Source of the DNA: Flavobacteriales bacterium
Lineage (GTDB): Bacteria > Bacteroidota > Bacteroidia > Flavobacteriales_F > PHOS-HE28
Assembly: GCA_046306055.1 (NCBI GenBank)
Contig: JBKDXR010000016.1
Location: 6,132 to 70,131 of the forward strand
DNA length: 64,000 bases
Direction: 5' to 3'
Shown here piece after piece: positions 1 to 64,000 of this stretch; positions within the stretch are counted from its first letter, which is position 1, and each line of letters begins with the position of its first letter. The translations under genes were made by a program, and so were the position numbers. Under the pieces are notes generated by a model that saw nothing but the letters and a program-made list of their open reading frames with translations, was not told where the DNA came from and ran no database searches.

Positions 1-1188
1 CGAATTGGCCGTGCTGGTAATGATCACATGCTGCCCGGGACCCAGGGCATACGAGGGCAGTGTGGCCGTACTGGTACCATCGGTGAATTTCCATCCGGCC
101 AGATCGAAGGTCTTGCTGGTGGTGGTGTTAAAGAGCTCAACGAACTCGGCATCCGGCAGGCCTACTGCGGGCGAAGGGTCGGCCATGATCTCGTTGATGA
201 CCACGTCGCGGAACACCGCCACCTCAGGCACCACCCATGAAAAGTCCGTTGAGGCATTGCCCGCGGCGTTGCCGCTGAGGTCCAGTGCCCCGCTCGACAG
301 CAGACCGTACGTGATGTTTCCGGTCAGCGCGATGGCCGGGGTCACATGCACCAGGGTGGGGTCGGCCCCGTCAAAGGCGGCACCGCTCACGCCGATGAAG
401 GGAATGATATCGTAGTTGCCGATCGCCGCAACGTTCACTGGTTCGCTATACACCACATCCACGTTGGTGGCACTGGTGGCCGTTACGCTCACGATCGCAG
501 GTGGTGTCAGGTCCACGGGTATGCTTCCCACCACAAAGTCATCGAAGTAGTGGTTGTTGATCGGTCCTGCGGCACTGCTTTGCTCGATTCGGATACCGAA
601 ATGGGCGCTGGTTGCCACGCCCGCGTCGACCACGGGACCCACACCAGCAAAGGTCCCGGTGTTGCCATCATCGAAAAGCAGGGTCCACGCCAGTTCGGCG
701 GTGCGTTCCACACGGATCCGGAACGGGTTGCTTGAACCGCTGTTCACGATACCGTCCGTGGTCACCAGCACCGAGGTGTTCACACCGGCCACGCGCTTGA
801 ACAGTTCCACACGGTCCGCCGTGCCACCCACACGCACGAACCAGCCGTTCTGTGCAAGCGACAGGTCCCCGTTGTCGGCCATCAGGTACACGTCCACATA
901 GTTGGCACCGCTGGTGGAGAACCGCAGGTCCATGAACCACTCCCACCGCGCATCGCTGGCCAGTGTGCTCGGTGTGCTCAAGTAATAATTGGCGGCACCC
1001 GGACTATTACTGCGCAATATGAGGTTACCGCCTTGGTCCACCACGGTGAACAGGGACGTACTGCCGCTCCACGCAGGCGCACTGGTGAACTCGCCATCCT
1101 CCAGGTCATCGGTGAACTGGGCCACAGCGCACACCGGCAACAGCACGGCGAGCAGGAGGTACAAGCGGATGAACAGGAAGCGTTTCAT
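1..1188 (-). CDS. secreted lamin-tail-domain (LTD) protein, N-terminal 396 codons; C-terminus lies beyond the window start
   Basis: ATG at 1188-1186 on the minus strand; Sec-type signal MKRFLFIRLYLLLAVLLPVCAVAQ; LTD-like motif VVINEIMADPSP..EFVELFNTT translated from the first 200 nt; frame stays open to position 1. Confidence 0.7.
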   Translation of the reverse strand, partial: MKRFLFIRLYLLLAVLLPVCAVAQFTDDLEDGEFTSAPAWSGSTSLFTVVDQGGNLILRSNSPGAANYYLSTPSTLASDARWEWFMDLRFSTSGANYVDVYLMADNGDLSLAQNGWFVRVGGTADRVELFKRVAGVNTSVLVTTDGIVNSGSSNPFRIRVERTAELAWTLLFDDGNTGTFAGVGPVVDAGVATSAHFGIRIEQSSAAGPINNHYFDDFVVGSIPVDLTPPAIVSVTATSATNVDVVYSEPVNVAAIGNYDIIPFIGVSGAAFDGADPTLVHVTPAIALTGNITYGLLSSGALDLSGNAAGNASTDFSWVVPEVAVFRDVVINEIMADPSPAVGLPDAEFVELFNTTTSKTFDLAGWKFTDGTSTATLPSYALGPGQHVIITSTANS

Positions 1189-1249
1189 GCCCGGCTCAAG
1201 GGCCTGAAAGGTAGTACTTTCGGCTCCCGTTGAACGATCACCATAGAGC

Positions 1250-2245
1250 ATGAAAGTCGCTGTTGTCGGGGCCACCGGACTGGTGGGCGGGGTCATGTTG
1301 AAGGTCCTGGAGGAGCGCGGTCTCCCCATATCGGAACTACTGCCTGTGGCCACCGCGAAGAGCGTGGGCAGTACCATTTCGTTCAAGGGCAAGGACATCG
1401 TGATCATCGGCATGGAAGAGGCCATTGCTCGGCGACCGGACGTTGCGCTCTTTTCCGCCGGCGGGAGCACTTCGCTGGAGTGGGCACCACGCTTCGCTGA
1501 AGTGGGCTGCACAGTGATCGATAATAGCAGCGCGTGGCGCATGGAGCCCGACAAGCCACTGGTGGTGCCCGAAGTGAACGGCCACCTGCTCACGGCCAAC
1601 GACCGGATCATCGCGAACCCCAATTGCAGCACCATCCAATTGGTGATGGCCCTGGCCCCTCTGCATGCCGTGTTCGGTGTGGAACGTGTGGTGGTGAGCA
1701 CCTACCAGGCCGTAACGGGCACCGGTATGAAGGCCGTGCAGCAGCTGGAGAACGAGCGCATGGGCATCAAGGGCGACATGGCCTATCCCTTCCCCATCGA
1801 CCGCAACGTGATCCCACGCTGCGATGTGTTCACGGACAATGGCTACACCAAGGAAGAGATGAAGCTGGTGAACGAGACCCGGAAGATCCTCGACCCGGCG
1901 ATCCGTGTAACGGCCACTGCGGTACGCGTTCCTGTCACGGGCGGCCACAGCGAATCGGTCAACATTGAGTTCGCGCGTGAGTTCGAGCTGGAGGCCGCAC
2001 GCGACCTGCTTCGCGCAGCACCGGGCGTCCTGCTATTGGACGATCCAGCGCACGACAGCTACCCCATGCCCATCATCGCCGAAGGCCGCGACGAGGTCTT
2101 CGTGGGTCGCCTGCGCCGAGATGAGACGCAGCCACGAACGCTCAACCTGTGGATCGTGGCCGACAACCTGCGCAAAGGGGCCGCCACCAATGCCGTACAG
2201 ATCGCCGAACTGTTGATGCGCGCCGGACACCTCGGCGGCCAGTAG
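1250..2245 (+). CDS. asd: aspartate-semialdehyde dehydrogenase
   Basis: 331 aa; MKVAVVGATGLVGG Rossmann motif, NPNCSTIQ active-site region, full-length match to the Asd family. Confidence 0.93.
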   Translation: MKVAVVGATGLVGGVMLKVLEERGLPISELLPVATAKSVGSTISFKGKDIVIIGMEEAIARRPDVALFSAGGSTSLEWAPRFAEVGCTVIDNSSAWRMEPDKPLVVPEVNGHLLTANDRIIANPNCSTIQLVMALAPLHAVFGVERVVVSTYQAVTGTGMKAVQQLENERMGIKGDMAYPFPIDRNVIPRCDVFTDNGYTKEEMKLVNETRKILDPAIRVTATAVRVPVTGGHSESVNIEFAREFELEAARDLLRAAPGVLLLDDPAHDSYPMPIIAEGRDEVFVGRLRRDETQPRTLNLWIVADNLRKGAATNAVQIAELLMRAGHLGGQ

Positions 2246-2314
2246 GTCAACACGTCCACAATACACCGGCGGCCGCTTCGTTCATAGGCCACCATCACCA
2301 TATGCGTAACGACC

Positions 2315-3205
2315 ATGAGAACAGCCCCCCTCCTCGTCGGCACCCTGTTGTTCAACGCATTAATGGCCCAGGACACCGATAGGCCACCCACAGCGCTCGG
2401 GCATGCTTATGTGGCCGGTGGTGCCTTTTTCGCTGGTGAGAGCAACTTGTTCCCGCAGGACATCACCCGCATCACCGCGGGTTCAACCCTGTTCAGGGGC
2501 GACCTGAGCGGTTACACCAATTACGACTACTACAGCTACCCCTTCGAAATGGGGGCCGGGTTGTTCACCGGAGGCCTCAGCATACACCCGTTGCGTCGCG
2601 CCAATGCACCCGGACCGGAACTGCGCCTGGGCTTTCTGTACGGCGGACGTACCGGCAGTAGCGGCTACTACAGCCGTGTGGAGACCAGCCCATACGACAC
2701 GCTGACCTCCAGCCAGACCGGCGACATGTATTACGTGGATTCCGTGTGGGGAAGCAGCTACTACATCGCACAGACCTATGAACGCCTGGGGCTTGATGCT
2801 GCGCTCGTGTGGCATACACAAGGCCGCTGGAGCATACACGCCGGTGCCGGGCTCATGGCCGGCGTGCTCGCCAATATGCGCACCACCATCCAATACGACG
2901 AGTTCAGTAGCGTGACAGCTGCAAACACCAATTCGTCATCCGGCAGTACTTATGCCTACGGCTACTACGGGATGGGTGACTACTCTTCCTCCACCGAGAC
3001 CCTGCAACGCGGCACCGGGTGGTGGACCAGCCTGTACATCCCCTTGGGCCTGGACTTCCGCTTCGGCCGCACAGGCGACTTCTGGACCCGTGTGCATGCC
3101 TTCATGGAATTGCGGCCACAGCTGGTGGTCCAACACACTGCCGATCTGGGCACCCGTACCAGTTTCGGCACACAGAGCTTGTTCGGGTTTCGGTTCAGGC
3201 TTTAA
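2315..3205 (+). CDS. secreted protein, probable outer-membrane beta-barrel
   Basis: signal peptide MRTAPLLVGTLLFNALMAQ; Gly/Tyr/Ser-rich with alternating hydrophobic pattern; C-terminal ...FGFRFRL ending in an aromatic/hydrophobic residue typical of OMPs. Confidence 0.55.
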   Translation: MRTAPLLVGTLLFNALMAQDTDRPPTALGHAYVAGGAFFAGESNLFPQDITRITAGSTLFRGDLSGYTNYDYYSYPFEMGAGLFTGGLSIHPLRRANAPGPELRLGFLYGGRTGSSGYYSRVETSPYDTLTSSQTGDMYYVDSVWGSSYYIAQTYERLGLDAALVWHTQGRWSIHAGAGLMAGVLANMRTTIQYDEFSSVTAANTNSSSGSTYAYGYYGMGDYSSSTETLQRGTGWWTSLYIPLGLDFRFGRTGDFWTRVHAFMELRPQLVVQHTADLGTRTSFGTQSLFGFRFRL

Positions 3206-3228
3206 GCCTGTCGTGATCAGATCAGCTG

Positions 3229-3888
3229 CTATGGCGTTTCCGCAGCCGGGGGAACAGCCCCTTCGGTCACTGGCGATACAGCTTGCTCCCCGGGCGTTGC
3301 CGGATGGGGCCGCTGCACCAGGATGAAGAGCGCCACACCGACCGTGATGGCCGCATCCGCAATGTTGAAGACCGGCCGGAAGAAGACCATATGCTCTCCA
3401 CCCCAGAACGGCATCCATTCGGGAAGGCGGCCTTCCCACAGCGGGAAATAGAACATGTCCACCACGGCACCATGCAACAGCGGCGCATAACCGCCACCGG
3501 GAGGAAGGAAAATGGCGCGACGGAACGGCGTGCTCTCACTGAACAACACACCGTAGAAGGTGCTGTCAATGATGTTGCCCAGCGCTCCGGCGAAGATCAG
3601 CGCCACGCTGAACACCAGCATGCGGCTGGCGCCTGTCCGTGTCATTTTCACCAAGGCATAGCCGATGCCGGCCACGGCCACAATACGCAGCAGGGTCAAC
3701 AGCAATTTGCCCCATTCGCCACCGAACTCCAGACCGAAGGCCATGCCCCGGTTCTCGATGAAGTGCAGGAACGCATGGTTCCCGAAAAGGGGGATCGCCG
3801 TGTCGTAAAGGAACGTGAGCTTCACCCACACCTTCAGCGCCTGATCGGCGAGCAACACCGATAGGATGACGGCCAGTGCGCGCTTCAA
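3229..3888 (-). CDS. lspA: lipoprotein signal peptidase II
   Basis: 219 aa polytopic protein with conserved FNIADAAI motif; sits downstream of ileS and the dksA-like gene, the conserved Bacteroidota arrangement. Confidence 0.85.
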   Translation of the reverse strand: MKRALAVILSVLLADQALKVWVKLTFLYDTAIPLFGNHAFLHFIENRGMAFGLEFGGEWGKLLLTLLRIVAVAGIGYALVKMTRTGASRMLVFSVALIFAGALGNIIDSTFYGVLFSESTPFRRAIFLPPGGGYAPLLHGAVVDMFYFPLWEGRLPEWMPFWGGEHMVFFRPVFNIADAAITVGVALFILVQRPHPATPGEQAVSPVTEGAVPPAAETP

Positions 3889-3919
3889 GTTCGTCGGTTG
3901 ACGGTCCGAAAGGAAGGGC

Positions 3920-4954
3920 TCAGTTGCCCATCTGCTGCTTGGCCTCGATGCTCAACGTGGCATGGGGGACCAGGCGCAAACGCTCCTTGCTGATCAGGCG
4001 ACCGGTAACGCGGCAGATGCCGTAGGTCTTGTTGCGGATCCGCAGCAGTGCGTCCTCCAGGTGCTTGATGAACTTCTCCTGACGGGCGGCCAGCTGCGCG
4101 GTCTCTTCACGGCTCAGCGTCTCGCTGCCGTCCTCGATCATCTTGAACGAGGGACTGGTGTCGTCGGTGCCGTTATTGTCCGTGTTCGCCAGGGTCTGTT
4201 TCAGCAGGTCGTAGTCCTTGCGGGCCTCTTCCAGCTTCTTCATGATCAGCTCCTTGAACTCGGACAGCTCATCATCGGAGTAGCGGGTCTTGTCGGCGCT
4301 CTCCAGGGTCGAAACCTGCTTCTTCACCACGGGCGGGGCCACAGGGCGGTTGGGGGCCACCACCTGGGTGACCAGCGGCTGTTTGGACGAGAGGGCGGGG
4401 GTCTCCTTGGTCTCCTTCTTCACGGGGGCTTGCTTCACGGGTTTCGGGGCGGGGGCCGGTTTCTCGGCCTTGGGCGCGGGGGGCACTACTTTGGGAGCTG
4501 GTTTGACCTCCACCTTCTTCGCAGGTGCAGGCTTCGCCGGGGCGACCACTTTCTTGGCCACGGGCTTGGCTGGCGCCTTGGGGGCGACCTTCTTGGCCAC
4601 GGGCTTTTGCACCTTCTTCGGGGCGGCTTTTTTCACCACCACGGGCTTGGCCTGTTTGGCGGTCTTTTTAGCCACGGGCTTGGCAGCGACCTTCTTGGGG
4701 GCCGGCTTCACCACCTTTTTGGCCACCACCTTCTTCGCGGGGGCCTTCTTCACTGGTTTCGCAGGCTTTGCGGCCTTTTTAGCGGCGGGTTTCGCCGCGA
4801 CCTTCGCCTTGGCCACCACCTTCTTGACAGCAGGTTTCGCCTTGGCCGGCTTGACCGGCTTTTTGGCAGCGGCCTTCACCACTTTCTTGGGTGCAGGTTT
4901 CGCAACCTTTTTAGCGGGCTTGGCAGCCTTCTTGGGAGCGGGTTTCTTGGCCAT
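3920..4954 (-). CDS. TraR/DksA-family regulator with ~230-aa N-terminal Lys/Ala/Pro-rich histone-H1-like extension
   Basis: C-terminal 125 aa (YSDDELSEFKELI...NKTYGICRVTGRLISKERLRLVPHATLSIEAK) match the short Bacteroidota DksA/TraR proteins found between ileS and lspA; N-terminal ~230 aa are AKKPA/KKVA/KPAPKK repeats. Start set at MAKKPAPKK (ATG 4954-4952); an upstream in-frame ATG at 4984 is also possible. Confidence 0.8.
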   Translation of the reverse strand: MAKKPAPKKAAKPAKKVAKPAPKKVVKAAAKKPVKPAKAKPAVKKVVAKAKVAAKPAAKKAAKPAKPVKKAPAKKVVAKKVVKPAPKKVAAKPVAKKTAKQAKPVVVKKAAPKKVQKPVAKKVAPKAPAKPVAKKVVAPAKPAPAKKVEVKPAPKVVPPAPKAEKPAPAPKPVKQAPVKKETKETPALSSKQPLVTQVVAPNRPVAPPVVKKQVSTLESADKTRYSDDELSEFKELIMKKLEEARKDYDLLKQTLANTDNNGTDDTSPSFKMIEDGSETLSREETAQLAARQEKFIKHLEDALLRIRNKTYGICRVTGRLISKERLRLVPHATLSIEAKQQMGN

Positions 4955-5003
4955 GGCGAACCGGGTATTTTTCAGGATCCGCAAATATAGGCGGAATGCC
5001 CCG

Positions 5004-8000
5004 TCAATTCACGCTCCTGAGCAAGCTGAGCACGGCGGTCGAGGTTCCGTCGAGGTCCACCTCGTGCAACCCCGGGCCTTCGGCCGGGAGCGCCTTTACA
5101 AGCACTTGGTCCTCAGGGGTTATGGCCAGCGTTTCAGCCAAAATGTAGGAAGCGTGGTTCCGGACGGCATGCACCAACCGGGCATCCCCGCTGTCCAGCA
5201 CATGCAGTTGAACCCGGTCGGTCACCTCGAAGCCGCTCTCCTTCCTCAGGGTCTGGATCCGGCTCACCAATTCGCGGGCGATGCCCTCCTGTACCAGCTC
5301 ATCGTTGAGCGTAATGTCCAAGGCAACGGTCACGGGTCCATCGCTGGCCACACTGAGGCCAGGAACGGTCTCGGCGCTGATCTCCACATCATCGCGTAGC
5401 AGCTCCACCTCCTGGCCTTCCACGGTGAGCTTCATGCTCCCCTTCGCCTCCAGCGCAGCGATCTGTGCCTGATCAAAAGCGGTCACTGCCGCGGCCACCG
5501 TCTTCATCAGCTTGCCCATGCGCGCACCCAGCTTGGGGAAGATGGGCTTGATCTTCTTGGTGAGCTTGCTTTCGCTGGCATCGAGGATCACCAGCTCCTT
5601 GACGTTCACCTCGCTCAGCACCAGGTCGCGGATGGCCTCCAAGCGCGTGCGCATCGCAGCGTCTGTCACGGGCACCAGCATCTTCTGCAAGGGTTGGCGT
5701 ACGCGGTGGCCTTCCTTCTTGCGGATGCTGAGCACCAACGATGTCAACTTCTGAGCCAGCGCGGTGCGCTGCTCAAGCTCCATGTCGATGGCACGCTCGT
5801 CGTGCTTCGGCCAATCGCTGAGGTGTACCCCCTCGACTCCGCTCGGGGTGCCAGCATGCAGGTCGCGGTACAGGCGGTCGCTGAAAAAGGGCGCGATGGG
5901 CGCGCTGAGCATCGCGATCACTTCGAGGCAACGGTGCAGCGTTCGGAACGCGGCGTTCTTATCGGCGCCCAGGTCGCCCTTCCAGAAGCGGCGGCGGTTC
6001 AGGCGCACATACCAGTTGCTGAGGTCCTCCACCACGAAGTCCTGGATGGCGCGCGCAGCGATGGTGGGCTCGTAGTCGGCGAAGCTCGCATCGGCCAGTT
6101 TCAGCACGCTGTTGAGGCGTGAGAGGATCCAGCGGTCGCTCTCGGTGAGCGTCGCATCGCCCGTGCCATCGAATCCATCGATGTTGGCGTAGAGCGCAAA
6201 GAAGTTGTAGGTGTTGAAGAGCGCCCGGAAGAATTTGCGCTGCACCTCGGTGATGCCCTCCGCGTCGAACTTCAGGTTGTCCCAGGGCGAGGCGTTGCTG
6301 ATCATGTACCAGCGTACGGCATCGGCGCCGTATTGGTCCAGCGTCTTGAAGGGGTCCACCGCGTTGCCCAAGCGCTTGCTCATCTTCTGGCCCACCTTGT
6401 CGAGCACCAGGCCGTTGCTCACCACGGTCTTGTAGGCGACACTATCCTGCGTGAGCGTGGCGATGGCGTGCAGGGTGTAGAACCAGCCGCGCGTTTGATC
6501 GACACCTTCGGCGATGAAGGCGGCTGGGAACTTCTCCTTGAAGGTCGATCCGTTCTCGAAGGGGTAGTGCCACTGCGCGTACGGCATGGCGCCGCTGTCG
6601 AACCACACGTCGATGAGGTCCGTTTCGCGGTGCATGGGCTTGCCGCCGGGGCTCACCAGCACGATGTGGTCCACGTACGGACGATGGATGTCGATGCGGT
6701 CGTAGTTGGCATCGCTCATGTCGCCGGGCACGAAGGCGGCGTAAGGGTCGGCCGCCATCACGCCGGCCTTCACGGAGCGGGCGATCTCCTCCTTCAATTG
6801 CTGCAACGAACCGATGCACAATTCCTCATCACGGTCGGCCGTGCGCCAGATGGGCAGCGGAATGCCCCAGTAGCGTGATCGCGAGAGGTTCCAATCCTGC
6901 AGGTTCTCCAACCAATTGCCGAAGCGGCCGGTGCCGGTGCTCTCGGGCTTCCAGGTGATGGTCTTGTTGAGCGCGATGAGCCGGTCCTTTTTCGCGGTCA
7001 CCCGCACGAACCAGCTGTCGAGCGGATAGTACAGCACGGGTTTGTCGGTGCGCCAACAGTGCGGGTAGTTGTGCTCGTACTTCTCCACCTTGAAGGCGCG
7101 GCCCTCGGTCTTCAGCTTGATGGCGATGCGCTCGTCCACGCTGAGGTACTTGTCGCGGCCCTGCTTCTTCGCCTCGGCCGCCTGCTCCTCCGCGCTGAGG
7201 TATTCGGCCTTCACGTACTCGCCAGCGAAGTCGGTCACTTCGGGCTTGAAGCGGCCGCGCAGGTCCACCAGGGTGAGCGAACCGATGTTGTGTTGGCGCG
7301 CCACGCGCTGGTCATCCGCACCGAAGCTGGGTGCCGTGTGTACCACACCCGTACCGTCCTCGGTGGTGACGAAATCGCCGCCGATCACCTTGAAGGCATC
7401 GCCGCCTTCGGGAGTGGCGTAGGGGAGGAGCTGTTCGTAACGGACGCCTTCCAGCTGGTGGCCGTAGAATTCGATGTCAATGCTCCAGGGAATGTGCTTC
7501 CCGTCCTTCTTGTACTCATCGAACGAGGTATCCTTGTGCTCCTCTTTGAAGTAGGCGTTCAGCCTGGACTTCGCCAATACCACGGTCTGCGGCGCGTGCG
7601 TGTAGGGGTTGAAGGTCTTCACGCGCACATAATCCAGCTTGGGCCCCACGGTGAGCGCGCAGTTGCTGGGCAGGGTCCACGGCGTGGTCGTCCAGGCCAG
7701 GATGAAGACATCACCGAAGGCGTCCGTGAAGAGCCACTCGCTCACGGCATCGCGCTTCACCTTGAACTGCGCCACCACGCTGGTGTCCTTCACCGGCTTG
7801 TAGGTGCCGGGTTGGTTCAGTTCGTGGCTGCTGAGCCCCGTGCCCGCCGCAGGGCTGTAGGGCTGGATGGTGTAGCCCTTGTACAGCAGGTCCTGGTCGT
7901 AGAGCTGCTTCAGCAGGTGCCACACGCTCTCGATGTACTTCGTGTGATACGTGACGTAGGGATGATCCAGGTCCAGCCAGAAGCCGATGCGCTTGGTGAG

Positions 8001-8405
8001 GTCGTTCCACACATCGGTGTAGCGCATCACGGCCTTCCTGCACGCGGCGTTGTACTGTTCGATGCTGATGGTCTTGCCGATGTCCTCCTTGGTGATGCCG
8101 AGCTCCTTCTCCACACCGAGCTCGATGGGCAGACCGTGGGTGTCCCAGCCGGCCTTGCGGTCCACGCGGTGGCCCTTCTGCGTCTGGTAACGGCAGAAGA
8201 TGTCCTTGATGGTGCGCGCCATCACGTGGTGGATGCCCGGCAGGCCGTTGGCGCTGGGCGGCCCTTCGTAGAACACGAAGGGCGGTGCGTCCTTGCGCAG
8301 CTCCAGGCTGCGGCCGAAGGTGTCCTCGGCCTCCCATTGCTTTAACACCTCTTCGGCGACCTTGGGCAGGTCGAGCTCATCATACTGCGGGAAACGCTTG
8401 TCCAT
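5004..8405 (-). CDS. ileS: isoleucyl-tRNA synthetase (type 2, ~1130 aa)
   Basis: 1133 aa; HIGH-class motif PSANGLPGIHHV, KMSKRLGN (KMSKS) motif, full-length class I aaRS architecture. Confidence 0.97.
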   Translation of the reverse strand: MDKRFPQYDELDLPKVAEEVLKQWEAEDTFGRSLELRKDAPPFVFYEGPPSANGLPGIHHVMARTIKDIFCRYQTQKGHRVDRKAGWDTHGLPIELGVEKELGITKEDIGKTISIEQYNAACRKAVMRYTDVWNDLTKRIGFWLDLDHPYVTYHTKYIESVWHLLKQLYDQDLLYKGYTIQPYSPAAGTGLSSHELNQPGTYKPVKDTSVVAQFKVKRDAVSEWLFTDAFGDVFILAWTTTPWTLPSNCALTVGPKLDYVRVKTFNPYTHAPQTVVLAKSRLNAYFKEEHKDTSFDEYKKDGKHIPWSIDIEFYGHQLEGVRYEQLLPYATPEGGDAFKVIGGDFVTTEDGTGVVHTAPSFGADDQRVARQHNIGSLTLVDLRGRFKPEVTDFAGEYVKAEYLSAEEQAAEAKKQGRDKYLSVDERIAIKLKTEGRAFKVEKYEHNYPHCWRTDKPVLYYPLDSWFVRVTAKKDRLIALNKTITWKPESTGTGRFGNWLENLQDWNLSRSRYWGIPLPIWRTADRDEELCIGSLQQLKEEIARSVKAGVMAADPYAAFVPGDMSDANYDRIDIHRPYVDHIVLVSPGGKPMHRETDLIDVWFDSGAMPYAQWHYPFENGSTFKEKFPAAFIAEGVDQTRGWFYTLHAIATLTQDSVAYKTVVSNGLVLDKVGQKMSKRLGNAVDPFKTLDQYGADAVRWYMISNASPWDNLKFDAEGITEVQRKFFRALFNTYNFFALYANIDGFDGTGDATLTESDRWILSRLNSVLKLADASFADYEPTIAARAIQDFVVEDLSNWYVRLNRRRFWKGDLGADKNAAFRTLHRCLEVIAMLSAPIAPFFSDRLYRDLHAGTPSGVEGVHLSDWPKHDERAIDMELEQRTALAQKLTSLVLSIRKKEGHRVRQPLQKMLVPVTDAAMRTRLEAIRDLVLSEVNVKELVILDASESKLTKKIKPIFPKLGARMGKLMKTVAAAVTAFDQAQIAALEAKGSMKLTVEGQEVELLRDDVEISAETVPGLSVASDGPVTVALDITLNDELVQEGIARELVSRIQTLRKESGFEVTDRVQLHVLDSGDARLVHAVRNHASYILAETLAITPEDQVLVKALPAEGPGLHEVDLDGTSTAVLSLLRSVN

Positions 8406-8476
8406 CGCGGCTTTCTAAGGGGCCGTGCCTTCCGGCAGGCGGGCCGCAAAGATAGCGGGACGGACCCGGACCGGCC

Positions 8477-9055
8477 TTAGTGCATACAGCCTTGATAGAG
8501 CCTTGCGCGAACCCGGTAGGCCCGTGGCATGAGCATACGCACACGCCGCAACGCCGAGTCGGCCTGCTGATCACCGGACCATAGGCCAGTGATCAACGCC
8601 ATGGTCCCGGGCACTGCCGTCGTATCATACTGATCGAGGTACTCGATACTGAGCGTATTGCCCTCAAAGCGCCGTGGAAAGTACTGACCGGCATACAGTT
8701 CATCCTCGTCATCAATGGGCAAGAGGATGGAGTCGCGGACCGGGTCGTAATATCTTCCCATGGTGTCGATATCAGCCTGTATCAGGGAAGCGAGCCTTTG
8801 CATGTGCCGATCAAGTACGGCATAACTGTGACCCGTATCCGCAATGACCACGAACAGATCCACTACGGCATCGTCCGGTTCCCATGCTGCGACCGTACCC
8901 TCGATCGCATCTGCACCCAACGTGTCCTGCTCGTTGCTGACCATCGGTTCGGACCCCGGGGAGGTGACCGTGGTATGACACCCACTGAAGAGCGCAAGAA
9001 GCCCGCTCAATAACAGGACCGGGATCGATAGCCTCTTCTCACGACCCCTCATCAC
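8477..9055 (-). CDS. hypothetical lipoprotein
   Basis: signal peptide plus lipobox LLALFSGC; overlaps the next gene by 4 nt (operon); no recognisable domain. Confidence 0.5.
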   Translation of the reverse strand: MMRGREKRLSIPVLLLSGLLALFSGCHTTVTSPGSEPMVSNEQDTLGADAIEGTVAAWEPDDAVVDLFVVIADTGHSYAVLDRHMQRLASLIQADIDTMGRYYDPVRDSILLPIDDEDELYAGQYFPRRFEGNTLSIEYLDQYDTTAVPGTMALITGLWSGDQQADSALRRVRMLMPRAYRVRARLYQGCMH

Positions 9056-9828
9056 CCCTTGAACCGCACCATCACCGTGTTGCCCTTCTCCTCGCGGCGG
9101 GTCTCCAGAATGTCCTTCAGGGCGTTCACGAGCGAGGAGAGGGAGGCGTGGCCGTAACTGCGCGGATCGAAACCGGGGTCCAATCGGCGCAGGGCCTGAC
9201 CGATGAGGCTGAGCGAGGCCTCTTCCTCTTCGCCTTTGGCGATGTTGAAGGCCTTGCGCAGCTTGCGGATCAGGTCGCCGTTCTGGGAGAGCTTCACCGG
9301 CTGGGCTTTCGCCGTGGAGGCGGTGCGCCTGGTACCTGATCGGGCACCGGTACCAGAGGATGTGGCTGCTGCGCCCACGGGTTCCTGCACATCCAGGTTC
9401 TCCACATAAATGAAGCGCTCGCAGGCCTTCACGAAGGCGTCCGGGGTCTTCTTCTCACCGACGCCCATCACGAAGAGGCCGCTCTCGCGAAGCCGGGTGG
9501 CCAATCGCGTATAATCGCTGTCGCTGCTCACGATGCAGAAGGCGTCGACCAGTTCGCCGTGAAGGATGTCCATGGCATCGATGATCAGCGCGCTGTCCGT
9601 GCTGTTCTTTCCCTTGGTGTAGGCGAACTGCTGCACGGGCTGGATGGCGTTGCTGTTCAGCAGGTCCTTCCATCCGCTCATGCCCATGGTGGTCCAATCG
9701 CCGTAAATGCGACGGATGGTGATGGTGCCGGTCTTGCTTACCTCCTCCAGAATGGCAGCCAGGCGCTTGGGCGCTGCGTTATCGCCATCGATCAGTAGCG
9801 CGATCGTAGTGTCGTTGATCTTCTTCAT
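9052..9828 (-). CDS. NYN-domain (LabA-like) protein with C-terminal OST-HTH/LOTUS domain
   Basis: N-terminal TIALLIDGDN...CIVSSDSDYTRLATRLRESG matches the NYN/PIN-like nuclease fold; C-terminal ~70 aa (LIRKLRKAF...LSLIGQALRRL...LKDILE) is OST-HTH-like. Confidence 0.7.
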   Translation of the reverse strand: MKKINDTTIALLIDGDNAAPKRLAAILEEVSKTGTITIRRIYGDWTTMGMSGWKDLLNSNAIQPVQQFAYTKGKNSTDSALIIDAMDILHGELVDAFCIVSSDSDYTRLATRLRESGLFVMGVGEKKTPDAFVKACERFIYVENLDVQEPVGAAATSSGTGARSGTRRTASTAKAQPVKLSQNGDLIRKLRKAFNIAKGEEEEASLSLIGQALRRLDPGFDPRSYGHASLSSLVNALKDILETRREEKGNTVMVRFKG

Positions 9829-9855
9829 GCCGGGAACAAGGTAGCGCGTGATGCT

Positions 9856-11124
9856 CTACATCGTGCCCTTCATCATCTTGTTCCAGTACAACCAGGGCAG
9901 CATGTACTTCTTCAAGATCCACATGCTCCACAGGGGTTTGCTGGTGTCGAACATACGGCTGAGCAAGGGGTCGCTGTCGCGCACGTTGTCGTACTTGAAC
10001 TCGGCGAGCAGCATCTTGCCATAGCCGGTCACCAGCGGACAGCTGCTGTAGCCACTGTATTGCTCCTTGCTCAATTCGCCATCCTTGATGCGTTGCAGGA
10101 TGTTGGCCACCACCACAGGGGCCTGTTTCCGGATGGCCGCTCCGGTCTTGGCCGTGGGGAGTGCAGCGGCATCGCCCAACCCGAAGATGTTGGCGTAGCG
10201 CTTGTGCTGCAGGGTGTGGATGTCAACCTCCAGCCAACCCTTGTTGGGGCCATCGGCGTAGGCCAGCGGGGAGTTGCGCACGAAATCGGGTGCGCTCTGC
10301 GGTGGTGCCAGGTGCACCATGTCGTAGGGCATCACAATCGTGCTCTCGCCCTCGATCTTCTCTTGCAGGCCTTGCTCCTCGTTGATCACACAGTTGTTGT
10401 CCCCGGGCTTGCTCCACGCGAAGTGGATCTCCTTCCTCACCGGGTCGATGGACACGGGTTTGTAGAAGGTCTTCAGGATGATGCTCTTCTTGCGGATCAC
10501 GTCCTCCAAGGCGAAGCGGAAGGGCTCCACGCCGAAGATCACCGAGCCGGGTGTGGCGAACACGAGCTTCGTCCTGTCGCGCACCCCGGTCTTCCGGAAG
10601 AACTCATCTGCGAGGTATGCCGCCTTCTGGGGAGCGCCACCGCACTTGATGGGAGTGGCGGGCTGTGTGAACACCGCGTTGCCACCCTTGAAGTTCTGCA
10701 TGACCCGCTTGGTCTTCTCCGGATCGAGGTAGTTGCTGCACACGAGATCGGTCTTCAGTGCTTCGCGAAGACCGGGCATGTCGTCGATGTTCATCTGGAC
10801 ACCGGGGCACACGATCAGGTGGTCGTAGGTATAGGCATTGCCCCCCTTCGTGCGCACCGTGTTGTTCTCCGGTTCGAAGGTGGTGGCCGATTCCTTGATA
10901 TGGTCGACACCGGGGGGGATCACGCTGGATTCATCCCGGCGGGTGTCCTTCATGTTGTACGTGTCCGCTGCAACAAGCGTCCAAGCCGGCTGGTACCAAT
11001 GGTCCTTGGTGGGATCGACGATGGCGATACTGAGGTCCTTCTTTTTGCGCATCAGCTGCGCAGCGGTCATGATACCAGCGGTGCCACCACCGATGATGAG
11101 GACATTATAGTGCTTCTGGGACAT
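9856..11124 (-). CDS. sqr: sulfide:quinone oxidoreductase (type II, SQOR-like FAD-dependent pyridine nucleotide-disulfide oxidoreductase)
   Basis: NVLIIGGGTAG FAD-binding motif; IKCGGAPQK cysteine motif and C-terminal ...YSSCPLVTGYGKMLLAEFKY...LYWNKMMKG closely resemble the SQOR family. Start set at MSQKHYNV (ATG 11124-11122); an upstream in-frame ATG at 11187 exists. Confidence 0.8.
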   Translation of the reverse strand: MSQKHYNVLIIGGGTAGIMTAAQLMRKKKDLSIAIVDPTKDHWYQPAWTLVAADTYNMKDTRRDESSVIPPGVDHIKESATTFEPENNTVRTKGGNAYTYDHLIVCPGVQMNIDDMPGLREALKTDLVCSNYLDPEKTKRVMQNFKGGNAVFTQPATPIKCGGAPQKAAYLADEFFRKTGVRDRTKLVFATPGSVIFGVEPFRFALEDVIRKKSIILKTFYKPVSIDPVRKEIHFAWSKPGDNNCVINEEQGLQEKIEGESTIVMPYDMVHLAPPQSAPDFVRNSPLAYADGPNKGWLEVDIHTLQHKRYANIFGLGDAAALPTAKTGAAIRKQAPVVVANILQRIKDGELSKEQYSGYSSCPLVTGYGKMLLAEFKYDNVRDSDPLLSRMFDTSKPLWSMWILKKYMLPWLYWNKMMKGTM

Positions 11125-11557
11125 GTTGAGTAGGTTGACATCCCAAAGCTCATGGTTCCTCCTTCCGTTTCCCGTGACGATCGTCACATAAGAAGTTCGC
11201 CAACCTCAAGAGGGTCGAGTCGCTATTGCCTGCGCATCTGTCAGATCCACCAAGCCGCTGCGGTCAAGCTCGTCGCGCGGTGACATTTCCCGGACCTTGT
11301 ATTCCCTGAAAGCCTTGCGCCCTTGATGCCAACGATGACGATAGCGGGATGCATGATGGGGCCGGGTGATCCCGGCCGGTGATCCGGGCTGGTCGCAGAT
11401 CTCTGTGTCATATTCGGAAAGCCGCCTACATTCGGCGTATTCCAGCGTTTTCCGCCCGCCTGCCGTCGCCGGATCAGGGCTGTCCTCCTTCACTATTGTG
11501 ACCCATTGAATCCCGCCTGATCGCGAACACCGCCTTCTCTCCGAACGCTATCATCCC

Positions 11558-14500
11558 GTGTCCCGATCCGTCGCTGCCCTGTGTCTCCTACTGGTACTTT
11601 CCGTTCGCGCCCAGGTCTGCGATCCTGCGGGCAATCTCTTCCTGCTGTCCAACTACGATGGTGGCATCGTCACCATCAACGTGGACCAGGACATTCCGAA
11701 CCTGGTGATCGGCATCAGCACCTACGAGCCGGTGCAGGTCACCATCACCGGACCCTTCGCCACCAACGTGGTCCAGGTGCTCTACGCGGGCATGAACTCC
11801 TCGCAGAACAACAACAACTGCGGACAGGGCAACTTCACCACAAGCATTGCAGGCGTACCACAAGGGCTCGTCACGATCAACCCGCCCATGCAACCGCCAC
11901 AGGTGGGGTATACCCCGGCGCATGGCAACGGCACGGGCAGCTGGGGCGGGGTGGTCATCGGCGCTAACGGACAATGTGACACACTCTTCAATACCGGCGG
12001 GGTGAACACCCCGGATGAGCTGGTCTTCCACTTCGAGGACCAGACCGGCGCCACCCTCTATGCCCACCAGACCCAATACGCCTGCTGGCAGAATGAGGTG
12101 GTGAGCCTCTCCGACGGCGGCAACTGCTGCATCGATGTCTCGCCGCCCCAGACCAACGGTTGCGATCCGAACGGCAATGTGATGATCTATTCCAACTACG
12201 AAGGGGGAGCGATCACCATCAACGTGGACCAGAACATCCCCGACCTGCGCATCGGCATCTGCACCTATGAGGCGGTACAAGTGAACATCATCGGGCCGTT
12301 CGCAGCGAATGTCACCGAGGTGATCTACGCCGGTTTCGATGGCGGCAACGGACCTTGCGGCAACAACCCGCCCACCACTACCATCAACGGCGTATCGCCA
12401 AGTATCGTCACACAGTACAGCCAGACGCTGGGCAACATCGCCATCGCGAACTTCCTTGGCGAACCGTTGGCGCCAGGCTTCCCACCCTTGGTGAACTGCA
12501 TCACCGGGGCCGAGGGCGAATGCAGCACCTCCAGCAGCGGTGGGGGAAATTCCGCGCCCCAGATCGCGCAGTTCTTCCTGGCCGAGTTCGGTCCGGGTGT
12601 CGCGCTTTTCGGCCACCAGGTGCAGTACGAATGCTTCACCGGCACGTTCAACGTTTCCGATGGTGGCAATTGCTGCCTGCTGGAAACGGGCACACCGCCC
12701 AATCCGATCTATATCGGCGAAGCCACCTACGACTTCATCCCTTGGACGGACACGCTGCTCTGTGGCGGACCCATCACCATCGACCTTTCGTTCTACCCGG
12801 TGCTTTTCCAGCCGCCCACCTATCCAGGCTATTTATGGAGCGATGGAACCACAGGACCCGTTATCACCATCACCGAGCCGGGCACCTACTCCTTCATCGT
12901 GGGCGACTACTGCCACTATGACCAGAACAACTGGCTCACCGACACCGTGGTGGTGCTTCCCTGCTGTTCCATCGGCGGGGTGGATGTGGCCAGCACCGCC
13001 ATCACCTGCAATGGCGCGAACGATGGAACCATCACGGTAACACCCCTCGCGGCCGGGCCCTTCACCTACACCTGGAACACGGCGCCTCCGCAATCCAACC
13101 CTACCATTACAGGCCTTGTCGCGGGCAGCTATGCGGTTACGATCAACGATGGGCTGGGCTGCGACACCACGCTCACCTTCACGCTGGCCGACCCGACACC
13201 CGTGTCCGTGCAGCTAGTCGGCAACACGGAAGTGTGCATTGGTGCATCGACTACGTTGACCGCCAACGCGCAAGGAGGCACAGGGAGCATCAGTCTCGAT
13301 TGGGGTCCGCTCGGTGCCGGCAATTCCGTTACACTTACACCCACGGATACTGTGCTGGTGAGCGTTACGGCCACTGATGCCAACGGTTGCACCGCCACCG
13401 CAGTGCTGCAGGTGAATGCCAGCATCTGCTGCCCCACTTACACCTTCGCGGCCAACGTGGCTCCGCCTTCTTGCGCCGGAGCGGCCGACGGCACGATCGT
13501 ATTGCAGACCGGCCCCGCAGGGCCTTTCGACCTTGAATGGAACACCTTTCCACCGCAGAACACCGCGACGGCAAGCGGACTCGCGGCAGGCAGCTACAGC
13601 GTGCTCATCACCGATCAGCTGGGCTGCGACACCACGCTCTCCTTCACCCTGGCCGAACCGGCACCCGTGACCGTGCAGGTGACCGGTGGAACGCCGGTGT
13701 GTGCCAATGTCACTGCCTTGGCCACCGCGCTCGCCAGTGGCGGAACGGGCGCACAGGTCATCACCTGGAATACCGGGGCTAACGGTGCGGCCATCACCTA
13801 TGCGTTCGCCAACAGCGGCCCGTTGGTTGCTACCGCCACCGATGCCAACGGCTGCAGCGCAAGCGACACGCTCGTGGTGGTCGTGGAAGAAGCCCCGACC
13901 GCGGGCTTTATCGCAAGTGCCGACACCGTATGCGTAGGTGCGTCGATCGTCTTCACCGCCAATGCTCCCGGAGCCAGCTCGTTGACCTGGACCTTGGGCT
14001 CAGCCGGAACATCGAGCGCTTCTTCGCCGACTGCCCTCTTTTCTGAGCCAGGCACTGAAGTGATCACGTTGGAGGCCTTCGGGCCCAATGGCTGCGCCTC
14101 CACGCCGGTCAGCGACAGCGTGCGTGTAGCCCCCCTGCCAGACCTTCAGTTGCTCGCCGAACCACTGCCCTGCGAACGCGCCATTGCCGTGGAACTGCTC
14201 GCCACCGCAGCGGACCAATGTGTGTTATGGCTCAACGATGTGCTGGTGGATAGTTCCTGCGCACGCACCCTCGAACTTCCCGTGGCGCAGGAGGGCACCT
14301 ACCGTATTCGGCTCACCGCAAGCAACACCTCCGGTTGCGCGGACAGCATCACGGTGGACGTCACCTTCAGCGAAGCGTTGGGACTGTTCGTCCCCAACGT
14401 GTTCACGCCCGACGGCGACGGCATCAATGACACCTTCACCACACTGGCACCCTCAGGAGCAGCAGAAAGCACGTTGCGCATCTTCAACCGCTGGGGCCAG

Positions 14501-14659
14501 GAGATCTTCGTCACTTCCGACATGAGCGTTGGCTGGAACGGTACTTCAGCTGGCGAGCCCGTGCCCGATGGGGTGTACATCTACCAACTCCTTGCCCCCG
14601 ACCCCTGCGAAACCACTGGACTACGCACGTTGCGCGGCCATGTCATAGTGCTTCGCTGA
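11558..14659 (+). CDS. large secreted T9SS substrate with SprB repeats and gliding-motility-associated (type B) C-terminal domain
   Basis: 1033 aa; signal peptide; two tandem ~190-aa N-terminal domains; several SprB-type repeats (CNGANDGTITV..., CAGAADGTIVL...); C-terminal FVPNVFTPDGDGINDTF...RIFNRWGQEIF... domain. Confidence 0.85.
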   Translation: MSRSVAALCLLLVLSVRAQVCDPAGNLFLLSNYDGGIVTINVDQDIPNLVIGISTYEPVQVTITGPFATNVVQVLYAGMNSSQNNNNCGQGNFTTSIAGVPQGLVTINPPMQPPQVGYTPAHGNGTGSWGGVVIGANGQCDTLFNTGGVNTPDELVFHFEDQTGATLYAHQTQYACWQNEVVSLSDGGNCCIDVSPPQTNGCDPNGNVMIYSNYEGGAITINVDQNIPDLRIGICTYEAVQVNIIGPFAANVTEVIYAGFDGGNGPCGNNPPTTTINGVSPSIVTQYSQTLGNIAIANFLGEPLAPGFPPLVNCITGAEGECSTSSSGGGNSAPQIAQFFLAEFGPGVALFGHQVQYECFTGTFNVSDGGNCCLLETGTPPNPIYIGEATYDFIPWTDTLLCGGPITIDLSFYPVLFQPPTYPGYLWSDGTTGPVITITEPGTYSFIVGDYCHYDQNNWLTDTVVVLPCCSIGGVDVASTAITCNGANDGTITVTPLAAGPFTYTWNTAPPQSNPTITGLVAGSYAVTINDGLGCDTTLTFTLADPTPVSVQLVGNTEVCIGASTTLTANAQGGTGSISLDWGPLGAGNSVTLTPTDTVLVSVTATDANGCTATAVLQVNASICCPTYTFAANVAPPSCAGAADGTIVLQTGPAGPFDLEWNTFPPQNTATASGLAAGSYSVLITDQLGCDTTLSFTLAEPAPVTVQVTGGTPVCANVTALATALASGGTGAQVITWNTGANGAAITYAFANSGPLVATATDANGCSASDTLVVVVEEAPTAGFIASADTVCVGASIVFTANAPGASSLTWTLGSAGTSSASSPTALFSEPGTEVITLEAFGPNGCASTPVSDSVRVAPLPDLQLLAEPLPCERAIAVELLATAADQCVLWLNDVLVDSSCARTLELPVAQEGTYRIRLTASNTSGCADSITVDVTFSEALGLFVPNVFTPDGDGINDTFTTLAPSGAAESTLRIFNRWGQEIFVTSDMSVGWNGTSAGEPVPDGVYIYQLLAPDPCETTGLRTLRGHVIVLR

Positions 14660-14744
14660 GCAGCGCGATCGACCTGCCAAGGCAACAGGTGAGCGTGTCG
14701 GATGCGCTTGATGACCGGGAACACTCGCCCCTTCAGGGCATATC

Positions 14745-16406
14745 TCACCGCGCGTGGCTCGTCCACGCAGCTCGCAAACGACCCGCACGTGCAAGCAACA
14801 GCTGGTGCTTGGTCTCCTCCGCTTCGGCCTTGGACCGAATGAGTGCGACAAGGCCCCGTTTCTCCGCAAGAGACCATTGTTCCAGGCCATCCACCAGGTC
14901 CAGCGGTAGCGCCCACAGGTACAAGGTCACACGTTGCTCCGCCGACCACTGCGCCAGATCGCCCAATGGCAACGTGTTCCCCAGTCGTTCCAGCGCAAAG
15001 CGCATCGCCCGTTCGCGATCGCCTTGGTACCGCTGCACCACATGCTGCTGCACCGCCATGGTGAGCGATGCGGTGTCGGTCAGGGGCGTTCCGTTGTCAT
15101 CGACGATCAATTCCAATCCGTGTTCCACGAGCTCCTTCAGCAGCTTCAATGGCACTTGGTGGTCCTTGCGCGACGACAGTTTGCTGAACTCCCGTTCGGC
15201 CGCGCGTTGCAGGGCCTTCGTCACGGGCCGGAAACCCAACCGGTAGTAGAACCAGTAGGCGCCGCTCTTCAGGCCATCGGGGTTGTTGTGGCCCAATTGA
15301 TAGTTCTCCGCCTCGAAGCGGCCCACACCGCAGCGCTGGCGATATAGGCGGAGCAGTTGCGCGAAGAACCATGCGCTCTCGCCACCGCGAAGGGCCGGGA
15401 ACACGTTGATGCCCACCTTGCTGCGGCCAGGAAAGATCCAAGCGCCGCCGTAGGCCAACGGCACCCCATTGCGGAAGGCCATGAAGCCCACGTAGCTATC
15501 GAAGGGCAGGCGGTGCGCCACGTCCATGTGGAAGAACGCGATACGCAGCCCACGGCCCATGTCGAACAGCTCCACCGAACCGGCGAAAGTAACGGGATCG
15601 GTCTCGCGGTGCAATGTGGCGAGCACGGTGCGTGCAGTGTCGATCAGGGCCTGCTGCTGTCGCGCATTCAGCCGCACAGCAGCGGCCACCGGCTCGTTCA
15701 CCACGGCCATCAGGTCAACGTCGCGCGTCAGGCCCTGAGGAAGGCAGTAGGGCGCTTGGGTCGGCGCACGGGCCAGGGACATGCCGCAGCCCTTGGCGTC
15801 TTCCACCTTTACGTACACCTGCATACGCGCCCAGAGATGTTCGCGAGTGCTTGCAGCGCAGCGCAGCGCGGACAACGCGTCCACCAAGCGCTGAAGCTGA
15901 AGTACGCGTGAAGGTCCATAGGCGTAGGTGAGCAGTTCCTGCACGTCCGCATACGACTGATCGACCGTTTCCCATTCCGCAGGCGAAAGCAAGAGCCTCA
16001 ACAGTTCCCGGAACTCGTCCAGCGGGGCCTCCACGGAGAAGATCTCCACACGCTCGCCCCAGTGCTCCAGCATCCACCGTGTGAGGTGTAGCGTGAACGT
16101 GCTCTGCAACGGTGCATGTTCCAGTCCGCTGTTGATCAGCCCATAGCGCGTGCGCTCACTGCCATCGACCAGGGCTTTGCCAAGTGCGACGACACGCTCC
16201 AGTTCCCCTGTGGCCAGTGCATGCTCCTCCAGATCGGCCGGATGGGCCAACAAGAACAACAGCAGGTCATGCCACTCGCGCAGTGCCTTGGGTGAGCGGA
16301 TGGGGCGACCGAGGACCGCCCGCAACAAAGCAGTTCGCTCCTCCCCTTGTGTACGCGCAAGTGTGCGGCGCAAGGCCAGGACCTCTTCTGTGCGCAGTTC
16401 GTGCAT
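14745..16406 (-). CDS. hypothetical protein (553 aa) with possible GNAT-like C-terminal region
   Basis: long ORF with consistent codon usage; C-terminal segment ...INVFPALRGGESAWFFAQLLRLY...YWFYYRLGFRP resembles acetyltransferase motifs A/B; no confident family assignment. Confidence 0.5.
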   Translation of the reverse strand: MHELRTEEVLALRRTLARTQGEERTALLRAVLGRPIRSPKALREWHDLLLFLLAHPADLEEHALATGELERVVALGKALVDGSERTRYGLINSGLEHAPLQSTFTLHLTRWMLEHWGERVEIFSVEAPLDEFRELLRLLLSPAEWETVDQSYADVQELLTYAYGPSRVLQLQRLVDALSALRCAASTREHLWARMQVYVKVEDAKGCGMSLARAPTQAPYCLPQGLTRDVDLMAVVNEPVAAAVRLNARQQQALIDTARTVLATLHRETDPVTFAGSVELFDMGRGLRIAFFHMDVAHRLPFDSYVGFMAFRNGVPLAYGGAWIFPGRSKVGINVFPALRGGESAWFFAQLLRLYRQRCGVGRFEAENYQLGHNNPDGLKSGAYWFYYRLGFRPVTKALQRAAEREFSKLSSRKDHQVPLKLLKELVEHGLELIVDDNGTPLTDTASLTMAVQQHVVQRYQGDRERAMRFALERLGNTLPLGDLAQWSAEQRVTLYLWALPLDLVDGLEQWSLAEKRGLVALIRSKAEAEETKHQLLLARAGRLRAAWTSHAR

Positions 16407-16497
16407 GCCGAAAGTTGCAGAGCCTTGTCACGAAATGATCGACACAAGGAAAGCCCTCATTATTCGCGACCGGCAATTCCCATGATACTTGGACCGA

Positions 16498-17337
16498 TCA
16501 AGCCTTCGCTTCGGTGATCACCCGCATGCTCGGCTGCGGACCGGCCACCCCAGCGGCCTGCAGGGCCCAGAGCCCCTGCTCATAGACCTCGAAATAGACG
16601 GTCCAGTAATCCTCCGGCGCGGCGTACGGGCGCACGGCCAGTTGAACGCCCTCCAGGTTGAGCTGCACGATGTTCACGCTCGGAACGGGATCCTTCAGCA
16701 CCTTCGGATGTGCGCTCATCACACCTACGAGCACCTCGCGTGCTTTGGGCAAGGAGGCGGCATAGTTGAGGCCGAACGTGAGGTCCACGCGGATCAGGCC
16801 CTCCTTGGTGTAGTTCACGATATTGCCGTTGGCGATGGGGCCGTTCGGCAGGATCGCCGTCTTGTTGTCGGGGGTGATCAGCACCGTGGTGAAGATCTGG
16901 ATCTCCTTGACGTTGCCCAGCACGCCCTGCGTCTCGATGAGGTCGCCCACCTTGTAAGGTTTGAAGAGCAGGATGAGCGTGCCGCCGGCGAAGTTGGCCA
17001 ACGTGCCCTGCAGAGCGAGGCCGATGGCCAGACCCGCAGCGCCGATGATGGCGATGAAGCTCGTGGTCTGCACACCGAGCATGCCGATGAAGGTGATCAG
17101 CAGAAGCACCCGCAACGACACCGTGACCAGGCTGTGCAGGAAGCGCTGCAGGGTGGGTTCCACGCCCCGCGCCAAGAGCACCTTGCCGAGCAGACGTGCC
17201 AAGCCCTTGATCAGCAGCGAACCGATCCACAGGACCAGCAGGGCGACGACCAGCTTCGGGGCAAAGTCGATCAATTGTTCCTTGAATCGCAGGGCCCAGC
17301 TTTCGGCCTGAGTTAATTGGGTTTCGACTTCGTTCAT
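16498..17337 (-). CDS. mscS: small-conductance mechanosensitive channel
   Basis: 279 aa; three N-terminal TM helices followed by the conserved MscS beta domain (GDLIETQGVLGNVKEIQIFTTVLITPDNKTAILPNG). Confidence 0.9.
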   Translation of the reverse strand: MNEVETQLTQAESWALRFKEQLIDFAPKLVVALLVLWIGSLLIKGLARLLGKVLLARGVEPTLQRFLHSLVTVSLRVLLLITFIGMLGVQTTSFIAIIGAAGLAIGLALQGTLANFAGGTLILLFKPYKVGDLIETQGVLGNVKEIQIFTTVLITPDNKTAILPNGPIANGNIVNYTKEGLIRVDLTFGLNYAASLPKAREVLVGVMSAHPKVLKDPVPSVNIVQLNLEGVQLAVRPYAAPEDYWTVYFEVYEQGLWALQAAGVAGPQPSMRVITEAKA

Positions 17338-17410
17338 GGTCAGGGATAGGGTTGATGTCCGACGAAAGTAATTGCCGGAGCGATCAACTCCTTCGCCACG
17401 GACCGACCTG

Positions 17411-17440
17411 AAAAAGCAAAAGACCCGCCCCTTGCGGGGC
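17411..17440 (-). terminator. putative rho-independent terminator downstream of yceI
   Basis: GC hairpin gcccc-ttgc-ggggc (17427-17440) followed on the minus strand by cttttgcttttt (17411-17422). Confidence 0.4.
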
Positions 17441-17474
17441 AGGCCTTGTTGTTCGGTGGGGGGGCACCCTGCGC

Positions 17475-18020
17475 TTACCCTTGCTTGGCCAGTTGCACTT
17501 CGGCCAGGATGCGCACCTCGTCACTTACGAGCACTCCGCCCGCTTCCAAGGCAGCGTTCCAGGTGAGGCCGAACTCCTTGCGGTCGATCTTGCCGCTCAG
17601 GTTCAGGCCGGCCTTGGTGTTGCCCCAAGGGTCCTTCGCCTGTCCGCTCCATTCCACATCCAGGGTCACCGGCTTGGTCACGTCCTTGATGGTGAGGTCG
17701 CCCGTCACCTTCCAGTCGTTGCCACTGCCCTCGATACGCGTGCTCTTAAAGCGGAGCTTCGGGAACTTCTCGCTGTCGAAGAAGTCGCCGCTGCGCAGGT
17801 GTCCATCGCGCTTCTCGTCGTTGGTGAAGATGCTGGCCGTGTTGGCCCAGAAGCTCACCTGGGCGTTGTTCAGGTCATCGCCTTCCAGTTCCACCTCCGC
17901 GCTGAAATCCTTGAAGGTACCGGTCACAGTGGTGATCATCAGGTGCTTCACCTTGAACTGGATCTCGCTGTGGCTGGGGTCAATGGCCCACTTGGTGGTT
18001 GTTGCGGTTGCTGTTCCCAT
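17475..18020 (-). CDS. yceI: YceI-family polyisoprenoid-binding protein
   Basis: 181 aa; WAIDPSHSEIQFKVKHLMITTVTGTFKDF signature of the YceI-like family. Confidence 0.88.
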   Translation of the reverse strand: MGTATATTTKWAIDPSHSEIQFKVKHLMITTVTGTFKDFSAEVELEGDDLNNAQVSFWANTASIFTNDEKRDGHLRSGDFFDSEKFPKLRFKSTRIEGSGNDWKVTGDLTIKDVTKPVTLDVEWSGQAKDPWGNTKAGLNLSGKIDRKEFGLTWNAALEAGGVLVSDEVRILAEVQLAKQG

Positions 18021-18129
18021 GTTGGTTGAGTTTAAGTGTGCGAGAGGGAAAGGGTGAGAGAGTGCCAGGGTTCCAGAGCGTCAGGGGGGCATTCGCCTTA
18101 GCACGCTCTCACCCTTGCACCCTTCCCCT

Positions 18130-19008
18130 TCATGACAATTCCATCGGCACATCCTGCAGCAGGATCTCCGCGCCTTGGGGGCCGGCCTCTACAGTGAGGC
18201 TGTCGGTGTCCCACACGCCCAAGGCATCGCGCTTGCCGAGCTGCTGGCCGTTGATGGTGGCGCTGCCCTCCATAACGAAGGCATACACGCCGTTGCCTTT
18301 GCGCTTCACGTTGTAGGTGGTCTTCTTGCCCGCATCCCAGTTGCCGATATGGAACCAGGCATCCTGGTGGATCCACACGCCAGCGTCATCGGGCTTCGGT
18401 GAGAGCACCTGCTGCCAGTTGTTGATGCGGTCCTTAGGGTCCAGCGTCATCTGCTGGTAGCGGGGCGTCACCTGGCGCTTCTTGGGGAAGAGCCAGATCT
18501 GCAGCGTGTTGGCATCCTTGTCGTTGTAAGGATTGAACTCGCTGTGCAGGATGCCCGTGCCTGCGCTCATCACCTGCACATCGCCGGCGTTGATGATGCT
18601 GGTGTTGCCCATGCTGTCCTTGTGCTGCAGCGCGCCCTTCAGGGGGATCGTGATGATCTCCATGTTGTCGTGCGGGTGCGTGCCGAAGCCCTTGCCTGCG
18701 GCGATGATGTCGTCGTTCATCACGCGCAGCACACCGAAGTGCATGCGGGTGGGATCGTACCAGTTGGCGAAGCTGAAGCTGAAGTTGGCCTTCAGCCAGC
18801 CGTGATCGGCGGTGCCACGCTCACTGGCGCGGTGCAGTACCATGTTTTCCATGCGTTCGGGAGGTGTTGGCGGGAGGTGGTCGAAGCCTACGGGGTCCAG
18901 GGGCTTCAGTTCGTCGATGTCGTTCCGGAGCACACTGGCAGCAGCTGCGCCACTTACCAGGACGCTGGTTCCCAGAAGGCTTTTGCGGAGGAAGTCTTTT
19001 CTGTCCAT
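18130..19008 (-). CDS. pirin-family (cupin) protein with N-terminal signal-like extension
   Basis: HGFETH-like pirin motifs (GFGTHPHDNMEIITIPLKG, HSEFN); start taken at MDRKDFLRKSLLGTSVLVSGAAAASVL (ATG 19008-19006), a Tat/Sec-like leader; the longer ORF in the supplied track is GC-driven. Confidence 0.8.
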   Translation of the reverse strand: MDRKDFLRKSLLGTSVLVSGAAAASVLRNDIDELKPLDPVGFDHLPPTPPERMENMVLHRASERGTADHGWLKANFSFSFANWYDPTRMHFGVLRVMNDDIIAAGKGFGTHPHDNMEIITIPLKGALQHKDSMGNTSIINAGDVQVMSAGTGILHSEFNPYNDKDANTLQIWLFPKKRQVTPRYQQMTLDPKDRINNWQQVLSPKPDDAGVWIHQDAWFHIGNWDAGKKTTYNVKRKGNGVYAFVMEGSATINGQQLGKRDALGVWDTDSLTVEAGPQGAEILLQDVPMELS

Positions 19009-19147
19009 GGGTCTGTTGTGTGAGCTTCGGGTACAAATATATACCATGGAAAATAAATCCACGGAAACAGGATAGACATTCCTTGAAGGCCACGCCGTGC
19101 TGAGGGCCGTCAGTTCGCACCGTGCGCCCTTTCCCACCTTTGCCACC

Positions 19148-20434
19148 ATGAAGAACGTGGCTTGGATATCAGCAGAGGAGGCGGTGCGCTTGGTGAATTC
19201 CAGGGATCGGGTCTTCATCCATGGTAGTGCCGCCACTCCGGTACGACTCGTGCGCGCCCTGCTGGACCGCCACACGGAACTGCACGATGTGGAGCTGGTG
19301 AGCATAAGCACCTTCGGCGAACTCGGCTTCGAACGGCCCGAGGTGCAGCGCGCCTTCTTCCTCAACGCCCTCTTCGTGTCGGCAAACATGCGCTCCACCG
19401 TTGATGGTCCACGGGGCGATTACATCCCGGTGTTCCTGAGCGAGATCCCCCGCCTCTTCGAGCAGGGCGTCCTTCCGGTGGATGTGGCCCTGGTGCATGT
19501 CTCCCCGCCGGACCGCCATGGTTTTTGTTCGTTGGGCGTATCCGTTGATGTGGCCCGCTCGGCGGTGCGCAACGCCCGGACAGTGATCGCCCAGGTGAAC
19601 CCCAACATGCCGCGTACACTGGGCGACGGGCAGGTGCACGTCTCCCGCCTTGCGGCCATGGTACAGGTGGATGATGCCCTGCCCGAGGTGGACTATGCGG
19701 GCGCCATCGGACCCACCGAGGAGCGCATTGCCCGCTACATCAGCGAGATGGTGGATGATGGCGCCACCCTGCAGATGGGCATCGGTGCGATCCCGGATGC
19801 CATCCTGCGCGGGCTGGGCGGTCACAAGGACCTCGGGGTGCATACCGAGATGTGCTCCAACGGCATCATCGACCTTGTGGAGCGCGGCGTCATCACCAAC
19901 AAGTTCAAGAAGAAACAGCGGGGCAAGATCGCGACGGCCTTCGCCTTCGGCACCCGGCGTCTCTACGACCTGGTGGATGACAACCCCTTCTTCGCATTCC
20001 TCGATGCCCAGTACGTGAACGATACGAAGGTGATCCGCGAGAACCCCAAGGTGGTGGCCGTGAACAGCGCCATCGAGGTGGACCTTACCGGCCAGGTGTG
20101 CGCCGACAGCATCGGCACCTACCAGTTCAGCGGCGTGGGCGGGCAGATGGACTTCATACGTGGTGCCGCCCTGAGCGAAGGGGGCAAGCCGATCATCGCC
20201 CTGTGCTCCACCACCAACAAGGGCCAGAGCAAGATCGTGCCCTTCCTCAAGGAGGGAGCCGGCGTGGTGACCACCCGAGCCCACGTGCACTACGTGGTGA
20301 CCGAGCATGGCGTGGCCTATCTCTACGGCAAGAATCTGCAACAGCGGGCCAGGGCCCTGATCGGCATCGCAGCACCGGAGCACCAAGAGGAACTGGAAAG
20401 GGCGTACAGGGAGCGGTTCGAGCGCAGCACCTGA
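19148..20434 (+). CDS. acetyl-CoA hydrolase/transferase family protein (4-hydroxybutyrate/succinyl-CoA:acetate CoA-transferase-like)
   Basis: 429 aa from MKNVAWISAEEAV; conserved family blocks GIGAIPDAIL, EMCSNGIIDLVERGVITN, GQVCADSIGTYQFSGVGGQMDFIRGA. Confidence 0.85.
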   Translation: MKNVAWISAEEAVRLVNSRDRVFIHGSAATPVRLVRALLDRHTELHDVELVSISTFGELGFERPEVQRAFFLNALFVSANMRSTVDGPRGDYIPVFLSEIPRLFEQGVLPVDVALVHVSPPDRHGFCSLGVSVDVARSAVRNARTVIAQVNPNMPRTLGDGQVHVSRLAAMVQVDDALPEVDYAGAIGPTEERIARYISEMVDDGATLQMGIGAIPDAILRGLGGHKDLGVHTEMCSNGIIDLVERGVITNKFKKKQRGKIATAFAFGTRRLYDLVDDNPFFAFLDAQYVNDTKVIRENPKVVAVNSAIEVDLTGQVCADSIGTYQFSGVGGQMDFIRGAALSEGGKPIIALCSTTNKGQSKIVPFLKEGAGVVTTRAHVHYVVTEHGVAYLYGKNLQQRARALIGIAAPEHQEELERAYRERFERST

Positions 20435-20448
20435 GCGACAGCACCCCC

Positions 20449-22884
20449 CTACCGCAGCAGCGTCAGCGATCCCGTGAAGCGGTAGCTCCGGCCATCGCCC
20501 CCCTGCGCCTCCAGCACAAAATAGTAAGTGCCGCTGGGTGTCAGCTCGCCGGCATCGGTGCGCCCGTCCCAGGACTGGTCTGGTGCACGCAACTGGGCCA
20601 CCTGTTGCCCCCATCGGTTGAAGATCTGCGCATCGAGGCTGGAAAGGCCCACCGACCTCACGCCCCAGGTGTCGTTCTGGCCATCACCATTGGGGCTGAA
20701 CACGTTGGGCACGAAGATGTCGCTCACCACCACGGGGCTGTTCACCACCACCAGCAGGGTATCGCTATCGCTGCAGCCGTTGGCCGTTGCGGTCATCACC
20801 ACGGTGTAGATGCCGGGGTCGGTATAGACATGATCCGTGGTCGCACCGGTAAAGGCGGTGCCATCGCCCAGGTCCCATTGGAACGCGGCATCCGGAGGCG
20901 TCGACGTGTTGGTGAACAGCACCTCCAGGGGCGGATCGCCCACAAGTGGATCGCCACCGATGTCGGCCACCACGGTGGTCTCCACAACGGTGATCGAGGC
21001 ATTGTCCGTACCACAACCGCTCACTTCCACGGTGTAGGTGCCTCCGGCCGTGACCGTGATGCTTGGCGTGGTGGCCCCGGTGCTCCACAGGTATGCGGTG
21101 CCGCCGCTGGCGGTGAGCACAACGGGGGCGCCGGTGCATAGCGCATCAGGTCCGCTGATCTCCGCCTGGGTGGGCACCGGCTGGATGGTGGTGCTGGCCG
21201 AGGCCGTGCAGCCGTTGGCATCCGTTATGGTGACCTGGTAGCTGCCTTCCGCAAGGCCGGTGGCGGTGAGGGCCGTGCCCCCCGCAGGCGACCACAACTG
21301 CGTGTAGGGCGCGGTACCCCCGGAGGCCTGCACGGTGGCCGTGCCATCGGCGCCGCCGCAGGTGGTGGGCGTGGTGCCAGTGATGGTGGCCGACAGGGGT
21401 GGAGGCTGCGTGATCAGTACCTGGAAGCTGCCCGTGCAACCCTCGGCATCGGTGGCTGTCACCGTGTAATTGCCCGCGACCAGACCGCTCTGCTGCGGTC
21501 CTTGCAGGGCGCCGGGCGACCAGGTGAACGTGTAGGGCCCGGCGCCACCGGTGGCCTGTACCGTGGCGCTGCCGGTGCTGGCTCCATGACAGGCCACGTT
21601 GGTGCTTTGCACCAAGGTCACGATGATGTCCGGGCAGTTCGGGCAAGGCGCCAGGCCGGCGGGAGAGGCGATCTCCAGGGTGCTGCCCGCAGCATCCACC
21701 ACCCGCACCGGCAAAGTCGCGGGCGGGAGGATGCTGGCGCCGGTGGCGAAGGTGGTCCAGGTGGTGACGTTCACCGCGCAGCCCGGAGGGAGGAAGCAGG
21801 CGAAGAGGCAGGCGCTGCAATCCTGCGTGGTGGTCTGCTGCTGCCAGGTGTACGGCGCCAGCCCGTTGCTCACGTTCCAGCTGCCGTCGGCACCGATGCA
21901 CACCTCCATGGGTGCGCAGTTGCTCACGGCGATGACCACCGTGTCGCTGCCGCAGGGCAGGGTGTGCACCACGCTGTGCAGGCCGGGGCCCGCGAGTGCC
22001 GGGTCGAAGGCGCCGGCGTTGGGGGCACTGATGCCGGGGCCGCTCCAGGTGCCGCCGGGCGTGGCGGGCTGCAGCAGCACCGGCGCATCGGTGGTGCACA
22101 GCGGGGCCACGGGGGCGAACTCGGCGTTGCAGCAGGGCTGCGGCACCACGCTCACATCATCCACGAAGTAGTACGCGTAGGGGTTGAGGGCGGCCTCGTT
22201 CGCGCAGTTGTACGTGGTGGTGGCGTCAGCCCGGAAATTGCCGATGGTGATGTACTGCTCGCCGCCGGTGGCGGTGTAGTTCCACTGCAGGCGCTGCCAT
22301 TCTTCGGTATCGGTCACCTCCGGTCCGCTGTATTCCAATTGGGGCGTCACCGGCAGCACCGAAGAACCGCCGATGGTGGCGCAGCTCACGTTGAGCGGGA
22401 CAGAGGAGAAGTGTACCCCGATGTTGGGCGAGGAGAACTTCACATTGTCCGCAAGGCTCACATGGAACTCCACACAGTAGGTCTGACCGGCCACCATGGG
22501 CTGGGTGAGGCTGCCGTGGAGGTATTCGCGCCACCCGCTGCCGAAGAGGGTCTGGCAGCCCAGCAGGGCAAAGCCTTCGTATACGATGATGCCTGCATAC
22601 CCATCACCGGTGCGCGCCGGCTGGCTGCCCAGGATGTTGTTGGGCACCCCGACCCCGAATGCGCCAAAAGGGCTGCACGCATTATAGAGATCGGAGGTGG
22701 AGCAGGTGTCGCCCACCAGGTTCAGGAACGGATCGCGCCAGGGGGCGGCCTTGTCCAGTTCGCTCGGGCCCAGTGGGCAGGAGGTCACGGTCTCGAAGCT
22801 GGGGTTCACCACCAGGTTCTGCGCCCCTGCGAACAGGGGGAGGACCAGCGCGACCAGCGGTAGCAGGCGGAAAGGGGTGTTCAT
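20449..22884 (-). CDS. secreted T9SS substrate with SprB repeats, PKD domain and gliding-motility (type B) C-terminal domain
   Basis: start at MNTPFRLLPLVALVLPLFAGAQ (ATG 22884-22882); PKD motif FQWDLGDGTAF...HVYTDPGIYTVVMTATANGCSD; C-terminal IFVPNVFSPNGDGQNDTW...IFNRWGQQV. Confidence 0.85.
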   Translation of the reverse strand: MNTPFRLLPLVALVLPLFAGAQNLVVNPSFETVTSCPLGPSELDKAAPWRDPFLNLVGDTCSTSDLYNACSPFGAFGVGVPNNILGSQPARTGDGYAGIIVYEGFALLGCQTLFGSGWREYLHGSLTQPMVAGQTYCVEFHVSLADNVKFSSPNIGVHFSSVPLNVSCATIGGSSVLPVTPQLEYSGPEVTDTEEWQRLQWNYTATGGEQYITIGNFRADATTTYNCANEAALNPYAYYFVDDVSVVPQPCCNAEFAPVAPLCTTDAPVLLQPATPGGTWSGPGISAPNAGAFDPALAGPGLHSVVHTLPCGSDTVVIAVSNCAPMEVCIGADGSWNVSNGLAPYTWQQQTTTQDCSACLFACFLPPGCAVNVTTWTTFATGASILPPATLPVRVVDAAGSTLEIASPAGLAPCPNCPDIIVTLVQSTNVACHGASTGSATVQATGGAGPYTFTWSPGALQGPQQSGLVAGNYTVTATDAEGCTGSFQVLITQPPPLSATITGTTPTTCGGADGTATVQASGGTAPYTQLWSPAGGTALTATGLAEGSYQVTITDANGCTASASTTIQPVPTQAEISGPDALCTGAPVVLTASGGTAYLWSTGATTPSITVTAGGTYTVEVSGCGTDNASITVVETTVVADIGGDPLVGDPPLEVLFTNTSTPPDAAFQWDLGDGTAFTGATTDHVYTDPGIYTVVMTATANGCSDSDTLLVVVNSPVVVSDIFVPNVFSPNGDGQNDTWGVRSVGLSSLDAQIFNRWGQQVAQLRAPDQSWDGRTDAGELTPSGTYYFVLEAQGGDGRSYRFTGSLTLLR

Positions 22885-23011
22885 CGGTCGGAAAAGCCGT
22901 TCGTAGCCTTCCAAATGTAAACGAAAGGCCGTCGCGACCGCATGCCTTGTGGGCCGCCCCGGAACAGGACGGTGGACGACCTGCCAGCCTGCGGTTCCGT
23001 ATCCTTGATGC

Positions 23012-23308
23012 ATGAAACGCTACACCGCCTCCCGCCTCACGGCCGGGAACCGGCTCTTCCCTGCGCAGTTGGTGATCGACGACATGGGCGTGACCCTGCG
23101 CCAGCCCTCGCTGTTCAGCGGGAAGGAGACCTCCATTCCCTACACACGCATCGCGTCGGTGAACATCAGCTGCCCGGCGGTGGGCTATTCCAGCATCCAC
23201 ATCCACACCACGGGCGAGGGGATGATCAACGTGCACGGCTTCCTGCGCAGGGAGGTGGAAGAGATGAAGCGGACGCTGCTGGCCCGCATCAACGAGACCG
23301 AGCGGTGA
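23012..23308 (+). CDS. small hypothetical protein (98 aa, PH-like?)
   Basis: intact ORF divergent from the T9SS gene; no recognised motif. Confidence 0.4.
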   Translation: MKRYTASRLTAGNRLFPAQLVIDDMGVTLRQPSLFSGKETSIPYTRIASVNISCPAVGYSSIHIHTTGEGMINVHGFLRREVEEMKRTLLARINETER

Positions 23309-23759
23309 GGCTCCCGGCAGGGCGTGCGACCCCGCGTGAGCGGGCGTAGCGGCAGCCGACCGCAGGAGAAGCGATGGTGCCGCCCGAGCGAGGAGGCTGC
23401 GACGCAGGAGCAGACCCCGGAGCCGGTGCGGCACCCGCTGAGCCAAGGACGCTAAAGCGCAGCACGCGACGGCGCCTGCCACCTACGTTCTCCCAACGGT
23501 AAAGGCTCCAGGCGCCGGCACGCCCCTCACTTCGCCCTGTGCGTGATGACCGCACCTATCGCGAAGACCAGATGATCGGTCGATCAGACCATAGGCGCCG
23601 GCCTTATCGTTCTCCGGCCATGTCGCGATCCCGATGCGCCCCTCGTGCAGCACAGGCCGACACTCGGTCCATCTCATTGCCCGATCTTCTGATCCACACG
23701 TCCCCTGAACCTTCCCCCCGTTACATTTGTTCTTCCCCATGTCACCAGACCGAACGTCC

Positions 23760-25706
23760 ATGAGCCAGCCCACGCCCTCCTACCCGCTCCTGGAGCGCAT
23801 CACGCTTCCGGCCGACCTGCGTGCCCTGCCTGAGGAGCAACTGCAGCAGGTCTGCACCGAGCTGCGCGACTTCATCATCGACGTGGTGAGCGTGAAGGGT
23901 GGCCACTTCGGCGCCAGCCTCGGCGTGGTGGAACTGACCGTGGCCCTGCACTACGTGTTCAACACCCCCTACGACCAGCTGGTGTGGGATGTGGGTCACC
24001 AGGCCTACGGGCACAAGATCCTCACCGGCCGCCGCGAGGTGTTCCATACCAACCGCATCTACAAGGGCCTCAGCGGCTTCCCCAAGCGCAGCGAGAGCAC
24101 CTACGACACCTTCGGCGTGGGGCATAGCAGCACCAGCATCGGTGGCGCGCTGGGCATGGCCGTGGCCAGCAGGCTGAAAGGTGAGCAGGACCGCCAGTGC
24201 GTGGCCATCATCGGCGATGGTGCCATGACCGCCGGCCAGGCCTTCGAAGCGCTGAACCATGCGGGCGGCGCCGGCACGGACATGCTGGTGGTGCTCAACG
24301 ACAACTGCATGAGCATCGACCCGAACGTGGGCGCGCTCAAGGAATATCTGACCGACATCGCCACCAGCCACACCTACAACAAGGTGAAGGACGAGGTGTG
24401 GAACCTGCTGGGCAAGGTGAGCAAGTTCGGCCCCAACGCGCAGGCCATCGTGCAGAAGGTGGAGCATGCCGTGAAGGGCGCACTGCTCAAGCAGAGCAAC
24501 CTCTTCGAAAGCCTCAACTTCCGCTACTTCGGCCCGGTGGACGGACACGATGTGGACCACCTGGTGAAGGTGCTGAAGGACCTGCGCGACATCCCCGGTC
24601 CGAAGATCCTGCACACGATCACCAAGAAGGGTAAGGGCTACGGACCTGCTGAAGCAGGCAGCCCCACGGTGTGGCACGCTCCGGGCCTCTTCAACAAGGA
24701 GACCGGCGAGATCATCAAGGTGGTGCCCAAGAGCCCGCAGCCACCGAAGTACCAGGACGTATTCGGCCACAGCATCGTGGAGCTGGCCGAGAAGAACCCG
24801 AAGATCGTAGGGGTGACCCCCGCCATGCCTTCGGGCTGCTCGCTCAACATCATGATGAAGGCCATGCCCGATCGCGCTTTTGACGTGGGCATCGCCGAGC
24901 AGCATGCCGTTACGTTCAGCGCCGGGATGGCCACGCAGGGCCTGGTGCCCTTCTGCAACATTTATAGCTCGTTCATGCAGCGGGCCTACGACCAGGTGGT
25001 GCACGATGTGGCGCTCCAGAACCTCAATGTGGTATTCTGCTTGGACCGCGGCGGTCTGGCCGGTGCCGACGGCCCCACACACCACGGCAACTTCGACTTC
25101 GCCTACTTCCGCTGCATCCCCAACATGGTGGTGAGCGCGCCGATGAACGAAGAGGAATTGCGCGACCTGATGTACACCGCCCAGCTGCCGGACCAAGGCC
25201 CCTTCAGCATCCGCTACCCGCGCGGCGAGGGCGTGATGACCGAGTGGAAGACGCCCTTCAAGGCGATCAAGGTGGGCACGGGCCGCAAGCTGCGCTCCGG
25301 CACCGACATCGCAGTGCTCAGCATCGGTCACATCGGCAACCTGGCCGCCAAGGGCATCGACGCACTGGAGGCAGAAGGCTACAGCGTGGCGCACTACGAC
25401 ATGCGATTCGTGAAGCCCATCGACGAGCTGCTGCTGCACGAAGTGTTCAGCAAGTTCAAGCACGTGGTCACCGTGGAGGACCACGGCCTGCAGGGTGGCA
25501 TGGGCAGCGCAGTGCTGGAGTTCATGGGCGACCACGGATACGCCGCCCACGTGAAGCGCCTGGCGATCCCCGACAAGTTCATCGAACACGGCACACAGGC
25601 GGAACTCTACCGCGAATGCGGCATCGATGCCATCGCGGTGGTGGAGGCGGTGAAGGAACTTCTTGGTGAGAAGGGTGCGAAGAAGGAGGTGAGGGTGAGC
25701 GCGTGA
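23760..25706 (+). CDS. dxs: 1-deoxy-D-xylulose-5-phosphate synthase
   Basis: TPP-binding GDGAxT motif (IIGDGAMTAGQAFEALNHAG) and full-length Dxs architecture; start aligned on MSQPTPSYPLLERI (alternative upstream starts at 23727/23739); last 16 codons lie beyond the 119-bp repeat. Confidence 0.95.
   Translation: MSQPTPSYPLLERITLPADLRALPEEQLQQVCTELRDFIIDVVSVKGGHFGASLGVVELTVALHYVFNTPYDQLVWDVGHQAYGHKILTGRREVFHTNRIYKGLSGFPKRSESTYDTFGVGHSSTSIGGALGMAVASRLKGEQDRQCVAIIGDGAMTAGQAFEALNHAGGAGTDMLVVLNDNCMSIDPNVGALKEYLTDIATSHTYNKVKDEVWNLLGKVSKFGPNAQAIVQKVEHAVKGALLKQSNLFESLNFRYFGPVDGHDVDHLVKVLKDLRDIPGPKILHTITKKGKGYGPAEAGSPTVWHAPGLFNKETGEIIKVVPKSPQPPKYQDVFGHSIVELAEKNPKIVGVTPAMPSGCSLNIMMKAMPDRAFDVGIAEQHAVTFSAGMATQGLVPFCNIYSSFMQRAYDQVVHDVALQNLNVVFCLDRGGLAGADGPTHHGNFDFAYFRCIPNMVVSAPMNEEELRDLMYTAQLPDQGPFSIRYPRGEGVMTEWKTPFKAIKVGTGRKLRSGTDIAVLSIGHIGNLAAKGIDALEAEGYSVAHYDMRFVKPIDELLLHEVFSKFKHVVTVEDHGLQGGMGSAVLEFMGDHGYAAHVKRLAIPDKFIEHGTQAELYRECGIDAIAVVEAVKELLGEKGAKKEVRVSA
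25539..25657. repeat. 119-bp direct repeat, copy 1 (inside dxs 3' end)
   Basis: identical base-for-base to 33002-33120. Confidence 0.95.
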
Positions 25707-25727
25707 GTGGTGCGCTTTCCCCGTTGG

Positions 25728-26684
25728 TCATTCCTTTTTCACGTCCAACAGTTGAGATAGCTTTGCGTACTTAAGGTCTTTTTGGGCGGCCTTCGTGGAA
25801 CCGTACCCCTCTGGACTAACCGCCCACCGATAGAGAGCTTCTCTGTATTCGAATTCCATCTTGGCAAGGGTTGCCCCACGCCTGAAATTGTAGGCTGAAG
25901 CGCTCGGTGCTGACCCTGAGGTTCTGTTGAATCTTTCGAAGCCGCGCTTCGCATAGCCAAATGGATCCTTGTCCTCGTTGATCAAAGCCTGCTGCAGGAG
26001 GACCGCGATCTTCTCGAGATCTCGATAGTTCCCTGCCAATGGCAAGCTGTCGAGCCATGTATTGAAAGCTGAGGCATCGACCGGGATGGACTGCTTGAAG
26101 AGCATGTTCTTCCAGACAGTAGCGAAGGCTGCTGAGGGTTTCACCTCTTGCTCTTGCACCGAAGGCAGATACAATCCGAGCTGATTGATGCGGTCGAAGA
26201 GGTCCGGCAGAAGCATCTTCTCCAACTCCTCAACAGTCCTATTGGAAGCGAAGACGGGTTGAAAGCGCGCGAATTCTTCGCTATCCGACCCTACCCGGCG
26301 GAAGCGATACCATCCGTGCGTGCCCTTGTGATTAACTGTTTGCAGGGCCGTCATGAGCTTCTCCTGCACCCGCTTATTGAGGTTGTGGATCTCATCGAAG
26401 AAGAGCATGCCGGATTTGTTTGCTTCATGGAACAAGCCGGACTTATTGGAGACCGCCCCTGTGAACGCACCTTTTACGTGACCGAATAGCTCACTGAGCG
26501 CCATGGTGTCCCCTTCGACACTTGCACAGTTGAAGTATGTGGGTGGTCCTTTTAGCACCTTTTCACCGACCTCGTTGATCATCTTGGACTTCCCGATACC
26601 ACGGGCTCCGAGCACTAGGACTGAGAATCGGCCGGGGTTCTTGAAGAAGCTCTCCAGTTCGGCTTCTATTTTGTTAATGGGCAT
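25728..26684 (-). CDS. sigma54-interaction-domain AAA+ ATPase (bEBP-like, no receiver domain)
   Basis: Walker A GARGIGKS; GAFTGA loop in HVKGAFTGAVSNKSGLFHEANKSGMLFFDEIHNL; LAGNYRDLEKI matching the bEBP WPGNVRELEN box; possible degenerate C-terminal HTH (GSTKAAQKDLKYAKLSQLL); start at MPINKIEAEL (ATG 26684-26682). Confidence 0.8.
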   Translation of the reverse strand: MPINKIEAELESFFKNPGRFSVLVLGARGIGKSKMINEVGEKVLKGPPTYFNCASVEGDTMALSELFGHVKGAFTGAVSNKSGLFHEANKSGMLFFDEIHNLNKRVQEKLMTALQTVNHKGTHGWYRFRRVGSDSEEFARFQPVFASNRTVEELEKMLLPDLFDRINQLGLYLPSVQEQEVKPSAAFATVWKNMLFKQSIPVDASAFNTWLDSLPLAGNYRDLEKIAVLLQQALINEDKDPFGYAKRGFERFNRTSGSAPSASAYNFRRGATLAKMEFEYREALYRWAVSPEGYGSTKAAQKDLKYAKLSQLLDVKKE

Positions 26685-26703
26685 GATGTAAATATATCGT
26701 AGT

Positions 26704-26718
26704 GATGATAATATCATC
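26704..26718. promoter_or_regulatory. 15-bp palindrome gatgat-aat-atcatc in the divergent intergenic region (candidate UAS/operator)
   Basis: near-perfect dyad ~80-90 bp upstream of the sigma54-like element at 26799 and just upstream of the ATPase start. Confidence 0.35.
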
Positions 26719-26798
26719 TCGATAGATTTTCCGCCAAATGGCATAAGCCGCTCAAATCCAACAGACTATCTATGGCTCACGTGTTGGACGAAAGGTCT

Positions 26799-26812
26799 TG
26801 GCACGGCTTTGC
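26799..26812 (+). promoter_or_regulatory. sigma54-like -24/-12 element (TGGCAC-N4-TTGC; spacing one nt shorter than consensus)
   Basis: tggcacggctttgc about 30 nt upstream of the DUF4258 ATG and beside a bEBP-type ATPase gene; GG-N9-GC rather than the canonical GG-N10-GC. Confidence 0.3.
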
Positions 26813-26843
26813 TAATAGGAGGGTGCAACAAGTTCCCCAGCCC

Positions 26844-27137
26844 ATGCAACCCCACATCATCGTCCCCAGCCTGCACGCCGTGCAACGAGCCTACGAGCGT
26901 GGTATCACCACACCCATGATCCAAGACACCCTTCGGTGGGGGAAGAAACTCCACCGCCAAGGGCTGCGCTTCTTCGTCATGCTTCGCTGCTGCATCCCAC
27001 CCGGCTTGGATGAACGCTATGCGAAGCAATTGGTGAATGTGACCGTGGTGCTCGGCGGTGATGAGACCATCGTCACGGTGTACCGCAACCCGAAGGCTAT
27101 AGCCCACATCAAGCGCAAACCCAAGCGACTCCTATGA
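26844..27137 (+). CDS. DUF4258-family small protein (RelE/toxin-like fold)
   Basis: MQPHIIVPSLHAVQRAYERGIT matches the H-A-x-x-R-M-x-E-R-G-I signature of DUF4258; stop overlaps the next ATG (ATGA); an upstream in-frame ATG at 26772 is possible. Confidence 0.6.
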   Translation: MQPHIIVPSLHAVQRAYERGITTPMIQDTLRWGKKLHRQGLRFFVMLRCCIPPGLDERYAKQLVNVTVVLGGDETIVTVYRNPKAIAHIKRKPKRLL

Positions 27138-28414
27138 GGATCCTCAAGATCATCCATGGCTACCCTCCACTGTATAGCGCAGGGTCGGAGGTCTACAGCC
27201 AGAGCACCTGTGACCAGCTCGCGAAACATCACGAGGTGCTGGTGTTCACCCGCGAGGAGAATCCTTTCGCGCCAGACTTTTCGTTGCGGCGCGTAAAGGG
27301 GGAGAGCGGACCCAAGCGCGTCCTGGTGAACATGCCGCGCGGCAAGGATGGGTATCGCCACAAGGAGTTGGACGAGCGCTTCGCCGAGGTGCTCCGTTCG
27401 TTCGGTCCGGATGTGGCGCACATTAGCCATCTCAATCATCTGTCCACCGGCATCGTGGATGTGCTCAAGGAGGCTGGCATTCCCATCGTGTTCACCCTGC
27501 ACGACTTCTGGCTGATGTGCCCGCGCGGGCAGTTCTTGCAGCGCAATTTCGGAGGAGGTGTGGTGCATGCCCTGTGCGATGGCCAGGAGGACCGCAAGTG
27601 CGCCACATCGTGTTACGCATCCCTGATGTCCGGTGAAGAAGGCCAACATGAGCGTGACGAAGACTATTGGACAGCATGGATCCACCAGCGCATGCGCGCG
27701 TCCAAGCGCCTCTCTGAAAGCGTGGACCGGTTCATCGCCCCATCGCGCTACCTTATGGATCGCTTCATCCGCGACTTCGGACTGCCCGCTGAGAAGGTCA
27801 TGCACCTGGACTATGGCTTTCCGGTCCACTACCTGACGCCATCAGTGAAACGCACACCATCCGACAAGTACCGCTTCGGCTACATCGGCACGCACATCCC
27901 GGCAAAAGGGGTCAACCTGCTTCTTGAAGCATTCGATGGGTTGGGCGATGCGGCCGAGTTACACATTTGGGGCGCCAAGGATGAGCAAAGCACCCGAGCG
28001 TTGCGGAGCATGGCGGACGGCAAAGTCGGAATCCACTTCCATGGTCCGTATGTCAATCACAACCTGGCCAACGAGGTTTTCGCAGTAGTGGACTGCATTG
28101 TGGTGCCGTCCATCTGGATGGAGAACTCACCCTTGGTGATCCACGAGGCCCAGGCCTGTCATATCCCCGTGATCACAGCGAACGCCGGGGGTATGGCCGA
28201 GTATGTAGCGCACCAGGTGAACGGTCTGCTTTTCCAGCATCGCTCGGCGGTCGACCTGCGCCATTGGATGCGCTGGGCGGTGGAGCATCCACATACCATG
28301 AAGCAACTCGGCGAGCGCGGCTATCTCCATGTGGCTGACGGTGCCATTCCGGACATCGAAGAGCACTGCAAGGCACTCGAAAACATGTACACCAACCTCA
28401 TTAGCAGACCATGA
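27134..28414 (+). CDS. glycosyltransferase family 4 (GT-B, group 1)
   Basis: 426 aa; C-terminal E-x7-E motif (ENSPLVIHE) and GT4 Rossmann repeats; 4-nt overlaps at both ends. Confidence 0.8.
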   Translation: MRILKIIHGYPPLYSAGSEVYSQSTCDQLAKHHEVLVFTREENPFAPDFSLRRVKGESGPKRVLVNMPRGKDGYRHKELDERFAEVLRSFGPDVAHISHLNHLSTGIVDVLKEAGIPIVFTLHDFWLMCPRGQFLQRNFGGGVVHALCDGQEDRKCATSCYASLMSGEEGQHERDEDYWTAWIHQRMRASKRLSESVDRFIAPSRYLMDRFIRDFGLPAEKVMHLDYGFPVHYLTPSVKRTPSDKYRFGYIGTHIPAKGVNLLLEAFDGLGDAAELHIWGAKDEQSTRALRSMADGKVGIHFHGPYVNHNLANEVFAVVDCIVVPSIWMENSPLVIHEAQACHIPVITANAGGMAEYVAHQVNGLLFQHRSAVDLRHWMRWAVEHPHTMKQLGERGYLHVADGAIPDIEEHCKALENMYTNLISRP

Positions 28415-29433
28415 GCACATTCTGGCGGATCACCCTGGATACTAATCCAGAGGATTGCAACCTGAGCTGCACCATGTGCGAAGAGCACAGTGAGTTCAGC
28501 GATTTCATGCAACGCTTGTACGAGCGCACAGGCGTCAAGCGACGGCGCATGCCTTTCGACATGGTGCAGAAGGTGATGGAGCAGGCCGCTGCAATGGGTG
28601 TGCGTGAGATCATCCCGTCCACCATGGGCGAACCACTTCTCTACCGGCAGATGGATGAGCTGCTGGAGTTGGCCAAGGAGCTTGGCATGAAGGTGAATCT
28701 GACCACCAATGGCACCTTTCCGAAGCGCTCTGTGGAGGATTGGGCGGAGCGCATCGTGCCGGTCACTTCGGATGTGAAGATCTCGTGGAACGGCGCTACC
28801 AAGGAAACGACGGAAGCTGTGATGAAGGGCCTGAAGTTCGAGCAGGCCATCGCCAATGTGGAGCGCTTCATAGCGGTACGTGATGCACACCATGCAGCTA
28901 CAGGGCACTACTGCCGGGTGACCTTCCAGCTTACCTTCATGCAGAACAATATGCACGAGTTGCCGGATATCATCGCGCTCGCTGCAAGGCTTGGTGTGGA
29001 TCGTGTGAAGGGCCATCATCTCTGGGCACATTTCGAGGAGATCCAGCACCTGAACTTCAAGGCATCCGCCCAGACGATCGATCGTTGGAACGACATCGTG
29101 GATCTGGCCGTGGCCGCTGCCGCGAAACACCCGAGGCACGATGGAACACCTGTCCTGCTGGAGAATATCACTCCCCTGTTGCCACAGAATGGCCATGCGG
29201 TTCCCCACACCCACGAGTGCCCTTTCCTGGGCAAAGAGCTTTGGGTTTCTGCTACGGGCGACATCTCTCCCTGCTGCGCGCCGGACGACCTGCGGCGATC
29301 GCTGGGAGACTTCGGCAATGTGAGCGAACGGAGCCTAGCCGAGGTGGTGGCCGATGAAGCATACCAAGACCTGATGCGGGACTACCGCGACCGGCCGCTT
29401 TGTAGCACCTGCAACATGCGCAAGCCATGCTGA
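28411..29433 (+). CDS. radical SAM enzyme with SPASM/twitch-like C-terminal cysteine cluster
   Basis: CNLSCTMC (CxxxCxxC) radical-SAM motif at residues 16-23; C-terminal CPFLGKELWVSATGDISPCC ... CSTCNMRKPC auxiliary Fe-S cysteine pattern. Confidence 0.8.
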   Translation: MSTFWRITLDTNPEDCNLSCTMCEEHSEFSDFMQRLYERTGVKRRRMPFDMVQKVMEQAAAMGVREIIPSTMGEPLLYRQMDELLELAKELGMKVNLTTNGTFPKRSVEDWAERIVPVTSDVKISWNGATKETTEAVMKGLKFEQAIANVERFIAVRDAHHAATGHYCRVTFQLTFMQNNMHELPDIIALAARLGVDRVKGHHLWAHFEEIQHLNFKASAQTIDRWNDIVDLAVAAAAKHPRHDGTPVLLENITPLLPQNGHAVPHTHECPFLGKELWVSATGDISPCCAPDDLRRSLGDFGNVSERSLAEVVADEAYQDLMRDYRDRPLCSTCNMRKPC

Positions 29434-29951
29434 AAGTGCTGCTATTCGGCAATCTGGGGTCCGGCAAAAGCCATCTGGCCGAGCGGTTCATACAGCGCCA
29501 CCCGATCTACGAACACGTTGCCATTGATGCCTTCCGAAGGACCCACGGCGATGGAACCATGGCCGGGGAGCGCACCGCCAAGGAATGCTTCATCCTCAGC
29601 GTCCTTCCCGGTATGCCACAACTCATCGAAGCCACTGGACTTGGCGAGACCGGAGTGCTCTTGGCGGAACGACTGGATGCCATGGAAGAGCACATGCTCA
29701 TCGTGCTCCTGACCACTCCGCTTGAACGCTGTTTGACCCGACTCGAGCAGAGGATCTGGGACGTGCCTTATCCCGCACCTCCAGAGGAAGCCTTGGAGCT
29801 TGCCCGGAGGACCGATGCGTTCATAAAGGCGGGAGAAGTGGAAATGATCTGGGACAGGGCGGGGAGGACGCAACTGATCAAAGGGGATTGCTCCGATGAG
29901 CGATCCATGAACGAACTGCTGGAACGAATGGAACACCACCTGCTGAAATGA
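29427..29951 (+). CDS. small P-loop NTPase/kinase
   Basis: Walker A GNLGSGKSHL at the N-terminus; 174 aa, size and layout of shikimate/gluconate/nucleoside-kinase-like P-loop kinases. Confidence 0.65.
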   Translation: MLKVLLFGNLGSGKSHLAERFIQRHPIYEHVAIDAFRRTHGDGTMAGERTAKECFILSVLPGMPQLIEATGLGETGVLLAERLDAMEEHMLIVLLTTPLERCLTRLEQRIWDVPYPAPPEEALELARRTDAFIKAGEVEMIWDRAGRTQLIKGDCSDERSMNELLERMEHHLLK

Positions 29952-31360
29952 AACACCACAAGATCATCACCCAAGTCGAACAACGTATCGCCGCATTGGA
30001 CGGTATCGAGGCCGCCGTGCTCTATGGTTCGGTAGCAAGGGGCGAAGCGACCCCGAACTCGGACATCGACCTTGGCATCATCGTCAATGATCGGTTCGAT
30101 CGGGATGCGTTGATCGAGGCCTTTAAGGGCATGGAGCTTCAACCGGACCATGTGATGCCGGTATCGATGCGCAACAAGGTCGTTGCCTATTTCCAGGATA
30201 TGCGCATCAAATTGGAGGTGGCACTTCATCATGACCTGGCATCCTTTGGCCGCGACCTCTCAGGCTCGGTCATTCCGGAGCACCTGCTGCCCAATGCTGT
30301 GCTGCTGGACCGAACAGGCACTCTGGTGCAGCGCATCCTCGACATGAACGGCTCGGGATACAAGCCCTACTCCGTAGAGGAACTCGTGCAGAAGTTCATC
30401 TACGAGTTCGACAATCTGTCCACCTTCCACCGCCGGAGCGACGGTTACCGGGCACTCTACTTTCATCAGATCGCGCTGCATTGCCTGGTGCAACTGATGA
30501 ACATGCGCAGTAACGGCGACCGGTTCCAGTTCCTGCCCCGCAACCTGTTGGTGAACATCAAGGACAAGGAGCAGCTGCGCCGCATTTACGAGCTGAACGG
30601 ATCCATGTATCTGCCGGACATGAACCGCAAGAAGCGCGCGCTGCTGGACATGCTCTATGCCACGCTCGCAGAGTTGGCTTATCCTGAGTTGGATGAAGTA
30701 CGCTTGGTGTTGGAACGCATCTACGACAGGGACCGGCATTGGAACCTGCGTAGTGTAGGTACGCATGGCCCCATGATACGTTGGCCGAATCTGTTGCGAA
30801 GCAGCCTGCCCGCGATCATGCAGCCGGACGTATTGAGTGATCTGCTGGAGCGGAATGCAGTACACACCATCATCGACCTGCGCGCACCTCGTGAACTGGA
30901 AGAGCATCCATACGCAGAGGATGCAATATCCAATGTGCGGTATGTGCATGCGCCGTTCGACCCGTGGGCCCAACCCGATTGGTTCAAGGAGCCGGAATTC
31001 CAGCAGGGCGAGCACCAGGAGATCGCGTACCGCTTCTTTGCATTGGGCTGTCGACAGAGCATCAAGGACATCGTGGACGCGCTCATCGATGTTCCCGAGG
31101 ACATGGGCGCCATCATCCATTGCCATGCGGGGAAGGACCGGACCGGCATTGTCTGCACCTTGCTTCACCTGTTGGTCGGCGCTGAAATGGAAGATGTGAT
31201 GACCGACTACCTCGCCAGCGAATCGGACACCTATGCGCACAACCTGCAAGTGGTGCTCGATGTCATTGAACGCCAAGGGGGCATCCGGGCATACCTCGGC
31301 AACTGTGGTCTGAGCGATGCCCAGATCGATCGACTTCAACAACGCCTGAGCCATGGCTGA
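29948..31360 (+). CDS. fusion protein: minimal nucleotidyltransferase (pol-beta superfamily) N-terminal domain + protein-tyrosine/dual-specificity phosphatase-like C-terminal domain
   Basis: GSVARGEATPNSDIDLGII (GS...DxD NTase motif) at residues 27-45; C-terminal HCHAGKDRTG (CX5R phosphatase P-loop). Confidence 0.75.
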   Translation: MKHHKIITQVEQRIAALDGIEAAVLYGSVARGEATPNSDIDLGIIVNDRFDRDALIEAFKGMELQPDHVMPVSMRNKVVAYFQDMRIKLEVALHHDLASFGRDLSGSVIPEHLLPNAVLLDRTGTLVQRILDMNGSGYKPYSVEELVQKFIYEFDNLSTFHRRSDGYRALYFHQIALHCLVQLMNMRSNGDRFQFLPRNLLVNIKDKEQLRRIYELNGSMYLPDMNRKKRALLDMLYATLAELAYPELDEVRLVLERIYDRDRHWNLRSVGTHGPMIRWPNLLRSSLPAIMQPDVLSDLLERNAVHTIIDLRAPRELEEHPYAEDAISNVRYVHAPFDPWAQPDWFKEPEFQQGEHQEIAYRFFALGCRQSIKDIVDALIDVPEDMGAIIHCHAGKDRTGIVCTLLHLLVGAEMEDVMTDYLASESDTYAHNLQVVLDVIERQGGIRAYLGNCGLSDAQIDRLQQRLSHG

Positions 31361-32306
31361 GCGACCTGAGCAACTCTTCACCGGATACTGGCGCTACCTG
31401 GCCGTCCGGGCCGCCTGCAAACTGGACCTGTTCGAGCATATCGCTGCAGGGGTGCGCACTGTGCCGGGCCTTTGTGCTGCCATTTCCTGCGATCAGCGCT
31501 CCCTGGATAGCCTTGTTGGTGCGCTGGTCCATGAAGAATACCTGTTGCATAGCGAGGAGGGCCTGCGGCTATCTCTGGAAGCCCAGCGGCTTTGTGCTGG
31601 CCATCCTACTAGCGTGAAACATGCCTGCCTGCTGTGGGGTGCAGAGCACATGGATGCCTGGCAACACCTTGACGAAAGCATCCGATCGGGACAGCCGGTT
31701 TTCACGAAGCTGTTCGGCGACACCTTCTTCCGCTACTTGGACGGGCATCCAGAACGGGCCGTGGAGTATCACAGGGCCATGTTCGAATACGCGCGGCAGG
31801 ACTATGCGGGGATCGGTGAGGTCTTGGACCTATCAGCACACCGGTCGGTCATGGATGTTGGAGGTGGCAATGGGGCGCTGGTCGGGTGCTTGAGGGCAGG
31901 TCATCCGGGGGTGTCCTTCCGAATCTTCGACATCCAGGACCACCGCACAGATCATTCGCGGGATATTCTGTTCATCCAAGGCGACTTCTTCAACGCGGTT
32001 CCTGAAGGTTCGGATGCCTTGCTACTCAGCAGGGTGATCCATGATTGGGATGATGCGCAGGCGTTGCAAATACTCCGGAATTGTCACTCCGCACTACCTC
32101 GGGAGGGGGCCCTTTTCCTCATCGAGAACGACCTGTCAATGCTCGCCGACGGTGGACATCTGCTGTCGCTGAACATGCTGGCCACCTGCGGTAGTCGGGA
32201 GCGCAGCGTGCAGGAATATCAACAACTGCTGGAAGGCTCCGGATTCCGGGTCCAAGGTCTTGTCCACCATGGAAATCAGGCGATCATCAAAACTGTACGC
32301 GCATGA
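31353..32306 (+). CDS. class I SAM-dependent O-methyltransferase (small-molecule OMT family 2)
   Basis: VMDVGGGNGALV SAM-binding motif I; N-terminal dimerisation-like region; ~320 aa; no DNA-MTase DPPY/NPPY motif. Confidence 0.8.
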   Translation: MAERPEQLFTGYWRYLAVRAACKLDLFEHIAAGVRTVPGLCAAISCDQRSLDSLVGALVHEEYLLHSEEGLRLSLEAQRLCAGHPTSVKHACLLWGAEHMDAWQHLDESIRSGQPVFTKLFGDTFFRYLDGHPERAVEYHRAMFEYARQDYAGIGEVLDLSAHRSVMDVGGGNGALVGCLRAGHPGVSFRIFDIQDHRTDHSRDILFIQGDFFNAVPEGSDALLLSRVIHDWDDAQALQILRNCHSALPREGALFLIENDLSMLADGGHLLSLNMLATCGSRERSVQEYQQLLEGSGFRVQGLVHHGNQAIIKTVRA

Positions 32307-32998
32307 ACTGGCATGATATCAAACCCTCCTTGGACGGTGCGCACTTCCTTCTCGGGGGACAACCGATCTGGATCGACCGCTTCATGGCCGTTATGTCCTT
32401 CCATGCTCCTGGCGTGGCACCCGTACAGGATGTTTCCGGTTGGTACCACATTGATGCAGAAGGTTGTCCCTTGTACAAAGCGCGCTACCACAAGGCCTAT
32501 GGCTTCTATTGTGACCGTGCAGCGGTCAAGGACAAGACAGGTTGGTTCCACATCGACCTTAACGGCGATGCGTGCTATCCTGAGCGCTACGCGTGGTGCG
32601 GCAATTTCCAAGAGAATTGCTGCGCTGTACGGTCATCGGATGGATACCATCATATCGATCCGTTAGGCCGGGCGCTGTATGCGGAACGCTGGCAATACGC
32701 TGGGGATGCGCGGGATGGGGTCATTTGTGTGCAAAGCGCCGGAGAGGCCTTCCACATCCGCAAGGATGGGAGCAAGCTGTACCCGGCGACCCATCGTTTC
32801 GTGCATGTGTTCCACAAGGGCTTCGCCGTTGCGTTAGACACGTTGGGTTGGTGCCATATCGACCGATCGGGACAACCCATCCATGCGCATCGCTTCCAGT
32901 ACTTGGAGCCGTTCTACAATGGTGTGGCGGTAGCGATCGATGGGGAGGGTCGGAACGTGATGGTCAATGAGGTGGGTGAGGTGACCTTGTTGGGATAG
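32303..32998 (+). CDS. WG-repeat protein (about five ~45-aa repeats with conserved GW-[HY]-I-D)
   Basis: repeats GWYHIDAEG, GWFHIDLNG, GYHHIDPLG, AFHIRKDG, GWCHIDRSG; stop codon lies 3 nt before repeat copy 2. Confidence 0.65.
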   Translation: MNWHDIKPSLDGAHFLLGGQPIWIDRFMAVMSFHAPGVAPVQDVSGWYHIDAEGCPLYKARYHKAYGFYCDRAAVKDKTGWFHIDLNGDACYPERYAWCGNFQENCCAVRSSDGYHHIDPLGRALYAERWQYAGDARDGVICVQSAGEAFHIRKDGSKLYPATHRFVHVFHKGFAVALDTLGWCHIDRSGQPIHAHRFQYLEPFYNGVAVAIDGEGRNVMVNEVGEVTLLG

Positions 32999-33001
32999 GG
33001 C

Positions 33002-33120
33002 TACGCCGCCCACGTGAAGCGCCTGGCGATCCCCGACAAGTTCATCGAACACGGCACACAGGCGGAACTCTACCGCGAATGCGGCATCGATGCCATCGCG
33101 GTGGTGGAGGCGGTGAAGGA
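33002..33120. repeat. 119-bp direct repeat, copy 2
   Basis: identical to 25539-25657. Confidence 0.95.
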
Positions 33121-33177
33121 GATGGTGGGGGCCTCTGCTGTTGGCTTCGGCCGGGCTGCGGGTAAGAGGGGATGATC
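33002..33177 (+). pseudogene. displaced dxs 3'-end fragment (last ~58 codons with an alternative tail ...VKEMVGASAVGFGRAAGKRG*)
   Basis: reads in the dxs frame through the repeat and continues 19 codons to TGA; no start codon or upstream gene body. Confidence 0.8.
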
Positions 33178-33290
33178 CGTCACTGCCCTTCTCATTAGTG
33201 CTTCGTTAACGATGGACGCCTGCTTCAAGGAGCAATAAGCGACTATTTCTGGGCTTGTATTCACCGTATATGCGTATATATGGTGACACG

Positions 33291-34413
33291 GATTCAACTC
33301 ATAAACGCAATCGGATAGACTGACAGGAGAGCTGATGATTTCTTCAGGAGGAGGAGAGGCTTTTACCCCTCGATCCCCGCTGAATGGAGGATGCGGCCTA
33401 CCCTTGTTCTGGGGTCCAATCCGTTGCAAGAATGAGCCACATCACCGATGAGCAAAGGTGCATCATACAACGCATGAAGAAGGCCGGTCATCAGCAGAAG
33501 CGGATCGCCGAGGCCATTGGCAAGTCCGAGTCGGCGGTGAGCCGCGAGATCAGGCGCAACTGCGACCAGCGCAGCGGCGCGTAGAACGCTGACCTGGCTG
33601 CCCGCAAGAGCGCGCAGCGCAAGAAGGACAAGCCCAAGGCGGTGCGCTTCACCGCTGCCATTCGCGCTAAGGTGGAACGGCAACTGGCCCAGAAGCTCAG
33701 CCCGGAGCAGATCGTGGGCGTTGCCGTGCGCGCGGGCCGCGACATGGTCTCCCATGAGCGCATCTATCAGCATATCTGGCAGAACAAGAAGTGCGGCGGC
33801 CACCTGCACGAGCGCCTGAGCACGCGCGGTAAGCCCTACCGCAAGCGAGGCGCGGCCAAGGACAGCAGAGGCATCATCAAAGACCGGGTGGGCATCAATC
33901 AGCGGCCCACAGTGGTTGAGAGGCGCAAGCGGTTCGGCGACCTGGAGATGGACACGATCATAGGTCGCAAGCACAAGGGCGCCATCGTCACGATCAACGA
34001 CCGCGCCAGCGGGATTCTATTGATGCGCAAGGTGCCCCGCAAGGAATCTGGTCTGGTGGCCCAGGCCGCTATCGAAGCGCTGCGCCCTTGGAAACCGCTG
34101 CTGCACAGGGCCACCAGCGACAACGGGAAGAAGTTCGCCGATCATCAGCTCATCGCCCGCAAGCTCCAGTTGGACTTCTTCTTCGCCAAGCCCTACCATA
34201 GCTGTGAGCGCGGCTCCAACGAGAACCTCAACGGCCTCATCCGCCAGTACATCCCCAAGCAGACCGATTTCGACACCCTCACCGATGAGTTCATCCAGTA
34301 CGTCCAAGACCAGATCAACAGCCGACCAAGGAAACACTTCATCTTCGACACCCCGAGCAACGAGTTCAACCGACTAACCCGATGACCCAGCGATTGCGTT
34401 TATGAGTTGAATC
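33291..34413 (+). mobile_element. IS30-family insertion sequence (1123 bp)
   Basis: perfect 23-bp terminal inverted repeats gattcaactcataaacgcaatcg (33291-33313) and cgattgcgtttatgagttgaatc (34391-34413); internal DDE transposase; possible 2-bp CG target duplication. Confidence 0.85.
33432..34385 (+). pseudogene. IS30-family transposase interrupted by an in-frame TAG (33582-33584)
   Basis: HTH part (MSHITDEQRCIIQRMKKAGHQQKRIAEAIGKS...) and DDE catalytic part (MRFTAAIRAK...) are in the same frame, separated only by one TAG codon. Confidence 0.75.
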
Positions 34414-34739
34414 CGCCGGTATCAGCCTGAAGTGACCAGTCGGAAATGGGTAGTGATGCTCCTAAGGCCATTGCGAAAATGGTTGCGGTGATGAGGCAGG
34501 TTCCCCGATCGGGTCAACGCTGGACGCAGGAAAGTGGACCACTGGATCCCATTTGGTTCGTTGCCCTCTGCTGGCTGACCCCGCCATCCCTTACGCCATG
34601 ACTGCAAAACGCCGACACCTCTTTGTATTTCCGCGGAAGTGAGACGATGTGCTGTTGGGACGAGGTACCACCACCGAGTATCCTAGCTTTGCACCGAATA
34701 ATGGATGCGGAGCACTCCGCCTAAGCGGGCACTCGGTTC

Positions 34740-35321
34740 ATGGCTGAACTCATCGATACACTGCGCAACTTCGCACCATGGTCGGAGGCCGAGGCCGGAG
34801 CACTTCAAGGTCATTTCAAGGCAGTTACCGTGAAGAAGGGACAGACCCTCCTGCAGAAGGGCGACTTGTGCGACGGGATCTTCTTTATCCGAAACGGCGG
34901 GCTTCGCACATGGTTCTATGACAACAAGGGGCGCGAGGTAACGCGTTACATCGGACTACCGGGGTATTTCTGCACAACGTTGGACAGCTTCATAGAAGGT
35001 TCCGCTTGCAAAGAGAACGTCGAAGCCTTCGCCGCCAGCGAGCTCCTTTTGTTGCACCGGGACATGCACTTGGAACTTCGGCGGGGCAACCCGAAGTGGG
35101 AACGGGCTTACGTGCAGTTGATGGAATTCGGTTATGTGCTCACCACCTGGAGGCTCATCAGCACCCTGAGCCTGAGTGCCGAGGAGCGTTTCGAGGATCT
35201 GCGCGCCAGAGCCCCGCATCTCCTGCGCGAAGTGCCGGACCGCATCATTGCCAGCTATCTGGGCATGGCACCAGAGTACCTAAGCCGGTTGAAGGCCAAG
35301 GCGCTCCGCGTGAAGTCTTGA
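34740..35321 (+). CDS. Crp/Fnr-family transcriptional regulator
   Basis: cNMP-binding-like N-terminal domain and C-terminal HTH (RIIASYLGMAPEYLSRLK). Confidence 0.8.
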   Translation: MAELIDTLRNFAPWSEAEAGALQGHFKAVTVKKGQTLLQKGDLCDGIFFIRNGGLRTWFYDNKGREVTRYIGLPGYFCTTLDSFIEGSACKENVEAFAASELLLLHRDMHLELRRGNPKWERAYVQLMEFGYVLTTWRLISTLSLSAEERFEDLRARAPHLLREVPDRIIASYLGMAPEYLSRLKAKALRVKS

Positions 35322-35366
35322 CATTTTGCAAGGGCTCGGACAAGGGCAAGCCGCTAGCCTTGCATC

Positions 35367-36089
35367 ATGGCTGCGCTGCTCACCACCATCGCCAGGACCT
35401 TTCTAGCGAAGGGGCGTTTGGTCTCCGTTCAGCCGTTGAACGCGGTAGCAACGCATATCGTGCTTTGCCCCGAGCATAGGGGCCTCTGCAACGTTCGGGC
35501 TGGTTCGCAACTCGGGATCTGGACGCACGAATACGGCACAGGCGTGGGTGATGCTCGGCGCACCTATAGCGTATGGCAGTGCGACAGGCACAGCGGTGAT
35601 CTCCATTTAGCCCTTTGCCACCTCTCCGAAGGTCCTGGTCAACATTGGGCGCGAAATGTCGTTGCTGGAGATGAGGTGCTCTTCTCCAAACCGGAAGTGA
35701 AGTTCGGCTTGGCGGATGCAGCGCTGCCGGCGGTCTATATCGGTGATACGTGCGCACAGTATCATCTCTATGCGCTCCGTCGTGGGTTGCTTGCCAGCGC
35801 ACCCGGTTCCGGCATTGTTCACGCCGATGCGCCTGACCACGTTTTCTCGGACCATGAGGGGTCAACGCCTTTCGCCACGCTGGTGCAACCCGAATGGGTG
35901 GTTGACGCGTTGATCGACCGGATCGAGCACCTCGGCACGACGCGGCACGCCAACACTGTATTGCACATCACCGGTGAAGCAGGTGTCGTCAAGGCCCTGC
36001 ACGATCACCTCTATCGCAACCTCGGCATACCCCAGGCACGGATAACAGCCAAGGCGTTCTGGAAACCAGGCAGGACGCGTATGGAATAA
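35367..36089 (+). CDS. siderophore-interacting protein (ferric-siderophore reductase, FAD-binding 9/SIP family)
   Basis: 240 aa; R-x-Y-S/T motif (RRTYSVW) and SIP C-terminal region; stop overlaps the TonB receptor start (TAATG). Confidence 0.7.
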   Translation: MAALLTTIARTFLAKGRLVSVQPLNAVATHIVLCPEHRGLCNVRAGSQLGIWTHEYGTGVGDARRTYSVWQCDRHSGDLHLALCHLSEGPGQHWARNVVAGDEVLFSKPEVKFGLADAALPAVYIGDTCAQYHLYALRRGLLASAPGSGIVHADAPDHVFSDHEGSTPFATLVQPEWVVDALIDRIEHLGTTRHANTVLHITGEAGVVKALHDHLYRNLGIPQARITAKAFWKPGRTRME

Positions 36090-38464
36090 TGACGAACTCA
36101 ACACTCATTCCGCTACAACAAAAGATGGTACGATCGAAGAGAACTTTCCTGCGCGTGGTCCTGCTCACTGCGGCTTCATTCGGCTACGGTCGTAGCTATG
36201 GACAAAGCGAACGGGTATCGCTGAGTGGCACCATTCGCGACGGAAAGAGCGGTGAAGAATTGCTTGGCGCAGCGATCCGTATCAGCACAGAGCCTTTGCA
36301 GGGTGCGGTGGCGAACGAGTACGGCTTCTATTCACTCACGGTGGCCCCAGGAACCTACAAGGTCATGGTCTCTTTCGTAGGCTACACGTCTTTCGATAGC
36401 ACGGTCGTGCTGCGAGGCGATACACGCCTGGATGTCAGGATGCAGCCTGGCGTAGAGCTGAAGGAGTTCACCGTGGTGAAGGATCGGGTGAAACGCGACC
36501 TGGCCAAACCCGAAATGGGTGTGGAGCGCATGGACATGGGCACCTTGGAGCGCATACCCGTGATCCTTGGAGAACGGGATGTGATCAAAGCATTACAAAC
36601 CCTCCCGGGCGTAAAGAGCGGTGGAGACGGAAGCGCTGGCTTCTTTGTACGTGGAGGTTCGGCTGATCAGAATCTGGTGCAATTGGATGAGGCGCCGGTG
36701 TACAACCCGAGCCATCTGTTGGGCTTCTTCAGCACCTTCAACACCAATGCGATCAAGGATGTGCAACTCTACAAGGGCAGCATTCCGGCCGAGTTCGGTG
36801 GTCGCCTCTCCTCGGTGCTCGATATCAAGATGAAGGAAGGCAACGAGCGTGAGTTCGGTGGCAAAGCGAGCATCGGTCTGATCAGCTCCAACCTGATGCT
36901 GGAAGGCCCATTGAAGAAAGATCGGTCATCCTTTCTGATAGCAGGCCGGCGAACATATGCCGACCTCTTCCTGAAGCTCTCATCTGATACCGCGCTTCGG
37001 CAGAACAAGCTCTACTTCTATGATCTGAACGCCAAGGTGAACTACAAACTCGGCGAGAAGGACCGGCTCTACCTCAGCGGCTACTTCGGGCGCGACTTAC
37101 TGGGCTTCGGCAATACGTTCGGTATCGACTGGGGCAACCTCACCGGCACGTTGCGTTGGAACCACGTGTATGGAAGTAAGTGGTTCAGCAACACCTCCCT
37201 GATCTATTCGGATTACGACTATGGCGTGAAGATCAAGAACGGGGCCTCCGATGTGAGTGTGACCAGTTCCATCCGCGACGTGAACCTCTCCTACGAGTTG
37301 AGCTACTATCAGAAGCCCGGCTCCCGGTTCCGTTTCGGCTTCAATTCGATCCACCACACGATCACACCCGGCCGCGTAAGTCCCGTGAGCGACGGCACTG
37401 TTGTCCCACAAGACCGTAACGGCTGGGAGAACGCGGTCTTCGGGTCGTGGGAGAAGACCGTATCAGACCGGCTGACCATCTACCTCGGTCTTCGGGGGTC
37501 CTCGTGGTCTGTGCTCGGCAAGGGCGATTTCTATACGTTCGATAGCGAAGGGAGGACCTTGGATACCCTTCGCTACGGAGCTGGCACGTTCGTGAAGACC
37601 TACGTGAACGCGGAGCCACGCGCATCGCTCAGCTACCAATTGAGCAAGAACACCTCGTTGAAAGGCGCCTATGTGCGCACCACACAGAACCTCCACCTAT
37701 TAAGCAACAACACGGCGGGCAACCCGACGGACCGCTGGATGCCGAACTCGAACAACGTGAGGCCGGAGATCGGTGATCAGGTCTCCGCCGGAGTATTCCG
37801 CGACATCGCGTATGGCGAGGAGGTTGTGGAGGTGAGCATCGAGAGCTACTACAAATGGATGCAGAACCAGATCGACTACCGAGATGGTGCGAACCTGCTG
37901 GTGAACGAAGCGATAGAAGGCGAACTGCTCTTCGGCAAAGGCCGCGCTTATGGGGTGGAGCTTTTGGTGCGCAAACGAACGGGGCGCTTCTCCGGTTGGC
38001 TCTCCTACACGTGGAGTCGAACGGAACGCTCCATCCAGGCCATCGAGGACGGCAGGTGGTACCCGGCTCGCCAGGATCGTATCCATGATGTTTCCATCGT
38101 GGGCATGTACGACCTGAACGAGCGCTGGAACTTCTCTGCGCTATGGACCTACAACACCGGAGCGCCGATCACCATCCCCTCAGGCAAGTACATCGTGGAT
38201 GAACAGGTGTTCACGGCCTACTCGGAACGCAATGGCGGCAGGATGCCCGCCTATCATAGATTGGACCTGTCCGCTACGCTGAAGAAGCGAAAAGAGGCCA
38301 AGTATGCGGGCAGTTGGGTCTTCTCCGTCTTCAACGCCTACGGCCGTATGAACCCGTACAGCATCCGTTTCGAGGTGGATGAGAAGGACCCCACTCGCAC
38401 CAACGCGGTACAAACGAGTTTGTTCCGTTGGGTCCCCTCGGTCAGCTACAACATCAACTTTTAA
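36089..38464 (+). CDS. TonB-dependent outer-membrane receptor with N-terminal carboxypeptidase-regulatory-like domain
   Basis: 791 aa; signal peptide; CarbopepD_reg-like segment (GTIRDGKSGEELLGAAIRIS...GFYSL); plug and barrel; C-terminal ...SYNINF. Confidence 0.9.
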   Translation: MTNSTLIPLQQKMVRSKRTFLRVVLLTAASFGYGRSYGQSERVSLSGTIRDGKSGEELLGAAIRISTEPLQGAVANEYGFYSLTVAPGTYKVMVSFVGYTSFDSTVVLRGDTRLDVRMQPGVELKEFTVVKDRVKRDLAKPEMGVERMDMGTLERIPVILGERDVIKALQTLPGVKSGGDGSAGFFVRGGSADQNLVQLDEAPVYNPSHLLGFFSTFNTNAIKDVQLYKGSIPAEFGGRLSSVLDIKMKEGNEREFGGKASIGLISSNLMLEGPLKKDRSSFLIAGRRTYADLFLKLSSDTALRQNKLYFYDLNAKVNYKLGEKDRLYLSGYFGRDLLGFGNTFGIDWGNLTGTLRWNHVYGSKWFSNTSLIYSDYDYGVKIKNGASDVSVTSSIRDVNLSYELSYYQKPGSRFRFGFNSIHHTITPGRVSPVSDGTVVPQDRNGWENAVFGSWEKTVSDRLTIYLGLRGSSWSVLGKGDFYTFDSEGRTLDTLRYGAGTFVKTYVNAEPRASLSYQLSKNTSLKGAYVRTTQNLHLLSNNTAGNPTDRWMPNSNNVRPEIGDQVSAGVFRDIAYGEEVVEVSIESYYKWMQNQIDYRDGANLLVNEAIEGELLFGKGRAYGVELLVRKRTGRFSGWLSYTWSRTERSIQAIEDGRWYPARQDRIHDVSIVGMYDLNERWNFSALWTYNTGAPITIPSGKYIVDEQVFTAYSERNGGRMPAYHRLDLSATLKKRKEAKYAGSWVFSVFNAYGRMNPYSIRFEVDEKDPTRTNAVQTSLFRWVPSVSYNINF

Positions 38465-38467
38465 GCG

Positions 38468-39268
38468 ATGCGCAACAGACCTCATCTCCTTCTGGCTTCA
38501 TCAGCAGCCATCATACTGCTCAGCGGATGCGAAAAAGTCATCGACATGAACTACGATACCGTACCTCCCGAACTAGTCATCGAGGCCACTGTGGAGGAGG
38601 GTGCCGGCCCTCATTTGGCCCGCGTATCCTGGACCGTGCGCTACGACTTGGTCAACGAGTTCCCGGTGGTGACCGACGCAGCGATAATGCTCACCGACGT
38701 AACCGAAGGTGTATCGGCCATGATGACCCACATCGGGAACGGGGAGTATGGGTTGAACTCGGACATAACGGGCGTGCCGGGCCATACCTATCGCTTGGAT
38801 GTAAGTGTGGGCGGGAAAACCTACCAAGCCGAGTCGGTCATGCCTCGACCTGTAGTGCTTGATAGTGTGTCAGTGGATATCGTAGCAGCCGGCGGCGAAA
38901 GCGAGGGTACGCTCACACCCCACTTCAAGGATCCCGCAGGGGCGGGTGATCGATACAGGCTGCGAGTAGAAGCCAATGACGAGGTCTGGCCGGTGATCAT
39001 CACTTACGACGATGTCCTCACCGATGGGCAAACCAACTCGATCCCATTCACCAGTGAGGAAGAGCTGTTCAGCGGGGACAGTTTGGAGGTGGAGTTGATC
39101 TGCGTGGACCGGGATGTGTACCGCTACTTCTACGCGTTGGAAGTGAGCCAGGACCAAGGTCCGCTCGGCTCGGTCGCACCTGCCGATCCACCCTCCAACC
39201 TGAGTAATGGCGCATTGGGCTTCTTCTCGGCACAGATGAGGTCTTCCGTGTCCCTGGTGGTGCCCTGA
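38468..39268 (+). CDS. DUF4249-family lipoprotein (TonB-receptor-associated)
   Basis: lipobox LLSGC; 266 aa; conserved position immediately after a TonB-dependent receptor. Confidence 0.6.
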   Translation: MRNRPHLLLASSAAIILLSGCEKVIDMNYDTVPPELVIEATVEEGAGPHLARVSWTVRYDLVNEFPVVTDAAIMLTDVTEGVSAMMTHIGNGEYGLNSDITGVPGHTYRLDVSVGGKTYQAESVMPRPVVLDSVSVDIVAAGGESEGTLTPHFKDPAGAGDRYRLRVEANDEVWPVIITYDDVLTDGQTNSIPFTSEEELFSGDSLEVELICVDRDVYRYFYALEVSQDQGPLGSVAPADPPSNLSNGALGFFSAQMRSSVSLVVP

Positions 39269-39458
39269 ACACGTGTGCCAGGATACAGCCGGCCCTGATC
39301 GATCTGCAGAACGGCCCCAGTAGCGGGACTGAGCTATCGTCCGAGCCCCAACTCACTTCTCGCATCAATAGACTTCTTCCAATGCCAGCCCTCAGCAGCC
39401 CGGCAACCAGCCCAATACGGCCGGTGGTCCGTTGAAGAGCACAGGGCTTACGTACTGA

Positions 39459-39956
39459 CGGACTCCGAACGCGGCCGCCACGAACATCACGGGCTTCTCC
39501 GCGATCCCCAACGGTGGCCGCAACCCGGAAGGGCGGTTCTCCTTCAGTTATGATGCGGCTGCGAGCTACTGGTTATCCACCCTGGCAGGCCCCGGCATGG
39601 GGTTCTTCCTCGAACTGGCCTATCCGCAGGACATGGCGGTCCGGAACGCCTACTTCGCTGATTATGCCGCTTGCATACGCTGTGTCGTCGATGTGAGCAC
39701 GCTGGACATCAGCGACCTTAACGTTCCGGACATGGACATCCACCCGAATCCGACGAACGGGTCCATTGTGGTGCAGGCCGGCTCATCAATGCTCGGTGAG
39801 CGTTACGAGATCGTCGATCTCATGGGCCGCTCGATCCTTCAGGGCACGCTCGTTTCCACCCAGGCGACGATCTCGCTGGAGCAGTTCCCGGCCGGGATGT
39901 ATCTCATGCGCTTCCCGGAGCGGAAAGGACCCGCGATGAAGATCGTGAAGGAGTAG
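39459..39956 (+). pseudogene. remnant of a T9SS substrate: C-terminal Por/type-A sorting domain only
   Basis: open frame begins right after a stop at 39456-39458; C-terminal DIHPNPTNGSIVV...YEIVDLMGRSI...AGMYLMRF...KIVKE is a Por secretion tail; no signal peptide or cargo domain. Confidence 0.6.
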
Positions 39957-40094
39957 GTCCTGCGGGGCCGCCTTCGTTGTTGGTGTGATGGCACACCAGT
40001 TCCAGCAAGGTCTACGGGACATGCATCCGGACCCCATCCGAACGGCCCATGGACCATCACGGCCGTTCGTCACGATGCGGATGCCATCCACGGC

Positions 40095-40967
40095 GTGCGC
40101 GATTACTTTCGGGTCATGGACATTCGCACCGTGCTGCACGACGCCGGGCTGGCGAGCGAGCTCCGCGTGTCCACCGTGATCGGTGCGGAGCTGCCGCTGA
40201 ACTATGCGGCGCTGTCGATCAAGCACGTGATCCAGGGGGAGGAGCGCTACCGGGTGCGGGGCCGCCTGCGCACCGTACGTGCCGGCGAGCACCTGCTGAT
40301 CCAGGGCGGTGGCGCGGGCGAGGTGATCATCGGCCCGCACGAGGCCCGCGGCATCTGCGTGGACATCGGGGCGCCGATGCTGGCCGAGGTGGTGCGGCAC
40401 CATGCGCAGTTCGATGACCACGTGGAGCAGCGCCTGCTGCAGGCCGACTACTTCGATGGCGAGCGCGCGCCCCTGGGCCGGCGCACCACGGCGGTGCTCA
40501 CCGCACTGGCCGTTGGCGCCACCGCGCTGGACGCATCGCTCTTCCACGGCCTTGCCGAGGCGGTGCTGCTGGACCGGCTCGACTGGCACGGCCTTGCCCA
40601 GCGGCTCCGGGCCCGCAAGCAGGGCACGCAGCGCGAGACCGTGCGCAAGCTGCTCCTGGCCAGGGCGGCCTTCGATCGCGACCCGCTGGCCTTCCCCACC
40701 GCCCGGGAGCTGGCCGTGGCGCATGGCTTCTCCGAGTTCCACTTCAGCCGGGCCTTTGCCGCGGTGTTCGCCCTTTCACCCTATGCGTACATGCTGCAGC
40801 AGAGGCTTGATGAGGCGCACCGCCTTCTGGTGCTGGGTGGACGTCCCGTGGCGGAGGTGGCGCTGGACTCCGGCTTCAACGATGCGGCCACCTTCAGCCG
40901 CGCCTTCAAGCGGCAACATGGGCGGCCGCCCTCGTCGTTCATTGATCGGGCAAGGATGGTCAAGTGA
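40095..40967 (+). CDS. AraC-family transcriptional regulator
   Basis: C-terminal HTH_18 region (ELAVAHGFSEFHFSRAFAAVF...ALDSGFNDAATFSRAFKRQHG). Confidence 0.85.
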   Translation: MRDYFRVMDIRTVLHDAGLASELRVSTVIGAELPLNYAALSIKHVIQGEERYRVRGRLRTVRAGEHLLIQGGGAGEVIIGPHEARGICVDIGAPMLAEVVRHHAQFDDHVEQRLLQADYFDGERAPLGRRTTAVLTALAVGATALDASLFHGLAEAVLLDRLDWHGLAQRLRARKQGTQRETVRKLLLARAAFDRDPLAFPTARELAVAHGFSEFHFSRAFAAVFALSPYAYMLQQRLDEAHRLLVLGGRPVAEVALDSGFNDAATFSRAFKRQHGRPPSSFIDRARMVK

Positions 40968-41012
40968 TGAGCACGGCTGCGGCCGGAGCTTTGAGGCAAA
41001 GCCATAGCTGCC

Positions 41013-42395
41013 ATGCCGCGTGCCCTTGTCCTGTTGCTGTCGTTCCACCTCTGCTTTGCGGCCCTTGCGCAGAAGGCCGGCCCCGAGCGCACGGACCCGC
41101 TGCAGCGCAAGGCGTGGTTGGGCATGCGTCCCCTGGCCCTCACGGACAGCCTGCGCCAGGTGTCGGGTTGCAGCGGGTGCGAAGGCGCATACATCGCGGA
41201 GGTGCGCCCGGCATCCACGGCGGCCGTGTTGGAGCTGCGCGCTGGTGACGTGCTCACCGCCATCAATGGACGGCCGATCAGCGGGCCCGGCAGCCTAGTG
41301 CCAGCGGTGGCCGAGGCGCGGGCCGGTGATGCGGTCACCATCGCATACATCCGCAGCGGCAGGATGCGCACGGCCAAGGGCCGTTTCGTGGGGCGCGCAT
41401 ACGAGACCGACCCCCATGCCGAGGTGATCTACGATGCGGTCCCCTATCGCGGTGGGAAATTGCGCGCCATCATCAACAAACCAAGGCAGCAAGGCCGCAT
41501 GAAGGCGCTGCTCTTCATCCCAGGCTACACCTGCACCTCGCAGGACGGTTGGAGCGCGGACCATCCGTACGCCCGCATCGTGCATGCATTCAGCCAGGCG
41601 GGCTACGTGGTGCTGCGGGTGGAGAAGACGGGGCTGGGCGATAGTGAAGGCACGCCCCCCTGCGAGGACTGCGACCTGTACGGCGAGGTGGAGAGCTTCA
41701 CGGCGGGCCTGCGCAAGGTGAAGTCGCTGCCGTACGTGGACAGCACGCAGGTGTTCATCTTCGGCCACAGCATGGGCGGTGTGGTGGGCCCCATGATCGC
41801 CGCCACCGAGCGGGTGAAGGGCCTGATGGTCTACGGCACCACGGCGAAGAGCTGGTACGAATACCAGATCGAGATGAACCGCCTGCAGGGCATGCTGGCG
41901 AAGCCGGACCCGATGGCCTTCGAGGCCGATTGCCGCACACAGGCCGGGTTGGCCTACGAGTATTACATCCGCAAGCGCTCGCTGGCCGACATCGCCACCG
42001 ACCCGCGCAGTGATACGCTGTTGCGCACCTATTGGGAGTGGGATGGCGGCAGCCGCATCTTTTCCCGCAACCAGGAGTACTGGCGCCAGATCCAGGATGT
42101 GGACCTGCTGGGTGCGTGGCGTGATGCGGCCACGCGCGTACTGGTGCTCTTCGGCGGCACCGACTTCCAAGCCTTCAGCCGCGCCGATCATGAGCAGATC
42201 GTCTACACGGTGAACCACCATGCGCCGGGCACGGCCACGCTGCGGGTGTTCCCCGGAACGGACCACTTCATGGCGGTGACGGGCACCATGCAGGAGAGCT
42301 ACGACCTGTTCACGCGCGGCGAGATCCCCAAGCTGTTCGAACTATTCGATCACGAGGTGCCCAAGGCGGCGATGGAATGGGCGGAGGGCCTGTAA
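41013..42395 (+). CDS. secreted PDZ-domain alpha/beta hydrolase (S9/dienelactone-hydrolase-like)
   Basis: signal peptide; PDZ segment (GDVLTAINGRPI); nucleophile elbow GHSMGG. Confidence 0.75.
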   Translation: MPRALVLLLSFHLCFAALAQKAGPERTDPLQRKAWLGMRPLALTDSLRQVSGCSGCEGAYIAEVRPASTAAVLELRAGDVLTAINGRPISGPGSLVPAVAEARAGDAVTIAYIRSGRMRTAKGRFVGRAYETDPHAEVIYDAVPYRGGKLRAIINKPRQQGRMKALLFIPGYTCTSQDGWSADHPYARIVHAFSQAGYVVLRVEKTGLGDSEGTPPCEDCDLYGEVESFTAGLRKVKSLPYVDSTQVFIFGHSMGGVVGPMIAATERVKGLMVYGTTAKSWYEYQIEMNRLQGMLAKPDPMAFEADCRTQAGLAYEYYIRKRSLADIATDPRSDTLLRTYWEWDGGSRIFSRNQEYWRQIQDVDLLGAWRDAATRVLVLFGGTDFQAFSRADHEQIVYTVNHHAPGTATLRVFPGTDHFMAVTGTMQESYDLFTRGEIPKLFELFDHEVPKAAMEWAEGL

Positions 42396-42529
42396 GGATG
42401 CCCTTGGGTGGTCGTCCTGCGAGGCGGGCCTGAGGGGGCGGGCTGTGGGTGGCATGCGGTGCATTTTTCACCCTGCGTGTAACCTTTCGCCCGGTACCTC
42501 GACATACCTCCTTGCAACGCGATCCATCC

Positions 42530-43090
42530 ATGGCATCAACAGAGGACCAACGGGCCGCCTTCATGCGGGCCTACCAAGGCTGCCACGACCGCTTCGCCCG
42601 CTACTGCTCGGCCCTGGCGCATGGGCGGATGGACGCCGAGGACCTGATGCAGGACGTGCTGCTCTCCGCCTTCCATCACTTCGAGCGCATCGAGAAGCCC
42701 GATGAGCTGCTGCACTACCTGCTGCGGGCGGCGAAGAACCGCTCCATCAGCGCCTGGCGCGTGCGGCGAAGGAACGCCGATGTGGAGGAGCGGCAGCTGG
42801 CGCGGCTGGAAGCGGGCGGCGTGAGCGCCGAGGTCCGCGTGGATGTACAGCTGCTGTACGGGGCCCTGGACAAGCTGCCCGCCGACCAGCGCGAGGCGCT
42901 GGTGCTCTTCGAGGTAACCGGCCTGCCCATGGCCGAGATCGCGGTGGTGCAGGGAAGCACCGAGGGCGCCGTGAAGACGCGCGTGAGCCGCGCCCGCAGC
43001 GCCCTGCGCGAACTGCTCGCCGACCGGCCTGCCCTGTCCGCACCCGCCCGCACACGCGCCCTGCTCACCCTCATCACCCTGCTGCCATGA
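42530..43090 (+). CDS. ECF-type RNA polymerase sigma-70 factor
   Basis: region 2 (DLMQDVLLSAFHHF) and region 4 (EALVLFEVTGLPMAEIAVVQGSTEGAVKTRVSRARSAL); start set at MASTEDQRAAFM. Confidence 0.85.
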   Translation: MASTEDQRAAFMRAYQGCHDRFARYCSALAHGRMDAEDLMQDVLLSAFHHFERIEKPDELLHYLLRAAKNRSISAWRVRRRNADVEERQLARLEAGGVSAEVRVDVQLLYGALDKLPADQREALVLFEVTGLPMAEIAVVQGSTEGAVKTRVSRARSALRELLADRPALSAPARTRALLTLITLLP

Positions 43091-44337
43091 GCACCCCTGA
43101 ACCCCGCATGCCGGAACTGGCGGTGCTCCGTGAGCTTCCGCCCGAGGTGAGCCTTGCCCAGGTGGAGCAGTGGGTGGCCCTGTTCCCCGCAGCACCCCCG
43201 CCCAAACCCTGGTACCGCAACATCAACTTCAACACCATCATCATGACCACTGCAACCACACTTCTCCTCGGTGGACTGCTCTACTTCCTGCGCCCCGGCC
43301 CCACCACGCCGCCATCCGTATCACAGGCCATACCGCCCGCAGCGCAGGCCATTGAAAGCGACCCGGCACCTCCTGCTGTCATTGAGCCAGCGGCATCACT
43401 GACGCCTGCCACCGCACCGTCCGCGCAGGTCAGCCCTGTGCTTACTGCGGACCCGGTACCCGATGCGCCGCTCGTTGCGGTGGATCCCGCCCCAGCTGCA
43501 TCAAGGCCGGTGCAGGTGCCTGGACCTTCAGCCGGACCTTCCCCTGCGCCTTCAGCCACGCCCCCCACCGCACCGACGCAATTCACGGCTGCGGCCCCGA
43601 CCTCGGAAACGGAGCGGCGCTTCGACCTGACCGGGTTCGAGAAGGTGACGCTGTTGGGCTCCCTCCACGTGGAATTCTACCAAGGTCCCTTCTCGGTGGT
43701 GGCCATCGGCCCGACCGATGAACTGCCATACGTGGAGGCCACCGTGAAGGGCGGCACCCTCACCATCAGGCAGAAGGACCACCGCGAGGTCCAGGCAGAA
43801 GGCCACCCCAAGCGTCGAACAAGGGTGTGGCTCGGACCGGTGACCATCGCCAAGATCCCGGGAGGGTCCAGCTTTTCCACGCGGGTCGTGGTGCATCTGC
43901 CGAACCTCAGCGGGCTTGTCTTGAGCGGATCGGGTGATGCGCTCCTGGGCCGCTTTACCGGGCCCGGAGCGATGGAGCTCAGCGTGCAGGGCTCCGGCGA
44001 TATCGAGGCCTTGGCGCTGCAGGACCTTTCCGCCTTGCGGCTTGACATGCAGGGTTCCGGCCGGATCATGTGCCGCCATGCGGAGGTGAAAGGGAGGACC
44101 GATCTGGACCTGGCCGGCAGCGGCGATATCGTTGTTGCCGGCAGCACCACGCAGCTGGACGTGTCGCTGACAGGCTCCGGCGATGTGGACGCCGGCAACT
44201 TCGTCGCATCGCATGGGAATGCCTCGCTGGTCGGGTCCGGCAATGCTGCGGTCCACTATACCTCGGCTCAAGTGACCACCACGGTGGTGGGCAGCGGCAA
44301 CCTGAAGCGCGTGCGGCCTTCGCACGGGAAGGAATGA
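43087..44337 (+). CDS. membrane protein with C-terminal DUF4097/GIN-type beta-helical repeat domain (putative anti-sigma/adhesin-like partner of the ECF sigma)
   Basis: overlaps the sigma gene by 4 nt; one TM segment; Pro/Ala-rich linker; repeated ..GSGD.. beta-strand units (LSGSGDALLG, VQGSGDIEAL, LAGSGDIVVAG, LTGSGDVDAG, VVGSGNLK). Confidence 0.65.
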   Translation: MSTPEPRMPELAVLRELPPEVSLAQVEQWVALFPAAPPPKPWYRNINFNTIIMTTATTLLLGGLLYFLRPGPTTPPSVSQAIPPAAQAIESDPAPPAVIEPAASLTPATAPSAQVSPVLTADPVPDAPLVAVDPAPAASRPVQVPGPSAGPSPAPSATPPTAPTQFTAAAPTSETERRFDLTGFEKVTLLGSLHVEFYQGPFSVVAIGPTDELPYVEATVKGGTLTIRQKDHREVQAEGHPKRRTRVWLGPVTIAKIPGGSSFSTRVVVHLPNLSGLVLSGSGDALLGRFTGPGAMELSVQGSGDIEALALQDLSALRLDMQGSGRIMCRHAEVKGRTDLDLAGSGDIVVAGSTTQLDVSLTGSGDVDAGNFVASHGNASLVGSGNAAVHYTSAQVTTTVVGSGNLKRVRPSHGKE

Positions 44338-45974
44338 TGCGTCGGTGGGCCACCCATCCCGATCTGCCCACCGTGCTCGCGGTGTGCTGCGCGCTGTCCC
44401 TGGCCTCGTGCGGGCTCTTCCTTCAGGAAGCCGGCCTGAAGAACTACAGGCTGGACGAGCGCGTGCAGGAGAAGGGCCTGAACGACCATCAAGCTGACTT
44501 CGTGCACCTCGCACGGTTGCTCGAGATCGGTTTCCCGCAGCTGGACAGCGTTTTCCCGAAGCACGAGCGGGAGCGGGAGCAGCGGGACATCCTCGCGGCA
44601 CTCGCCCGGGAGGACGACCCGGTCAGCTTTCTCCTCCGGACGCGCAGGTACCTCTCGCACCTGCACAACCAGCACACCAGCATCAACCTGAAGAACGGCT
44701 TTGGCCGTACGCGCTATCCGTTCGCGGTCTTCATCTCCCGCGATCAATGGTTCCTGCTCAACATCACCAGGCAGCAGGACAGCCTCCACATCGGCAAGCG
44801 GATCGTATCGATGAACGGCATGCCGATCGACATAGTGGATGAGCGGTTGAGAGCGTACACGTTCGCGGAGAACAAGATCAACCAGCAGTATGAGGTGCGC
44901 AGCATGGCCCTGTACAACCAGCCACCCTATCTCAGGGCCGCCGGTGTATTGCGCGAAGGCGACGAGCAGCTCGTGCTGGGCCTTGAGGGCGGGGAGGAGC
45001 TGCGGTTATCACCGGTGGCGAATGCCGGTGAGGCTGCGCTCCGCACGATCACCTTCCCAGATCATCCCCTGACCAAGGTCCAGGCCGACAAGCCCTATCT
45101 CTACAAGGTGGATACCGCGCTGCGGATGGGCTATCTGCAATTCAACCACTGCCACGACAGCATCGATGTGATCGAGGGCATGCAGAGCTATGTGAAGCCC
45201 TGGCTCCAGCCGATGGCCAGGGCCTATCTGCAGGGGCAATTCCGCAAGGAAAAGCCGTCCCCCAGGCTCAACGGATACTATCTGCCGGAACACCCCACCT
45301 TCAAGCGGTTCCTTTGGGAGATGGTGGACAGCTTGAACGCGAACGGGGTGGAGGACCTGGTGATCGACCTGCGGAGCAATCCCGGTGGTAACCTTATTCT
45401 GGGCAAGCAGTTGCTGTATTTCCTCACGGACCGGGAGGGTCTGGAGGGGTTCAAGGAATATGCCTTCACCTCCGACATCTTCAAGCGATACTTCACCGAG
45501 GAATACGAGGCGCTCGAGAAGGACCATGGGGGAAGCGTTCCACAGGGGCAGCTGGTGCGCATGGACCGCGGCGCGGGGCTGTTCGCCGAGGTCACCGACC
45601 CGGCATCGCCGTACCACGTACCACCGCACCGGCCTGTGTTCAAGGGAAGGGTGTACCTGCTGGCCAACTACAGGACCGGAAGCGCCGCCGCCATGCTCAC
45701 CACGCTGTTCCAGGACAATGGGTTCGGCAAGGTGATCGGGACGAGCGTGGGGAACAACCCCACGGGCGCCACCATCTGGACACCGATGGAGCTTCCGCGG
45801 ACAAAGGCCCGGATCTCCATTGCAACCGCCTACCTCGTGCGGCCGAAGGAGGACCGTGGGAAGGAGCAGGTGCCGGACATCTGGGCGGAGTACACGGTGG
45901 ATGATCTGGTCAGGGGGGTGGATCCCTTTCTGGAAGCCGCGAAGGAGGAGATACGGGCAGCACGCCAGCACTGA
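44334..45974 (+). CDS. S41-family (C-terminal processing/tail-specific-type) peptidase lipoprotein
   Basis: lipobox LSLASCG; DLRSNPGGN and YRTGSAAAML catalytic-region motifs. Confidence 0.75.
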   Translation: MMRRWATHPDLPTVLAVCCALSLASCGLFLQEAGLKNYRLDERVQEKGLNDHQADFVHLARLLEIGFPQLDSVFPKHEREREQRDILAALAREDDPVSFLLRTRRYLSHLHNQHTSINLKNGFGRTRYPFAVFISRDQWFLLNITRQQDSLHIGKRIVSMNGMPIDIVDERLRAYTFAENKINQQYEVRSMALYNQPPYLRAAGVLREGDEQLVLGLEGGEELRLSPVANAGEAALRTITFPDHPLTKVQADKPYLYKVDTALRMGYLQFNHCHDSIDVIEGMQSYVKPWLQPMARAYLQGQFRKEKPSPRLNGYYLPEHPTFKRFLWEMVDSLNANGVEDLVIDLRSNPGGNLILGKQLLYFLTDREGLEGFKEYAFTSDIFKRYFTEEYEALEKDHGGSVPQGQLVRMDRGAGLFAEVTDPASPYHVPPHRPVFKGRVYLLANYRTGSAAAMLTTLFQDNGFGKVIGTSVGNNPTGATIWTPMELPRTKARISIATAYLVRPKEDRGKEQVPDIWAEYTVDDLVRGVDPFLEAAKEEIRAARQH

Positions 45975-45980
45975 TGGCCG

Positions 45981-46268
45981 ATGGACCGCAGAAGCCCACT
46001 CATCATGGTTCTTGTCCCGAGGCCTCGGGAGCGAGCCGAAGGAGTCCTCAAGGCAGCCTGGGCGCGAAACCTGCCCTCCGGGAGGCGGCCCGCGCGGCCG
46101 GACGTATCGCTGACAGGCTCTGGCTTTGTGCAAGCAGGAGGGTTCTCCGCGGAGCGAGGCAGCACCGAGGTGATCGGATCCGTCGATGCCAAGGTCAACT
46201 GCACTACTGAGCAAGTGTCCACCAAGGTGGTGGGCAGCGTCAACCTGAACTGCAAGGGCAAGCAATGA
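45981..46268 (+). pseudogene. degenerate duplicate of the 3' end of the GIN-domain gene (43087-44337)
   Basis: DVSLTGSGFVQAGGF...TKVVGSVNLNCKGKQ parallels DVSLTGSGDVDAGNF...TTVVGSGNLKRV; DNA ~70-75% identical over ~160 bp (46107-46262 vs 44163-44320). Confidence 0.65.
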
Positions 46269-46522
46269 ACACGACCGAAGCATATGGCCCTGATCAAGGT
46301 CGGTTGCAAATGGCTCTTGAACCATGGGTCACCGATACCTCATGTGCGACGGCCCATCCATCAACACGGAAAGAACCGGGAAATTCCCGCATCGCCTCCC
46401 CTGTAACTCCCCGGCCGTACATCCGTCATACAACCGGTCATCGCGCCCAACCGACCGCCGGTGTGATCCGGAGAGGGCCGAGCACTTCCTTCCCCATCTT
46501 GCACACTGCAAACCCACCCCGC

Positions 46523-47413
46523 ATGGAACTCCTCATCAACGGCCTCAGCAAGACCTACGGCAACGGCGTGAAGGCCCTGGACAACGTGAGCCTCACCATC
46601 CCCACCGGCATGTTCGGACTGCTGGGGCCCAACGGTGCCGGCAAGAGCACCCTGATGCGCATCCTGGCCACGCTGCAGGAGGCGGACAGCGGCACGGCCA
46701 TGCTGGGCGGCATCGATGTGCTGAACGACAAGCAGGCCGTGCGCCAGGTGCTGGGCTATCTGCCGCAGGAGTTCGGGGTGTACCCGCGGGTGAGCGCCTA
46801 CGAGATGCTGGACCACATCGCGCTGCTGAAAGGCGTGGTGGACAAGGGGCCGCGCAAGGAGCTGGTGGAGGCCCTCCTGCACCGGGTGAACCTGTGGGAG
46901 CACCGCAAGCGCCGTATCAGCGGCTTCAGCGGTGGCATGAAGCAGCGCTTCGGCATCGCACAATCGCTGATCGGCGACCCGAAGCTGATCATCGTGGACG
47001 AGCCCACCGCCGGCCTGGACCCCGGTGAGCGCAACCGCTTCTACAACCTGCTCACCGAGATCGGCGAGAACGTGGTGGTGATCCTCAGCACCCACATCGT
47101 GCAGGACGTGCAGGAGCTGTGCCGCAACATGGCCATCATTAACAAGGGCAGGCTGCTCTATGCCGGAGCGCCGAACGATGCGCTCGCGGCCATGAAAGGC
47201 AAGGTGTGGGAGAAGGCCATTGGCAAGCATGAGCTGGAGCAGTATGCCACCACGCACGACCTGATCAGCAACAAGCTGGTGGCCGGCACACCGATCATCC
47301 ATGTGATGAGCGATGCCAAACCGGCCGATGGCTTCATCAGCGCCGAGCCCAGCCTGGAGGACGTGTTCTTCGGGGCGATCCACCGCAGCAACCGCGAAAC
47401 CGTAGCCGCATGA
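46523..47413 (+). CDS. ABC transporter ATP-binding protein (ABC-2 type)
   Basis: Walker A GPNGAGKST, signature SGGMKQR, Walker B LIIVDEPTAGLD; start at MELLINGLSK. Confidence 0.9.
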   Translation: MELLINGLSKTYGNGVKALDNVSLTIPTGMFGLLGPNGAGKSTLMRILATLQEADSGTAMLGGIDVLNDKQAVRQVLGYLPQEFGVYPRVSAYEMLDHIALLKGVVDKGPRKELVEALLHRVNLWEHRKRRISGFSGGMKQRFGIAQSLIGDPKLIIVDEPTAGLDPGERNRFYNLLTEIGENVVVILSTHIVQDVQELCRNMAIINKGRLLYAGAPNDALAAMKGKVWEKAIGKHELEQYATTHDLISNKLVAGTPIIHVMSDAKPADGFISAEPSLEDVFFGAIHRSNRETVAA

Positions 47414-50400
47414 CCCTCCGCTTCTTCCTCTTCGAGGTGCGCTACTGGCTGCGTCAGCCCATGGCGTACATCTTCATCGCCCTCATCGCCTTCCTCACGG
47501 GGGCGGCCGTGGTGAGCGACAACGTGCAGATCGGCATGGCTGTGGGCAACGTGCTGAAGAACGCGCCCTACCTCCTGTACCTGTGGTACGCCACCTGGAG
47601 CGCCCTGGGCCTGCTGCTCGTCACCGCCTTCGTGAACGCCACGGCCATCCGCGACTTCACGAGCAACACCGCACAGATCGTCTTCAGCACACCGGTCTCG
47701 AAGGCCAGCTACCTCATCGGCAAGTTCCTGGGCAGCACCTTCGTGGCCCTCCTGCCCATGCTGGGTGTGAGCATCGGCTTCGTGGTGGGCAGCATGTGGC
47801 CCGGCATCGACGAGGTGCGCATCGGTCCCAACCAGTTCGCCCACCACCTGCAGGCCGTCCTGCTCTTCGCGATACCCAACGTCCTCTTCTCCGCCAGCAT
47901 CATTTTCGCCGTGAGCGTGCTGCTGCGCAACACCATGGCGGCCTTCATCACCGCCATCGCGCTGCTGGTGGGCTTCAGCATTGCCGGTGCCTTCACAAGC
48001 GACCTGGAGAACGAGTGGATCGGGGTGATGACGGACCCCTTCGGTGGCACCGCCTTCCAGGTGGCCACCAAGTACTGGACCGTGGAGGACAAGAACACAC
48101 TGGTGCTGCCCGCCACGGGCATGATGCTGTGGAACCGCATCCTGTGGATCGCCGTGAGCATCGGCGTGTTCCTCTTCGGCTACTTGCGCTTCTCCTTCAC
48201 GGAACGCGTGCAGAAGGCCAAGGCCTTGGAGGCCGATGCCAACCGAAAGACCACCTTTGCTCAAGTAGCCCTACCCAAGGTGGCCCAGCGTTTCGATGCC
48301 GGAGCGCGCCGCAGCTGGTTCACCTCCCTTTACCTCACGGACGTGAAGGGCATCCTGAAGAGCACCCCGTTCATCCTGATCATGTCGCTCGGGCTGGTGC
48401 AGCTTTTCGTGTCGCTGGGCTTCGTCACCGAGCTGTATGGCAACAAGACGTACCCGGTCACCTACAACGTGGCTGATGTGATCCAGGGCGGCCTGTTCAT
48501 GTACCTGATCATCATTGTCACCTTCTACGCCGGGCAGCTCATCTGGAAGGAACGAGAGCCGCGCATCGATGGCATCACCAACGCTTTGCCCACCTCCACT
48601 GGCGCCGGGCTGCTGGCCAAGTTCGCCGCATTGACCACCGTGATCTTTGTGGTGATGTGCTTCGCCGCACTGGCAGGCATCGTCACCCAACTGCTGAACG
48701 GATACACCCGCATCCAGCCCGATCTGTACCTCAGCTATCTCATCATCCCAGCCACACTGGGCTTCGCATTCTTCACCGCCCTTGCGATGTTGGTGCATGT
48801 GCTGGTGAACAACAAGTACCTCGGCTACTTCATGTTCATCCTGCTGGTCGTGCTGAACACCTTCGGGTGGAGCGCGCTGGACGTGGAGTCCAACCTCGTA
48901 CAGCTGAACGGTTCCTCCGGCCTGACCTACTCGGACATGAGCGGCTTCGGGCCCTTCCTGCCGGGATGGATCTTCTTCCGCGTGTATTGGATGATCTTCG
49001 CAGCCATCCTGCTCTACGCCAGCTGGCTCTTCCTAGTGCGGGGCAACGACACGGCGTGGCGGTGGCGGTGGCACCACGCGAAGCAGCGCTTCGCCAGCAC
49101 GCGCGTACCGGCCATCGGCCTGGTGGTGCTCTTTGCGGCCCTGGCCGGCTGGGGCTATTACAACACCAAGGTGCTCAATGAATACACCACCAGCGAGGAA
49201 CGGGAAAAGCAGCAGGTGGACTATGAGCGCACCTACAAGCGCTACGAGGGCATGCACCAGCCGCATTACACGGCGGTGGATTTCACCATCGACCTGGAAC
49301 CCGAAAAGCGTGCCCTGATGTATACAGCCGACATCACCCTGCGCAACAAGGGTGACCGTGCCATCGATACGTTGTGGTTGAGCCTGCCCGATCGCATGCA
49401 CCGGAACCCATCAGGGTTGCAAGTGGACATCCCAGGTGCCACCGTGTTGCTCGATGACGAGGACATGAAGCAACGCATGTACCGCCTCACCCCGCCCCTC
49501 GCGCCCGGCGCCGACCTGCGCCTCAGTGTGCGCGGCGGCTACGCGGCCAAGGGCTTCGAGAACAACGTGTCCTTCACCGGCATCGTTCAGAACGGCAGCT
49601 TCTTCAACAACATGGACCTCCTGCCCGGCATCGGATACCAGAGCGACTTCGAGCTTACCGACAAGAACGACCGCCGCGAATACGACCTGCCACCCAACCG
49701 TCGGACGCCCTTGCTGAGCGAGGCCCCTGAGGACCGCATGCAGAACTACCTGCTTCGCCACAGCGACTGGGTGGAGGTGGGCACCACCATCAGTACCGCA
49801 CCCGACCAGATCGCCATCGCGCCAGGCAGCCTGGTGAAGGAATGGAGCGAGAACGGCCGGCGCTACTTCCGCTACGTGGTGGACCACCCCTCACTGAACT
49901 TCTACAGCTTCATGAGCGCCCGCTACGAGGTGGCACGCGAGAAGCTCGGCGACCCTTCGACGGGCTCTGGACAGAGCGTGGACATCGAGGTCTACTACCA
50001 CAAGGACCATGGCGTGAACGTGCCGCGCATGCTCAGCAGCCTGAAGAAGACCATCGCTTACGCCGGAAAGAACTTCGCTCCTTACCGACACAAACAGGCG
50101 CGCATCATCGAGTTCCCGCGATACGCCACCTTCGCCCAGGCCTTCCCCGGCACCATGCCGTACAGCGAGGCCATCGGCTTCATCACCGATCTGCGCGAGC
50201 CGGAGGACATCGATCCCGTGTTCTATGTGGTGGCGCACGAGGTGGGCCACCAGTGGTGGGCGCACCAGGTGATCGGTGCCGTGATGCAGGGCGCAACGCT
50301 GCTGAGCGAGAGCATGGCGCAGTACACCGCGCTGATGGTGATGGAGCGGGAGTACGGTAGGCCGCACATGCGGAAGTTCATGAAGTACGAGGCCGACAAG

Positions 50401-51024
50401 TACCAGAACGCGCGTGGCTCTGAAGCGATCGGCGAGTCGCCGCTGCTCACCGTGGAGAACCAGAGCTACATCCACTACAACAAGGGCAGTGTGATGCTTT
50501 ATGGCCTGCGCGAGTTCCTCGGCGAGGATGCGTTGAACCGGGCCTTCAGCCATATGGTGGACAGCTTCGGATACGCCGAACCGCCTTATCCCACCTCGCT
50601 GGACATGTACCGTGCCATGCGCGCCGTAACGCCGGACAGCCTGCTGTACCTGCTCGATGACAACATCACACGCATCACCCTCTACAACAATGGCGTGCAG
50701 GAGGTCACGGCACGCATGGAGGCCGACAGCAGCTGGACCGTGGACGTGCTGATCACCGCCGCCAAGATGTACAGCGATTCCCTGGGCGTGGAGACCGAAG
50801 CACCGATGGACGACTGGATCGATGTGGCCGTGATGCCCAAAATGCGCTTCGGGAAGGACAAGGAGATGAGCGACATCCCCCTGGCGCGCCAACGGCTGAA
50901 GCTGCGCACCGGCGAGAACCGCCTCAGCTTCCGCGTATCGGAGCAGCCCGGCGCCGTGGAGATCGATCCGGACCACCTGTTCTTCGATCGCTTGCCGGCG
51001 GATAACAGGAAGAAAGTCGAATGA
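47410..51024 (+). CDS. fusion of ABC-2 permease (N-terminal polytopic domain) and M1-family aminopeptidase N (C-terminal)
   Basis: 1204 aa; ~12 TM segments in the first ~560 aa; gluzincin motif VVAHEVGHQWW...LLSESMAQY (HEXXH + E). Confidence 0.85.
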   Translation: MTLRFFLFEVRYWLRQPMAYIFIALIAFLTGAAVVSDNVQIGMAVGNVLKNAPYLLYLWYATWSALGLLLVTAFVNATAIRDFTSNTAQIVFSTPVSKASYLIGKFLGSTFVALLPMLGVSIGFVVGSMWPGIDEVRIGPNQFAHHLQAVLLFAIPNVLFSASIIFAVSVLLRNTMAAFITAIALLVGFSIAGAFTSDLENEWIGVMTDPFGGTAFQVATKYWTVEDKNTLVLPATGMMLWNRILWIAVSIGVFLFGYLRFSFTERVQKAKALEADANRKTTFAQVALPKVAQRFDAGARRSWFTSLYLTDVKGILKSTPFILIMSLGLVQLFVSLGFVTELYGNKTYPVTYNVADVIQGGLFMYLIIIVTFYAGQLIWKEREPRIDGITNALPTSTGAGLLAKFAALTTVIFVVMCFAALAGIVTQLLNGYTRIQPDLYLSYLIIPATLGFAFFTALAMLVHVLVNNKYLGYFMFILLVVLNTFGWSALDVESNLVQLNGSSGLTYSDMSGFGPFLPGWIFFRVYWMIFAAILLYASWLFLVRGNDTAWRWRWHHAKQRFASTRVPAIGLVVLFAALAGWGYYNTKVLNEYTTSEEREKQQVDYERTYKRYEGMHQPHYTAVDFTIDLEPEKRALMYTADITLRNKGDRAIDTLWLSLPDRMHRNPSGLQVDIPGATVLLDDEDMKQRMYRLTPPLAPGADLRLSVRGGYAAKGFENNVSFTGIVQNGSFFNNMDLLPGIGYQSDFELTDKNDRREYDLPPNRRTPLLSEAPEDRMQNYLLRHSDWVEVGTTISTAPDQIAIAPGSLVKEWSENGRRYFRYVVDHPSLNFYSFMSARYEVAREKLGDPSTGSGQSVDIEVYYHKDHGVNVPRMLSSLKKTIAYAGKNFAPYRHKQARIIEFPRYATFAQAFPGTMPYSEAIGFITDLREPEDIDPVFYVVAHEVGHQWWAHQVIGAVMQGATLLSESMAQYTALMVMEREYGRPHMRKFMKYEADKYQNARGSEAIGESPLLTVENQSYIHYNKGSVMLYGLREFLGEDALNRAFSHMVDSFGYAEPPYPTSLDMYRAMRAVTPDSLLYLLDDNITRITLYNNGVQEVTARMEADSSWTVDVLITAAKMYSDSLGVETEAPMDDWIDVAVMPKMRFGKDKEMSDIPLARQRLKLRTGENRLSFRVSEQPGAVEIDPDHLFFDRLPADNRKKVE

Positions 51025-51025
51025 T

Positions 51026-51097
51026 CAATGTCCAACTCTCAATTTCCAATGTCCAAGTGTCGCCCGCGGGCGCTTGGACATTGGTCATTGGACATTG
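51026..51097. repeat. structured palindromic element: 2 direct + 2 inverted copies of caatgtccaa around a GC palindrome cgcccgcgggcg
   Basis: caatgtccaa at 51026 and 51048; ttggacattg at 51075 and 51088; 12-bp arms ccaatgtccaag/cttggacattgg flank the core at 51061-51072; lies between convergent genes. Confidence 0.7.
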
Positions 51098-51130
51098 CTC
51101 ATTGGGTATTCGAACGCTATCCCAAGCGAA

Positions 51131-52963
51131 CTACCGTACCAGCTTCACCACCATTCCTTTTTCCGTTCGCAGAAGGTAGCTCGCCGGTGCCAGCCCACTT
51201 GTCGGGATCGTGGAGCGTCCTCCCGCAGCCGACCCTTGCCAGACCAACCGTCCCAATGCATCGCGGAGCTCCAGCGGATCTCCGGGGCTGAGACCCTCCA
51301 CGTACAGCACCTCCCCCATCGGATTCGGCCAGGCACGAAGTCCATTGCTGCGCTCCACGCCGATCACTGTCGTGGTGATCACCTGCACCGTGTCCGTGCT
51401 CCACTGGCATCCGAAGGCATCGGTTACAAGCGCATGGTACGCACCGTTCACTTGCGCCACAACGGATGGACCATCGCTGCTCAACGGGACGTCAGCCAGG
51501 AACCATTGCCAGGCAACGCCCTCCTCGACCCAAAGTGAATCACCGTTCACCTGAACGGCATAGGACGGATCGGGTCGCTCAGCCACGATGATGGTGGCGC
51601 TGCGCACCGCACCGTTCGCATCGAACACCTCGACACTGTAGGAGCCCGCGCAGAGTCCTGAGATCACCGGCGTTGTCGAACCCGTGCTCCAGAGGTAGCT
51701 GAAGGGCGTCTCCCCAGTGGCGAATACCTGCGCGATACCATCGCAGTCTCCCGGACAGATCGGCGCGCTGTACTCGCTCGCATCGAAGGTGGTATCGACA
51801 CCGGCGATCAGCATCGCATCGCCATTGCCGACATCATCGATGGTGGTGCTGCCATACGTGATCACCCCCCAGTAATACCCGCCGAAGTAGACCTGGTTCG
51901 GGGCGGTGGCCTGCCGGTGGATGCACAACGGAATGTCCCGCTGGAAGCCGCTGGGGCGTGAAGCCCACACCACGCCGCCGTCGCCATCCAGCTTCGCGAT
52001 CAGCATGTCCTCACCACCCAGGGCCGTGAACGGCGTGCCAAGGAAGTCGATGGTCTGGTTGAATTGCGCGGCCACCAGCACATTCCCCATTCCATCCGCG
52101 TCCACGTCCCAAGCCAGATCGCGCTGGGTGGAACCGGTGCTCCGCGCCCACTGCAGCGTGCCTTCGCGGTCCAGCTTCATCACCAGGATGTCGTCGTTGC
52201 TGCTCACGGAACTGAGCGTATCGTCCGGCAGGAACAGGTTGCCCCAAAGGCGCGCTGCCACAAAGATGTTGCCCAGCGTATCGGCACTGATGCCCATTCC
52301 TTCGTGGTCACCCGTGCCATAGCTGCGCGCCCACACCCCGTTGCCATCCAGGTCGGTGGCCAGCACGTAGAGGTAGGCTCCGCTGGCTGCAGGTGTCAGA
52401 GCCAATGCATCATAACTCGCCGCCGAAGCACCGATCTGTCCGGTGACGAACAGTCGATCGCCGCTCACACTGATCGCGCGGCAGCACTTACTCTGTCCGT
52501 TCCCTTGGCTGGCACGCGCCCACTGTACGGTGCCGGTGCTGTCGTAGCGCGCGATCACCAACTGGCGGAAGTTGCCCGCGTTGGGGATGCTGATGCCGTC
52601 GAACCCGATGGTGGTTCCGCCGCTGAAGCCCGCGATGAACACCGCTCCATCCGCCGATACAGCCACGCCGCGGGCCTCATCGCTGCTTCCGCTGCTGCCC
52701 GCACGCCGTGCCCACAGACAGGTACCCGCCGTGTCGTAACGCGCCAGGAAGATGTCGTCGACACCCAGGCTGTTCAGCGTGACACCACCACCGAAGTCAG
52801 CGTTCCCGTTATAGCTGCCCGTCACATAGATGCGGTCCTCCGCGTCGATCGCCACACCATAGGCCCACGCATCGTTGAAGCCCACCGTGATCGCGCTGCG
52901 CAGCGGCCTATGTGCAGGTGCGGGGGCATAAGGGTACGAAGAGCGCGATCGCCTGAGGCTCAT
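51131..52963 (-). CDS. SBBP beta-propeller-repeat protein with SprB repeat and T9SS type-A C-terminal sorting domain; lacks an N-terminal signal peptide
   Basis: repeated D-x-x-G-N-I/V-Y-V-T/A-G units; C-terminal LRAWPNPMGEVLYVEG...ASYLLRTEKGMVVKLVR; ATG overlaps the stop of the upstream FISUMP gene (ATGA); an in-frame stop lies directly upstream. Confidence 0.75.
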   Translation of the reverse strand: MSLRRSRSSYPYAPAPAHRPLRSAITVGFNDAWAYGVAIDAEDRIYVTGSYNGNADFGGGVTLNSLGVDDIFLARYDTAGTCLWARRAGSSGSSDEARGVAVSADGAVFIAGFSGGTTIGFDGISIPNAGNFRQLVIARYDSTGTVQWARASQGNGQSKCCRAISVSGDRLFVTGQIGASAASYDALALTPAASGAYLYVLATDLDGNGVWARSYGTGDHEGMGISADTLGNIFVAARLWGNLFLPDDTLSSVSSNDDILVMKLDREGTLQWARSTGSTQRDLAWDVDADGMGNVLVAAQFNQTIDFLGTPFTALGGEDMLIAKLDGDGGVVWASRPSGFQRDIPLCIHRQATAPNQVYFGGYYWGVITYGSTTIDDVGNGDAMLIAGVDTTFDASEYSAPICPGDCDGIAQVFATGETPFSYLWSTGSTTPVISGLCAGSYSVEVFDANGAVRSATIIVAERPDPSYAVQVNGDSLWVEEGVAWQWFLADVPLSSDGPSVVAQVNGAYHALVTDAFGCQWSTDTVQVITTTVIGVERSNGLRAWPNPMGEVLYVEGLSPGDPLELRDALGRLVWQGSAAGGRSTIPTSGLAPASYLLRTEKGMVVKLVR

Positions 52964-53616
52964 CTATCCCTCACACAACGGCACGAGAACCCGTCCTGCG
53001 GTTCGCTGCTGTTCCAATAAAGGTCCGCATTGTAGGTGGCCAGGAATCGGAACACCGCCTTGTCCGGTCCATCCGGGGTGGAGCTCCAGTAGTATCCGTA
53101 TGCCCCTTCAAAGAGGTACTCGCCGTAGTTGGAGCGAGCCCCACCCGGTCGTCCGTTGAAGCCACTGGCATTGGTGGCACCGGTATTGGGCCCTCCCCAG
53201 AAGAGTGTGTCCTTGAGGACTCCACCTGCAAGGCTGTCCCCGCCCAGCGCGAAGGCCAGTGCCTCCCAGTCGGCCGCAGTGGGTACACGCCATCCTTGGG
53301 GACAAAGACCCCTGGGATCGGTGACCGCGTACCAGTTGTAGAGGCGGCCATATCGTGCGAACACGTTGGGATCGCTGCGGTATACGGCCTGTGCACCGGA
53401 CCGGATGTAGCGCCAGTCGCCCTGCTGCGGAAGTTCGGGGATGGTGTCACCGTTCCGGTACAGTTCCGTACGCAGGTTCTCAGCGAACCACCATTGGTCG
53501 CCGATGAGGACCACCGGGTAGGCATGTCCGTGGTAGACCATTGGAGGTTGCCGTACCTGTGCCACGAGGTCAGTCGCTGGGGGCATGGATGCCAGAAGGA
53601 ACATGATGCGCCACAT
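52960..53616 (-). CDS. FISUMP-domain (Fibrobacter succinogenes major paralogous domain) secreted protein
   Basis: signal peptide MWRIMFLLASMPPATDLVAQ; YGRLYNWYA...CPQGWRVPTAADWEAL signature. Confidence 0.7.
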   Translation of the reverse strand: MWRIMFLLASMPPATDLVAQVRQPPMVYHGHAYPVVLIGDQWWFAENLRTELYRNGDTIPELPQQGDWRYIRSGAQAVYRSDPNVFARYGRLYNWYAVTDPRGLCPQGWRVPTAADWEALAFALGGDSLAGGVLKDTLFWGGPNTGATNASGFNGRPGGARSNYGEYLFEGAYGYYWSSTPDGPDKAVFRFLATYNADLYWNSSEPQDGFSCRCVRDR

Positions 53617-53800
53617 GTTCCTTCCCGTAGCGGATCGCGTGCCGATCGTATCCGGCAAGGATGGCCTGATGCACCTTGGACCAAGGAATGGACCAGGGCA
53701 TCGTCTCATGCGAACAAGGACGGACATTGTCCAGCGTCTAAGCCAAACGGCAAACCATCGCGGGAAATGGCCTGGTGCCGGGGTTGCCCCCCTGAGCAGT

Positions 53801-54790
53801 TCAACGCTTCTGCAACCGCGCGTTGCCCAATGTGCCATCGGTACCGATCCAGGTCAGCGTATAGTGGCCGCTGGGCACATCGTTCATCTCCAGCGTCAGT
53901 CGGCGGGTCTGGGGCGAATTGAACTCAACGGGCCATTGCTTGCGCACCTGGCCACTGCCATCCACCAGCTGTAGCACGGTGCGGTCCGCCTTGGTGGCGG
54001 GCAGGTCGATGTAGGTGACGTCATCACAAGGATCAGGGAAGGCGCGCAGGGCGATCGGGCGGAAAACGCTTGCGGGGTCGTCCTGCCAGGAGCCGTCCAA
54101 CCAACGCAGGGTGTGCGCTGGCTCCCATCCGGTGCGCTCAATAACGACCAGCAACGGCATCGGCGTCCGGTCGGAGTACCATGCCAGGCGTACTTCACTG
54201 AGAAGCACCTGGTCGGGGTCGTTGCGCGGGGTTACGCGCAGTTCATGCCTTACGCGCAGCACGTCCTTCACCACCCCGTAGGGCATCACCAGCGTTCCCC
54301 AAGCATCGGCACGGGCGGAGATCGTGGTCACGCGAAGGTCGATCCGGCCCGCACCGGTAACGACCGCGAGCCCCGTGTCGCGCCAAGCTGAATACAGCCC
54401 ACAAGGCAGGTCCAGGATGGCCAGCGGTGGGTCGAAACGCACCAAGGCGTTCTCGGTATAAGTGCCCAACCAGAACAAGGCCGTATCTCCGCGCTGGTAA
54501 TAAGCGGTAGGCTCGCCGGGCACCTGCAAGACCAGTGCTGCGGTCGGGAATGCCCCCGCACCCGGCGCAATATCGGTGGTGGTCCATCGGTAGGCCACAA
54601 GCGAGCCGTTCGGCAGGCCGCTCAGGTCCCATTTGGCGTTCTCGCCGCCCGGTAACGGCATCGTCACCCACGGCACATCGTGATAACCATACACCGTGCC
54701 GGCCGTGGCCACGGCCCGTTCACCGATCACCGGCTGCGCCGAGAGCATCAAAGCGATACCCGTGAACAACAGCACCAAGGCGTACTTCAT
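53801..54790 (-). CDS. secreted hypothetical protein with T9SS type-A C-terminal sorting domain
   Basis: signal peptide MKYALVLLFTGIALMLSAQ; C-terminal ...VLQLVDGSGQVRKQW...GHYTLTWIGTDGTLGNARLQKR. Confidence 0.7.
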   Translation of the reverse strand: MKYALVLLFTGIALMLSAQPVIGERAVATAGTVYGYHDVPWVTMPLPGGENAKWDLSGLPNGSLVAYRWTTTDIAPGAGAFPTAALVLQVPGEPTAYYQRGDTALFWLGTYTENALVRFDPPLAILDLPCGLYSAWRDTGLAVVTGAGRIDLRVTTISARADAWGTLVMPYGVVKDVLRVRHELRVTPRNDPDQVLLSEVRLAWYSDRTPMPLLVVIERTGWEPAHTLRWLDGSWQDDPASVFRPIALRAFPDPCDDVTYIDLPATKADRTVLQLVDGSGQVRKQWPVEFNSPQTRRLTLEMNDVPSGHYTLTWIGTDGTLGNARLQKR

Positions 54791-54871
54791 AACACCAAGC
54801 TACAACGTTCGTTGCACGCACGGTCCAATTGGAAAGAACAGGCACATTCGCCCATGTAACAAGGTCCATGC

Positions 54872-57800
54872 TCAATCGAACCGCCGATCCTCGGACCGAT
54901 AACGCTTGCGGCCCATGAAGCGCACGGCCTTCACACGGTCGTCCATACGCATGCGGTTCACACTGAGGGGCTGTGCACTGTAGTCCCAATTGAAAAAGAA
55001 GCGCCCGTCGAAGAGCGCGCCGCCTTCCTTGGGCACCCATGCCGTGTAGCCCATGCGCCATTCGTCCTTCTTGGCATCCTTTGCCTTCAGCGCAAAGAAG
55101 TACATGTGCGTGACCCCGAGCTTGCCGTCCACCGCACGATGCTCCAGGTACCGCACGCTATCCCCTTCTTCCAGGTAGCGGTTGGCGAACAGGAAGGCCC
55201 GGGCCAGTGCCAACGTATCGCTGGCTGTGCTATCCAACAGTGCGGCAGCACCCACGTGCCTCAAACGCACCTGTGTCCAGTACCGCGTGTTGTCACGCGA
55301 TTGGTACTTGGCGAACACGGACCTGTCCACTGGCCGGCCCGCACGTTGTAAGAGGCAGGCGGCCTCTATCACCAATCGGTCGTTGCTGCACGCCAGCACT
55401 TTGTTGAACCAGCCCTGCACCTCCGGTCGGTTGGCATGGAAGGGCAACAGGATCCGAGCGAACGACAGCACCAGCGGGCTGCCAGGCACCAGCAGGTCGT
55501 TATCGGGCGCGGGCTCCTTGCTCACATTACGCTCCAGCACGCGGTTCTGGTTGCGGCGCGGTACATAAGGGAGCATGGCCCCTTCGGAGGTGTAACTGTC
55601 ATTGGTACCCGTGGTGCGTTTGTTCTGGCTCAGTGCCCGCTTCAGTTCAATGGTGGCCTCAGTAACGAGTATCGGCACCTCGTTCTCGTACACGGCGGGC
55701 TTCACCAACCCTTCGGCCACACAAGCGGCCAGCAGGTTGTACACCGGCATTCGATACTCCGGAAAACGCGCCAGGTCCAGCACGCGGGGGAACAGCGCAG
55801 CGGCCACAGCGAGCGTATCGAACCAAGGCCCGAACACATTGCGCATCTCGTTCTCGTCCTTCACCAACGGGGTCTCCACGTAGATCAACCGGGCGAACAG
55901 GTCCGCCGCCTCCCGGGTGCGCTGACCGGATAGTGCGCGCAGCACGGCGATCTGCAATTGCGCGGTATCGCCCGCCGCCAGATAGGCCCGTTCCAGAAAA
56001 GGCAATACGCGTTCGTTCTTCACCGCACCGCATTCACGCAACATGGCCGCACGTTCCTTCAGCTCCTCCTTGCGCCAGGCCGTGCCTTCAAAATGCTGTA
56101 TCAGCACATCAGCGTCCGCGTCCCGGAAGATGATCACGCTGAGCGAGGCCTTGGCGCGGTCCTTCGCCTTCTTCTCCTCGCTGGAGAGGTCGCCGAGGTA
56201 CAGGGCGGCCTTGCTGTCCAGCACGGGCAACCTGAACACCGTATCGGCGGGCAGGAACGTATCGAACACCATACGCTGCCACATGCTGGGGCCGAGCACG
56301 GTGTCCACGGTGGTCAACAACGTGTGGCGCGCACCCTCCTTCAGCACCATGCGCACCATGATCGCACGGCGTGTGGTACTGTCGGCAAGCATGACATCGC
56401 ACGCCTGCAACCCATGATGCTCGAACACACGTCGGTGCCGCTCCGCCATACCGTTGCGGTCCATCAGATCGCGCACGCGGAGGTCCCAGTAGGTGTTCAT
56501 GTCCTTTACCGAAAAGTACAGGTGGTGCACGAGCAGCTCCACACGCACGGCCTCCGGCGCTTCGCGGGCGATCACCACGTCATTGTATCGTTCGGTGCCG
56601 TAAGGATCGGGCTCGTCCTTCTTCACCGGACGGTACATACTGGTGCGCTTCACTTTCTGGAAGGCCTCCCCGAAGGAAGCGGCCACGTTGTCCGCAGAAA
56701 CGCGATAGGCCACACGCGGGTCGCTGAACTCCGCACCCTCGGCAGAAGAAGGGAGGTCGCGCAGGGTGAAGGAGGTGAAGAACTGCCGGGCCGCCGGCGC
56801 AGGCGCCGTGCTGATGAGCTCGTAGTAGTGTGTGCCGCGCACCAGCCATTGGGCATGCAGTGTATCACCACCGGCCCGCACAAAGCTTGCGGAAAGTGCG
56901 GGCAGGCCGCAGGGCGCTTCGGCATTGAAAGGAAGCGCCGTTGTCTTCAGGACCTCGGCCAGGTTATCCCGGAAGCGGGCCAGCTCGAACGTGTCGCTCT
57001 CCAAATACAACATATCGTTGTATGCCCCGCTCCGCAATTGGTGCAGGCTGCCACTGGCGTCGGTACCGCGCGCCTCCACATGGCGAAAAGGCACAGCGCC
57101 AAAGGAAAGTGCCAGGGTGGGTCGGGAGATCCGCACCGAGGTGCCCGCCGGCATGCGCACACTACAGCCCGGCAGCTCCACCGGACCCGGTACGCCATTG
57201 TTCCCATTGCGTTTCACCAGTCTGAAGGAGGCCATCAACCGGTCCGTATCCTTCACCACCCGTGCGTCATCACGGCACACGGATCGCACCACGATCACTT
57301 CCGAAGGTGCCACAACGATGCGGTAGTTCATACGCTCGCCGCGCACCGACGTGGCCGTGACCACATGCGCCGGGAAGCCCGAGGGGTCCACCACTTCCTT
57401 GCGTGTGATGGTGCGGCCCGGGATGGCCTCGAAGAGCGCACTATCGATACGCGCCATGATGCTCCGGGCATCGCGACCCAACACCTCGGCGCCCGTGGGT
57501 ATGCGGCTGATGGAGACAAAGGTGCCGTTCACCTGATCGGTGCACAGCGTGCCCAACCACGGCTCCAGGCTCTCGGGTACTTCGTGCGCCACGCCGGGCA
57601 GGTCCATGGTCATTAGCGAATCACTGCTCCACCACGCGCGTACCGTGGGGGGCAGGTACATGTCATCGATGCGCTGCTTGCGTGCCGTTGATCGCGAGCT
57701 GGACCTGGACAATACCGGCGAGACCGTGTACCCACGCGCACGGAACAGCTCGATCATCCCATTGGGGCCGGGCAGGTGCATGGCCCCCACGCCCGAGAAC

Positions 57801-58591
57801 ACGGTCTTCGTGGCCATCACCGCGACCATGGCCTCCACCATGTTGTGGTTGCGTTCGTCGATGAAGAAGTGCCTGTACCGGCTGTTGCTCTGCAGGTCGA
57901 AGAGCGTGTCGATGGCCGCCAGATCGTGCTGGCGATAGGCCTCCTCCATGCGCTGCCACATGCTGCGTCCGTCCTTGCGCATGCGTTCGGCCGCAATGCG
58001 CCTGCGCTCTTCCTCGGCAGGGTCCTCGTCATCCTCCTCGCTCATGTTCGCCATCATGCTGAGCGACACCACGTCGTCCATGCGCTCCAGTCCGATGGTC
58101 TGCTTACCCAGCTTGCGCGCGGCCTGGTACAGGAACATGTCCAAGAAGGTGGACTCGGCATAGTCCAGGTCCACTTCCTCATTGCGGAACATCAGGTGGT
58201 CCACCAGATCGGGACGTCGGGTACACGCGGCCAACAGGCTTTCCCGGTCCAAGGCATCCAGCCGGAACAGCTCGCGGTACAGGTCGCCGCTGGAATTGGG
58301 CCGCTCCAACCCTTCGGCCAGGCGGTACAGGTCCGAGGTGAGCATTTCGTTGAGCCACGTGTCCGGGTCCAGTTCGGTGGCCACCACCTGACTGCGGTCC
58401 AATGCCACGAAGAAGGAGTCCGTGAGGTTGAAGGCCACACGCGCGCTCACGTGCATGGTGCCATAGAGATAGGATGGCTGTTTCAGCCCGTTGCCACTGA
58501 TGCGCCACAGCAGCGTGCGCTCGTCCCGTTCCTGAGCGGTGCTCGATAGGGTGAATAGGAAGAACAGGAAAAGGGAGAGGGCCTTTTTCAT
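54872..58591 (-). CDS. TraB/GumN-family N-terminal domain protein with ~900-aa C-terminal extension of unknown function (secreted)
   Basis: signal peptide MKKALSLFLFFLFTLSSTAQ; LLWRISGNGLKQPSYLYGTMHV TraB/GumN signature; 1239 aa. Confidence 0.7.
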   Translation of the reverse strand: MKKALSLFLFFLFTLSSTAQERDERTLLWRISGNGLKQPSYLYGTMHVSARVAFNLTDSFFVALDRSQVVATELDPDTWLNEMLTSDLYRLAEGLERPNSSGDLYRELFRLDALDRESLLAACTRRPDLVDHLMFRNEEVDLDYAESTFLDMFLYQAARKLGKQTIGLERMDDVVSLSMMANMSEEDDEDPAEEERRRIAAERMRKDGRSMWQRMEEAYRQHDLAAIDTLFDLQSNSRYRHFFIDERNHNMVEAMVAVMATKTVFSGVGAMHLPGPNGMIELFRARGYTVSPVLSRSSSRSTARKQRIDDMYLPPTVRAWWSSDSLMTMDLPGVAHEVPESLEPWLGTLCTDQVNGTFVSISRIPTGAEVLGRDARSIMARIDSALFEAIPGRTITRKEVVDPSGFPAHVVTATSVRGERMNYRIVVAPSEVIVVRSVCRDDARVVKDTDRLMASFRLVKRNGNNGVPGPVELPGCSVRMPAGTSVRISRPTLALSFGAVPFRHVEARGTDASGSLHQLRSGAYNDMLYLESDTFELARFRDNLAEVLKTTALPFNAEAPCGLPALSASFVRAGGDTLHAQWLVRGTHYYELISTAPAPAARQFFTSFTLRDLPSSAEGAEFSDPRVAYRVSADNVAASFGEAFQKVKRTSMYRPVKKDEPDPYGTERYNDVVIAREAPEAVRVELLVHHLYFSVKDMNTYWDLRVRDLMDRNGMAERHRRVFEHHGLQACDVMLADSTTRRAIMVRMVLKEGARHTLLTTVDTVLGPSMWQRMVFDTFLPADTVFRLPVLDSKAALYLGDLSSEEKKAKDRAKASLSVIIFRDADADVLIQHFEGTAWRKEELKERAAMLRECGAVKNERVLPFLERAYLAAGDTAQLQIAVLRALSGQRTREAADLFARLIYVETPLVKDENEMRNVFGPWFDTLAVAAALFPRVLDLARFPEYRMPVYNLLAACVAEGLVKPAVYENEVPILVTEATIELKRALSQNKRTTGTNDSYTSEGAMLPYVPRRNQNRVLERNVSKEPAPDNDLLVPGSPLVLSFARILLPFHANRPEVQGWFNKVLACSNDRLVIEAACLLQRAGRPVDRSVFAKYQSRDNTRYWTQVRLRHVGAAALLDSTASDTLALARAFLFANRYLEEGDSVRYLEHRAVDGKLGVTHMYFFALKAKDAKKDEWRMGYTAWVPKEGGALFDGRFFFNWDYSAQPLSVNRMRMDDRVKAVRFMGRKRYRSEDRRFD

Positions 58592-58718
58592 GATGGACAA
58601 TTGCGCCTTGCATGCCCAACGCCAACGATGCGCCAGGTGTTGCAATATCGGCCATTTGCGCGCTCGGCCTTCCAGCGCCCAGAACCGGACGCCCGGTGCC
58701 AACTGCGATCAGCACTTG

Positions 58719-60068
58719 CTACCGACCAATACTTGGCGACCATTCCACATCCCCGGGGCCACGCTCCACAGGCTGTGCACCACGGACCAGCACGACCCCT
58801 GCAGTATCCCTTCCTGCCAGCAGCAAGGCCTCGGCGAAGCCATTGCGGAACACGAACGCACCGTTCACGTGGTCCGGCAGATCGTGTACGAGCAACCTGG
58901 CGTTGGGTGGCGGAGCAGGCAGGTCGGCGATGACCTGCGCGGACAATCGGTAGGCCTCCTGCCACGACCGTTGTCCCTGCCAGAGGAAGTGCACCGAGAC
59001 CATCAGCACCGCCGCGAACACCACATAGCGCACCACCATGTTCCCGAACTGCAACACCGCGAAAGCGACCAACAGCGCCAGGAACACCGAGGGCATGTAG
59101 AGGAACCGGTCGCTCTCCATGGTGCGCGTGCTCACACCGCCCAGCACGGCCAACAGGCAGGTCACTGCGAGGGACCAGAGCAGCGCCTCCACCGGCTCCA
59201 TGCAACCCGGACTGCGGCGCGAACGCCGACCCCATGTGATGGTCACCACCAATGCCATGGCCAGCAGCAGCGCGAACCGCCACAGCTGATCGCCGGGTTC
59301 CGCGGAAGGTGGGAGGAACAAACGACCGGCCACTTTGGGGATGTTCAGCACATAGTTCCACGGGCCATGGCCAAAGAACCCTGCGCCATAGCTGCCTGCG
59401 GCCATATCTGCCTTCCAGGGACGCACTGCAACGTGTAACACCAAGGCGGTGCCCCAGGCCAGGACCCACTTGCCGAACCTCGGCCATGCTACCGGACGGC
59501 GAGCGGCCACCAAAGGGAATAGCAGCACGGGCAGCAACAAGGCGCTCTCGTAGCACAAGGCGCCCAGGAAGAAGGCACCAGCCGAAACCCAGGCACGACG
59601 CCGCTCCGGCCACGCCGAGCCCAACACCACCAAGGCCAGCAGACCGAAGAACGCGGCCAACGCCGATTCGCGGCCCACTACCCAGATCACCGATTCGAGG
59701 TGGAAGGGATACACCAGGAAGAGCAGCGCGGCCATCCATGCCACCACCGGTCCGTGCAATGCGGATAACCACTGGCGCGCCAGCAGCAGCACCAGCCAGG
59801 CGTTCACCCCATGCAGGGCCACGTTAAAGGCATGATAGCCCAGGCCGCCAGGCCCGTGGAGCGCATGTCCCCAGGCGATGCTGAGGTCGGACAGCGGTCG
59901 GAAGAAGCCCGTGCGCCAAGGCTGGCCCAGCACCCCGGTGCGCCACACGGCCACGTGGTCGTCGCTCAGCAACCCGATACCCAGTGTGGGCCAGAACAGC
60001 GCGAAGGCGGCCATCATCAACACCACCGGTTCCCACCAGCGCTTGCGGAAATAGGGTCCAAGGGCCAT
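58719..60068 (-). CDS. polytopic membrane protein, putative GT-C-type (GT39/GT83-like) glycosyltransferase; family uncertain
   Basis: ~9 hydrophobic helices; start set at MALGPYFRKRWW (ATG 60068-60066); the longer upstream ORF is GC-driven. Confidence 0.5.
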   Translation of the reverse strand: MALGPYFRKRWWEPVVLMMAAFALFWPTLGIGLLSDDHVAVWRTGVLGQPWRTGFFRPLSDLSIAWGHALHGPGGLGYHAFNVALHGVNAWLVLLLARQWLSALHGPVVAWMAALLFLVYPFHLESVIWVVGRESALAAFFGLLALVVLGSAWPERRRAWVSAGAFFLGALCYESALLLPVLLFPLVAARRPVAWPRFGKWVLAWGTALVLHVAVRPWKADMAAGSYGAGFFGHGPWNYVLNIPKVAGRLFLPPSAEPGDQLWRFALLLAMALVVTITWGRRSRRSPGCMEPVEALLWSLAVTCLLAVLGGVSTRTMESDRFLYMPSVFLALLVAFAVLQFGNMVVRYVVFAAVLMVSVHFLWQGQRSWQEAYRLSAQVIADLPAPPPNARLLVHDLPDHVNGAFVFRNGFAEALLLAGRDTAGVVLVRGAQPVERGPGDVEWSPSIGR

Positions 60069-60110
60069 CGGTGCCAAAGCTAGCCGCCCGCACGGCGTAA
60101 GTTCGCCCCG

Positions 60111-61586
60111 ATGCCCCGTCGCGCACTGTTCGTGGTCCTTGCCGCCTTCGGGCTCAGCGTCGCAGTGCGCGCGCCCCTGCTGAACAGGCCCCTGAGCGCC
60201 CACCACGAGTTCTGCACGGCCATCACGTTGATCACCCTGCACAACTGGTGGACCGATGGCATGGCCGCGCATGCGGGCGCTCCCACTGGCGTGTTCGTGA
60301 ACGAGGCCCGCACCATGCTGCCGCCCGGGCAGTACGATGCCAATGCGCAGGCCCTGGCGCTCTACTACTTCTCGCACCCTCCCCTGGCCTTCGACCTGCC
60401 TTACGCGCTCTTCGTGCTCACGGGCACACCGCCCAATGCGCTCGGGCTCGAACTGTTCAATGTGTTCTTCCACCTCGTCACCGCGCTGTGCCTCTTTGGT
60501 GCTTTGCACGAATTCGCGAGGAAAGGTTCGCGGGCTCCGCTCTATGCGGCCCTGCTCTACCTCTTCATGCCGGCGCCGCTCTGGTTCCACAGCAACGCGT
60601 ACATGGGCGACCTCTTCGTGCAGAACACCTGGGCCATCCATGTGCTTGCGGCCATGGTCTACTTCCACCGCGGCGACCCCACCGACCGGCTGCGCCTGGC
60701 GCTCTTCGGCCTCACGCTCTTCCTCACCGTGTACACCAGCTGGTTGGGGGTGTTCGCTGGTGCGGCGAGCGGTGCGCTGGCCCTTTGGCTCGTTTGGCGT
60801 GGTCAGGACCGCCGCTGGCTACGTCTTCTTCCGGTCGTCGCTCTGGCCATTATCGCCGCGCTCGGCCTTACCGCGTGGCGCTACACGCAGCTCGTGGACC
60901 TCGATGCCTTGCTGGGCTATTTCGTGTCGCGCTTCGAGGTGCGTGGCACCACGGGTACGGGCGTGGACCTCGGTGAGGCGCTTCGCACACTCCTGTTCGT
61001 GAACTACCGCATCAGCTACCTGCCTGTGATCGTGCTGCTGCTGGGCCTGTTGGTCTGGCGGAAGAAGAGTTCGCGAGATCGTTCACCTGTGTTGGACCAC
61101 GGGACCATGCTGTTCGTGGTGCTCACCGGACTGCCCGTGCTGCTGGACCATGCCGTGCTGCTCCCCTATGCCGAGCACGATTTCGCTGCGTTGAAAGGCG
61201 GACTGCTCCTCTGTGGACTTGGTGGGCTACTACTGGACCGCCTACCCACGCGACCAGCGAACACCCTGCTGGCAGCGACCTGTGTGGCCGGTGTGCTGTA
61301 TTTCTATCGCACCAACCCCCTGCCCGGACACGATGGCGGTCGCTCTGCGGTTGAGCGCGACCTGGGCGAGGCGATGGGGCGCGAGGCTCGGCCGTATGAG
61401 ATCATCTTCTTCGAAGGCCCGGCCCCGGAACCGCAGGTGCTGTGGTACGCCAAACGCCACGTGGTGCAGGTGAACACCAGCGCCGAGGCCATGCACTTCC
61501 TGCGCGAACGCGGGTTGCACAAAGGCATCATCTACCGCCAGACGCCCGAGGGCCTCCAGCACGAACGGGTGGAGGTCCCTTCGTAG
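60111..61586 (+). CDS. polytopic membrane protein, putative GT-C-type glycosyltransferase; family uncertain
   Basis: 491 aa with ~11 hydrophobic helices; divergent from the preceding membrane-protein gene. Confidence 0.5.
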   Translation: MPRRALFVVLAAFGLSVAVRAPLLNRPLSAHHEFCTAITLITLHNWWTDGMAAHAGAPTGVFVNEARTMLPPGQYDANAQALALYYFSHPPLAFDLPYALFVLTGTPPNALGLELFNVFFHLVTALCLFGALHEFARKGSRAPLYAALLYLFMPAPLWFHSNAYMGDLFVQNTWAIHVLAAMVYFHRGDPTDRLRLALFGLTLFLTVYTSWLGVFAGAASGALALWLVWRGQDRRWLRLLPVVALAIIAALGLTAWRYTQLVDLDALLGYFVSRFEVRGTTGTGVDLGEALRTLLFVNYRISYLPVIVLLLGLLVWRKKSSRDRSPVLDHGTMLFVVLTGLPVLLDHAVLLPYAEHDFAALKGGLLLCGLGGLLLDRLPTRPANTLLAATCVAGVLYFYRTNPLPGHDGGRSAVERDLGEAMGREARPYEIIFFEGPAPEPQVLWYAKRHVVQVNTSAEAMHFLRERGLHKGIIYRQTPEGLQHERVEVPS

Positions 61587-61597
61587 GCAATTAGCCG

Positions 61598-61705
61598 TCA
61601 GGAAGAGTCGACCGTGCGGAACCTCTCGTTCCGCATCAGTTGCTGGTGAAAGGGGACGGTGCTGCCCACGCCCTCGATCACATACGCGCTCTTTGCACGC
61701 TCCAT
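61598..61705 (-). pseudogene. degenerate copy of the accC 3' end (last ~35 codons)
   Basis: MERAKSAYVIEGVGSTVPFHQQLMRNERFRTVDSS* parallels MERALSEYVIEGVHTTIPFHLQLMQNEKFRAGDFTTKF...; DNA ~75% identical to 62966-63100. Confidence 0.65.
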
Positions 61706-62021
61706 CGGGTCCCTCCAACAGGTGGTAGATCGTGCTCGAAGGACCGTACTTCGCCATCACCTCATCGAGCCATGCGGGATCCTTCAGAGCGGGGCGGTCA
61801 TGGATGAACGTGGCTGGCAAGCAACGTTAGTGACCTAAGACGCCCTAAGTTGGAGCGTGCCGCGCAGTCCGGGTGGCGCACATCACCAACAGCAGTACGC
61901 ACACGTACAGCGGAGTTGTCCGTGAGTGATCACGGAGGATGCGAACAAGGAATCCAGGACGAAGTGTGACCGATCGGAGCGAGTGCACGACCCAAGTTCC
62001 GGTCAGCACATCAGCGAAGAA

Positions 62022-62927
62022 CTACTTCGGCTTGGTGAAGTAGCCGAAATCCGCTGTGCCGAATCCGTACTTGTTCACACCTGAGCCCGGCATGCCGCCA
62101 CGGTAGAAATAGCAAGCTCCGGTCTTGCAATTCATCACCGCCCGCTCGTTCGTCAGCGCTTCCCCTTTGAGCGGGGTAGCGCAATCATCGGCCATGGCGA
62201 TGCAGACATTGGCATCGACCCCGGTGCGGATCATCTCATAGAGAACCTCCAATGTGACGATCTCCACGTTGCCCTTGTACACCTTGGCGATATCCTCGAG
62301 CGAGGCGTTCACGTGGGCGTTGGCGATGTACAAGGTCGTGTTCTTCAACGCGGTGATGCCGGCCAAATACTCGGCTTTCGAATCCTCAAAGTATTCATCA
62401 TGCGGCTTGTCCATGAAGGCGCCGGCATATTGATGGCCCCATAGGAGGTTGCGCACGGCAATGGCAGCGATGACATCCGGCGGGTGGCACATGAGCGTTT
62501 CGATGTTCAAGCTGTTGCACGGACCGCTTTGGTCGTACATCCCGAACCAGATCGACTTGTTGATCGTGTACGTGGAGCCGGACCCGAGCTCGGTCTCCTT
62601 CACCTGAATGTTGAAGCAATGCGCTCCGGGATTCGACTTGTACAATTGTTCGAGATCCTGCTCACCGGTGACAATACGCAGCTTAACACCATTCGGCAAG
62701 TTGCGCTGCAATTCAGCGGCAAAGGCCTCGTTCAGTTCTGGGCGATCCGTGTGTGCCCAGTAGATGAAGTCCTTGTAGGTGTAGCTATCGCTTGCCTTGT
62801 TCTCGGCGTGGATGCTGACCCGCCCTTTCCAAAGGGCCTTCACATCGCTGTACGTGTTGTAGTAAGGATTCTGGGCCTGAGCGATCGACATCGCGGCAAA
62901 GGCCAATGAAGAGACGATCGCACGCAT
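62022..62927 (-). CDS. secreted hypothetical protein (301 aa) in a lower-GC segment
   Basis: signal peptide MRAIVSSLAFAAMSIAQAQ; visibly lower GC (~55%) than flanks; no recognised motif. Confidence 0.55.
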   Translation of the reverse strand: MRAIVSSLAFAAMSIAQAQNPYYNTYSDVKALWKGRVSIHAENKASDSYTYKDFIYWAHTDRPELNEAFAAELQRNLPNGVKLRIVTGEQDLEQLYKSNPGAHCFNIQVKETELGSGSTYTINKSIWFGMYDQSGPCNSLNIETLMCHPPDVIAAIAVRNLLWGHQYAGAFMDKPHDEYFEDSKAEYLAGITALKNTTLYIANAHVNASLEDIAKVYKGNVEIVTLEVLYEMIRTGVDANVCIAMADDCATPLKGEALTNERAVMNCKTGACYFYRGGMPGSGVNKYGFGTADFGYFTKPK

Positions 62928-62953
62928 GCTTGTGTTGTGCTGTTCGGTGCAGG

Positions 62954-64000
62954 CTACGGCTTCTTGATCTCGAAGTCCTCCAGGAACTTAGTGGTGAAGT
63001 CGCCGGCGCGGAACTTCTCGTTCTGCATCAGCTGCAGGTGGAAGGGGATCGTGGTGTGAACGCCTTCGATCACGTACTCGCTCAGGGCCCGTTCCATCTT
63101 GGTAATGGCCTCCTCCCGCGTCTGTGCGCTCACGATCAGCTTGCCGATCATGCTGTCGTAGTTCGGCGGAATGGTGTAGCCCGCATACACGTGGGTATCC
63201 ACCCGCACGCCATGGCCACCGGGGCTGTGGTAGCTGGTGATCTTGCCCGGCGTGGGACGGAAGTTGTTGAAGGGGTCCTCCGCGTTGATGCGGCACTGGA
63301 TGCTGTGGCGCGTGGGCTCGTAGTTGAGGCCACTGATGGGGATGCCGGCAGCGATCTTGATCTGCTCGCGGATCAGGTCGTAGTCGATCACTTCCTCGGT
63401 GATCGTGTGTTCCACCTGGATCCGCGTGTTCATCTCCATGAAGTAGAAGTTCCGGTCCTTGTCCACCAGGAACTCCACGGTGCCCACGCCCTCGTAGTTC
63501 ACGCTGGCGGCGGCCTTGATCGCGGCCTCGCCCATCTTCTTGCGCAGGGCCTTGGTCATGAAGGGCGAAGGTGTCTCCTCCACGAGCTTCTGGTGTCGGC
63601 GCTGGATGCTGCAGTCGCGCTCGCTCATGTGGCAGAAGGTGCCGTACTGGTCACCCGCGATCTGGATCTCGATGTGGCGCGGCTCCAGGATGTACTTTTC
63701 CATGTACATGCCCGGGTTCCCGAACGCTGCACCGGCCTCCTGGCTGGCCTTCTCGAAAGCTTCCTGGAACTCCTCCTCCTTCCATACCAGGCGCATGCCT
63801 TTGCCACCACCACCGGCAGTGGCCTTCAGGATCACAGGGTACCCGATGCGCTTGGCCTCTTTCTTGGCCAGCGCGATGTCCGTGACAAGGCCTTCGGTGC
63901 CCGGAACAACAGGCACCCCGGCCGCGATCATGGTCGCTTTGGCGGTGGCCTTGTCGCCCATGGCCTCGATCTGCTCCGGTGTGGCGCCGATGAACTTGAT
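62954..64000 (-). CDS. accC: acetyl-CoA carboxylase biotin carboxylase subunit, C-terminal 348 codons (N-terminus beyond the window end)
   Basis: ATP-grasp and biotin-carboxylase C-terminal domain blocks (GGGGKGMRLV, EMNTRIQVEHTITE, GYTIPPNYDSMIGKLIV); frame open to position 64000. Confidence 0.95.
   Translation of the reverse strand: MKFIGATPEQIEAMGDKATAKATMIAAGVPVVPGTEGLVTDIALAKKEAKRIGYPVILKATAGGGGKGMRLVWKEEEFQEAFEKASQEAGAAFGNPGMYMEKYILEPRHIEIQIAGDQYGTFCHMSERDCSIQRRHQKLVEETPSPFMTKALRKKMGEAAIKAAASVNYEGVGTVEFLVDKDRNFYFMEMNTRIQVEHTITEEVIDYDLIREQIKIAAGIPISGLNYEPTRHSIQCRINAEDPFNNFRPTPGKITSYHSPGGHGVRVDTHVYAGYTIPPNYDSMIGKLIVSAQTREEAITKMERALSEYVIEGVHTTIPFHLQLMQNEKFRAGDFTTKFLEDFEIKKP

Follow-up and report, generated by a model that had tools for sequence, protein, structure and literature searches.

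An eight-gene accessory cassette behind a duplicated dxs 3′ end in a recombination hotspot of uncultured Flavobacteriales

Genomic islands can be inserted by tyrosine recombinases at the 3′ ends of genes for tRNAs or proteins. The locus described here lies in a window of 64,000 nucleotides from a member of the Flavobacteriales (the window being the whole stretch of DNA that was analysed). It resembles such islands by its duplicated gene end, its intact target gene and the existence of relatives with an empty site, and differs from them in that the defining integrase is missing in every version examined.

Cis-mobilizable elements (CIMEs) are integrative elements that no longer have integration and transfer genes of their own; they have been described for streptococcal ICE/IME families, together with a tandem accretion at target-gene 3′ ends (PMC5704250). 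The cassette shows the repeats and the gene content of the CIME definition given there: the direct repeats include the end of a conserved gene, genes for integration or transfer are lacking, and a second island lies beside the displaced gene end. However, neither a remnant of a parent ICE/IME nor a helper was found among the fetched loci. The repeats are, moreover, long (122–181 nt), they show concerted evolution with the host gene, and no fixed crossover core is visible in them. Unlike in the streptococcal cases, the target here is dxs, in an uncultured host from the Flavobacteriales; the literature searched contained no report of this gene being used for integration.

Hotspots flanked by core genes are known from cDHS1 of Pseudomonas aeruginosa (PMC10250203) and from E. 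coli (PMC10121019), and exchange by homologous recombination in the conserved flanks has been proposed for Pseudomonas (PMC10250203). As in these hotspots, variable content without obvious mobile-element genes lies between core genes (here dxs and accC), and the occupants include some toxin-antitoxin- or defence-like genes (zeta toxin, AbiEii-like nucleotidyltransferase, CHAT protease, RtcR-like regulator). In contrast to them, the end of the left core gene is duplicated beyond the cassette, which equips the cassette with a right-hand homology arm and with an inherent deletion route.

The duplicated dxs end and the cassette

The dxs gene (1-deoxy-D-xylulose-5-phosphate synthase; 23760–25706, plus strand, alternative TTG start at 23727) is intact and encodes 648 amino acids with all three DXP-synthase domains of Pfam (DXP_synthase_N, Transket_pyr and Transketolase_C). 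Orthologs were present in 80 genomes at 73–95% amino-acid identity. As an earlier sequence-only reading of the window had claimed, the 119 nt at 25539–25657 recur base for base at 33002–33120; no match to this repeat arose in 100 dinucleotide shuffles. The repeat extends to 122 nt with one mismatch, which defines copy 1 (c1, 25536–25657, plus strand) within the working dxs and copy 2 (c2, 32999–33120, plus strand), a displaced gene fragment. Direct repeats overlapping the dxs end, as in the attL/attR of an integrative element, measure 122 nt here and 170 nt in the related lineage L113.

Copy 1 continues into tail 1 (T1, 25658–25706, plus strand), which reads ELLGEKGAKKEVRVSA up to the stop codon and is the ordinary dxs C-terminus in the clade; this tail type also occurs in L091, L113, L003 and L005. 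Copy 2 does read in the dxs frame, into ...VKEMVGASAVGFGRAAGKRG and a stop, but the tail that follows is not the separate one it was taken for: tail 2 (T2, 33121–33177, plus strand) is of the T1 type, with 32 nt inserted and the frame shifted, and it breaks off past its stop codon. Alignment pairs it with the working dxs tail in L096, and the 32-nt variant is carried on c2 in the window and on c1 in L096. The proposed division into one original and one displaced tail is not supported: T1 is the ordinary tail of the clade, and the working dxs of L096 ends in the T2 form. Of a third dxs tail (T3), the end (..KGTKSAIA and a stop) remains at 52930–52955 (plus strand). In L086, c2 reads uninterrupted via EMLAENKGRKSAIA and its stop into sequence that matches window positions 52930–53081 with 93% identity.

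The segment 25707–32998 is an eight-gene accessory operon cassette; the eight open reading frames read earlier between the repeat copies, which are 7.3 kb apart, were all recovered. Packing is tight, with 21 nt from the dxs stop to the neighbouring gene. This gene (25728–26744, minus strand) encodes a 338-aa RtcR/PspF-like sigma-54 AAA+ regulator (318 aa with a start at 26684 according to gene callers) that lacks the N-terminal sensor (CARF-like) domain. It matches Sigma54_activat of Pfam (1.5e-26) and RtcR_PspF1 of PADLOC (2e-53), the latter aligned to profile positions 182–455 only, and L097 holds a full-length homolog of 615 aa. The remaining genes are on the plus strand. A small conserved ORF of 97 aa with weak DUF4258 similarity (26844–27137), kept at the same position in L096, L097 and L099, is followed by a GT4-family glycosyltransferase (27134–28414; Pfam Glycos_transf_1 and Glyco_transf_4) and a radical SAM/SPASM enzyme (28411–29433; Pfam Radical_SAM and SPASM), for which no NCBIfam family at cut-off and no PDB relative by sequence was found. 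Next come a small P-loop kinase-like protein (AAA_33; 29427–29951) and a Pol-beta type nucleotidyltransferase fused to a Y_phosphatase3 tyrosine-phosphatase-family domain (29948–31360); the fusion has 603 homologs at E≤1e-10, and the few with an organism name are Bacteroidota. A small-molecule O-methyltransferase (31353–32306; Pfam Methyltransf_2), whose best PDB relatives are CalO6, MmcR and DnrK, precedes the last gene, which encodes a WG-repeat protein (32303–32998; Pfam WG_beta_rep). Its stop codon (TAG, 32996–32998) lies 3 nt before the perfect repeat, as had been noted, and abuts the 122-nt copy. Apart from the regulator, PADLOC returned only weak pVip-like matches, to the radical SAM enzyme (3.5e-12). 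The cargo probably encodes a pathway under RtcR-type regulation, for the synthesis or modification of a small molecule or nucleotide that is glycosylated and methylated; with low confidence, it may be stress- or phage-related.

The cassette has a lower GC content (57.1%) than dxs (63.5%), as first perceived, although the flanks are at ~62–64% rather than the 66–68% estimated by eye. There is no recovery at copy 2, beyond which the GC content stays at 55–60% up to ~39.95 kb. Furthermore, in all hosts examined, and also in L097 where it lies at an unrelated locus, the cassette is 4–7 points under its host, and its composition is therefore no sign of recent arrival.

Island B, the IS30 element and the search for mobility genes

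A second island, island B (33178–52929, 19.8 kb), follows copy 2 and ends at the third dxs-tail remnant. Up to ~39.95 kb (58% GC) it carries the IS30 element, a Crp-like regulator, a siderophore-interacting protein, a TonB-dependent receptor, a DUF4249 protein and a T9SS-tail protein; its 64% GC part thereafter holds an AraC regulator, a PDZ-hydrolase, a sigma factor, a DUF2807 protein, an S41 peptidase, an ABC transporter with M1 peptidase and a beta-propeller protein. It is missing from strain L086 and is inserted into the displaced tail in the window lineage only, and the variable region that relatives lack reaches 52.9 kb. Beyond it, a Fib_succ_major-domain gene and a 329-aa gene (52960–54790, minus strand) form the conserved right flank of the hotspot. 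The ortholog of the latter (53801–54790) lies directly after dxs in L004, ~0.6 kb downstream in L002 and L010, and directly behind the second dxs-end copy in L003; both genes come after the cassette in L092.

The inactivated IS30-family element (33289–34415, plus strand) is situated 168 nt beyond copy 2, where it had been reported. It has perfect 25-bp inverted repeats (33289–33313 and 34391–34415) and an in-frame TAG in its transposase gene. A composite transposon was rejected, since this one copy lies outside the repeat and no IS copy is present at both ends of the segment. The element is missing from L086, L096, L092 and L113, all with the cassette and c2, and therefore plays no part. Its proximity to c2, and the several short contigs that end within the repeat (e.g. 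L088, L001 and L110), could speak for an IS30-mediated mobilisation of the segment or for an assembly artefact arising from a collapsed or duplicated repeat. We consider both extremely improbable: the island is found on at least 17 contigs of ENA, JGI, NCBI and Logan assemblies at 99.4–100% identity, L081, L084 and L085 span both repeat copies, and independent assemblies from different samples and pipelines cross the two junctions identically, so that the artefact is rejected.

The island had been read as devoid of a recombinase, and no such gene was found in it or in the rest of the 64 kb. Searches with Pfam, PADLOC and NCBIfam detected none among all ORFs of the window island or of the island in L003, precomputed Pfam matches contained none for L092, L096 and L113, and a motif and tblastn scan of 1.76 Mb of loci gave only an Xer-like gene, in the distant L024. 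Neither an integrase nor a relaxase nor a pseudogene remnant of one was seen in six island versions, the seven assembled contigs with the regulator gene showed no attP-like junction, and viral contigs gave no match. A recombinase may act in trans, from outside the 64 kb searched.

Occupied and empty sites among relatives

The interval from dxs to accC (62954–63961) measures 2 to 38 kb and holds differing genes in L091, L004, L002, L003, L092, L096, L086 and the window. Core genes flank strain-variable content with no mobile-element backbone, which points to a hotspot of recombination here, in an uncultured clade of the Flavobacteriales. Neighbour domains in other lineages comprise GmrSD, WYL, PLD, DUF559, zeta toxin, an AbiEii-like protein and CHAT.

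Relatives with a single dxs end and no insert, as an insertion would lead one to expect, were found in L091 and also in L004, L002 and L010. The closest, L091, which at 94% nucleotide identity in dxs is not the same strain, has a single dxs that ends in a T1 tail, and a zeta-toxin gene comes next. From this empty site it follows that the segment is an insertion behind dxs, by which the dxs 3′ end was duplicated; L091 may never have had the cassette, instead of losing it.

At least five related lineages (L096, L113, L092/L093, L106 and L086) have the same cassette next to dxs at 76–99% nucleotide identity, with the stop of the WG gene running into GGCTACGCC, and the TAG-GGCTACGCC junction is common to the window, L086, L106, L092 and L113. 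In L096 (76.5%), c1 and c2 are 92% identical over 110 nt, and c2 is followed by T1 and the zeta-toxin gene. L113 (75.9%) has no regulator gene and carries a repeat of 170 nt (91.8%) that reaches the stop codon; according to this best-preserved lineage, the unit that was duplicated at first comprised the final 170 nt of dxs together with its stop codon. The cassette of L092/L093 is at 78.6%, with c2 shrunk to GGCT...GGGTGAGCGCCTAG, that of L106, itself a mosaic, at 92.6%, and that of L086 at 99.4%. The right flank of c2 varies by lineage (T1 and zeta toxin, T3, or T2 and island B). The gene order of the cassette is retained in six other lineages inspected. Linkage to dxs is restricted to this clade, and L097, L099, L101 and L105 have the same order at other loci.

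These comparisons do not bear out a recent classic attL/attR event limited to 25.5–33.1 kb: the cassette and its right junction are shared by at least five lineages, with up to 24% difference between their cassettes, and the cassette is therefore not a recent arrival. What stands of the proposed mobile insertion at the dxs 3′ end is the insertion itself, the duplicated end and the lack of an integrase. It is not freshly integrated, because this cassette without an integrase is common to several related species, where it occupies a recombination hotspot.

A different species, L003, has an unrelated CHAT-gene island that also duplicates the dxs end. The left boundaries differ (25536 for the cassette, a position equivalent to 25501 for the CHAT island), and the dxs-end homology stops at the stop codon or a few bases from it. 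Two unrelated cargos that each duplicate the dxs 3′ end, and a homology that ends near the stop, are both typical of site-specific elements with a gene-end mimic, and they count against the explanation by homologous recombination that we prefer below.

The cassette could be CIME-like, derived from or a satellite of an integrative element targeting the dxs 3′ end, with c1 and c2 as attL and attR, recently integrated by a helper integrase encoded elsewhere and able to excise. We regard this as unlikely. It would account for a conserved gene that is reconstituted and has direct repeats at its 3′ end, for the empty site of L091, for the homology stopping at the stop codon and for the tandem with island B, which resembles the accretion described for CIMEs (PMC5704250). 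It would also fit the working dxs tail of L003, which is of a foreign type and, as counted from the alignment, 88% identical to the L091 tail, as against 71% in the adjacent coding part. However, the tightly packed versions contain no mobility gene or remnant, the contigs with the regulator gene lack an attP-like junction, viral contigs are without a match, and the arrangement is common to divergent lineages. Finally, the copies cluster by genome and no element-type arm common to different hosts was seen, where a fixed crossover core predicts otherwise.

Homogenisation of the two copies and proposed origin of the cassette

In the window, both c1 and c2 have A at 25586, 25595 and 25604 (c1 numbering), where G is found in c2 of L086 and of L106, in both L096 copies, in L091 and in L001. 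These shared bases, absent from other lineages, suggest that the perfect 119-nt identity is the product of a recent, window-specific homogenisation; copy 2 is still unconverted in L086 and L106. Likewise, GACCGC is present in both L113 copies, and in L096 the two copies agree at 94 of 102 positions. Third codon positions account for 37 of 50 c1-c2 differences, against a share of ~44% expected under in-situ decay, itself a rough estimate.

Two cassettes are mosaic. L106 is 10% divergent from the window left of ~31.85 kb and 99.75% identical from there to 33038, and in L086 a window-type cassette (99.4%) is joined to a c2 and flank that are 5–7% divergent. Both are clear exchanges between lineages.

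They bear on the possibility of an old immobile locus, in which one illegitimate or Campbell-type event in a common ancestor was followed by vertical descent, absences are deletions and the repeat is now without a role. The junction common to at least five lineages agrees with it, as do the divergence of the cassette, close to that of the flanking non-essential genes (78.6% identity between L092 and the window, against 79.6–82.7% in the flank), and signs of decay such as the truncated or missing regulator, the deletion of c2 in L092 and the interrupted WG gene of GCA_046338155.1. Nevertheless, strict vertical descent seems improbable in view of the two mosaics, the third-position bias and the within-genome homogenisation. 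It is also at odds with dxs itself, in which L091 (94%), with its empty site, stands nearer to the window than L096 (~90%), whose site is occupied.

We favour, with modest confidence, an integrase-free hotspot cassette that is gained, lost and exchanged by homologous recombination. The insertion would be of the Campbell type, a single crossover of circular DNA carrying a copy of the dxs 3′ end, which would keep the essential dxs whole. Later gain, loss and exchange among lineages would proceed by RecA-type recombination, with dxs and the downstream pseudo-copy as homology arms. If c1 and c2 recombined with each other, the cassette would be removed precisely, and a locus of the L096 or L113 type would be converted into the L091 arrangement. 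The pseudo-copy would be kept gene-like by gene conversion between the two copies and by exchange with incoming dxs alleles, and these processes could recently have made the 119 nt identical in the window genome. Either a single old insertion followed by recombination or repeated insertion into different hosts may underlie the present distribution.

A more tentative extension of this recombination scheme, which we hold to be doubtful, is that the downstream pseudo-copy acts as a portable homology arm, so that integrase-free cassettes with a copy of their target gene end would cross species by RecA alone, the cargo being an undescribed RtcR-regulated defence or small-molecule system of Bacteroidota. 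Insertion would be of the Campbell type or by double crossover, for the window operon as for the L003 CHAT island; recombination would re-tune the copy to each host, and the tail past the homology, such as the foreign T1-type tail of L003, would be a fossil of an earlier host.

The locus indicates that an accessory operon can adjoin an essential gene without harm. A long perfect direct repeat can stem from gene conversion and not from recent integration, which calls for caution where islands are called by repeats and GC content alone. The Bacteroidota also possess a widespread, uncharacterised cassette that combines an RtcR-like regulator, a GT4 glycosyltransferase, a radical SAM/SPASM enzyme, a kinase, a nucleotidyltransferase-phosphatase fusion, an O-methyltransferase and a WG-repeat protein. 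If the homology-arm reading were true, it would provide a simple integrase-free route for the spread of islands.

Repeat and cassette in the window

The 119-nt perfect repeat described in the sequence-only reading was confirmed, since positions 25539-25657 are identical to positions 33002-33120; if one mismatch is allowed, it extends to 122 nt (25536-25657 and 32999-33120). A match of this kind was obtained in none of 100 dinucleotide-preserving shuffles. Copy 1 forms the 3′ end of dxs, which is intact and encodes the Pfam domains DXP_synthase_N, Transket_pyr and Transketolase_C; an exact look-up of its protein found no identical sequence on record. Reading of copy 2 showed that it indeed follows the dxs frame into a different tail. 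Copy 1 continues into tail T1 (25658-25706), which encodes ELLGEKGAKKEVRVSA up to the stop codon, and copy 2 continues into tail T2 (33121-33177). No third full copy of the dxs 3′ end was detected in the window by blastn with a word size of 7. The structure is real and not an artefact of assembly: the island occurs at 99.4-100% identity in at least 17 contigs drawn from ENA, JGI, NCBI and Logan assemblies, and both copies are spanned by three of these contigs.

Between the copies we found the expected eight genes as co-packed ORFs (25728-32998). Gene 1, on the minus strand, encodes an RtcR/PspF-type sigma-54 AAA+ regulator without the N-terminal sensor domain, and gene 2 is a 97-aa ORF. Genes 3 to 8 encode, in this order, a GT4 glycosyltransferase, a radical SAM/SPASM enzyme, a small P-loop kinase, a nucleotidyltransferase fused to a Y_phosphatase3 domain, a natural-product-type O-methyltransferase, and a WG-repeat protein (32303-32998) whose stop codon abuts copy 2, in line with the adjacency first noticed. 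A sequence search of the PDB gave no match to the radical SAM enzyme. For the nucleotidyltransferase-phosphatase fusion, 603 homologs were found at E<=1e-10, and the few with an organism name belong to Bacteroidota. No description of the cassette was found in the literature; the cargo operon is uncharacterised and widespread. In the assembly GCA_046338155.1 (L084/L108), gene calling splits the WG-repeat gene into ORFs of 113 and 89 aa, although the contig aligns gaplessly to the window; this suggests that the strain carries a nonsense substitution.

The predicted contrast in base composition held only in part: the cassette is lower in GC (57.1%), but its flanks are at about 62-64% rather than 66-68%. 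Low GC continues beyond copy 2 up to about 39.95 kb. A GC peak of about 0.70 lies inside the SprB/CHU_C gene upstream of dxs (21000-22250). No recombinase gene is present in the island, as had been proposed, or anywhere else in the 64 kb, and no tRNA gene was found in the 64-kb window. A search for integrases among the loci by motif and tblastn returned a single match, a Xer-like gene in L024, which was set aside as irrelevant to the cassette: this locus is distant and AT-rich and does not carry the repeat. The IS30-family element (33289-34415; perfect 25-bp inverted repeats) begins 168 nt past copy 2 and is, as first described, inactivated. An in-frame TAG at 33582-33584 breaks the transposase frame; the identical defect occurs in every contig of the strain.

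Empty sites and related loci

The genomes nearest to the window are MAGs (metagenome-assembled genomes) of uncultured, Flavobacteriales/Cryomorphaceae-like bacteria. An empty site was recovered in L091, the one contig returned by a metagenome scan with a 37-mer common to all copies. L091 has a single dxs end without insert and is 94% identical to the window at the nucleotide level across the dxs half that it covers. Its dxs tail reads REMLGEKGVKKGVRVSA up to the stop codon, and a zeta-toxin gene follows directly. This indicates that the site can be empty and that the first tail of the window is the ordinary tail of its clade. Of the two tails, one of which had been supposed original and the other displaced, T1 is thus native and T2 lies on the displaced copy; import of T1 by the island was rejected for the window. 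In other relatives, an ortholog of the gene at 53801-54790 is found directly after dxs (L004) or about 0.6 kb after it (L002 and L010), and orthologs of 60111-61586 and of accC (62954-63961) come next in all three. Therefore, nearly all of the window from 25.7 to 52.9 kb is missing there. Among 80 species-representative loci, a second dxs-end copy within 10 kb was found in L003 alone. Toxin-antitoxin-like genes are native to the neighbourhood of dxs in several lineages. They comprise a zeta-toxin gene, as in L091 (1303-1899, reverse strand) and L096 (12063-12593), and in L092 (4687-6078) an AbiEii/NTP_transf_5-like nucleotidyltransferase gene.

The same cassette lies behind dxs in L086 (99.4% nucleotide identity), L106 (92.6%), L092/L093 (78.6%), L096 (76.5%, with dxs at about 90%) and L113 (75.9%). 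The two copies of L096 are 92% identical across 110 nt and share in addition a 49-nt tail repeat; copy 2 is followed by a T1-type tail and then by the zeta-toxin gene. The repeat of L113 covers 170 nt at 91.8% identity, from GGCTACGCC through the stop codon. In L092/L093 copy 2 is nearly all deleted, and 'GGCT...GGGTGAGCGCCTAG' remains ahead of the zeta-toxin gene. The junction between the stop codon of the WG-repeat gene and GGCTACGCC is the same in the window, L086, L106, L092 and L113. A canonical G-quadruplex motif occurs in the purine-rich T1 tail of L113 (257-288 and 6357-6388) and L096 (4473-4503 and 11996-12027). It was rejected as a general cause of the hotspot, being absent from the window, L091 and L003.

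More distant cassettes (52-68% amino acid identity) keep the gene order at other loci, so the linkage to dxs is clade-specific and a functional link was rejected. One of them (L097:4667-13111) adjoins GmrSD, WYL and AAA-M41 domain genes and a tRNA-Asn gene, that of L105 adjoins PLD and DUF559 genes, and those of L099 and L101 have other contexts. At L097:13212-13377, a 30-nt stretch over the 5′ end of the tRNA-Asn gene has an exact repeat 86 nt away. Inspection of six other lineages showed the gene order to be maintained. L097 has a full-length regulator (615 aa, with a weak RtcR-domain match), whereas the regulator is truncated in the window and L096 and absent from L113; the L101 cassette also does without the kinase and the methyltransferase. 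The GC content of the cassette is 4-7 points below that of the host in every case examined, which makes low GC a feature of the cassette itself rather than evidence that it arrived recently.

Evolution of the copies and their tails

Both copies of the window have A at the sites numbered 25586, 25595 and 25604 in copy 1, and C at 25607. The first three are G in copy 2 of L086 and L106, in both L096 copies, in L091 and in the related locus L001, while 25607 is G or T. Copy 2 of L086 is identical to that of L106 and differs from that of the window at six sites, despite the 99.4% identity of the L086 cassette. The copy pairs within L113 and within L096 likewise share lineage-specific states. These data indicate that the copies evolve in concert within each genome. 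The 119-nt identity represents a recent tract of conversion or recombination and not the scar of a recent insertion. Furthermore, 37 of the 50 differences between copies fall at third codon positions, compared with roughly 44% expected for decay in place by our own rough estimate. This bias fits sequence supplied by working dxs alleles rather than a fragment decaying in place. T2 (33121-33177) is of T1 type but carries a 32-nt insertion, which shifts the frame and gives a different C-terminus. The homologous tail with the 32-nt insertion is the working dxs C-terminus in L096 (4441-4491), where plain T1 lies on copy 2. The tails, too, have been exchanged.

Exchange between lineages is direct. 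Compared with window 28882-33121, the L106 cassette is a mosaic, with about 10% divergence up to about 31.85 kb (31845) and 99.75% identity from there to 33038, a stretch with only three differing positions. L086 shifts from window-like to L106-like somewhere within 32425-33039. A breakpoint inside the first 40 nt of copy 2 was rejected; because the window, L086 and L106 are near-identical at 31.85-33.04 kb, the breakpoint is placed only to 32425-33039. L106 and L086 stem from the same run of ENA accessions.

Other islands at the site and the route of spread

Copy 2 of L086 runs on through a complete tail, EMLAENKGRKSAIA up to the stop codon, into sequence 93% identical to window 52930-53081. 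This comparison, and no other, identified the 26 nt at window 52930-52955 as what remains of a third dxs tail; the stretch 33178-52929 is a second island, which entered the displaced tail in this lineage alone. This island B (19.8 kb, missing from strain L086) starts directly after the stop codon of T2, and no recombinase other than the dead IS30 was found among its ORFs. Its GC content is 58% up to about 39.95 kb and 64% beyond, which suggests two parts. At 40000-41000, where the high-GC part begins, local GC peaks of 0.69-0.74 lie over an AraC-family gene.

L003, whose dxs protein is 87% identical, carries behind dxs an unrelated 7.7-kb island (L003:11742-19814) encoding a CHAT protease, a TPR protein, a sigma factor and a LamG/T9SS protein. 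It is flanked by two dxs-end copies (181 nt, 89% identity), and no integrase was found in it. The left edge of its repeat lies 35 nt upstream of that of the window, so the L003 island records a separate event. The displaced tail and the gene after it correspond to what is found at the empty site of L004, a relative of L003. The working tail is of T1 type and 88% identical to that of L091 by our own count from the alignment, compared with just 71% for the adjacent coding sequence; this tail was therefore imported with the island.

This recurrence of the dxs-end footprint with unrelated cargo, together with the arrest of homology at the stop codon, keeps in play a less likely, CIME-like origin, in which an integrase acting in trans may have made the footprint and may still use it. 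CIMEs (cis-mobilizable elements) are defined by retained att-like repeats and lost integration and transfer genes (PMC5704250), and the window structure corresponds to this definition by description, ICE/IME derivation aside. However, no element-type arm is common to different hosts. No attP-like junction was found among the contigs bearing the regulator, and those extending past the repeat all have the dxs body there. Viral contigs scanned with the repeat and with the nucleotidyltransferase-phosphatase fusion gave no match, and no report of dxs as an attachment site was found in the literature. The structure does not qualify as an integrative element because a recombinase is absent.

In topology, the locus corresponds to a Campbell-type insertion with dxs left whole. 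Recombination takes place between the copies as well as with alleles of other lineages, and no version has a recombinase. We infer that gain, loss and exchange now proceed by homologous recombination in which dxs and its pseudo-copy provide the arms. A crossover between copies 1 and 2 at an L096- or L113-type locus would yield exactly the L091 arrangement, and the deletion of copy 2 in L092 would lock the cassette in place. The original duplication may have arisen through RecA, from a circle that had captured a dxs end, or, alternatively, through a site-specific enzyme that was later lost or that acts in trans. Homologous recombination through conserved flanks has been proposed for hotspots of Pseudomonas aeruginosa and E. 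coli (PMC10250203; PMC10121019). The dxs region behaves like these core-gene-flanked hotspots but differs from them in that the end of the flanking gene is duplicated within it.

The observation holds, and the segment is inserted DNA. A reading of it as a fresh attL/attR footprint did not hold, the copies being homogenised in each genome: the perfect repeat reflects this homogenisation, and the segment is therefore not a freshly integrated element. It is an old integrase-free cassette, common to related species, in a recombination hotspot. A possible spread through homology arms, and a cargo operon of this kind, could add to the value of the finding.

Follow-up and report, generated by a model that had tools for sequence, protein, structure and literature searches.

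Gene 3′ Ends, Inserted Genes, and Displaced 3′-End Fragments in a Variable Island between dxs and accC of an Uncultured Flavobacteriales Bacterium

Results and Discussion

The Interval between dxs and accC

The window, that is, the whole stretch of 64,000 nt analyzed here (uncultured Flavobacteriales; GCA_046306055.1 JBKDXR010000016.1:6132-70131), features two core genes flanking a variable region of about 37 kb: dxs, encoding 1-deoxy-D-xylulose-5-phosphate synthase, on the left (23760–25706, plus strand) and accC, encoding biotin carboxylase, on the right (62954–64000, minus strand, running off the window end). The dxs product carries the Pfam families DXP_synthase_N, Transket_pyr, and Transketolase_C and shares 73–95% amino acid identity with the Dxs proteins of 80 genomes, nearly all of them Flavobacteriales or other Bacteroidota MAGs. 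The accC product is 77–98% identical at the amino acid level to the accC-like ORF located beside dxs in relatives, and the Pfam families Biotin_carb and ATP-grasp were detected on its orthologue in relative L109. In four relatives (L015, L018, L020, and L023), dxs and accC lie next to each other in convergent orientation, and in other relatives the interval contains inserts of progressively larger size. The segment between about 25.7 and 62.95 kb is best explained as a single hypervariable island that has grown between these two convergent core genes.

Three loci confined to this island, namely dxs, a GIN-domain gene, and accC, share one layout, in which the 3′ end of a gene is followed by cargo and then by a fragment of the same gene end (3/3 loci). 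A previous sequence-only reading of this DNA had described these loci as host gene 3′ end, insert, and copy of that end; self-BLASTN of the whole window together with a repeat search recovered all three pairs, with one polarity. According to self-BLASTN, they represent the sole significant non-intragenic direct repeats in the window, the other self-matches within the 64 kb being intragenic repeats (4.5–4.9 kb and 11.6–13.7 kb), a few weak matches, and the terminal inverted repeats of an IS30 element. GC values of the cargos (0.53–0.59 for the cluster following dxs, approximately 0.60 for the S41 peptidase gene at the GIN locus, and 0.556 for the secreted-protein gene at accC) are below those of the flanks (0.62–0.69).

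The Gene Cluster Downstream of dxs

The in-gene copy of the dxs repeat (25536–25657, plus strand) is followed by a gene tail termed tail A (ELLGEKGAKKEVRVSA*), which is the common dxs tail type among relatives. No more than 21 nt past this tail, a cluster of eight genes begins (25728–32998), for which Pfam and PADLOC annotation indicated an RtcR/PspF-like AAA ATPase (minus strand), a hypothetical protein, a GT4 glycosyltransferase, a radical SAM/SPASM protein, an AAA_33 protein, a nucleotidyltransferase–tyrosine phosphatase fusion, an O-methyltransferase, and a WG-repeat protein. The character of the cluster appears to be either biosynthetic or conflict-like. It is followed by the dxs′ fragment (32999–33175, plus strand), composed of a 122-nt block matching the gene copy and of tail C (EMVGASAVGFGRAAGKRG*), which extends to an in-frame stop. 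The two copies (25536–25657 and 32999–33120) are 99% identical over 122 nt (E = 4e-56), the one mismatch, at the third base of the block, leaving 119 nt of perfect identity.

The same cluster was found downstream of dxs in relative L117 (76.6% nucleotide identity) and also in L113/L114 (78.6%). The dxs′ fragment of the window is orthologous to that of L117, L113/L114 hold an internally deleted relic of it, and the window and L113 have one and the same cargo/fragment junction (WG stop/GGCT). Tail C corresponds to the in-gene dxs tail of L117, so that the tails are swapped: the gene ends in A and the fragment in C in the window, and the gene ends in C and the fragment in A in L117. For this repeat, 12 concerted sites versus 0 orthologous sites were counted.

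These data bear on the proposal that differing repeat identities reflect successive events of different ages, which did not hold. The dxs insertion is old, since cluster and junction are shared with L117 and L113/L114 at 76.6–78.6% nucleotide identity, i.e., with 21–23% diverged cargo. As a 99% identical repeat brackets this shared insertion, its copies have been homogenized within the genome by gene conversion, and the events cannot be dated from repeat identity.

An IS30-family insertion sequence (33289–34415, plus strand) with 25-bp perfect terminal inverted repeats (33289–33313 and 34391–34415), an rve Pfam match, and an HTH_38 ORF is located downstream of this fragment and belongs to none of the three cargos. 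It opens a segment of approximately 19 kb which, in the window, substitutes for the region from the zeta toxin gene to NTP_transf_5 of L113.

A fourth, independent event, with different cargo, was identified at dxs of another species (L010). In this genome, the two dxs copies agree fully over their first 57 nt, and most of the differences between the ends fall on the third position of codons (3/4/13; 12 synonymous versus 6 non-synonymous codons). The L010 fragment ends in the KEMLP-type tail that is also present in L011/L014/L017, and the L010 gene has another tail type. The fragment starts of the two independent dxs events are 35 nt apart.

A Chimeric GIN-Domain Gene and an S41 Peptidase Gene

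The anchor gene of the second locus is an ECF-sigma-linked GIN/DUF2807 gene (43087–44337, plus strand; Pfam DUF2807), which is a chimera. Its sliding identity to the corresponding genes of L122/L120 amounts to 88–96% up to approximately position 43800 and to 56–68% from approximately 43840 to the stop codon, defining a sharp breakpoint at about 43840, roughly 500 nt upstream of the stop. Such a clear upstream breakpoint was found at this gene only and is less clear for dxs and accC. Two GIN allele classes, about 30% apart, can be distinguished: the last 150 nt of the window gene are 97% identical to the ends in L123/L124 (class I), compared with 67–69% to native class II ends. The imported class I 3′ part (43840–44337, plus strand) is contiguous with the cargo, an S41 peptidase gene (44334–45974, plus strand; Pfam Peptidase_S41), with its start overlapping the stop codon of the GIN gene. 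This joining of a class I GIN end to the S41 gene by an ATGA overlap is common to the window, L123 (S41 orthologue of 546 aa), and L124. The S41 gene is missing from the empty site of L122, where the order is ECF-GIN-ABC.

The GIN′ fragment (46083–46268, plus strand) represents the native class II 3′ end and is located beside the native neighbor, an ABC transporter gene (46526–47413). In L122, the ABC gene comes directly after the GIN 3′ end; the fragment shares 82–86% identity with that L122 end, versus 71% with the end of the window's own gene. The repeat proposed earlier at 46107–46262 is real, with its coordinates shifted: BLASTN aligned 44147–44306 with 46090–46249 (160 nt ungapped, 71%, E = 6e-16). 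Approximately 165 nt of the native GIN end have been kept, and approximately 335 nt of the recipient gene appear to have been replaced. Since only these 165 nt remain while the breakpoint lies about 500 nt from the stop, the event is best read as an insertion with a deletion and not as a duplication. Hence, at least at this locus, the fragment is not a copy made by the event, as had been supposed, but the recipient's own gene end. The S41-type homology ends at 45990 and GIN′ starts at 46083, with about 93 nt between them that are assigned to neither, and the joints are blurred by age.

A Putative Secreted-Protein Gene Downstream of accC

At the third locus, 62998–63098 within accC and 61606–61706 match over 101 nt (78%, E = 2e-16). 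The second copy, the accC′ fragment (MERAKSAYVIEGVGSTVPFHQQLMRNERFRTVD; 61606–61706, minus strand), is what remains, in decayed form, of the native 3′ end and adjoins g60111 (60111–61586), a convergent gene. It had been described as a copy of the last ~110 bp of accC; the repeat as such was confirmed, but the fragment spans accC codons −47 to −15 rather than the very last codons of this minus-strand gene. Relative L109 carries an orthologous accC′ fragment, sharing the 'FHQQL' state, which points to an old event at this locus too, and its accC pair is 93.5% identical. The cargo is a gene for a putative secreted protein (62022–62927, minus strand; 301 aa, signal-peptide-like N-terminus, no Pfam match), which was found at this site in the window, L109, and L117 only, homologues with 58–60% identity being located in unrelated contexts.

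Polarity of the Events and Searches for a Recombinase

Relatives with empty sites were found for all four events, which supports the view that the cargos are inserted DNA: dxs adjoins the zeta toxin gene in L009, L012, and L016 and gene g53801 in L011 (the L010 event), GIN adjoins the ABC transporter gene in L122, and accC is directly convergent with g60111 in L009, L013, and L043. In the occupied genomes, the fragment adjoins the same neighbor as in the empty-site relatives. This comparison, suggested previously as a means of telling insert from empty site, polarized all events alike: the native 3′ end of the recipient survives as the downstream fragment, beside its native neighbor (dxs′ and zeta toxin, GIN′ and ABC transporter, accC′ and g60111), and the intact anchor gene ends in a different allele that arrived with the cargo. 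The sizes of the remnants are oddly similar across the events, about 100–200 nt.

Neither an integrase nor an excisionase nor a tRNA was found in the 37-kb island (for protein genes, Pfam scans of selected ORFs covering all but stretches of less than ~830 nt each) or in the insert of L010. The only recombinase-type gene found in the island is the IS30 DDE transposase, which is away from the junctions. Transposon-type ends were not seen at the cargos, as the repeats measure 100–180 nt instead of the short (2–15 bp) target-site duplications, and the cargo ends are devoid of terminal inverted repeats, those of IS30 being the only ones in the whole-window self-BLAST. Furthermore, a motif common to the dxs, accC, and GIN targets, a kind of check that had been suggested earlier, was not detected beyond the expectation from shuffled sequences. 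A common mechanism targeting 3′ ends is not supported either: a 3′ bias is to be expected on grounds of geometry, given that two convergent genes border the island, and of survivorship, given that events persist only if they leave the anchor gene intact.

Homology-Facilitated Illegitimate Recombination as the Preferred Explanation

The polarity, the chimerism, and the age of the events, as well as the absence of a recombinase gene within the scanned ORFs, are direct results of this study. Altogether, these scars are best explained by homology-facilitated illegitimate recombination (HFIR), with the anchor gene providing one-sided homology, to which we assign a probability of roughly 60%. DNA of a related donor would have entered by recombination that is homologous on one side only, at least three times in this island and a fourth time in another species. 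The incoming piece would start within a conserved gene (dxs, the GIN gene, or accC) and bring the donor 3′ end together with downstream donor DNA, represented by the eight-gene cluster, the S41 peptidase gene, or the secreted-protein gene. At its left end, a crossover would occur by homology within the gene; at its right end, which is without homology, an illegitimate joint would form shortly downstream, still within the recipient's copy of the gene. The product would be an intact chimeric gene, followed by the cargo and by the last 100–200 nt of the recipient gene, joined to the original downstream neighbor. Accordingly worded, the 'bracket' would consist of a donor end and a recipient leftover and not of a target duplication. 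Gene conversion between the homologous copies may have followed and would account for the 99% identity of the old dxs pair, which the accC and GIN pairs do not reach. What we infer from this pattern is how the DNA entered and which enzymology acted on it (RecA-type anchor plus illegitimate joint).

Several observations fit HFIR less well. The clear upstream breakpoint is limited to the GIN gene, no microhomology emerged at the joints, whose placement is coarser than one base, and the remnants are oddly similar in size. In its strict form, with the crossover upstream of the joint, the identical stretches of 57 nt (L010) and 119 nt (window) would need donor and recipient to have been identical there, or later conversion. 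The swapped dxs tails of the window and L117 require at least one further recombination event.

It is also conceivable, albeit rather doubtful, that gene and fragment act as homology arms and make the cargo between them a cassette that needs no integrase, the fragment being a landing pad for the next insertion. Such a cassette could move between strains or species by ordinary homologous recombination, gene conversion would keep the arms matching the host gene, and it would be clear why, in the window, the tail-C fragment precedes 19 kb of new DNA.

Among the alternatives to HFIR, a Campbell-type integration is the most serious, although we consider it distinctly the less probable. Here, a circle carrying a gene 3′ piece and cargo would integrate by a single homologous crossover, creating a true direct repeat, and the gene–cargo–fragment unit could then pass between strains by double crossover, with gene and fragment as arms. 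This model predicts the same polarity, accounts for the identity blocks (119 nt for the window, the initial 57 nt for L010), agrees with the identical WG stop/GGCT junction of window and L113, readily yields the window/L117 tail swap via crossovers on either side of a 32-nt indel, and has been published for rhs C-terminal displacement (PMC2935791). However, a GIN crossover ~500 nt before the stop with ~165 nt of native end left would need an extra deletion of 335 nt, no empty-site or excised variant occurs among 19 contigs of the same population, and the model offers no source for the circles. Site-specific integration seems improbable; it would call for a tyrosine or serine recombinase that acts in trans or has since been lost, and for an element supplying a surrogate target 3′ end. 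The topology and polarity do resemble attL/attR with 3′-end replacement, direct repeats flanking the insert and the native end being distal; dxs was the target of two independent events (the window/L117 lineage and L010); and the cargo is low in GC. Against this stand the failure to find an integrase, excisionase, or tRNA in the scanned island and the L010 insert, two cargos comprising a single gene of 0.9–1.6 kb, the lack of a motif common to the three targets, the 35-nt offset between the dxs fragment starts, and the GIN breakpoint 500 nt upstream of the stop with its deletion. Of the two mechanisms offered by the sequence-only reading, HFIR thus fits, and site-specific integration is not supported.

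Still less credit is given to duplication in situ, by which the fragments would be decayed tandem duplications or long target-site duplications and the cargo would have been inserted separately. In its favor, gene/fragment differences are spread evenly over codon positions at GIN (15/15/16) and nearly evenly at accC (4/8/10), as neutral decay predicts, and at the sites where the accC fragment and gene differ, relatives match the gene 16:5. This explanation is largely refuted by the allele-class data, the GIN fragment grouping with the L122 gene and not with the window gene; in addition, the L010 copies differ in a purifying-selection pattern, unrelated sequence without duplicated downstream DNA follows each copy, and empty-site relatives possess a single gene copy. 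Remnants of ordinary tandem duplications, named earlier as a possible refutation, were thus not what the relatives revealed. An assembly artefact, i.e., a chimeric path through strain variants sharing the gene 3′ end, would be compatible with an uncultured source organism and with the contig of the closest relative (L008) stopping exactly within the dxs tail, yet it is hardly credible: the dxs layout is not an artefact, because the order dxs, cluster, fragment, and IS30 is reproduced in more than ten independent metagenome or MAG assemblies (ENA, JGI, NCBI, and Logan). Moreover, the GIN, accC, and dxs loci recur in L088, L109, and L117, respectively, and the same signature is present in L010, whose contig names (tig...) suggest a long-read assembly.

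Comparison with Known Systems

HFIR is known from the transformation of Acinetobacter, Streptococcus pneumoniae, and Pseudomonas stutzeri, and from E. coli conjugation (PMC3240628). The events described here share with it one homologous anchor, attached foreign DNA, and, within the scanned ORFs, the lack of a site-specific recombinase; an illegitimate joint near the anchor and the loss of some recipient DNA would be further common traits. The GIN locus displays the HFIR topology directly, and the foreign DNA is contiguous with the donor version of the anchor (the class I GIN–S41 ATGA fusion and the dxs tail with its cluster). In contrast to those cases, the present events are natural, old, and fixed, and were deduced by comparative genomics in an uncultured lineage.

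The order of gene end, cargo, and displaced end is itself already known from the C-terminal displacement of rhs genes (Jackson et al. 2009, PMC2935791) and from T6SS effector–immunity arrays of V. cholerae (Kirchberger et al. 2017, PMC5361080), for which HFIR or homologous recombination with circular intermediates was proposed as the cause (PMC5361080, PMC2935791). In rhs loci, orphan CdiA-CT/immunity modules, and T6SS arrays, a new 3′ end and low-GC cargo likewise arrive without an integrase, and the old 3′ end is shifted downstream, keeping a short conserved piece nearly identical to the upstream gene; corresponding traits in our data are the 99% dxs pair, the 93.5% accC pair of L109, and the low-GC cargo. 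However, the anchors here are the housekeeping genes dxs and accC and an anti-sigma-like GIN gene instead of polymorphic toxins, the cargo consists of unrelated genes instead of toxin tips with immunity genes, and a selective logic of the immunity-retaining kind is not evident.

Integrase-encoding islands and prophages residing in the 3′ ends of tRNA or protein genes resemble these loci in the order of gene end, island, and displaced native end, in their direct repeats, and in their low-GC cargo. They differ in that no integrase and no common att core were found here, the fragment start is variable, cargos may be single genes, and the GIN locus features an upstream breakpoint plus a deletion. 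Flexible genomic islands are hypervariable segments at a fixed hotspot between core genes, the content of which is exchanged via recombination in the flanks. The island of this study is similar in being a variable segment between two conserved genes, with content differing between close relatives, whereas its flanking genes bear internal scars recording individual additive events.

Repeated Gene Ends in the Window and the Island They Border

The sequence-only reading had described three loci at which the 3' end of a gene recurs beyond an inserted cargo, and searching the window against itself (self-BLASTN over 64 kb and a repeat finder) recovered all three repeat pairs, with small corrections of coordinates and strand. 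The dxs pair (locus 1) comprises 122 nt (119 perfect) within the gene at 25536-25657 and downstream at 32999-33120 (99% identity, E-value 4e-56), and brackets a cluster of eight genes. At the GIN-domain (DUF2807) gene (locus 2), 160 ungapped nt at 44147-44306 recur at 46090-46249 (71%, 6e-16), with an S41 peptidase gene (44334-45974) in between. The accC gene (locus 3), encoded on the minus strand, is truncated at the end of the window; 101 nt of it (62998-63098) recur downstream at 61606-61706 (78%, 2e-16), across a secreted-protein gene (62022-62927), in a fragment that extends over codons -47 to -15, so that the final 14 codons are missing. The observation is regarded as confirmed, since besides the recovery of the pairs, all three fragments have kept amino acid similarity to the respective gene end, and the GC content of every cargo is lower than that of its flanks. 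Beyond these pairs, significant self-matches in the window were confined to repeats within genes, some weak matches, and an IS30 element with its 25-bp terminal inverted repeats. When additional fragments of accC or dxs, and N-terminal fragments of any gene in the window, were sought by tblastn, only the known three and generic C-terminal sorting-domain matches came up. Among the intragenic repeats, the ORF 11558-14659 carries direct repeats at 11648-11790/12191-12333 (78%) and 13142-13213/13607-13678 (89%), and shares a C-terminal domain, probably a T9SS sorting domain, with the ORF 20449-23013.

To place the loci in their genomic context, the dxs protein was scanned against one genome per species, and the window proteins were mapped onto the 80 loci obtained, the closest of which belong to uncultured Flavobacteriales MAGs. 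In four relatives (L015, L018, L020, and L023), dxs (plus strand) and accC (minus strand) are convergent immediate neighbors; in L043 they are separated by the window gene g60111 alone, and in L009 and L017 by g53801-g58719-g60111. The region from 25.7 to 62.95 kb is thus a single hypervariable island between two housekeeping genes. Two of the three loci are the two borders of this island.

Polarization of the accC and GIN Loci

Comparison with related genomes, proposed earlier for distinguishing insert and empty site, provided empty sites for all three loci. At locus 3, accC is directly convergent with g60111, with nothing in between, in L009, L013, and L043. Few homologues of the cargo protein were found. 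In the related contig L109 (81% amino acid identity), the order accC, cargo, fragment, and g60111 is the same as in the window, and the fragment of L109 matches the accC end of that contig at 93.5% and reaches the stop codon. Both fragments encode 'FHQQL', compared to 'FHLQL' in all intact genes, which, given that cargo and site are also shared, suggests one old event preceding the split of these species. More distant cargo homologues (58-60%) are located elsewhere in their genomes. At sites where the accC fragment and gene of the window differ, relatives side with the gene by 16 to 5; the fragment is the decaying copy.

At locus 2, the empty site is represented by L122 (GIN protein 71% identical), featuring the order ECF sigma factor, GIN, and ABC ATPase. 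In L123 and L124 (88% nucleotide identity), just as in the window, GIN is joined to the S41 gene via an ATGA overlap. Two allele classes, separated by about 30%, can be distinguished in the final 150 nt of the GIN gene. Class I unites the gene of the window with those of L123 and L124, all of them S41-linked and sharing 97% identity; class II comprises the genes of L122, L120, and L088 together with the window fragment (73-87% identical to each other). Sliding identity between the window and L122/L120 amounts to 88-96% from 42650 to approximately 43800 and falls abruptly to 56-68% from about 43840 to the GIN stop. The GIN gene of the window is thus a chimera, the last ~500 nt of which arrived with the S41 gene. 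Of the native GIN gene, only the final ~165 nt survive, beside the native neighbor, and ~335 nt of the recipient gene were replaced; locus 2 thus combines an insertion with a deletion at a single homologous anchor, rather than being a duplication.

The contig L088 originates from the same population and is 98.2% identical to the window overall, but differs in a 260-nt patch (53 mismatches) exactly at the GIN 3' end, where its allele is class II-like. The GIN 3' end is still being swapped by homologous recombination. Over most of 10 kb, the two sequences are 99.9% identical, and two short patches differing by 12-20%, at 42700-43600 (3' half of the ECF sigma gene and GIN N-terminal region) and 44100-44363 (GIN 3' end), indicate recent allelic recombination with diverged donors.

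An Old Insertion behind a Nearly Perfect Repeat at dxs

The dating of the events by repeat identity proved to be wrong: the 99% dxs pair brackets an insertion older than the divergence of the species carrying it, and the interpretation of locus 1 as a recent insertion was dropped once the related contigs L117 and L113 had been found. L117, located through homologues of the nucleotidyltransferase-phosphatase protein of the cluster, features dxs, the same eight genes (76.6% nucleotide identity), a dxs fragment, a zeta toxin gene, and p52 (a 52-aa ORF), followed in opposite orientation by the secreted-protein gene and accC. L113 and L114 (78.6%) share the identical junction after the stop of the WG-repeat gene (GGGATAG/GGCT), with the dxs fragment reduced to its two ends and the zeta toxin gene next to it. 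The same cluster and junction in these contigs show that the insertion predates the divergence of the window, L117, and L113/L114 species. In the empty-site genomes L009, L012, and L016, the zeta toxin gene and p52 directly follow dxs, so that dxs-zeta is the native order and the fragment plus zeta toxin gene of L117 the native end. The zeta-toxin/AAA_33 gene and 52-aa ORF (L009 11962-12635, L012 12088-12770, L016 2693-3372, and L117 12063-12748) look like a toxin-antitoxin-like pair.

At 12 variable sites, gene and fragment agree within the window and within L117 while the two genomes differ, and no site groups the copies by position. The dxs copies thus show concerted evolution, for which gene conversion is the simplest cause. 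Behind the repeat block, the tails are swapped: the window carries tail A in the gene (GEKGAKKEVRVSA) and tail C in the fragment (VGASAVGFGRAAGKRG), and L117 carries tail C in the gene (LSASAESFGRTTGRRG) and tail A in the fragment (GEKGVKKGVRVSA), tail C being tail A with a ~32-nt insertion that shifts the reading frame. This swap requires at least one further recombination event in one dxs copy.

The complete locus 1 layout was present in all ten places listed for the same population (19 contigs), and searching these via the context of the cNMP-binding protein yielded no empty-site or excised variants. No promoter- or terminator-like sites were found in the region of the dxs fragment. Directly after the fragment, the stretch reaching from the zeta toxin gene to NTP_transf_5 in L113 is replaced in the window by IS30 and ~19 kb, and the fragment may conceivably have served as the anchor of this later event. 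The IS30-family element (33289-34415) has perfect 25-bp terminal inverted repeats, shows no obvious target-site duplication, and was fixed in every population contig that was examined; the transposase is divided between two ORFs, HTH_38 (50 aa) and rve (247 aa), perhaps owing to a frameshift or because the gene is a pseudogene. In the closest relative, L008 (CAZJTB010000151.1; dxs 95% identical at the amino acid level), the contig breaks off exactly within the dxs tail, directly behind the repeat block. Since assemblers stop at repeats, this genome may also hold a dxs fragment.

The cluster itself (25728-32998) recurs as a conserved unit in a number of Bacteroidota contigs (L117, L113, L114, and L118, the latter down to 55% amino acid identity). 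It encodes an RtcR/PspF-like AAA-HTH ATPase lacking a CARF domain (PADLOC, 2e-53), a GT4 glycosyltransferase that matches 'GT4-conflict' weakly, a radical SAM/SPASM protein with weak similarity to prokaryotic viperins, a fusion of a nucleotidyltransferase and a tyrosine phosphatase (659 homologues), an AAA_33 protein, an O-methyltransferase, and a WG-repeat protein. The cluster may represent a conflict/defence or small-molecule modification system.

A Fourth Event and the Frequency of the Scars

In L010, a contig of another species, the dxs end is repeated 7.7 kb downstream (181 nt, 89%). The cargo is unrelated (a CHAT protein, a TPR protein, a sigma-70-like protein, a DUF4372 piece, and a LamG/T9SS protein), and no integrase was found in the insert. 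The fragment adjoins g53801 exactly as dxs does in L011, an empty-site genome. Its start lies 35 nt further upstream than that of the window dxs fragment, and it carries the 'KEMLP' tail of the L011/L014/L017 group; the L010 gene has another tail type. Differences between the two copies affect mainly third codon positions (3/4/13 for the three positions; 12 synonymous versus 6 non-synonymous codons), and both thus evolved within functional genes. The L010 insertion is an independent, fourth event.

An automated search for a gene 3' end plus intergenic copy across 1.73 Mb of related loci, most of them selected around dxs, returned the three pairs of the window, L010, L088 (the same locus 2), and one weak candidate in L104; the GIN and accC pairs were mislabelled by crude ORF calls. 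The other repeats were tandem paralogues or shared C-terminal/sorting domains. The L104 candidate consists of 44 nt at the 3' end of a 642-nt gene (7481-7524) recurring in an intergenic position 1.4 kb downstream (8891-8934, 93%), which may be another scar of this kind, at an unrelated locus, or else a short repeat element. Relative to the 1.73 Mb, scars are clearly enriched in the island, in a comparison biased by the choice of most loci around dxs.

Mechanism of Insertion

The polarity was identical in all four events: the native end lies beside the native neighbor, and a different end allele accompanies the cargo. Together with the breakpoint and the deletion in the GIN gene, this matches homology-facilitated illegitimate recombination (HFIR), one of the two mechanisms proposed at the outset, to which we assign a probability of roughly 0.6 as the explanation of the scars. 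In such an event, a single homologous anchor would lie inside a conserved gene, the donor allele of the 3' end would enter with the cargo, and the native 3' end would stay with its neighbor as a remnant. The illegitimate joints between donor-like and recipient-like sequence are too eroded to be defined to the base. The bias towards 3' ends requires no targeting, since only 3' ends face the island between convergent genes, only events leaving the anchor gene intact survive, and a remnant is visible only where the joint fell within the gene.

The main rival, Campbell-type homologous recombination with circular intermediates, would more easily explain the true identity blocks and the tail swap at dxs, but requires an extra deletion at GIN, and we consider it rather unlikely. 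The initial interpretation is supported in part. Site-specific integration, the other mechanism put forward, does not fit: no integrase or recombinase domains were found in the island ORFs scanned (the remaining stretches being each shorter than ~830 nt), no tRNA or tmRNA targets were found in the window, and no shared motif emerged from the three target ends, the local alignment scores of which lie within the shuffled distribution. An integrase acting in trans has little probability. The same applies to in-situ duplication, which the replacement at GIN contradicts, and to an assembly artefact; the contig names of L010 (tig...) suggest a long-read assembly.

The topology observed here is the same as in the 'C-terminal displacement' of rhs genes, for which Campbell-type recombination with circular intermediates was proposed (PMC2935791), and in the T6SS effector-immunity arrays of V. 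cholerae, for which HFIR was explicitly proposed (PMC5361080). However, those systems consist of toxin and immunity modules, and neither the anchors nor the cargos studied here are such modules, so that the loci are not members of the rhs or T6SS families. They add a further natural example of this recombination footprint, here at genes of housekeeping and regulation flanking or within a flexible island.

To our knowledge, natural one-anchor (HFIR) footprints outside polymorphic-toxin loci are rarely documented. The value of the present case lies mainly in four cleanly polarized events, each with an empty-site relative, indicating growth of a flexible island without dedicated mobile-element machinery, and in the demonstration that conversion wipes out the age signal. 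As a practical warning from dxs, repeat identity gives no insertion date, since gene conversion resets it. In genome annotation, old insertions can be found and polarized by means of short intergenic fragments that match the 3' end of the gene upstream.

Within the island, a 5'-truncated gene remnant at 39483-39956 (plus strand), comprising the last third of a Fib_succ_major domain and a Por_Secre_tail sorting domain, sits exactly at a GC jump from ~0.58 to ~0.66 and shares 30-37% amino acid identity with the C-terminal ends of the genes 52960-53838 and 51131-52963; this remnant is a further relic of illegitimate joining. An imperfect palindrome of 94 nt (72%) was also located, at 51020-51103, between the convergent ABC permease/M1 peptidase gene and the gene 51131-52963.

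Follow-up and report, generated by a model that had tools for sequence, protein, structure and literature searches.

Gene organization of the locus

The window considered here is a 64-kb (64,000-nucleotide) stretch of DNA from a Flavobacteriales bacterium. It contains a minus-strand gene for a sensor-less bacterial enhancer-binding protein (bEBP) and, divergent from it, a plus-strand operon of seven genes; the region between the two holds a perfect 15-bp dyad and a sigma-54-type promoter element (Table 1). Regarding the limits of the genes, the regulator ORF is open from 25728 to 26744 (338 aa), with an upstream start that is not conserved; the ATG at 26684 (MPINK..., 318 aa) is almost certainly the real start, because nearly all homologues begin there and the upstream extension is missing in L092/L167. 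As for the operon, its first gene starts at 26844, and not at the 26772 of the ORF finder; gene callers give a product of 97 aa in L001/L002. Once the regulator starts at 26684, the intergenic region measures 159 bp, in line with the ~160 bp of the original prediction.

Table 1. Features of the regulator gene, the intergenic region and the divergent operon (window coordinates)
Feature	Position	Strand	Basis
Sensor-less bEBP gene, 318 aa	25728..26684	-	AAA+ sigma-54 interaction domain and C-terminal helical tail
C-terminal three-helix segment, residues 273-313, presumed helix-turn-helix DNA-binding domain	25746..25868	-	AlphaFold helices 273-289, 297-304 and 309-313
GAFTGA L1 loop, sigma-54 contact motif	26454..26471	-	Read from sequence
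Walker A, GARGIGKS	26586..26609	-	Read from sequence; GxRGxGK[ST] conserved in family
Possible second, degenerate site copy ATGATGTAAATATATCG, low confidence	26683..26699	.	Overlaps regulator start codon; ~9/15 positions match
Perfect 15-bp dyad GATGATA-A-TATCATC, presumed activator binding site (UAS)	26704..26718	.	7-nt arms, 100% complementary
Sigma-54-type element TGGCAC-GGCT-TTGC (TGGCACGGCTTTGC), GG-N9-GC, one base under canonical	26799..26812	+	Read from sequence; conservation
Predicted transcription start, ~20-nt leader	26824..26825	+	Canonical sigma-54 geometry from -24 GG and -12 C
First operon gene, 97-aa small protein, weakly DUF4258-like	26844..27137	+	DUF4258 18 bits, below cut-off
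GT4 glycosyltransferase (GT4-conflict match too)	27134..28414	+	Start overlaps stop of gene before
Radical-SAM/SPASM enzyme	28411..29433	+	Profile matches; fused to GT4 in distant loci
Small P-loop kinase-like protein (AAA_33)	29427..29951	+	Only some loci have one
Nucleotidyltransferase fused to Y_phosphatase3 tyrosine-phosphatase-family domain	29948..31360	+	Profile and related loci
O-methyltransferase	31353..32306	+	Profile; usually present in related loci
WG-repeat protein, 231 aa, last conserved cassette gene	32303..32998	+	Repeats and related loci

The ATPase was at first described as an orphan, and this proved wrong: the regulator is divergent from the same cassette, with the GT4/radical-SAM genes upstream of it, in 34 of the 35 non-redundant related loci whose flanks are long enough for linkage to be counted. 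A locus 99% identical to that of the window is present in GCA_046306115.1. The conserved cassette consists of a ~100-aa protein, the GT4 glycosyltransferase, the radical-SAM/SPASM enzyme, the nucleotidyltransferase-phosphatase, usually an O-methyltransferase, and the WG-repeat protein. Its pairing with the regulator was found again in dozens of unrelated bacteria, with examples at ~45% protein identity placed in unrelated genomic contexts, including integrase and defence islands, which agrees with the earlier proposal that the cassette carried its own switch. In hhalign, the first-gene product aligned with its small counterparts at other loci with a probability of 73% (E 3e-5), in a comparison between groups free of shared sequences. 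The operon beside the regulator has no RtcA, RtcB or PspA-like gene, and the literature searched contained no published account of the cassette or of its association with the regulator.

The regulator and its structure

The AAA+ domain of the regulator is complete, with Walker A, Walker B (FFDEI), the GAFTGA loop, arginine finger and sensor II; DLFDRIN and LAGNYRDLEKI were also read from the sequence. Across the family, the catalytic and L1 motifs vary little or not at all; GAFTGA itself is found unchanged in 38 of the 58 cassette-linked relatives, with near-variants in most of the others. Profile searches placed the ATPase among the sigma-54 activators and not in another AAA+ clade: the score for Pfam Sigma54_activat (PF00158) was 93.5 bits (cut-off 20.2), and the best NCBIfam models were RtcR, NorR and NifA. 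The RtcR and PspF equivalog models both scored below their cut-offs, with 108.5 bits for RtcR (NF038308, cut-off 650) and 68.3 bits for PspF (TIGR02974, cut-off 443.55). The PADLOC profile RtcR_PspF1--CARF_AAA_HTH reached 180 bits over positions 182-455 of 468, which is all but its CARF part; the regulator begins ~20 residues ahead of Walker A, and profile positions 1-181 are without a match. Among PDB sequences, the best phmmer matches were NifA, NtrC1, FleQ and PspF. The AlphaFold model had a mean pLDDT of 87.7, and its top 50 Foldseek matches in the PDB were all sigma-54 activators, the first being NtrC1 (1ny6, E 1e-14). By profile and by structure model, then, the 318-aa protein is a bEBP in both family and fold, as the original prediction had supposed from the GAFTGA loop.

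The C-terminal segment is modeled as three helices, and the PADLOC profile aligns through this end of the protein up to position 455; at the equivalent place, the relative L008 has HTH_28/HTH_23 matches. The C-terminus gave no Pfam HTH_8 match, and the hhalign comparison of the family C-terminus with Fis was not significant, so the assignment as a putative helix-turn-helix depends on the structure model and on the profile coverage.

The regulator family and the loss of the sensor

The relatives were collected in two rounds. The first scan of representative genomes used a full-length family alignment, whose patterns were generic Walker A/B boxes. Of the 80 loci it returned, nearly all were ordinary bEBPs; the cassette was present at L008 only, and L009-L012 scored higher than the generic bEBPs. 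A repeat scan, in which a C-terminal alignment was run against metagenomes, was successful. Linkage was counted over 35 non-redundant loci, GAFTGA and the promoter element over 58. Searching a plasmid collection for the regulator returned distant generic bEBPs only.

Most cassette-linked relatives are ~600 aa long and have an RtcR-type CARF-like N-terminus. The absence of a receiver or sensor domain, noted in the original prediction, is right, and with respect to these longer relatives it is a derived loss: the window protein falls in a clade that lost the CARF-type sensor, and in domain content it resembles a natural RtcR-ΔCARF. No gene for a separate RtcR-type CARF domain was found in the intergenic region. 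A rough NJ tree gave as sister clade the 477-aa RtcR_PspF1 CARF_AAA_HTH family (PADLOC PDLC01994), whose members match the profile over its full length, CARF included, with 503 bits.

The dyad as a candidate upstream activator sequence

The dyad lies exactly where it had been reported, 20-34 bp ahead of the codon at which the regulator starts and with its centre 88 bp upstream of TGGCAC. Its core, ATGATAATATCAT, is invariant in five of the six loci of the subclade, among which the intergenic DNA shares just 60% identity; more distant loci have different dyads, with the position unchanged. In L092/L167, two clear copies stand 19 bp apart at the place equivalent to that of the window. This pattern supports the dyad as a candidate UAS, at a spacing within the 80-150 bp from the promoter expected for bEBPs. 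As for IHF, 21 of 49 relatives have an IHF-like site (WATCARNNNNTTR) in the stretch from UAS to promoter, where 1.1 would be expected; no such site is recognizable in the intergenic region of the window.

Other elements of the same region were considered. The inverted repeat TCCAACA/TGTTGGA (26757-26788) was ruled out, since it is not conserved in L002, and an Rfam search of 26500-27000 gave no match. On the minus strand there is a sigma-70-type match, TTGGCG-18-TATTAT (26737-26708), with the -10 inside the dyad; as a promoter it was rejected, for such matches occur in the region at the chance rate and the consensus used differs from that of Bacteroidota, leaving a weak hint of autoregulation.

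The sigma-54-type promoter element

The element TGGCAC-N4-TTGC was confirmed on the plus strand at the predicted coordinates, with its end 31 nt ahead of the first-gene ATG (26844). Its -24 part is well conserved: TGGCA[CT] occurs on the operon strand in 49 of the 58 loci, 30-260 nt from the regulator start, whereas the opposite strand has it in 4 of 58 loci and control windows have it in 11%; TGGCA is invariant within the subclade of the window. The first ORF or ATG follows the T of TGGCA by 40-47 nt in most family loci (45 nt in the window). When the 49 loci were anchored on TGGCA[CT], the matrix positions outside the anchor gave back the sigma-54 -12 element in canonical register, with T at -15 in 46, G at -13 in 28 and W at -11 in 38. 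Six loci (L008, L106, L107, L111, L136 and L151) have the canonical TGGCAY-N5-TTGC.

The -12 part is weaker: family-wide, its GC shows little conservation, being in canonical register in just 11 of the 49 loci. Inside the subclade this region varies among TTTGCT, GTTGCA, GTTTCA and TTCTC, the last with one extra spacer base, and in canonical register the bases of the window from -14 to -12 are GCT instead of TGC. The one-base-short spacing had been treated as a departure in the window; it is indeed there, with the amendment that GG-N9-GC is shared with L002, L092/L167 and L168, so that, as judged from these relatives, it is a conserved trait of the window lineage and not a reading error. Also in the intergenic region, a TGGCAT at 26735 was discarded, as it has no -12-like partner and reads TGACAT in L002. 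Finally, rpoN is absent from the 64-kb window, whose translation in six frames contains no RpoN box, and the window has neither a second bEBP nor a further sigma-54-like promoter; sigma-54 regulons have been predicted in Flavobacteriia (PMC12316311).

Proposed mechanism

The most likely interpretation of the locus is that of a sensor-less sigma-54 activator that switches the cassette through its own UAS and promoter, and the whole explanation, in which a minimal RtcR-like bEBP without the CARF sensor drives the cassette from the dyad and the sigma-54 promoter, is considered probable. According to this model, the C-terminal helical domain would bind the dyad, possibly together with the adjoining degenerate copy, and the protein would form an AAA+ ring whose GAFTGA loops contact RNA polymerase-sigma-54 ~88 bp away, at TGGCAC-N4-TTGC. 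ATP hydrolysis would then open the promoter, and transcription would proceed from near 26824 through the seven genes, predicted to be translationally coupled (26844-32998). Because the dyad lies just upstream of its start codon, the regulator would probably control its own expression too when bound there, as PspF does.

As for the mode of control, a regulator without a cis sensor should be intrinsically active, like RtcR-ΔCARF, so that control would have to come from its expression level or from a trans-acting partner; by analogy with PspA, the small first-gene product can be proposed for this role as a speculation. A wider and rather doubtful proposal is that the regulator makes up, with the cassette, a horizontally mobile conflict or stress system of a kind so far undescribed and gated by sigma-54, which would yield a nucleotide- or peptide-derived product made or modified by glycosylation, radical-SAM chemistry, nucleotidylation/dephosphorylation and methylation. 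In most bacteria such a system would be triggered via RtcR-type CARF domains that sense cyclic oligonucleotides or the ends of damaged RNA; where the sensor has been lost, as in the clade of the window, control might have passed to a trans-acting partner (e.g., the DUF4258-like first product, acting as PspA does on PspF), with the weak, one-base-short -12 promoter tuned to that control.

Alternative explanations

The GG-N10-GC spacing is generally regarded as strict, following classical nifH deletion work. The short spacing of the window could be read as damage: the protein would be a genuine bEBP with a crippled or re-purposed promoter, in which the spacer deletion blocks the sigma-54 closed complex, the operon is transcribed mainly from an unrecognized Bacteroidota -33/-7 housekeeping promoter, and the activator is vestigial or acts only as a DNA-binding repressor or autoregulator. 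The recurrence of GG-N9-GC in the relatives named above, a -12 GC that is not conserved inside the subclade, and the loss of the sensor domain all fit with this. However, the short spacing is kept at 76-81% protein identity with differing spacers (GGCT, GGAG and AGCG) while TGGCA and TT are invariant, which argues for selection and not for decay; in addition, every ATPase and GAFTGA residue is intact, the family loci have no conserved Bacteroidota-type TAnnTTTG downstream of the element, and 5-7 nt are quoted between TGGCAC and TGC in PMC12316311, a range that includes the 5 nt of the window. This explanation is therefore judged unlikely. More improbable still is that the AAA+ protein is a working component of the cassette, such as an ATP-driven remodeller or a conflict sensor, instead of being mainly a transcription factor, with the upstream elements serving another regulator. 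The 477-aa RtcR_PspF1 proteins, the closest larger family, speak for it and count against a divergent activator, as they are encoded co-directionally, by the final gene of SF1-helicase/unknown/PLD-nuclease operons, and not divergent from a target; some family members, a minority, carry changes in the L1 loop (such as GAFTDA, GSYTDA and GVFTG), and defence or mobile islands are a frequent location of the cassette. Nevertheless, in nearly all the loci scored for linkage the regulator gene is divergent from the cassette and not within it, the exact GAFTGA prevails, the TGGCA element is strand-specific at a set distance from the first ORF, and the adjoining dyad is fixed in position with a sequence that differs by subfamily, as for a co-evolving DNA-binding protein.

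On its own, the evidence from the window for the dyad and the promoter element is weak, and both could be chance matches without a regulatory role: TGGCAC-N4-TTGC is expected 0.29 times per window, 7-bp hairpins are estimated to be common in 160 bp of DNA, and a second TGGCAC-N4-TTGC, at 40584, falls within an AraC-family gene (40095-40967) and was for that reason not taken to indicate a class of N4-type promoters in this organism. Both elements rise above chance because they are conserved in related loci, by the invariance of TGGCA and of the dyad core within divergent intergenic DNA and by the strand-specific enrichment across the family, so that a chance origin is effectively refuted and is given hardly any weight. 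A sensor-less activator acting through its own UAS and promoter remains the preferred explanation.

Significance

Few sigma-54 activators lack a sensor; the textbook cases are PspF and HrpR/S. RtcR-like activators as switches of defence loci were proposed only recently, and the present locus shows a whole clade of them tied to one mobile enzyme cassette, with a sub-clade that dropped the CARF sensor; the latter may be regarded as an experiment of nature on the control of an enhancer-binding protein after the loss of its cis sensor. In practical terms, the locus would offer a compact and portable regulator-UAS-promoter module for Bacteroidota, and inducible expression would give a handle on the role of the uncharacterized glycosyltransferase/radical-SAM/nucleotidyltransferase-phosphatase cassette. 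The conserved GG-N9-GC spacing and the weak -12, if functional, would bear on how strict sigma-54 geometry is outside Proteobacteria.

Comparison with known systems

PspF, the activator of the phage shock response in E. coli, is naturally sensor-less, consisting of AAA+ and HTH domains only, and its gene is divergent from the operon that it controls. Autoregulation follows from a UAS that overlaps the promoter region of the pspF gene itself, and the first operon product, PspA, is a trans-acting inhibitor. The window locus has the same geometry and a small first-gene product. There are two differences: for the window protein the PspF model scores under those of RtcR, NorR and NifA, and the small first protein is DUF4258-like and not PspA-like.

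RtcR, the CARF-AAA+-HTH activator of rtcBA in E. coli and Salmonella, is the best-scoring named family for the window protein, and the long-form cassette-linked relatives keep its CARF-like N-terminus. The promoter regions are also alike, with a candidate UAS followed by an IHF-like site (in the relatives only) and then by a predicted -24/-12 element, as in the UAS-IHF-promoter layout of rtcBA (PMC9650030). The window protein, instead, is without CARF, its -12 spacing is one base short, and its target operon has glycosyltransferase, radical-SAM, nucleotidyltransferase-phosphatase and methyltransferase enzymes in place of rtcA and rtcB. The original description of a PspF/RtcR-style constitutive activator needs one correction: RtcR itself is not constitutive, and only its form without CARF is constitutively active in vitro (PMC9650030). 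The 477-aa PDLC01994 family has the AAA+ domain and the C-terminal region in common with the window protein, and only the PDLC01994 proteins keep the CARF.

Finally, the RtcR-like CARF-ATPase-HTH regulators of Type II CoCoNuT systems (Bell et al. 2024, PMC11090510) stand, as here, at the head of a mobile conflict-type array of which they are the proposed inducers, and small RelE/BrnT-like proteins are encoded directly upstream of that array, in parallel with the DUF4258-like first gene of the window. Their regulators keep the CARF and are co-directional with the array, whereas that of the window is divergent and CARF-less; as for the cargo, Type II CoCoNuT carry McrBC/HEPN nucleases, and the window a biosynthetic-looking enzyme set.

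Regulator Identity and Gene Boundaries

The identification of the ATPase as a sigma-54 activator (bEBP) is supported by agreement among the Pfam, NCBIfam, PADLOC, phmmer and Foldseek matches. Pfam Sigma54_activat scored 93.5 bits (cut-off 20.2); the top NCBIfam models were RtcR (108.5), NorR (98.5) and NifA (81.9), all far under their equivalog cut-offs, and the PspF model scored 68. The PADLOC profile RtcR_PspF1--CARF_AAA_HTH gave 180 bits over positions 182-455 of 468, an alignment that spans the AAA+ domain and the C-terminus without the CARF part, and phmmer against PDB sequences returned sigma-54 activators exclusively (NifA, NtrC1, FleQ, FlrC, ZraR, LuxO, PspF). The AlphaFold model, built from a 23-sequence family alignment, had a mean pLDDT of 87.7, with an AAA+ fold followed by helices 273-289, 297-304 and 309-313; a Foldseek search of the PDB with this model gave sigma-54 activators for all of the top 50 matches, the best being NtrC1 (1ny6, E 1e-14). 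As for the C-terminal segment, LAKMEFEYREALYRWAVSPEGYGSTKAAQKDLKYAKLSQLL, it resembles by eye the NtrC/Fis-type pattern L..E.EYI..AL....G....AA..LGISR.TL.RKL, and is likely a DNA-binding domain; Pfam HTH_8 did not match this C-terminus, and its hhalign comparison with Fis was not significant. Neither a second bEBP nor an RpoN-box protein occurs within the 64-kb window.

The regulator ORF is tail-to-tail with dxs (23727..25706) and head-to-head with the plus-strand operon. Its homologues are mostly 309-320 aa and start where the window has an ATG at 26684; L092/L167 lack the 20-codon extension up to 26744, and L165 has unrelated sequence in its place (L-numbers denote related loci in other genomes or metagenomes). 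The regulator gene therefore corresponds to 25728-26684, and the intergenic region to 159 bp. The ATPase motifs, the dyad and the promoter-like element were all confirmed where the original prediction had placed them.

Features of the regulator, the operon and their surroundings in the window
Feature	Position	Strand	Sequence or remark
CHU_C/gliding-type C-terminal-domain adhesin	20449-23013	-	
Regulator ORF as found	25728..26744	-	338 aa
Regulator Walker A			GARGIGKS, read in protein
Regulator L1 loop			GAFTGA, read in protein
Regulator Walker B			FFDEI, read in protein
Regulator arginine-finger region			DLFDRIN, read in protein
Regulator sensor II			LAGNYRDLEKI, read in protein
15-bp dyad, putative UAS	26704-26718		GATGATA-A-TATCATC
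Candidate sigma-54-type promoter element	26799-26812		TGGCACGGCTTTGC
Operon genes	26844-27137, 27134-28414, 28411-29433, 29427-29951	+	starts/stops overlap
Operon genes, continued	29948-31360, 31353-32306, 32303-32998	+	starts/stops overlap
rve integrase-core fragment	33642-34385	+	just beyond the cassette
CarboxypepD_reg TonB-dependent receptor	36089-38464	+	
Por_Secre_tail protein	39597-39956	+	

The Cassette and Its Linkage to the Regulator

The regulator had been described as an orphan, a label that does not hold because it is dedicated to the cassette: of the 35 non-redundant loci whose upstream flank is 3 kb or longer, 34 have GT4/rSAM oriented opposite to the regulator and no more than 5 kb away. 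A 99%-identical copy with the same neighbours occurs in the Flavobacteriales MAG GCA_046306115.1, and relatives of 76-87% identity have the same dxs locus and the same operon. The adhesin, Por_Secre_tail and TonB-dependent receptor genes of the window point to a Bacteroidota host, in line with the near-identical Flavobacteriales copy. Relatives of ~45% identity have other surroundings (phage integrases, a type I restriction-modification system, RteC, GmrSD and AIPR genes), and are still divergent from a ~100-aa protein, a fused GT4/radical-SAM-SPASM protein, a 477-aa nucleotidyltransferase/Y_phosphatase3 protein and a ~232-aa WG-repeat protein. A metagenome scan with a C-terminus-specific regulator alignment gave 70 further loci; a search of these with the window cassette proteins revealed the same pairing of regulator and cassette.

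Regarding its composition, the cassette (window 26844-32998, plus strand; L088-L091, L100-L161) is conserved in make-up and horizontally mobile. The ~100-aa protein is accompanied by a GT4 glycosyltransferase and a radical-SAM/SPASM enzyme, which are fused to each other in many loci, and by a nucleotidyltransferase-Y_phosphatase3 fusion and a WG-repeat protein. An AAA_33 kinase-like protein and an O-methyltransferase are often present too, and integrase or defence islands are a frequent location. PADLOC gave weak matches only on the cassette proteins, and no description of this cassette was found in the literature searched. G+C is 0.53-0.60 over ~25.7-39.5 kb and 0.61-0.69 in the flanks, and the window and its close relatives L002 and L168 differ from one another on the cassette's far side; the site next to dxs is consistent with an insertion hotspot.

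As for the first operon gene, gene callers on near-identical contigs place its start at the equivalent of 26844 (97 aa), and its position is conserved in short-form and long-form loci alike. The window protein shows a weak resemblance to DUF4258 (18 bits, under the cut-off); hhalign relates it to one group of other small proteins (probability 73%, E 3e-5), and this group in turn has a clear relationship to the majority type (99%). Small BrnT/RelE-like genes head RtcR-associated defence arrays (Bell et al., PMC11090510). The geometry alone invites the speculation that the product might be a PspA-like anti-activator.

Operon Promoter and Its Spacing

The loci were oriented with the operon left-to-right and searched 30-260 nt from the regulator start; TGGCA[CT] occurred on the operon strand in 49 of 58 non-redundant loci and on the other strand in 4/58, its frequency in random windows of the same loci being 11%. 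In the matrix of the 49 loci anchored on TGGCA, the remaining positions were T at -27 (38/49), purine at -20 (44/49) and -19 (38/49), T at -15 (46/49) and -14 (25/49), G at -13 (28/49), C at -12 (13/49) and A or T at -11 (38/49). These preferences reproduce the canonical sigma-54 register TGGCAY-N5-TTGCW, in which the C at -12 is weak here; fully canonical promoters occur in L008, L106, L107, L111, L136 and L151. The distance from the T of TGGCA to the first ORF is 40-47 nt in most loci and 45 nt in the window. Strand specificity, register and distance together argue that the operon promoter of the cassette-linked family is of the sigma-54 type, and the proposed -24/-12 element is thereby supported.

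In the classical view, GG-N10-GC is nearly invariant in sigma-54 promoters. The spacing one nt under canonical was borne out: GG-N9-GC, with TT(G/T)C one base closer, is present in the window, L002, L092/L167 and L168. Within this subclade, that of the window regulator, TGGCA and the next TT are invariant and GC is variable; L165 has one spacer base more, and TTCTC. Since the N9 spacing persists despite differing spacers (GGCT, GGAG, AGCG), it is a trait that the lineage has inherited and kept. A review-type statement permits 5-7 nt between TGGCAC and TGC (PMC12316311), and the window has 5.

Other matches in the window were set aside: TGGCAT at 26735-26740 (+), lying 64 nt before the main element, is without a -12-like partner and is not conserved in L002, which has TGACAT, and TGGCACGGCCTTGC at 40584-40597 (+), identical to the promoter element in 13/14 bases, lies inside an AraC-family gene (40095-40967) and was judged a chance occurrence.

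Candidate Activator Site and IHF-like Motif

The palindrome proposed as UAS was compared across six loci of the subclade, where intergenic identity averages 60%; its core ATGATAATATCAT is invariant in five of them, with two changes in L002, which upholds it as a candidate site. L092/L167 has a second copy 19 bp off. Other sub-families have different dyads at that position, immediately before the regulator start (TGTAAG-N-CTTACA types in AT-rich short forms, AAAGGTA...TTCCTTT repeats in long forms); co-evolution of every regulator with its own site would be expected to give this pattern. With the window dyad 20-34 bp from the regulator start codon, a protein bound there would probably influence transcription of the regulator gene as well; a sigma-70-like match whose -10 falls within the dyad was not above chance.

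An IHF-like WATCARNNNNTTR motif is present up to 70 nt upstream of TGGCA in 21/49 loci (1.1 expected); the intergenic region of the window has no recognisable copy. In relatives such as L104, L105, L108 and L116, a WATCARNNNNTTR/TTGAnnATCAA element lies 20-70 nt upstream of TGGCA, between UAS and promoter, an arrangement that parallels the rtcBA promoter of the RtcR system.

Loss of the Sensor Domain and Comparison with Known Systems

The ATPase has no sensor domain, as originally proposed, and this absence is a derived loss. The majority of the cassette-linked regulators are ~600 aa long forms with an N-terminal extension of ~275 residues; they matched PADLOC CARF_AAA_HTH with 236-276 bits, from profile position 45-90 on, and that of L008 has a faint Pfam RtcR (CARF) match besides. 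A rough neighbour-joining tree groups the cassette-linked regulators in one clade, sister to canonical 477-aa RtcR_PspF1 proteins, and unites the AT-rich short forms (L088-L098) with the window's clade in a single sub-clade nested among the long forms. Because of this nesting, the window regulator is taken to be a derived, CARF-less member of an RtcR-like clade that lost its sensor secondarily. RtcR without CARF is constitutively active by experiment, and CARF supplied in trans represses it (PMC9650030).

The long forms in L100-L161 (for example L113:5762-7579 and L116:5762-7573) and L008 (7083-8927) have an RtcR-type CARF-like region plus ~100 more N-terminal residues.

The 477-aa RtcR_PspF1 relatives have a genomic context unlike that of the window, being the last gene of SF1-helicase/unknown/PLD-nuclease operons. 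In L162, L163 and L164 (gene 7001-8434), such a CARF-AAA-HTH protein ends a conserved operon of an SF1 helicase (AAA_11/AAA_12), a 374-aa unknown protein and a PLDc_2 nuclease, which looks like a separate defence-type system.

In conclusion, the original observation is confirmed and its reading, amended as above, is supported. Both bEBPs without a sensor and RtcR-like switches of mobile or defence loci are already known kinds; the new details are this clade, its CARF loss, the N9 spacing that it maintains, and its fixed partnership with an uncharacterised cassette.
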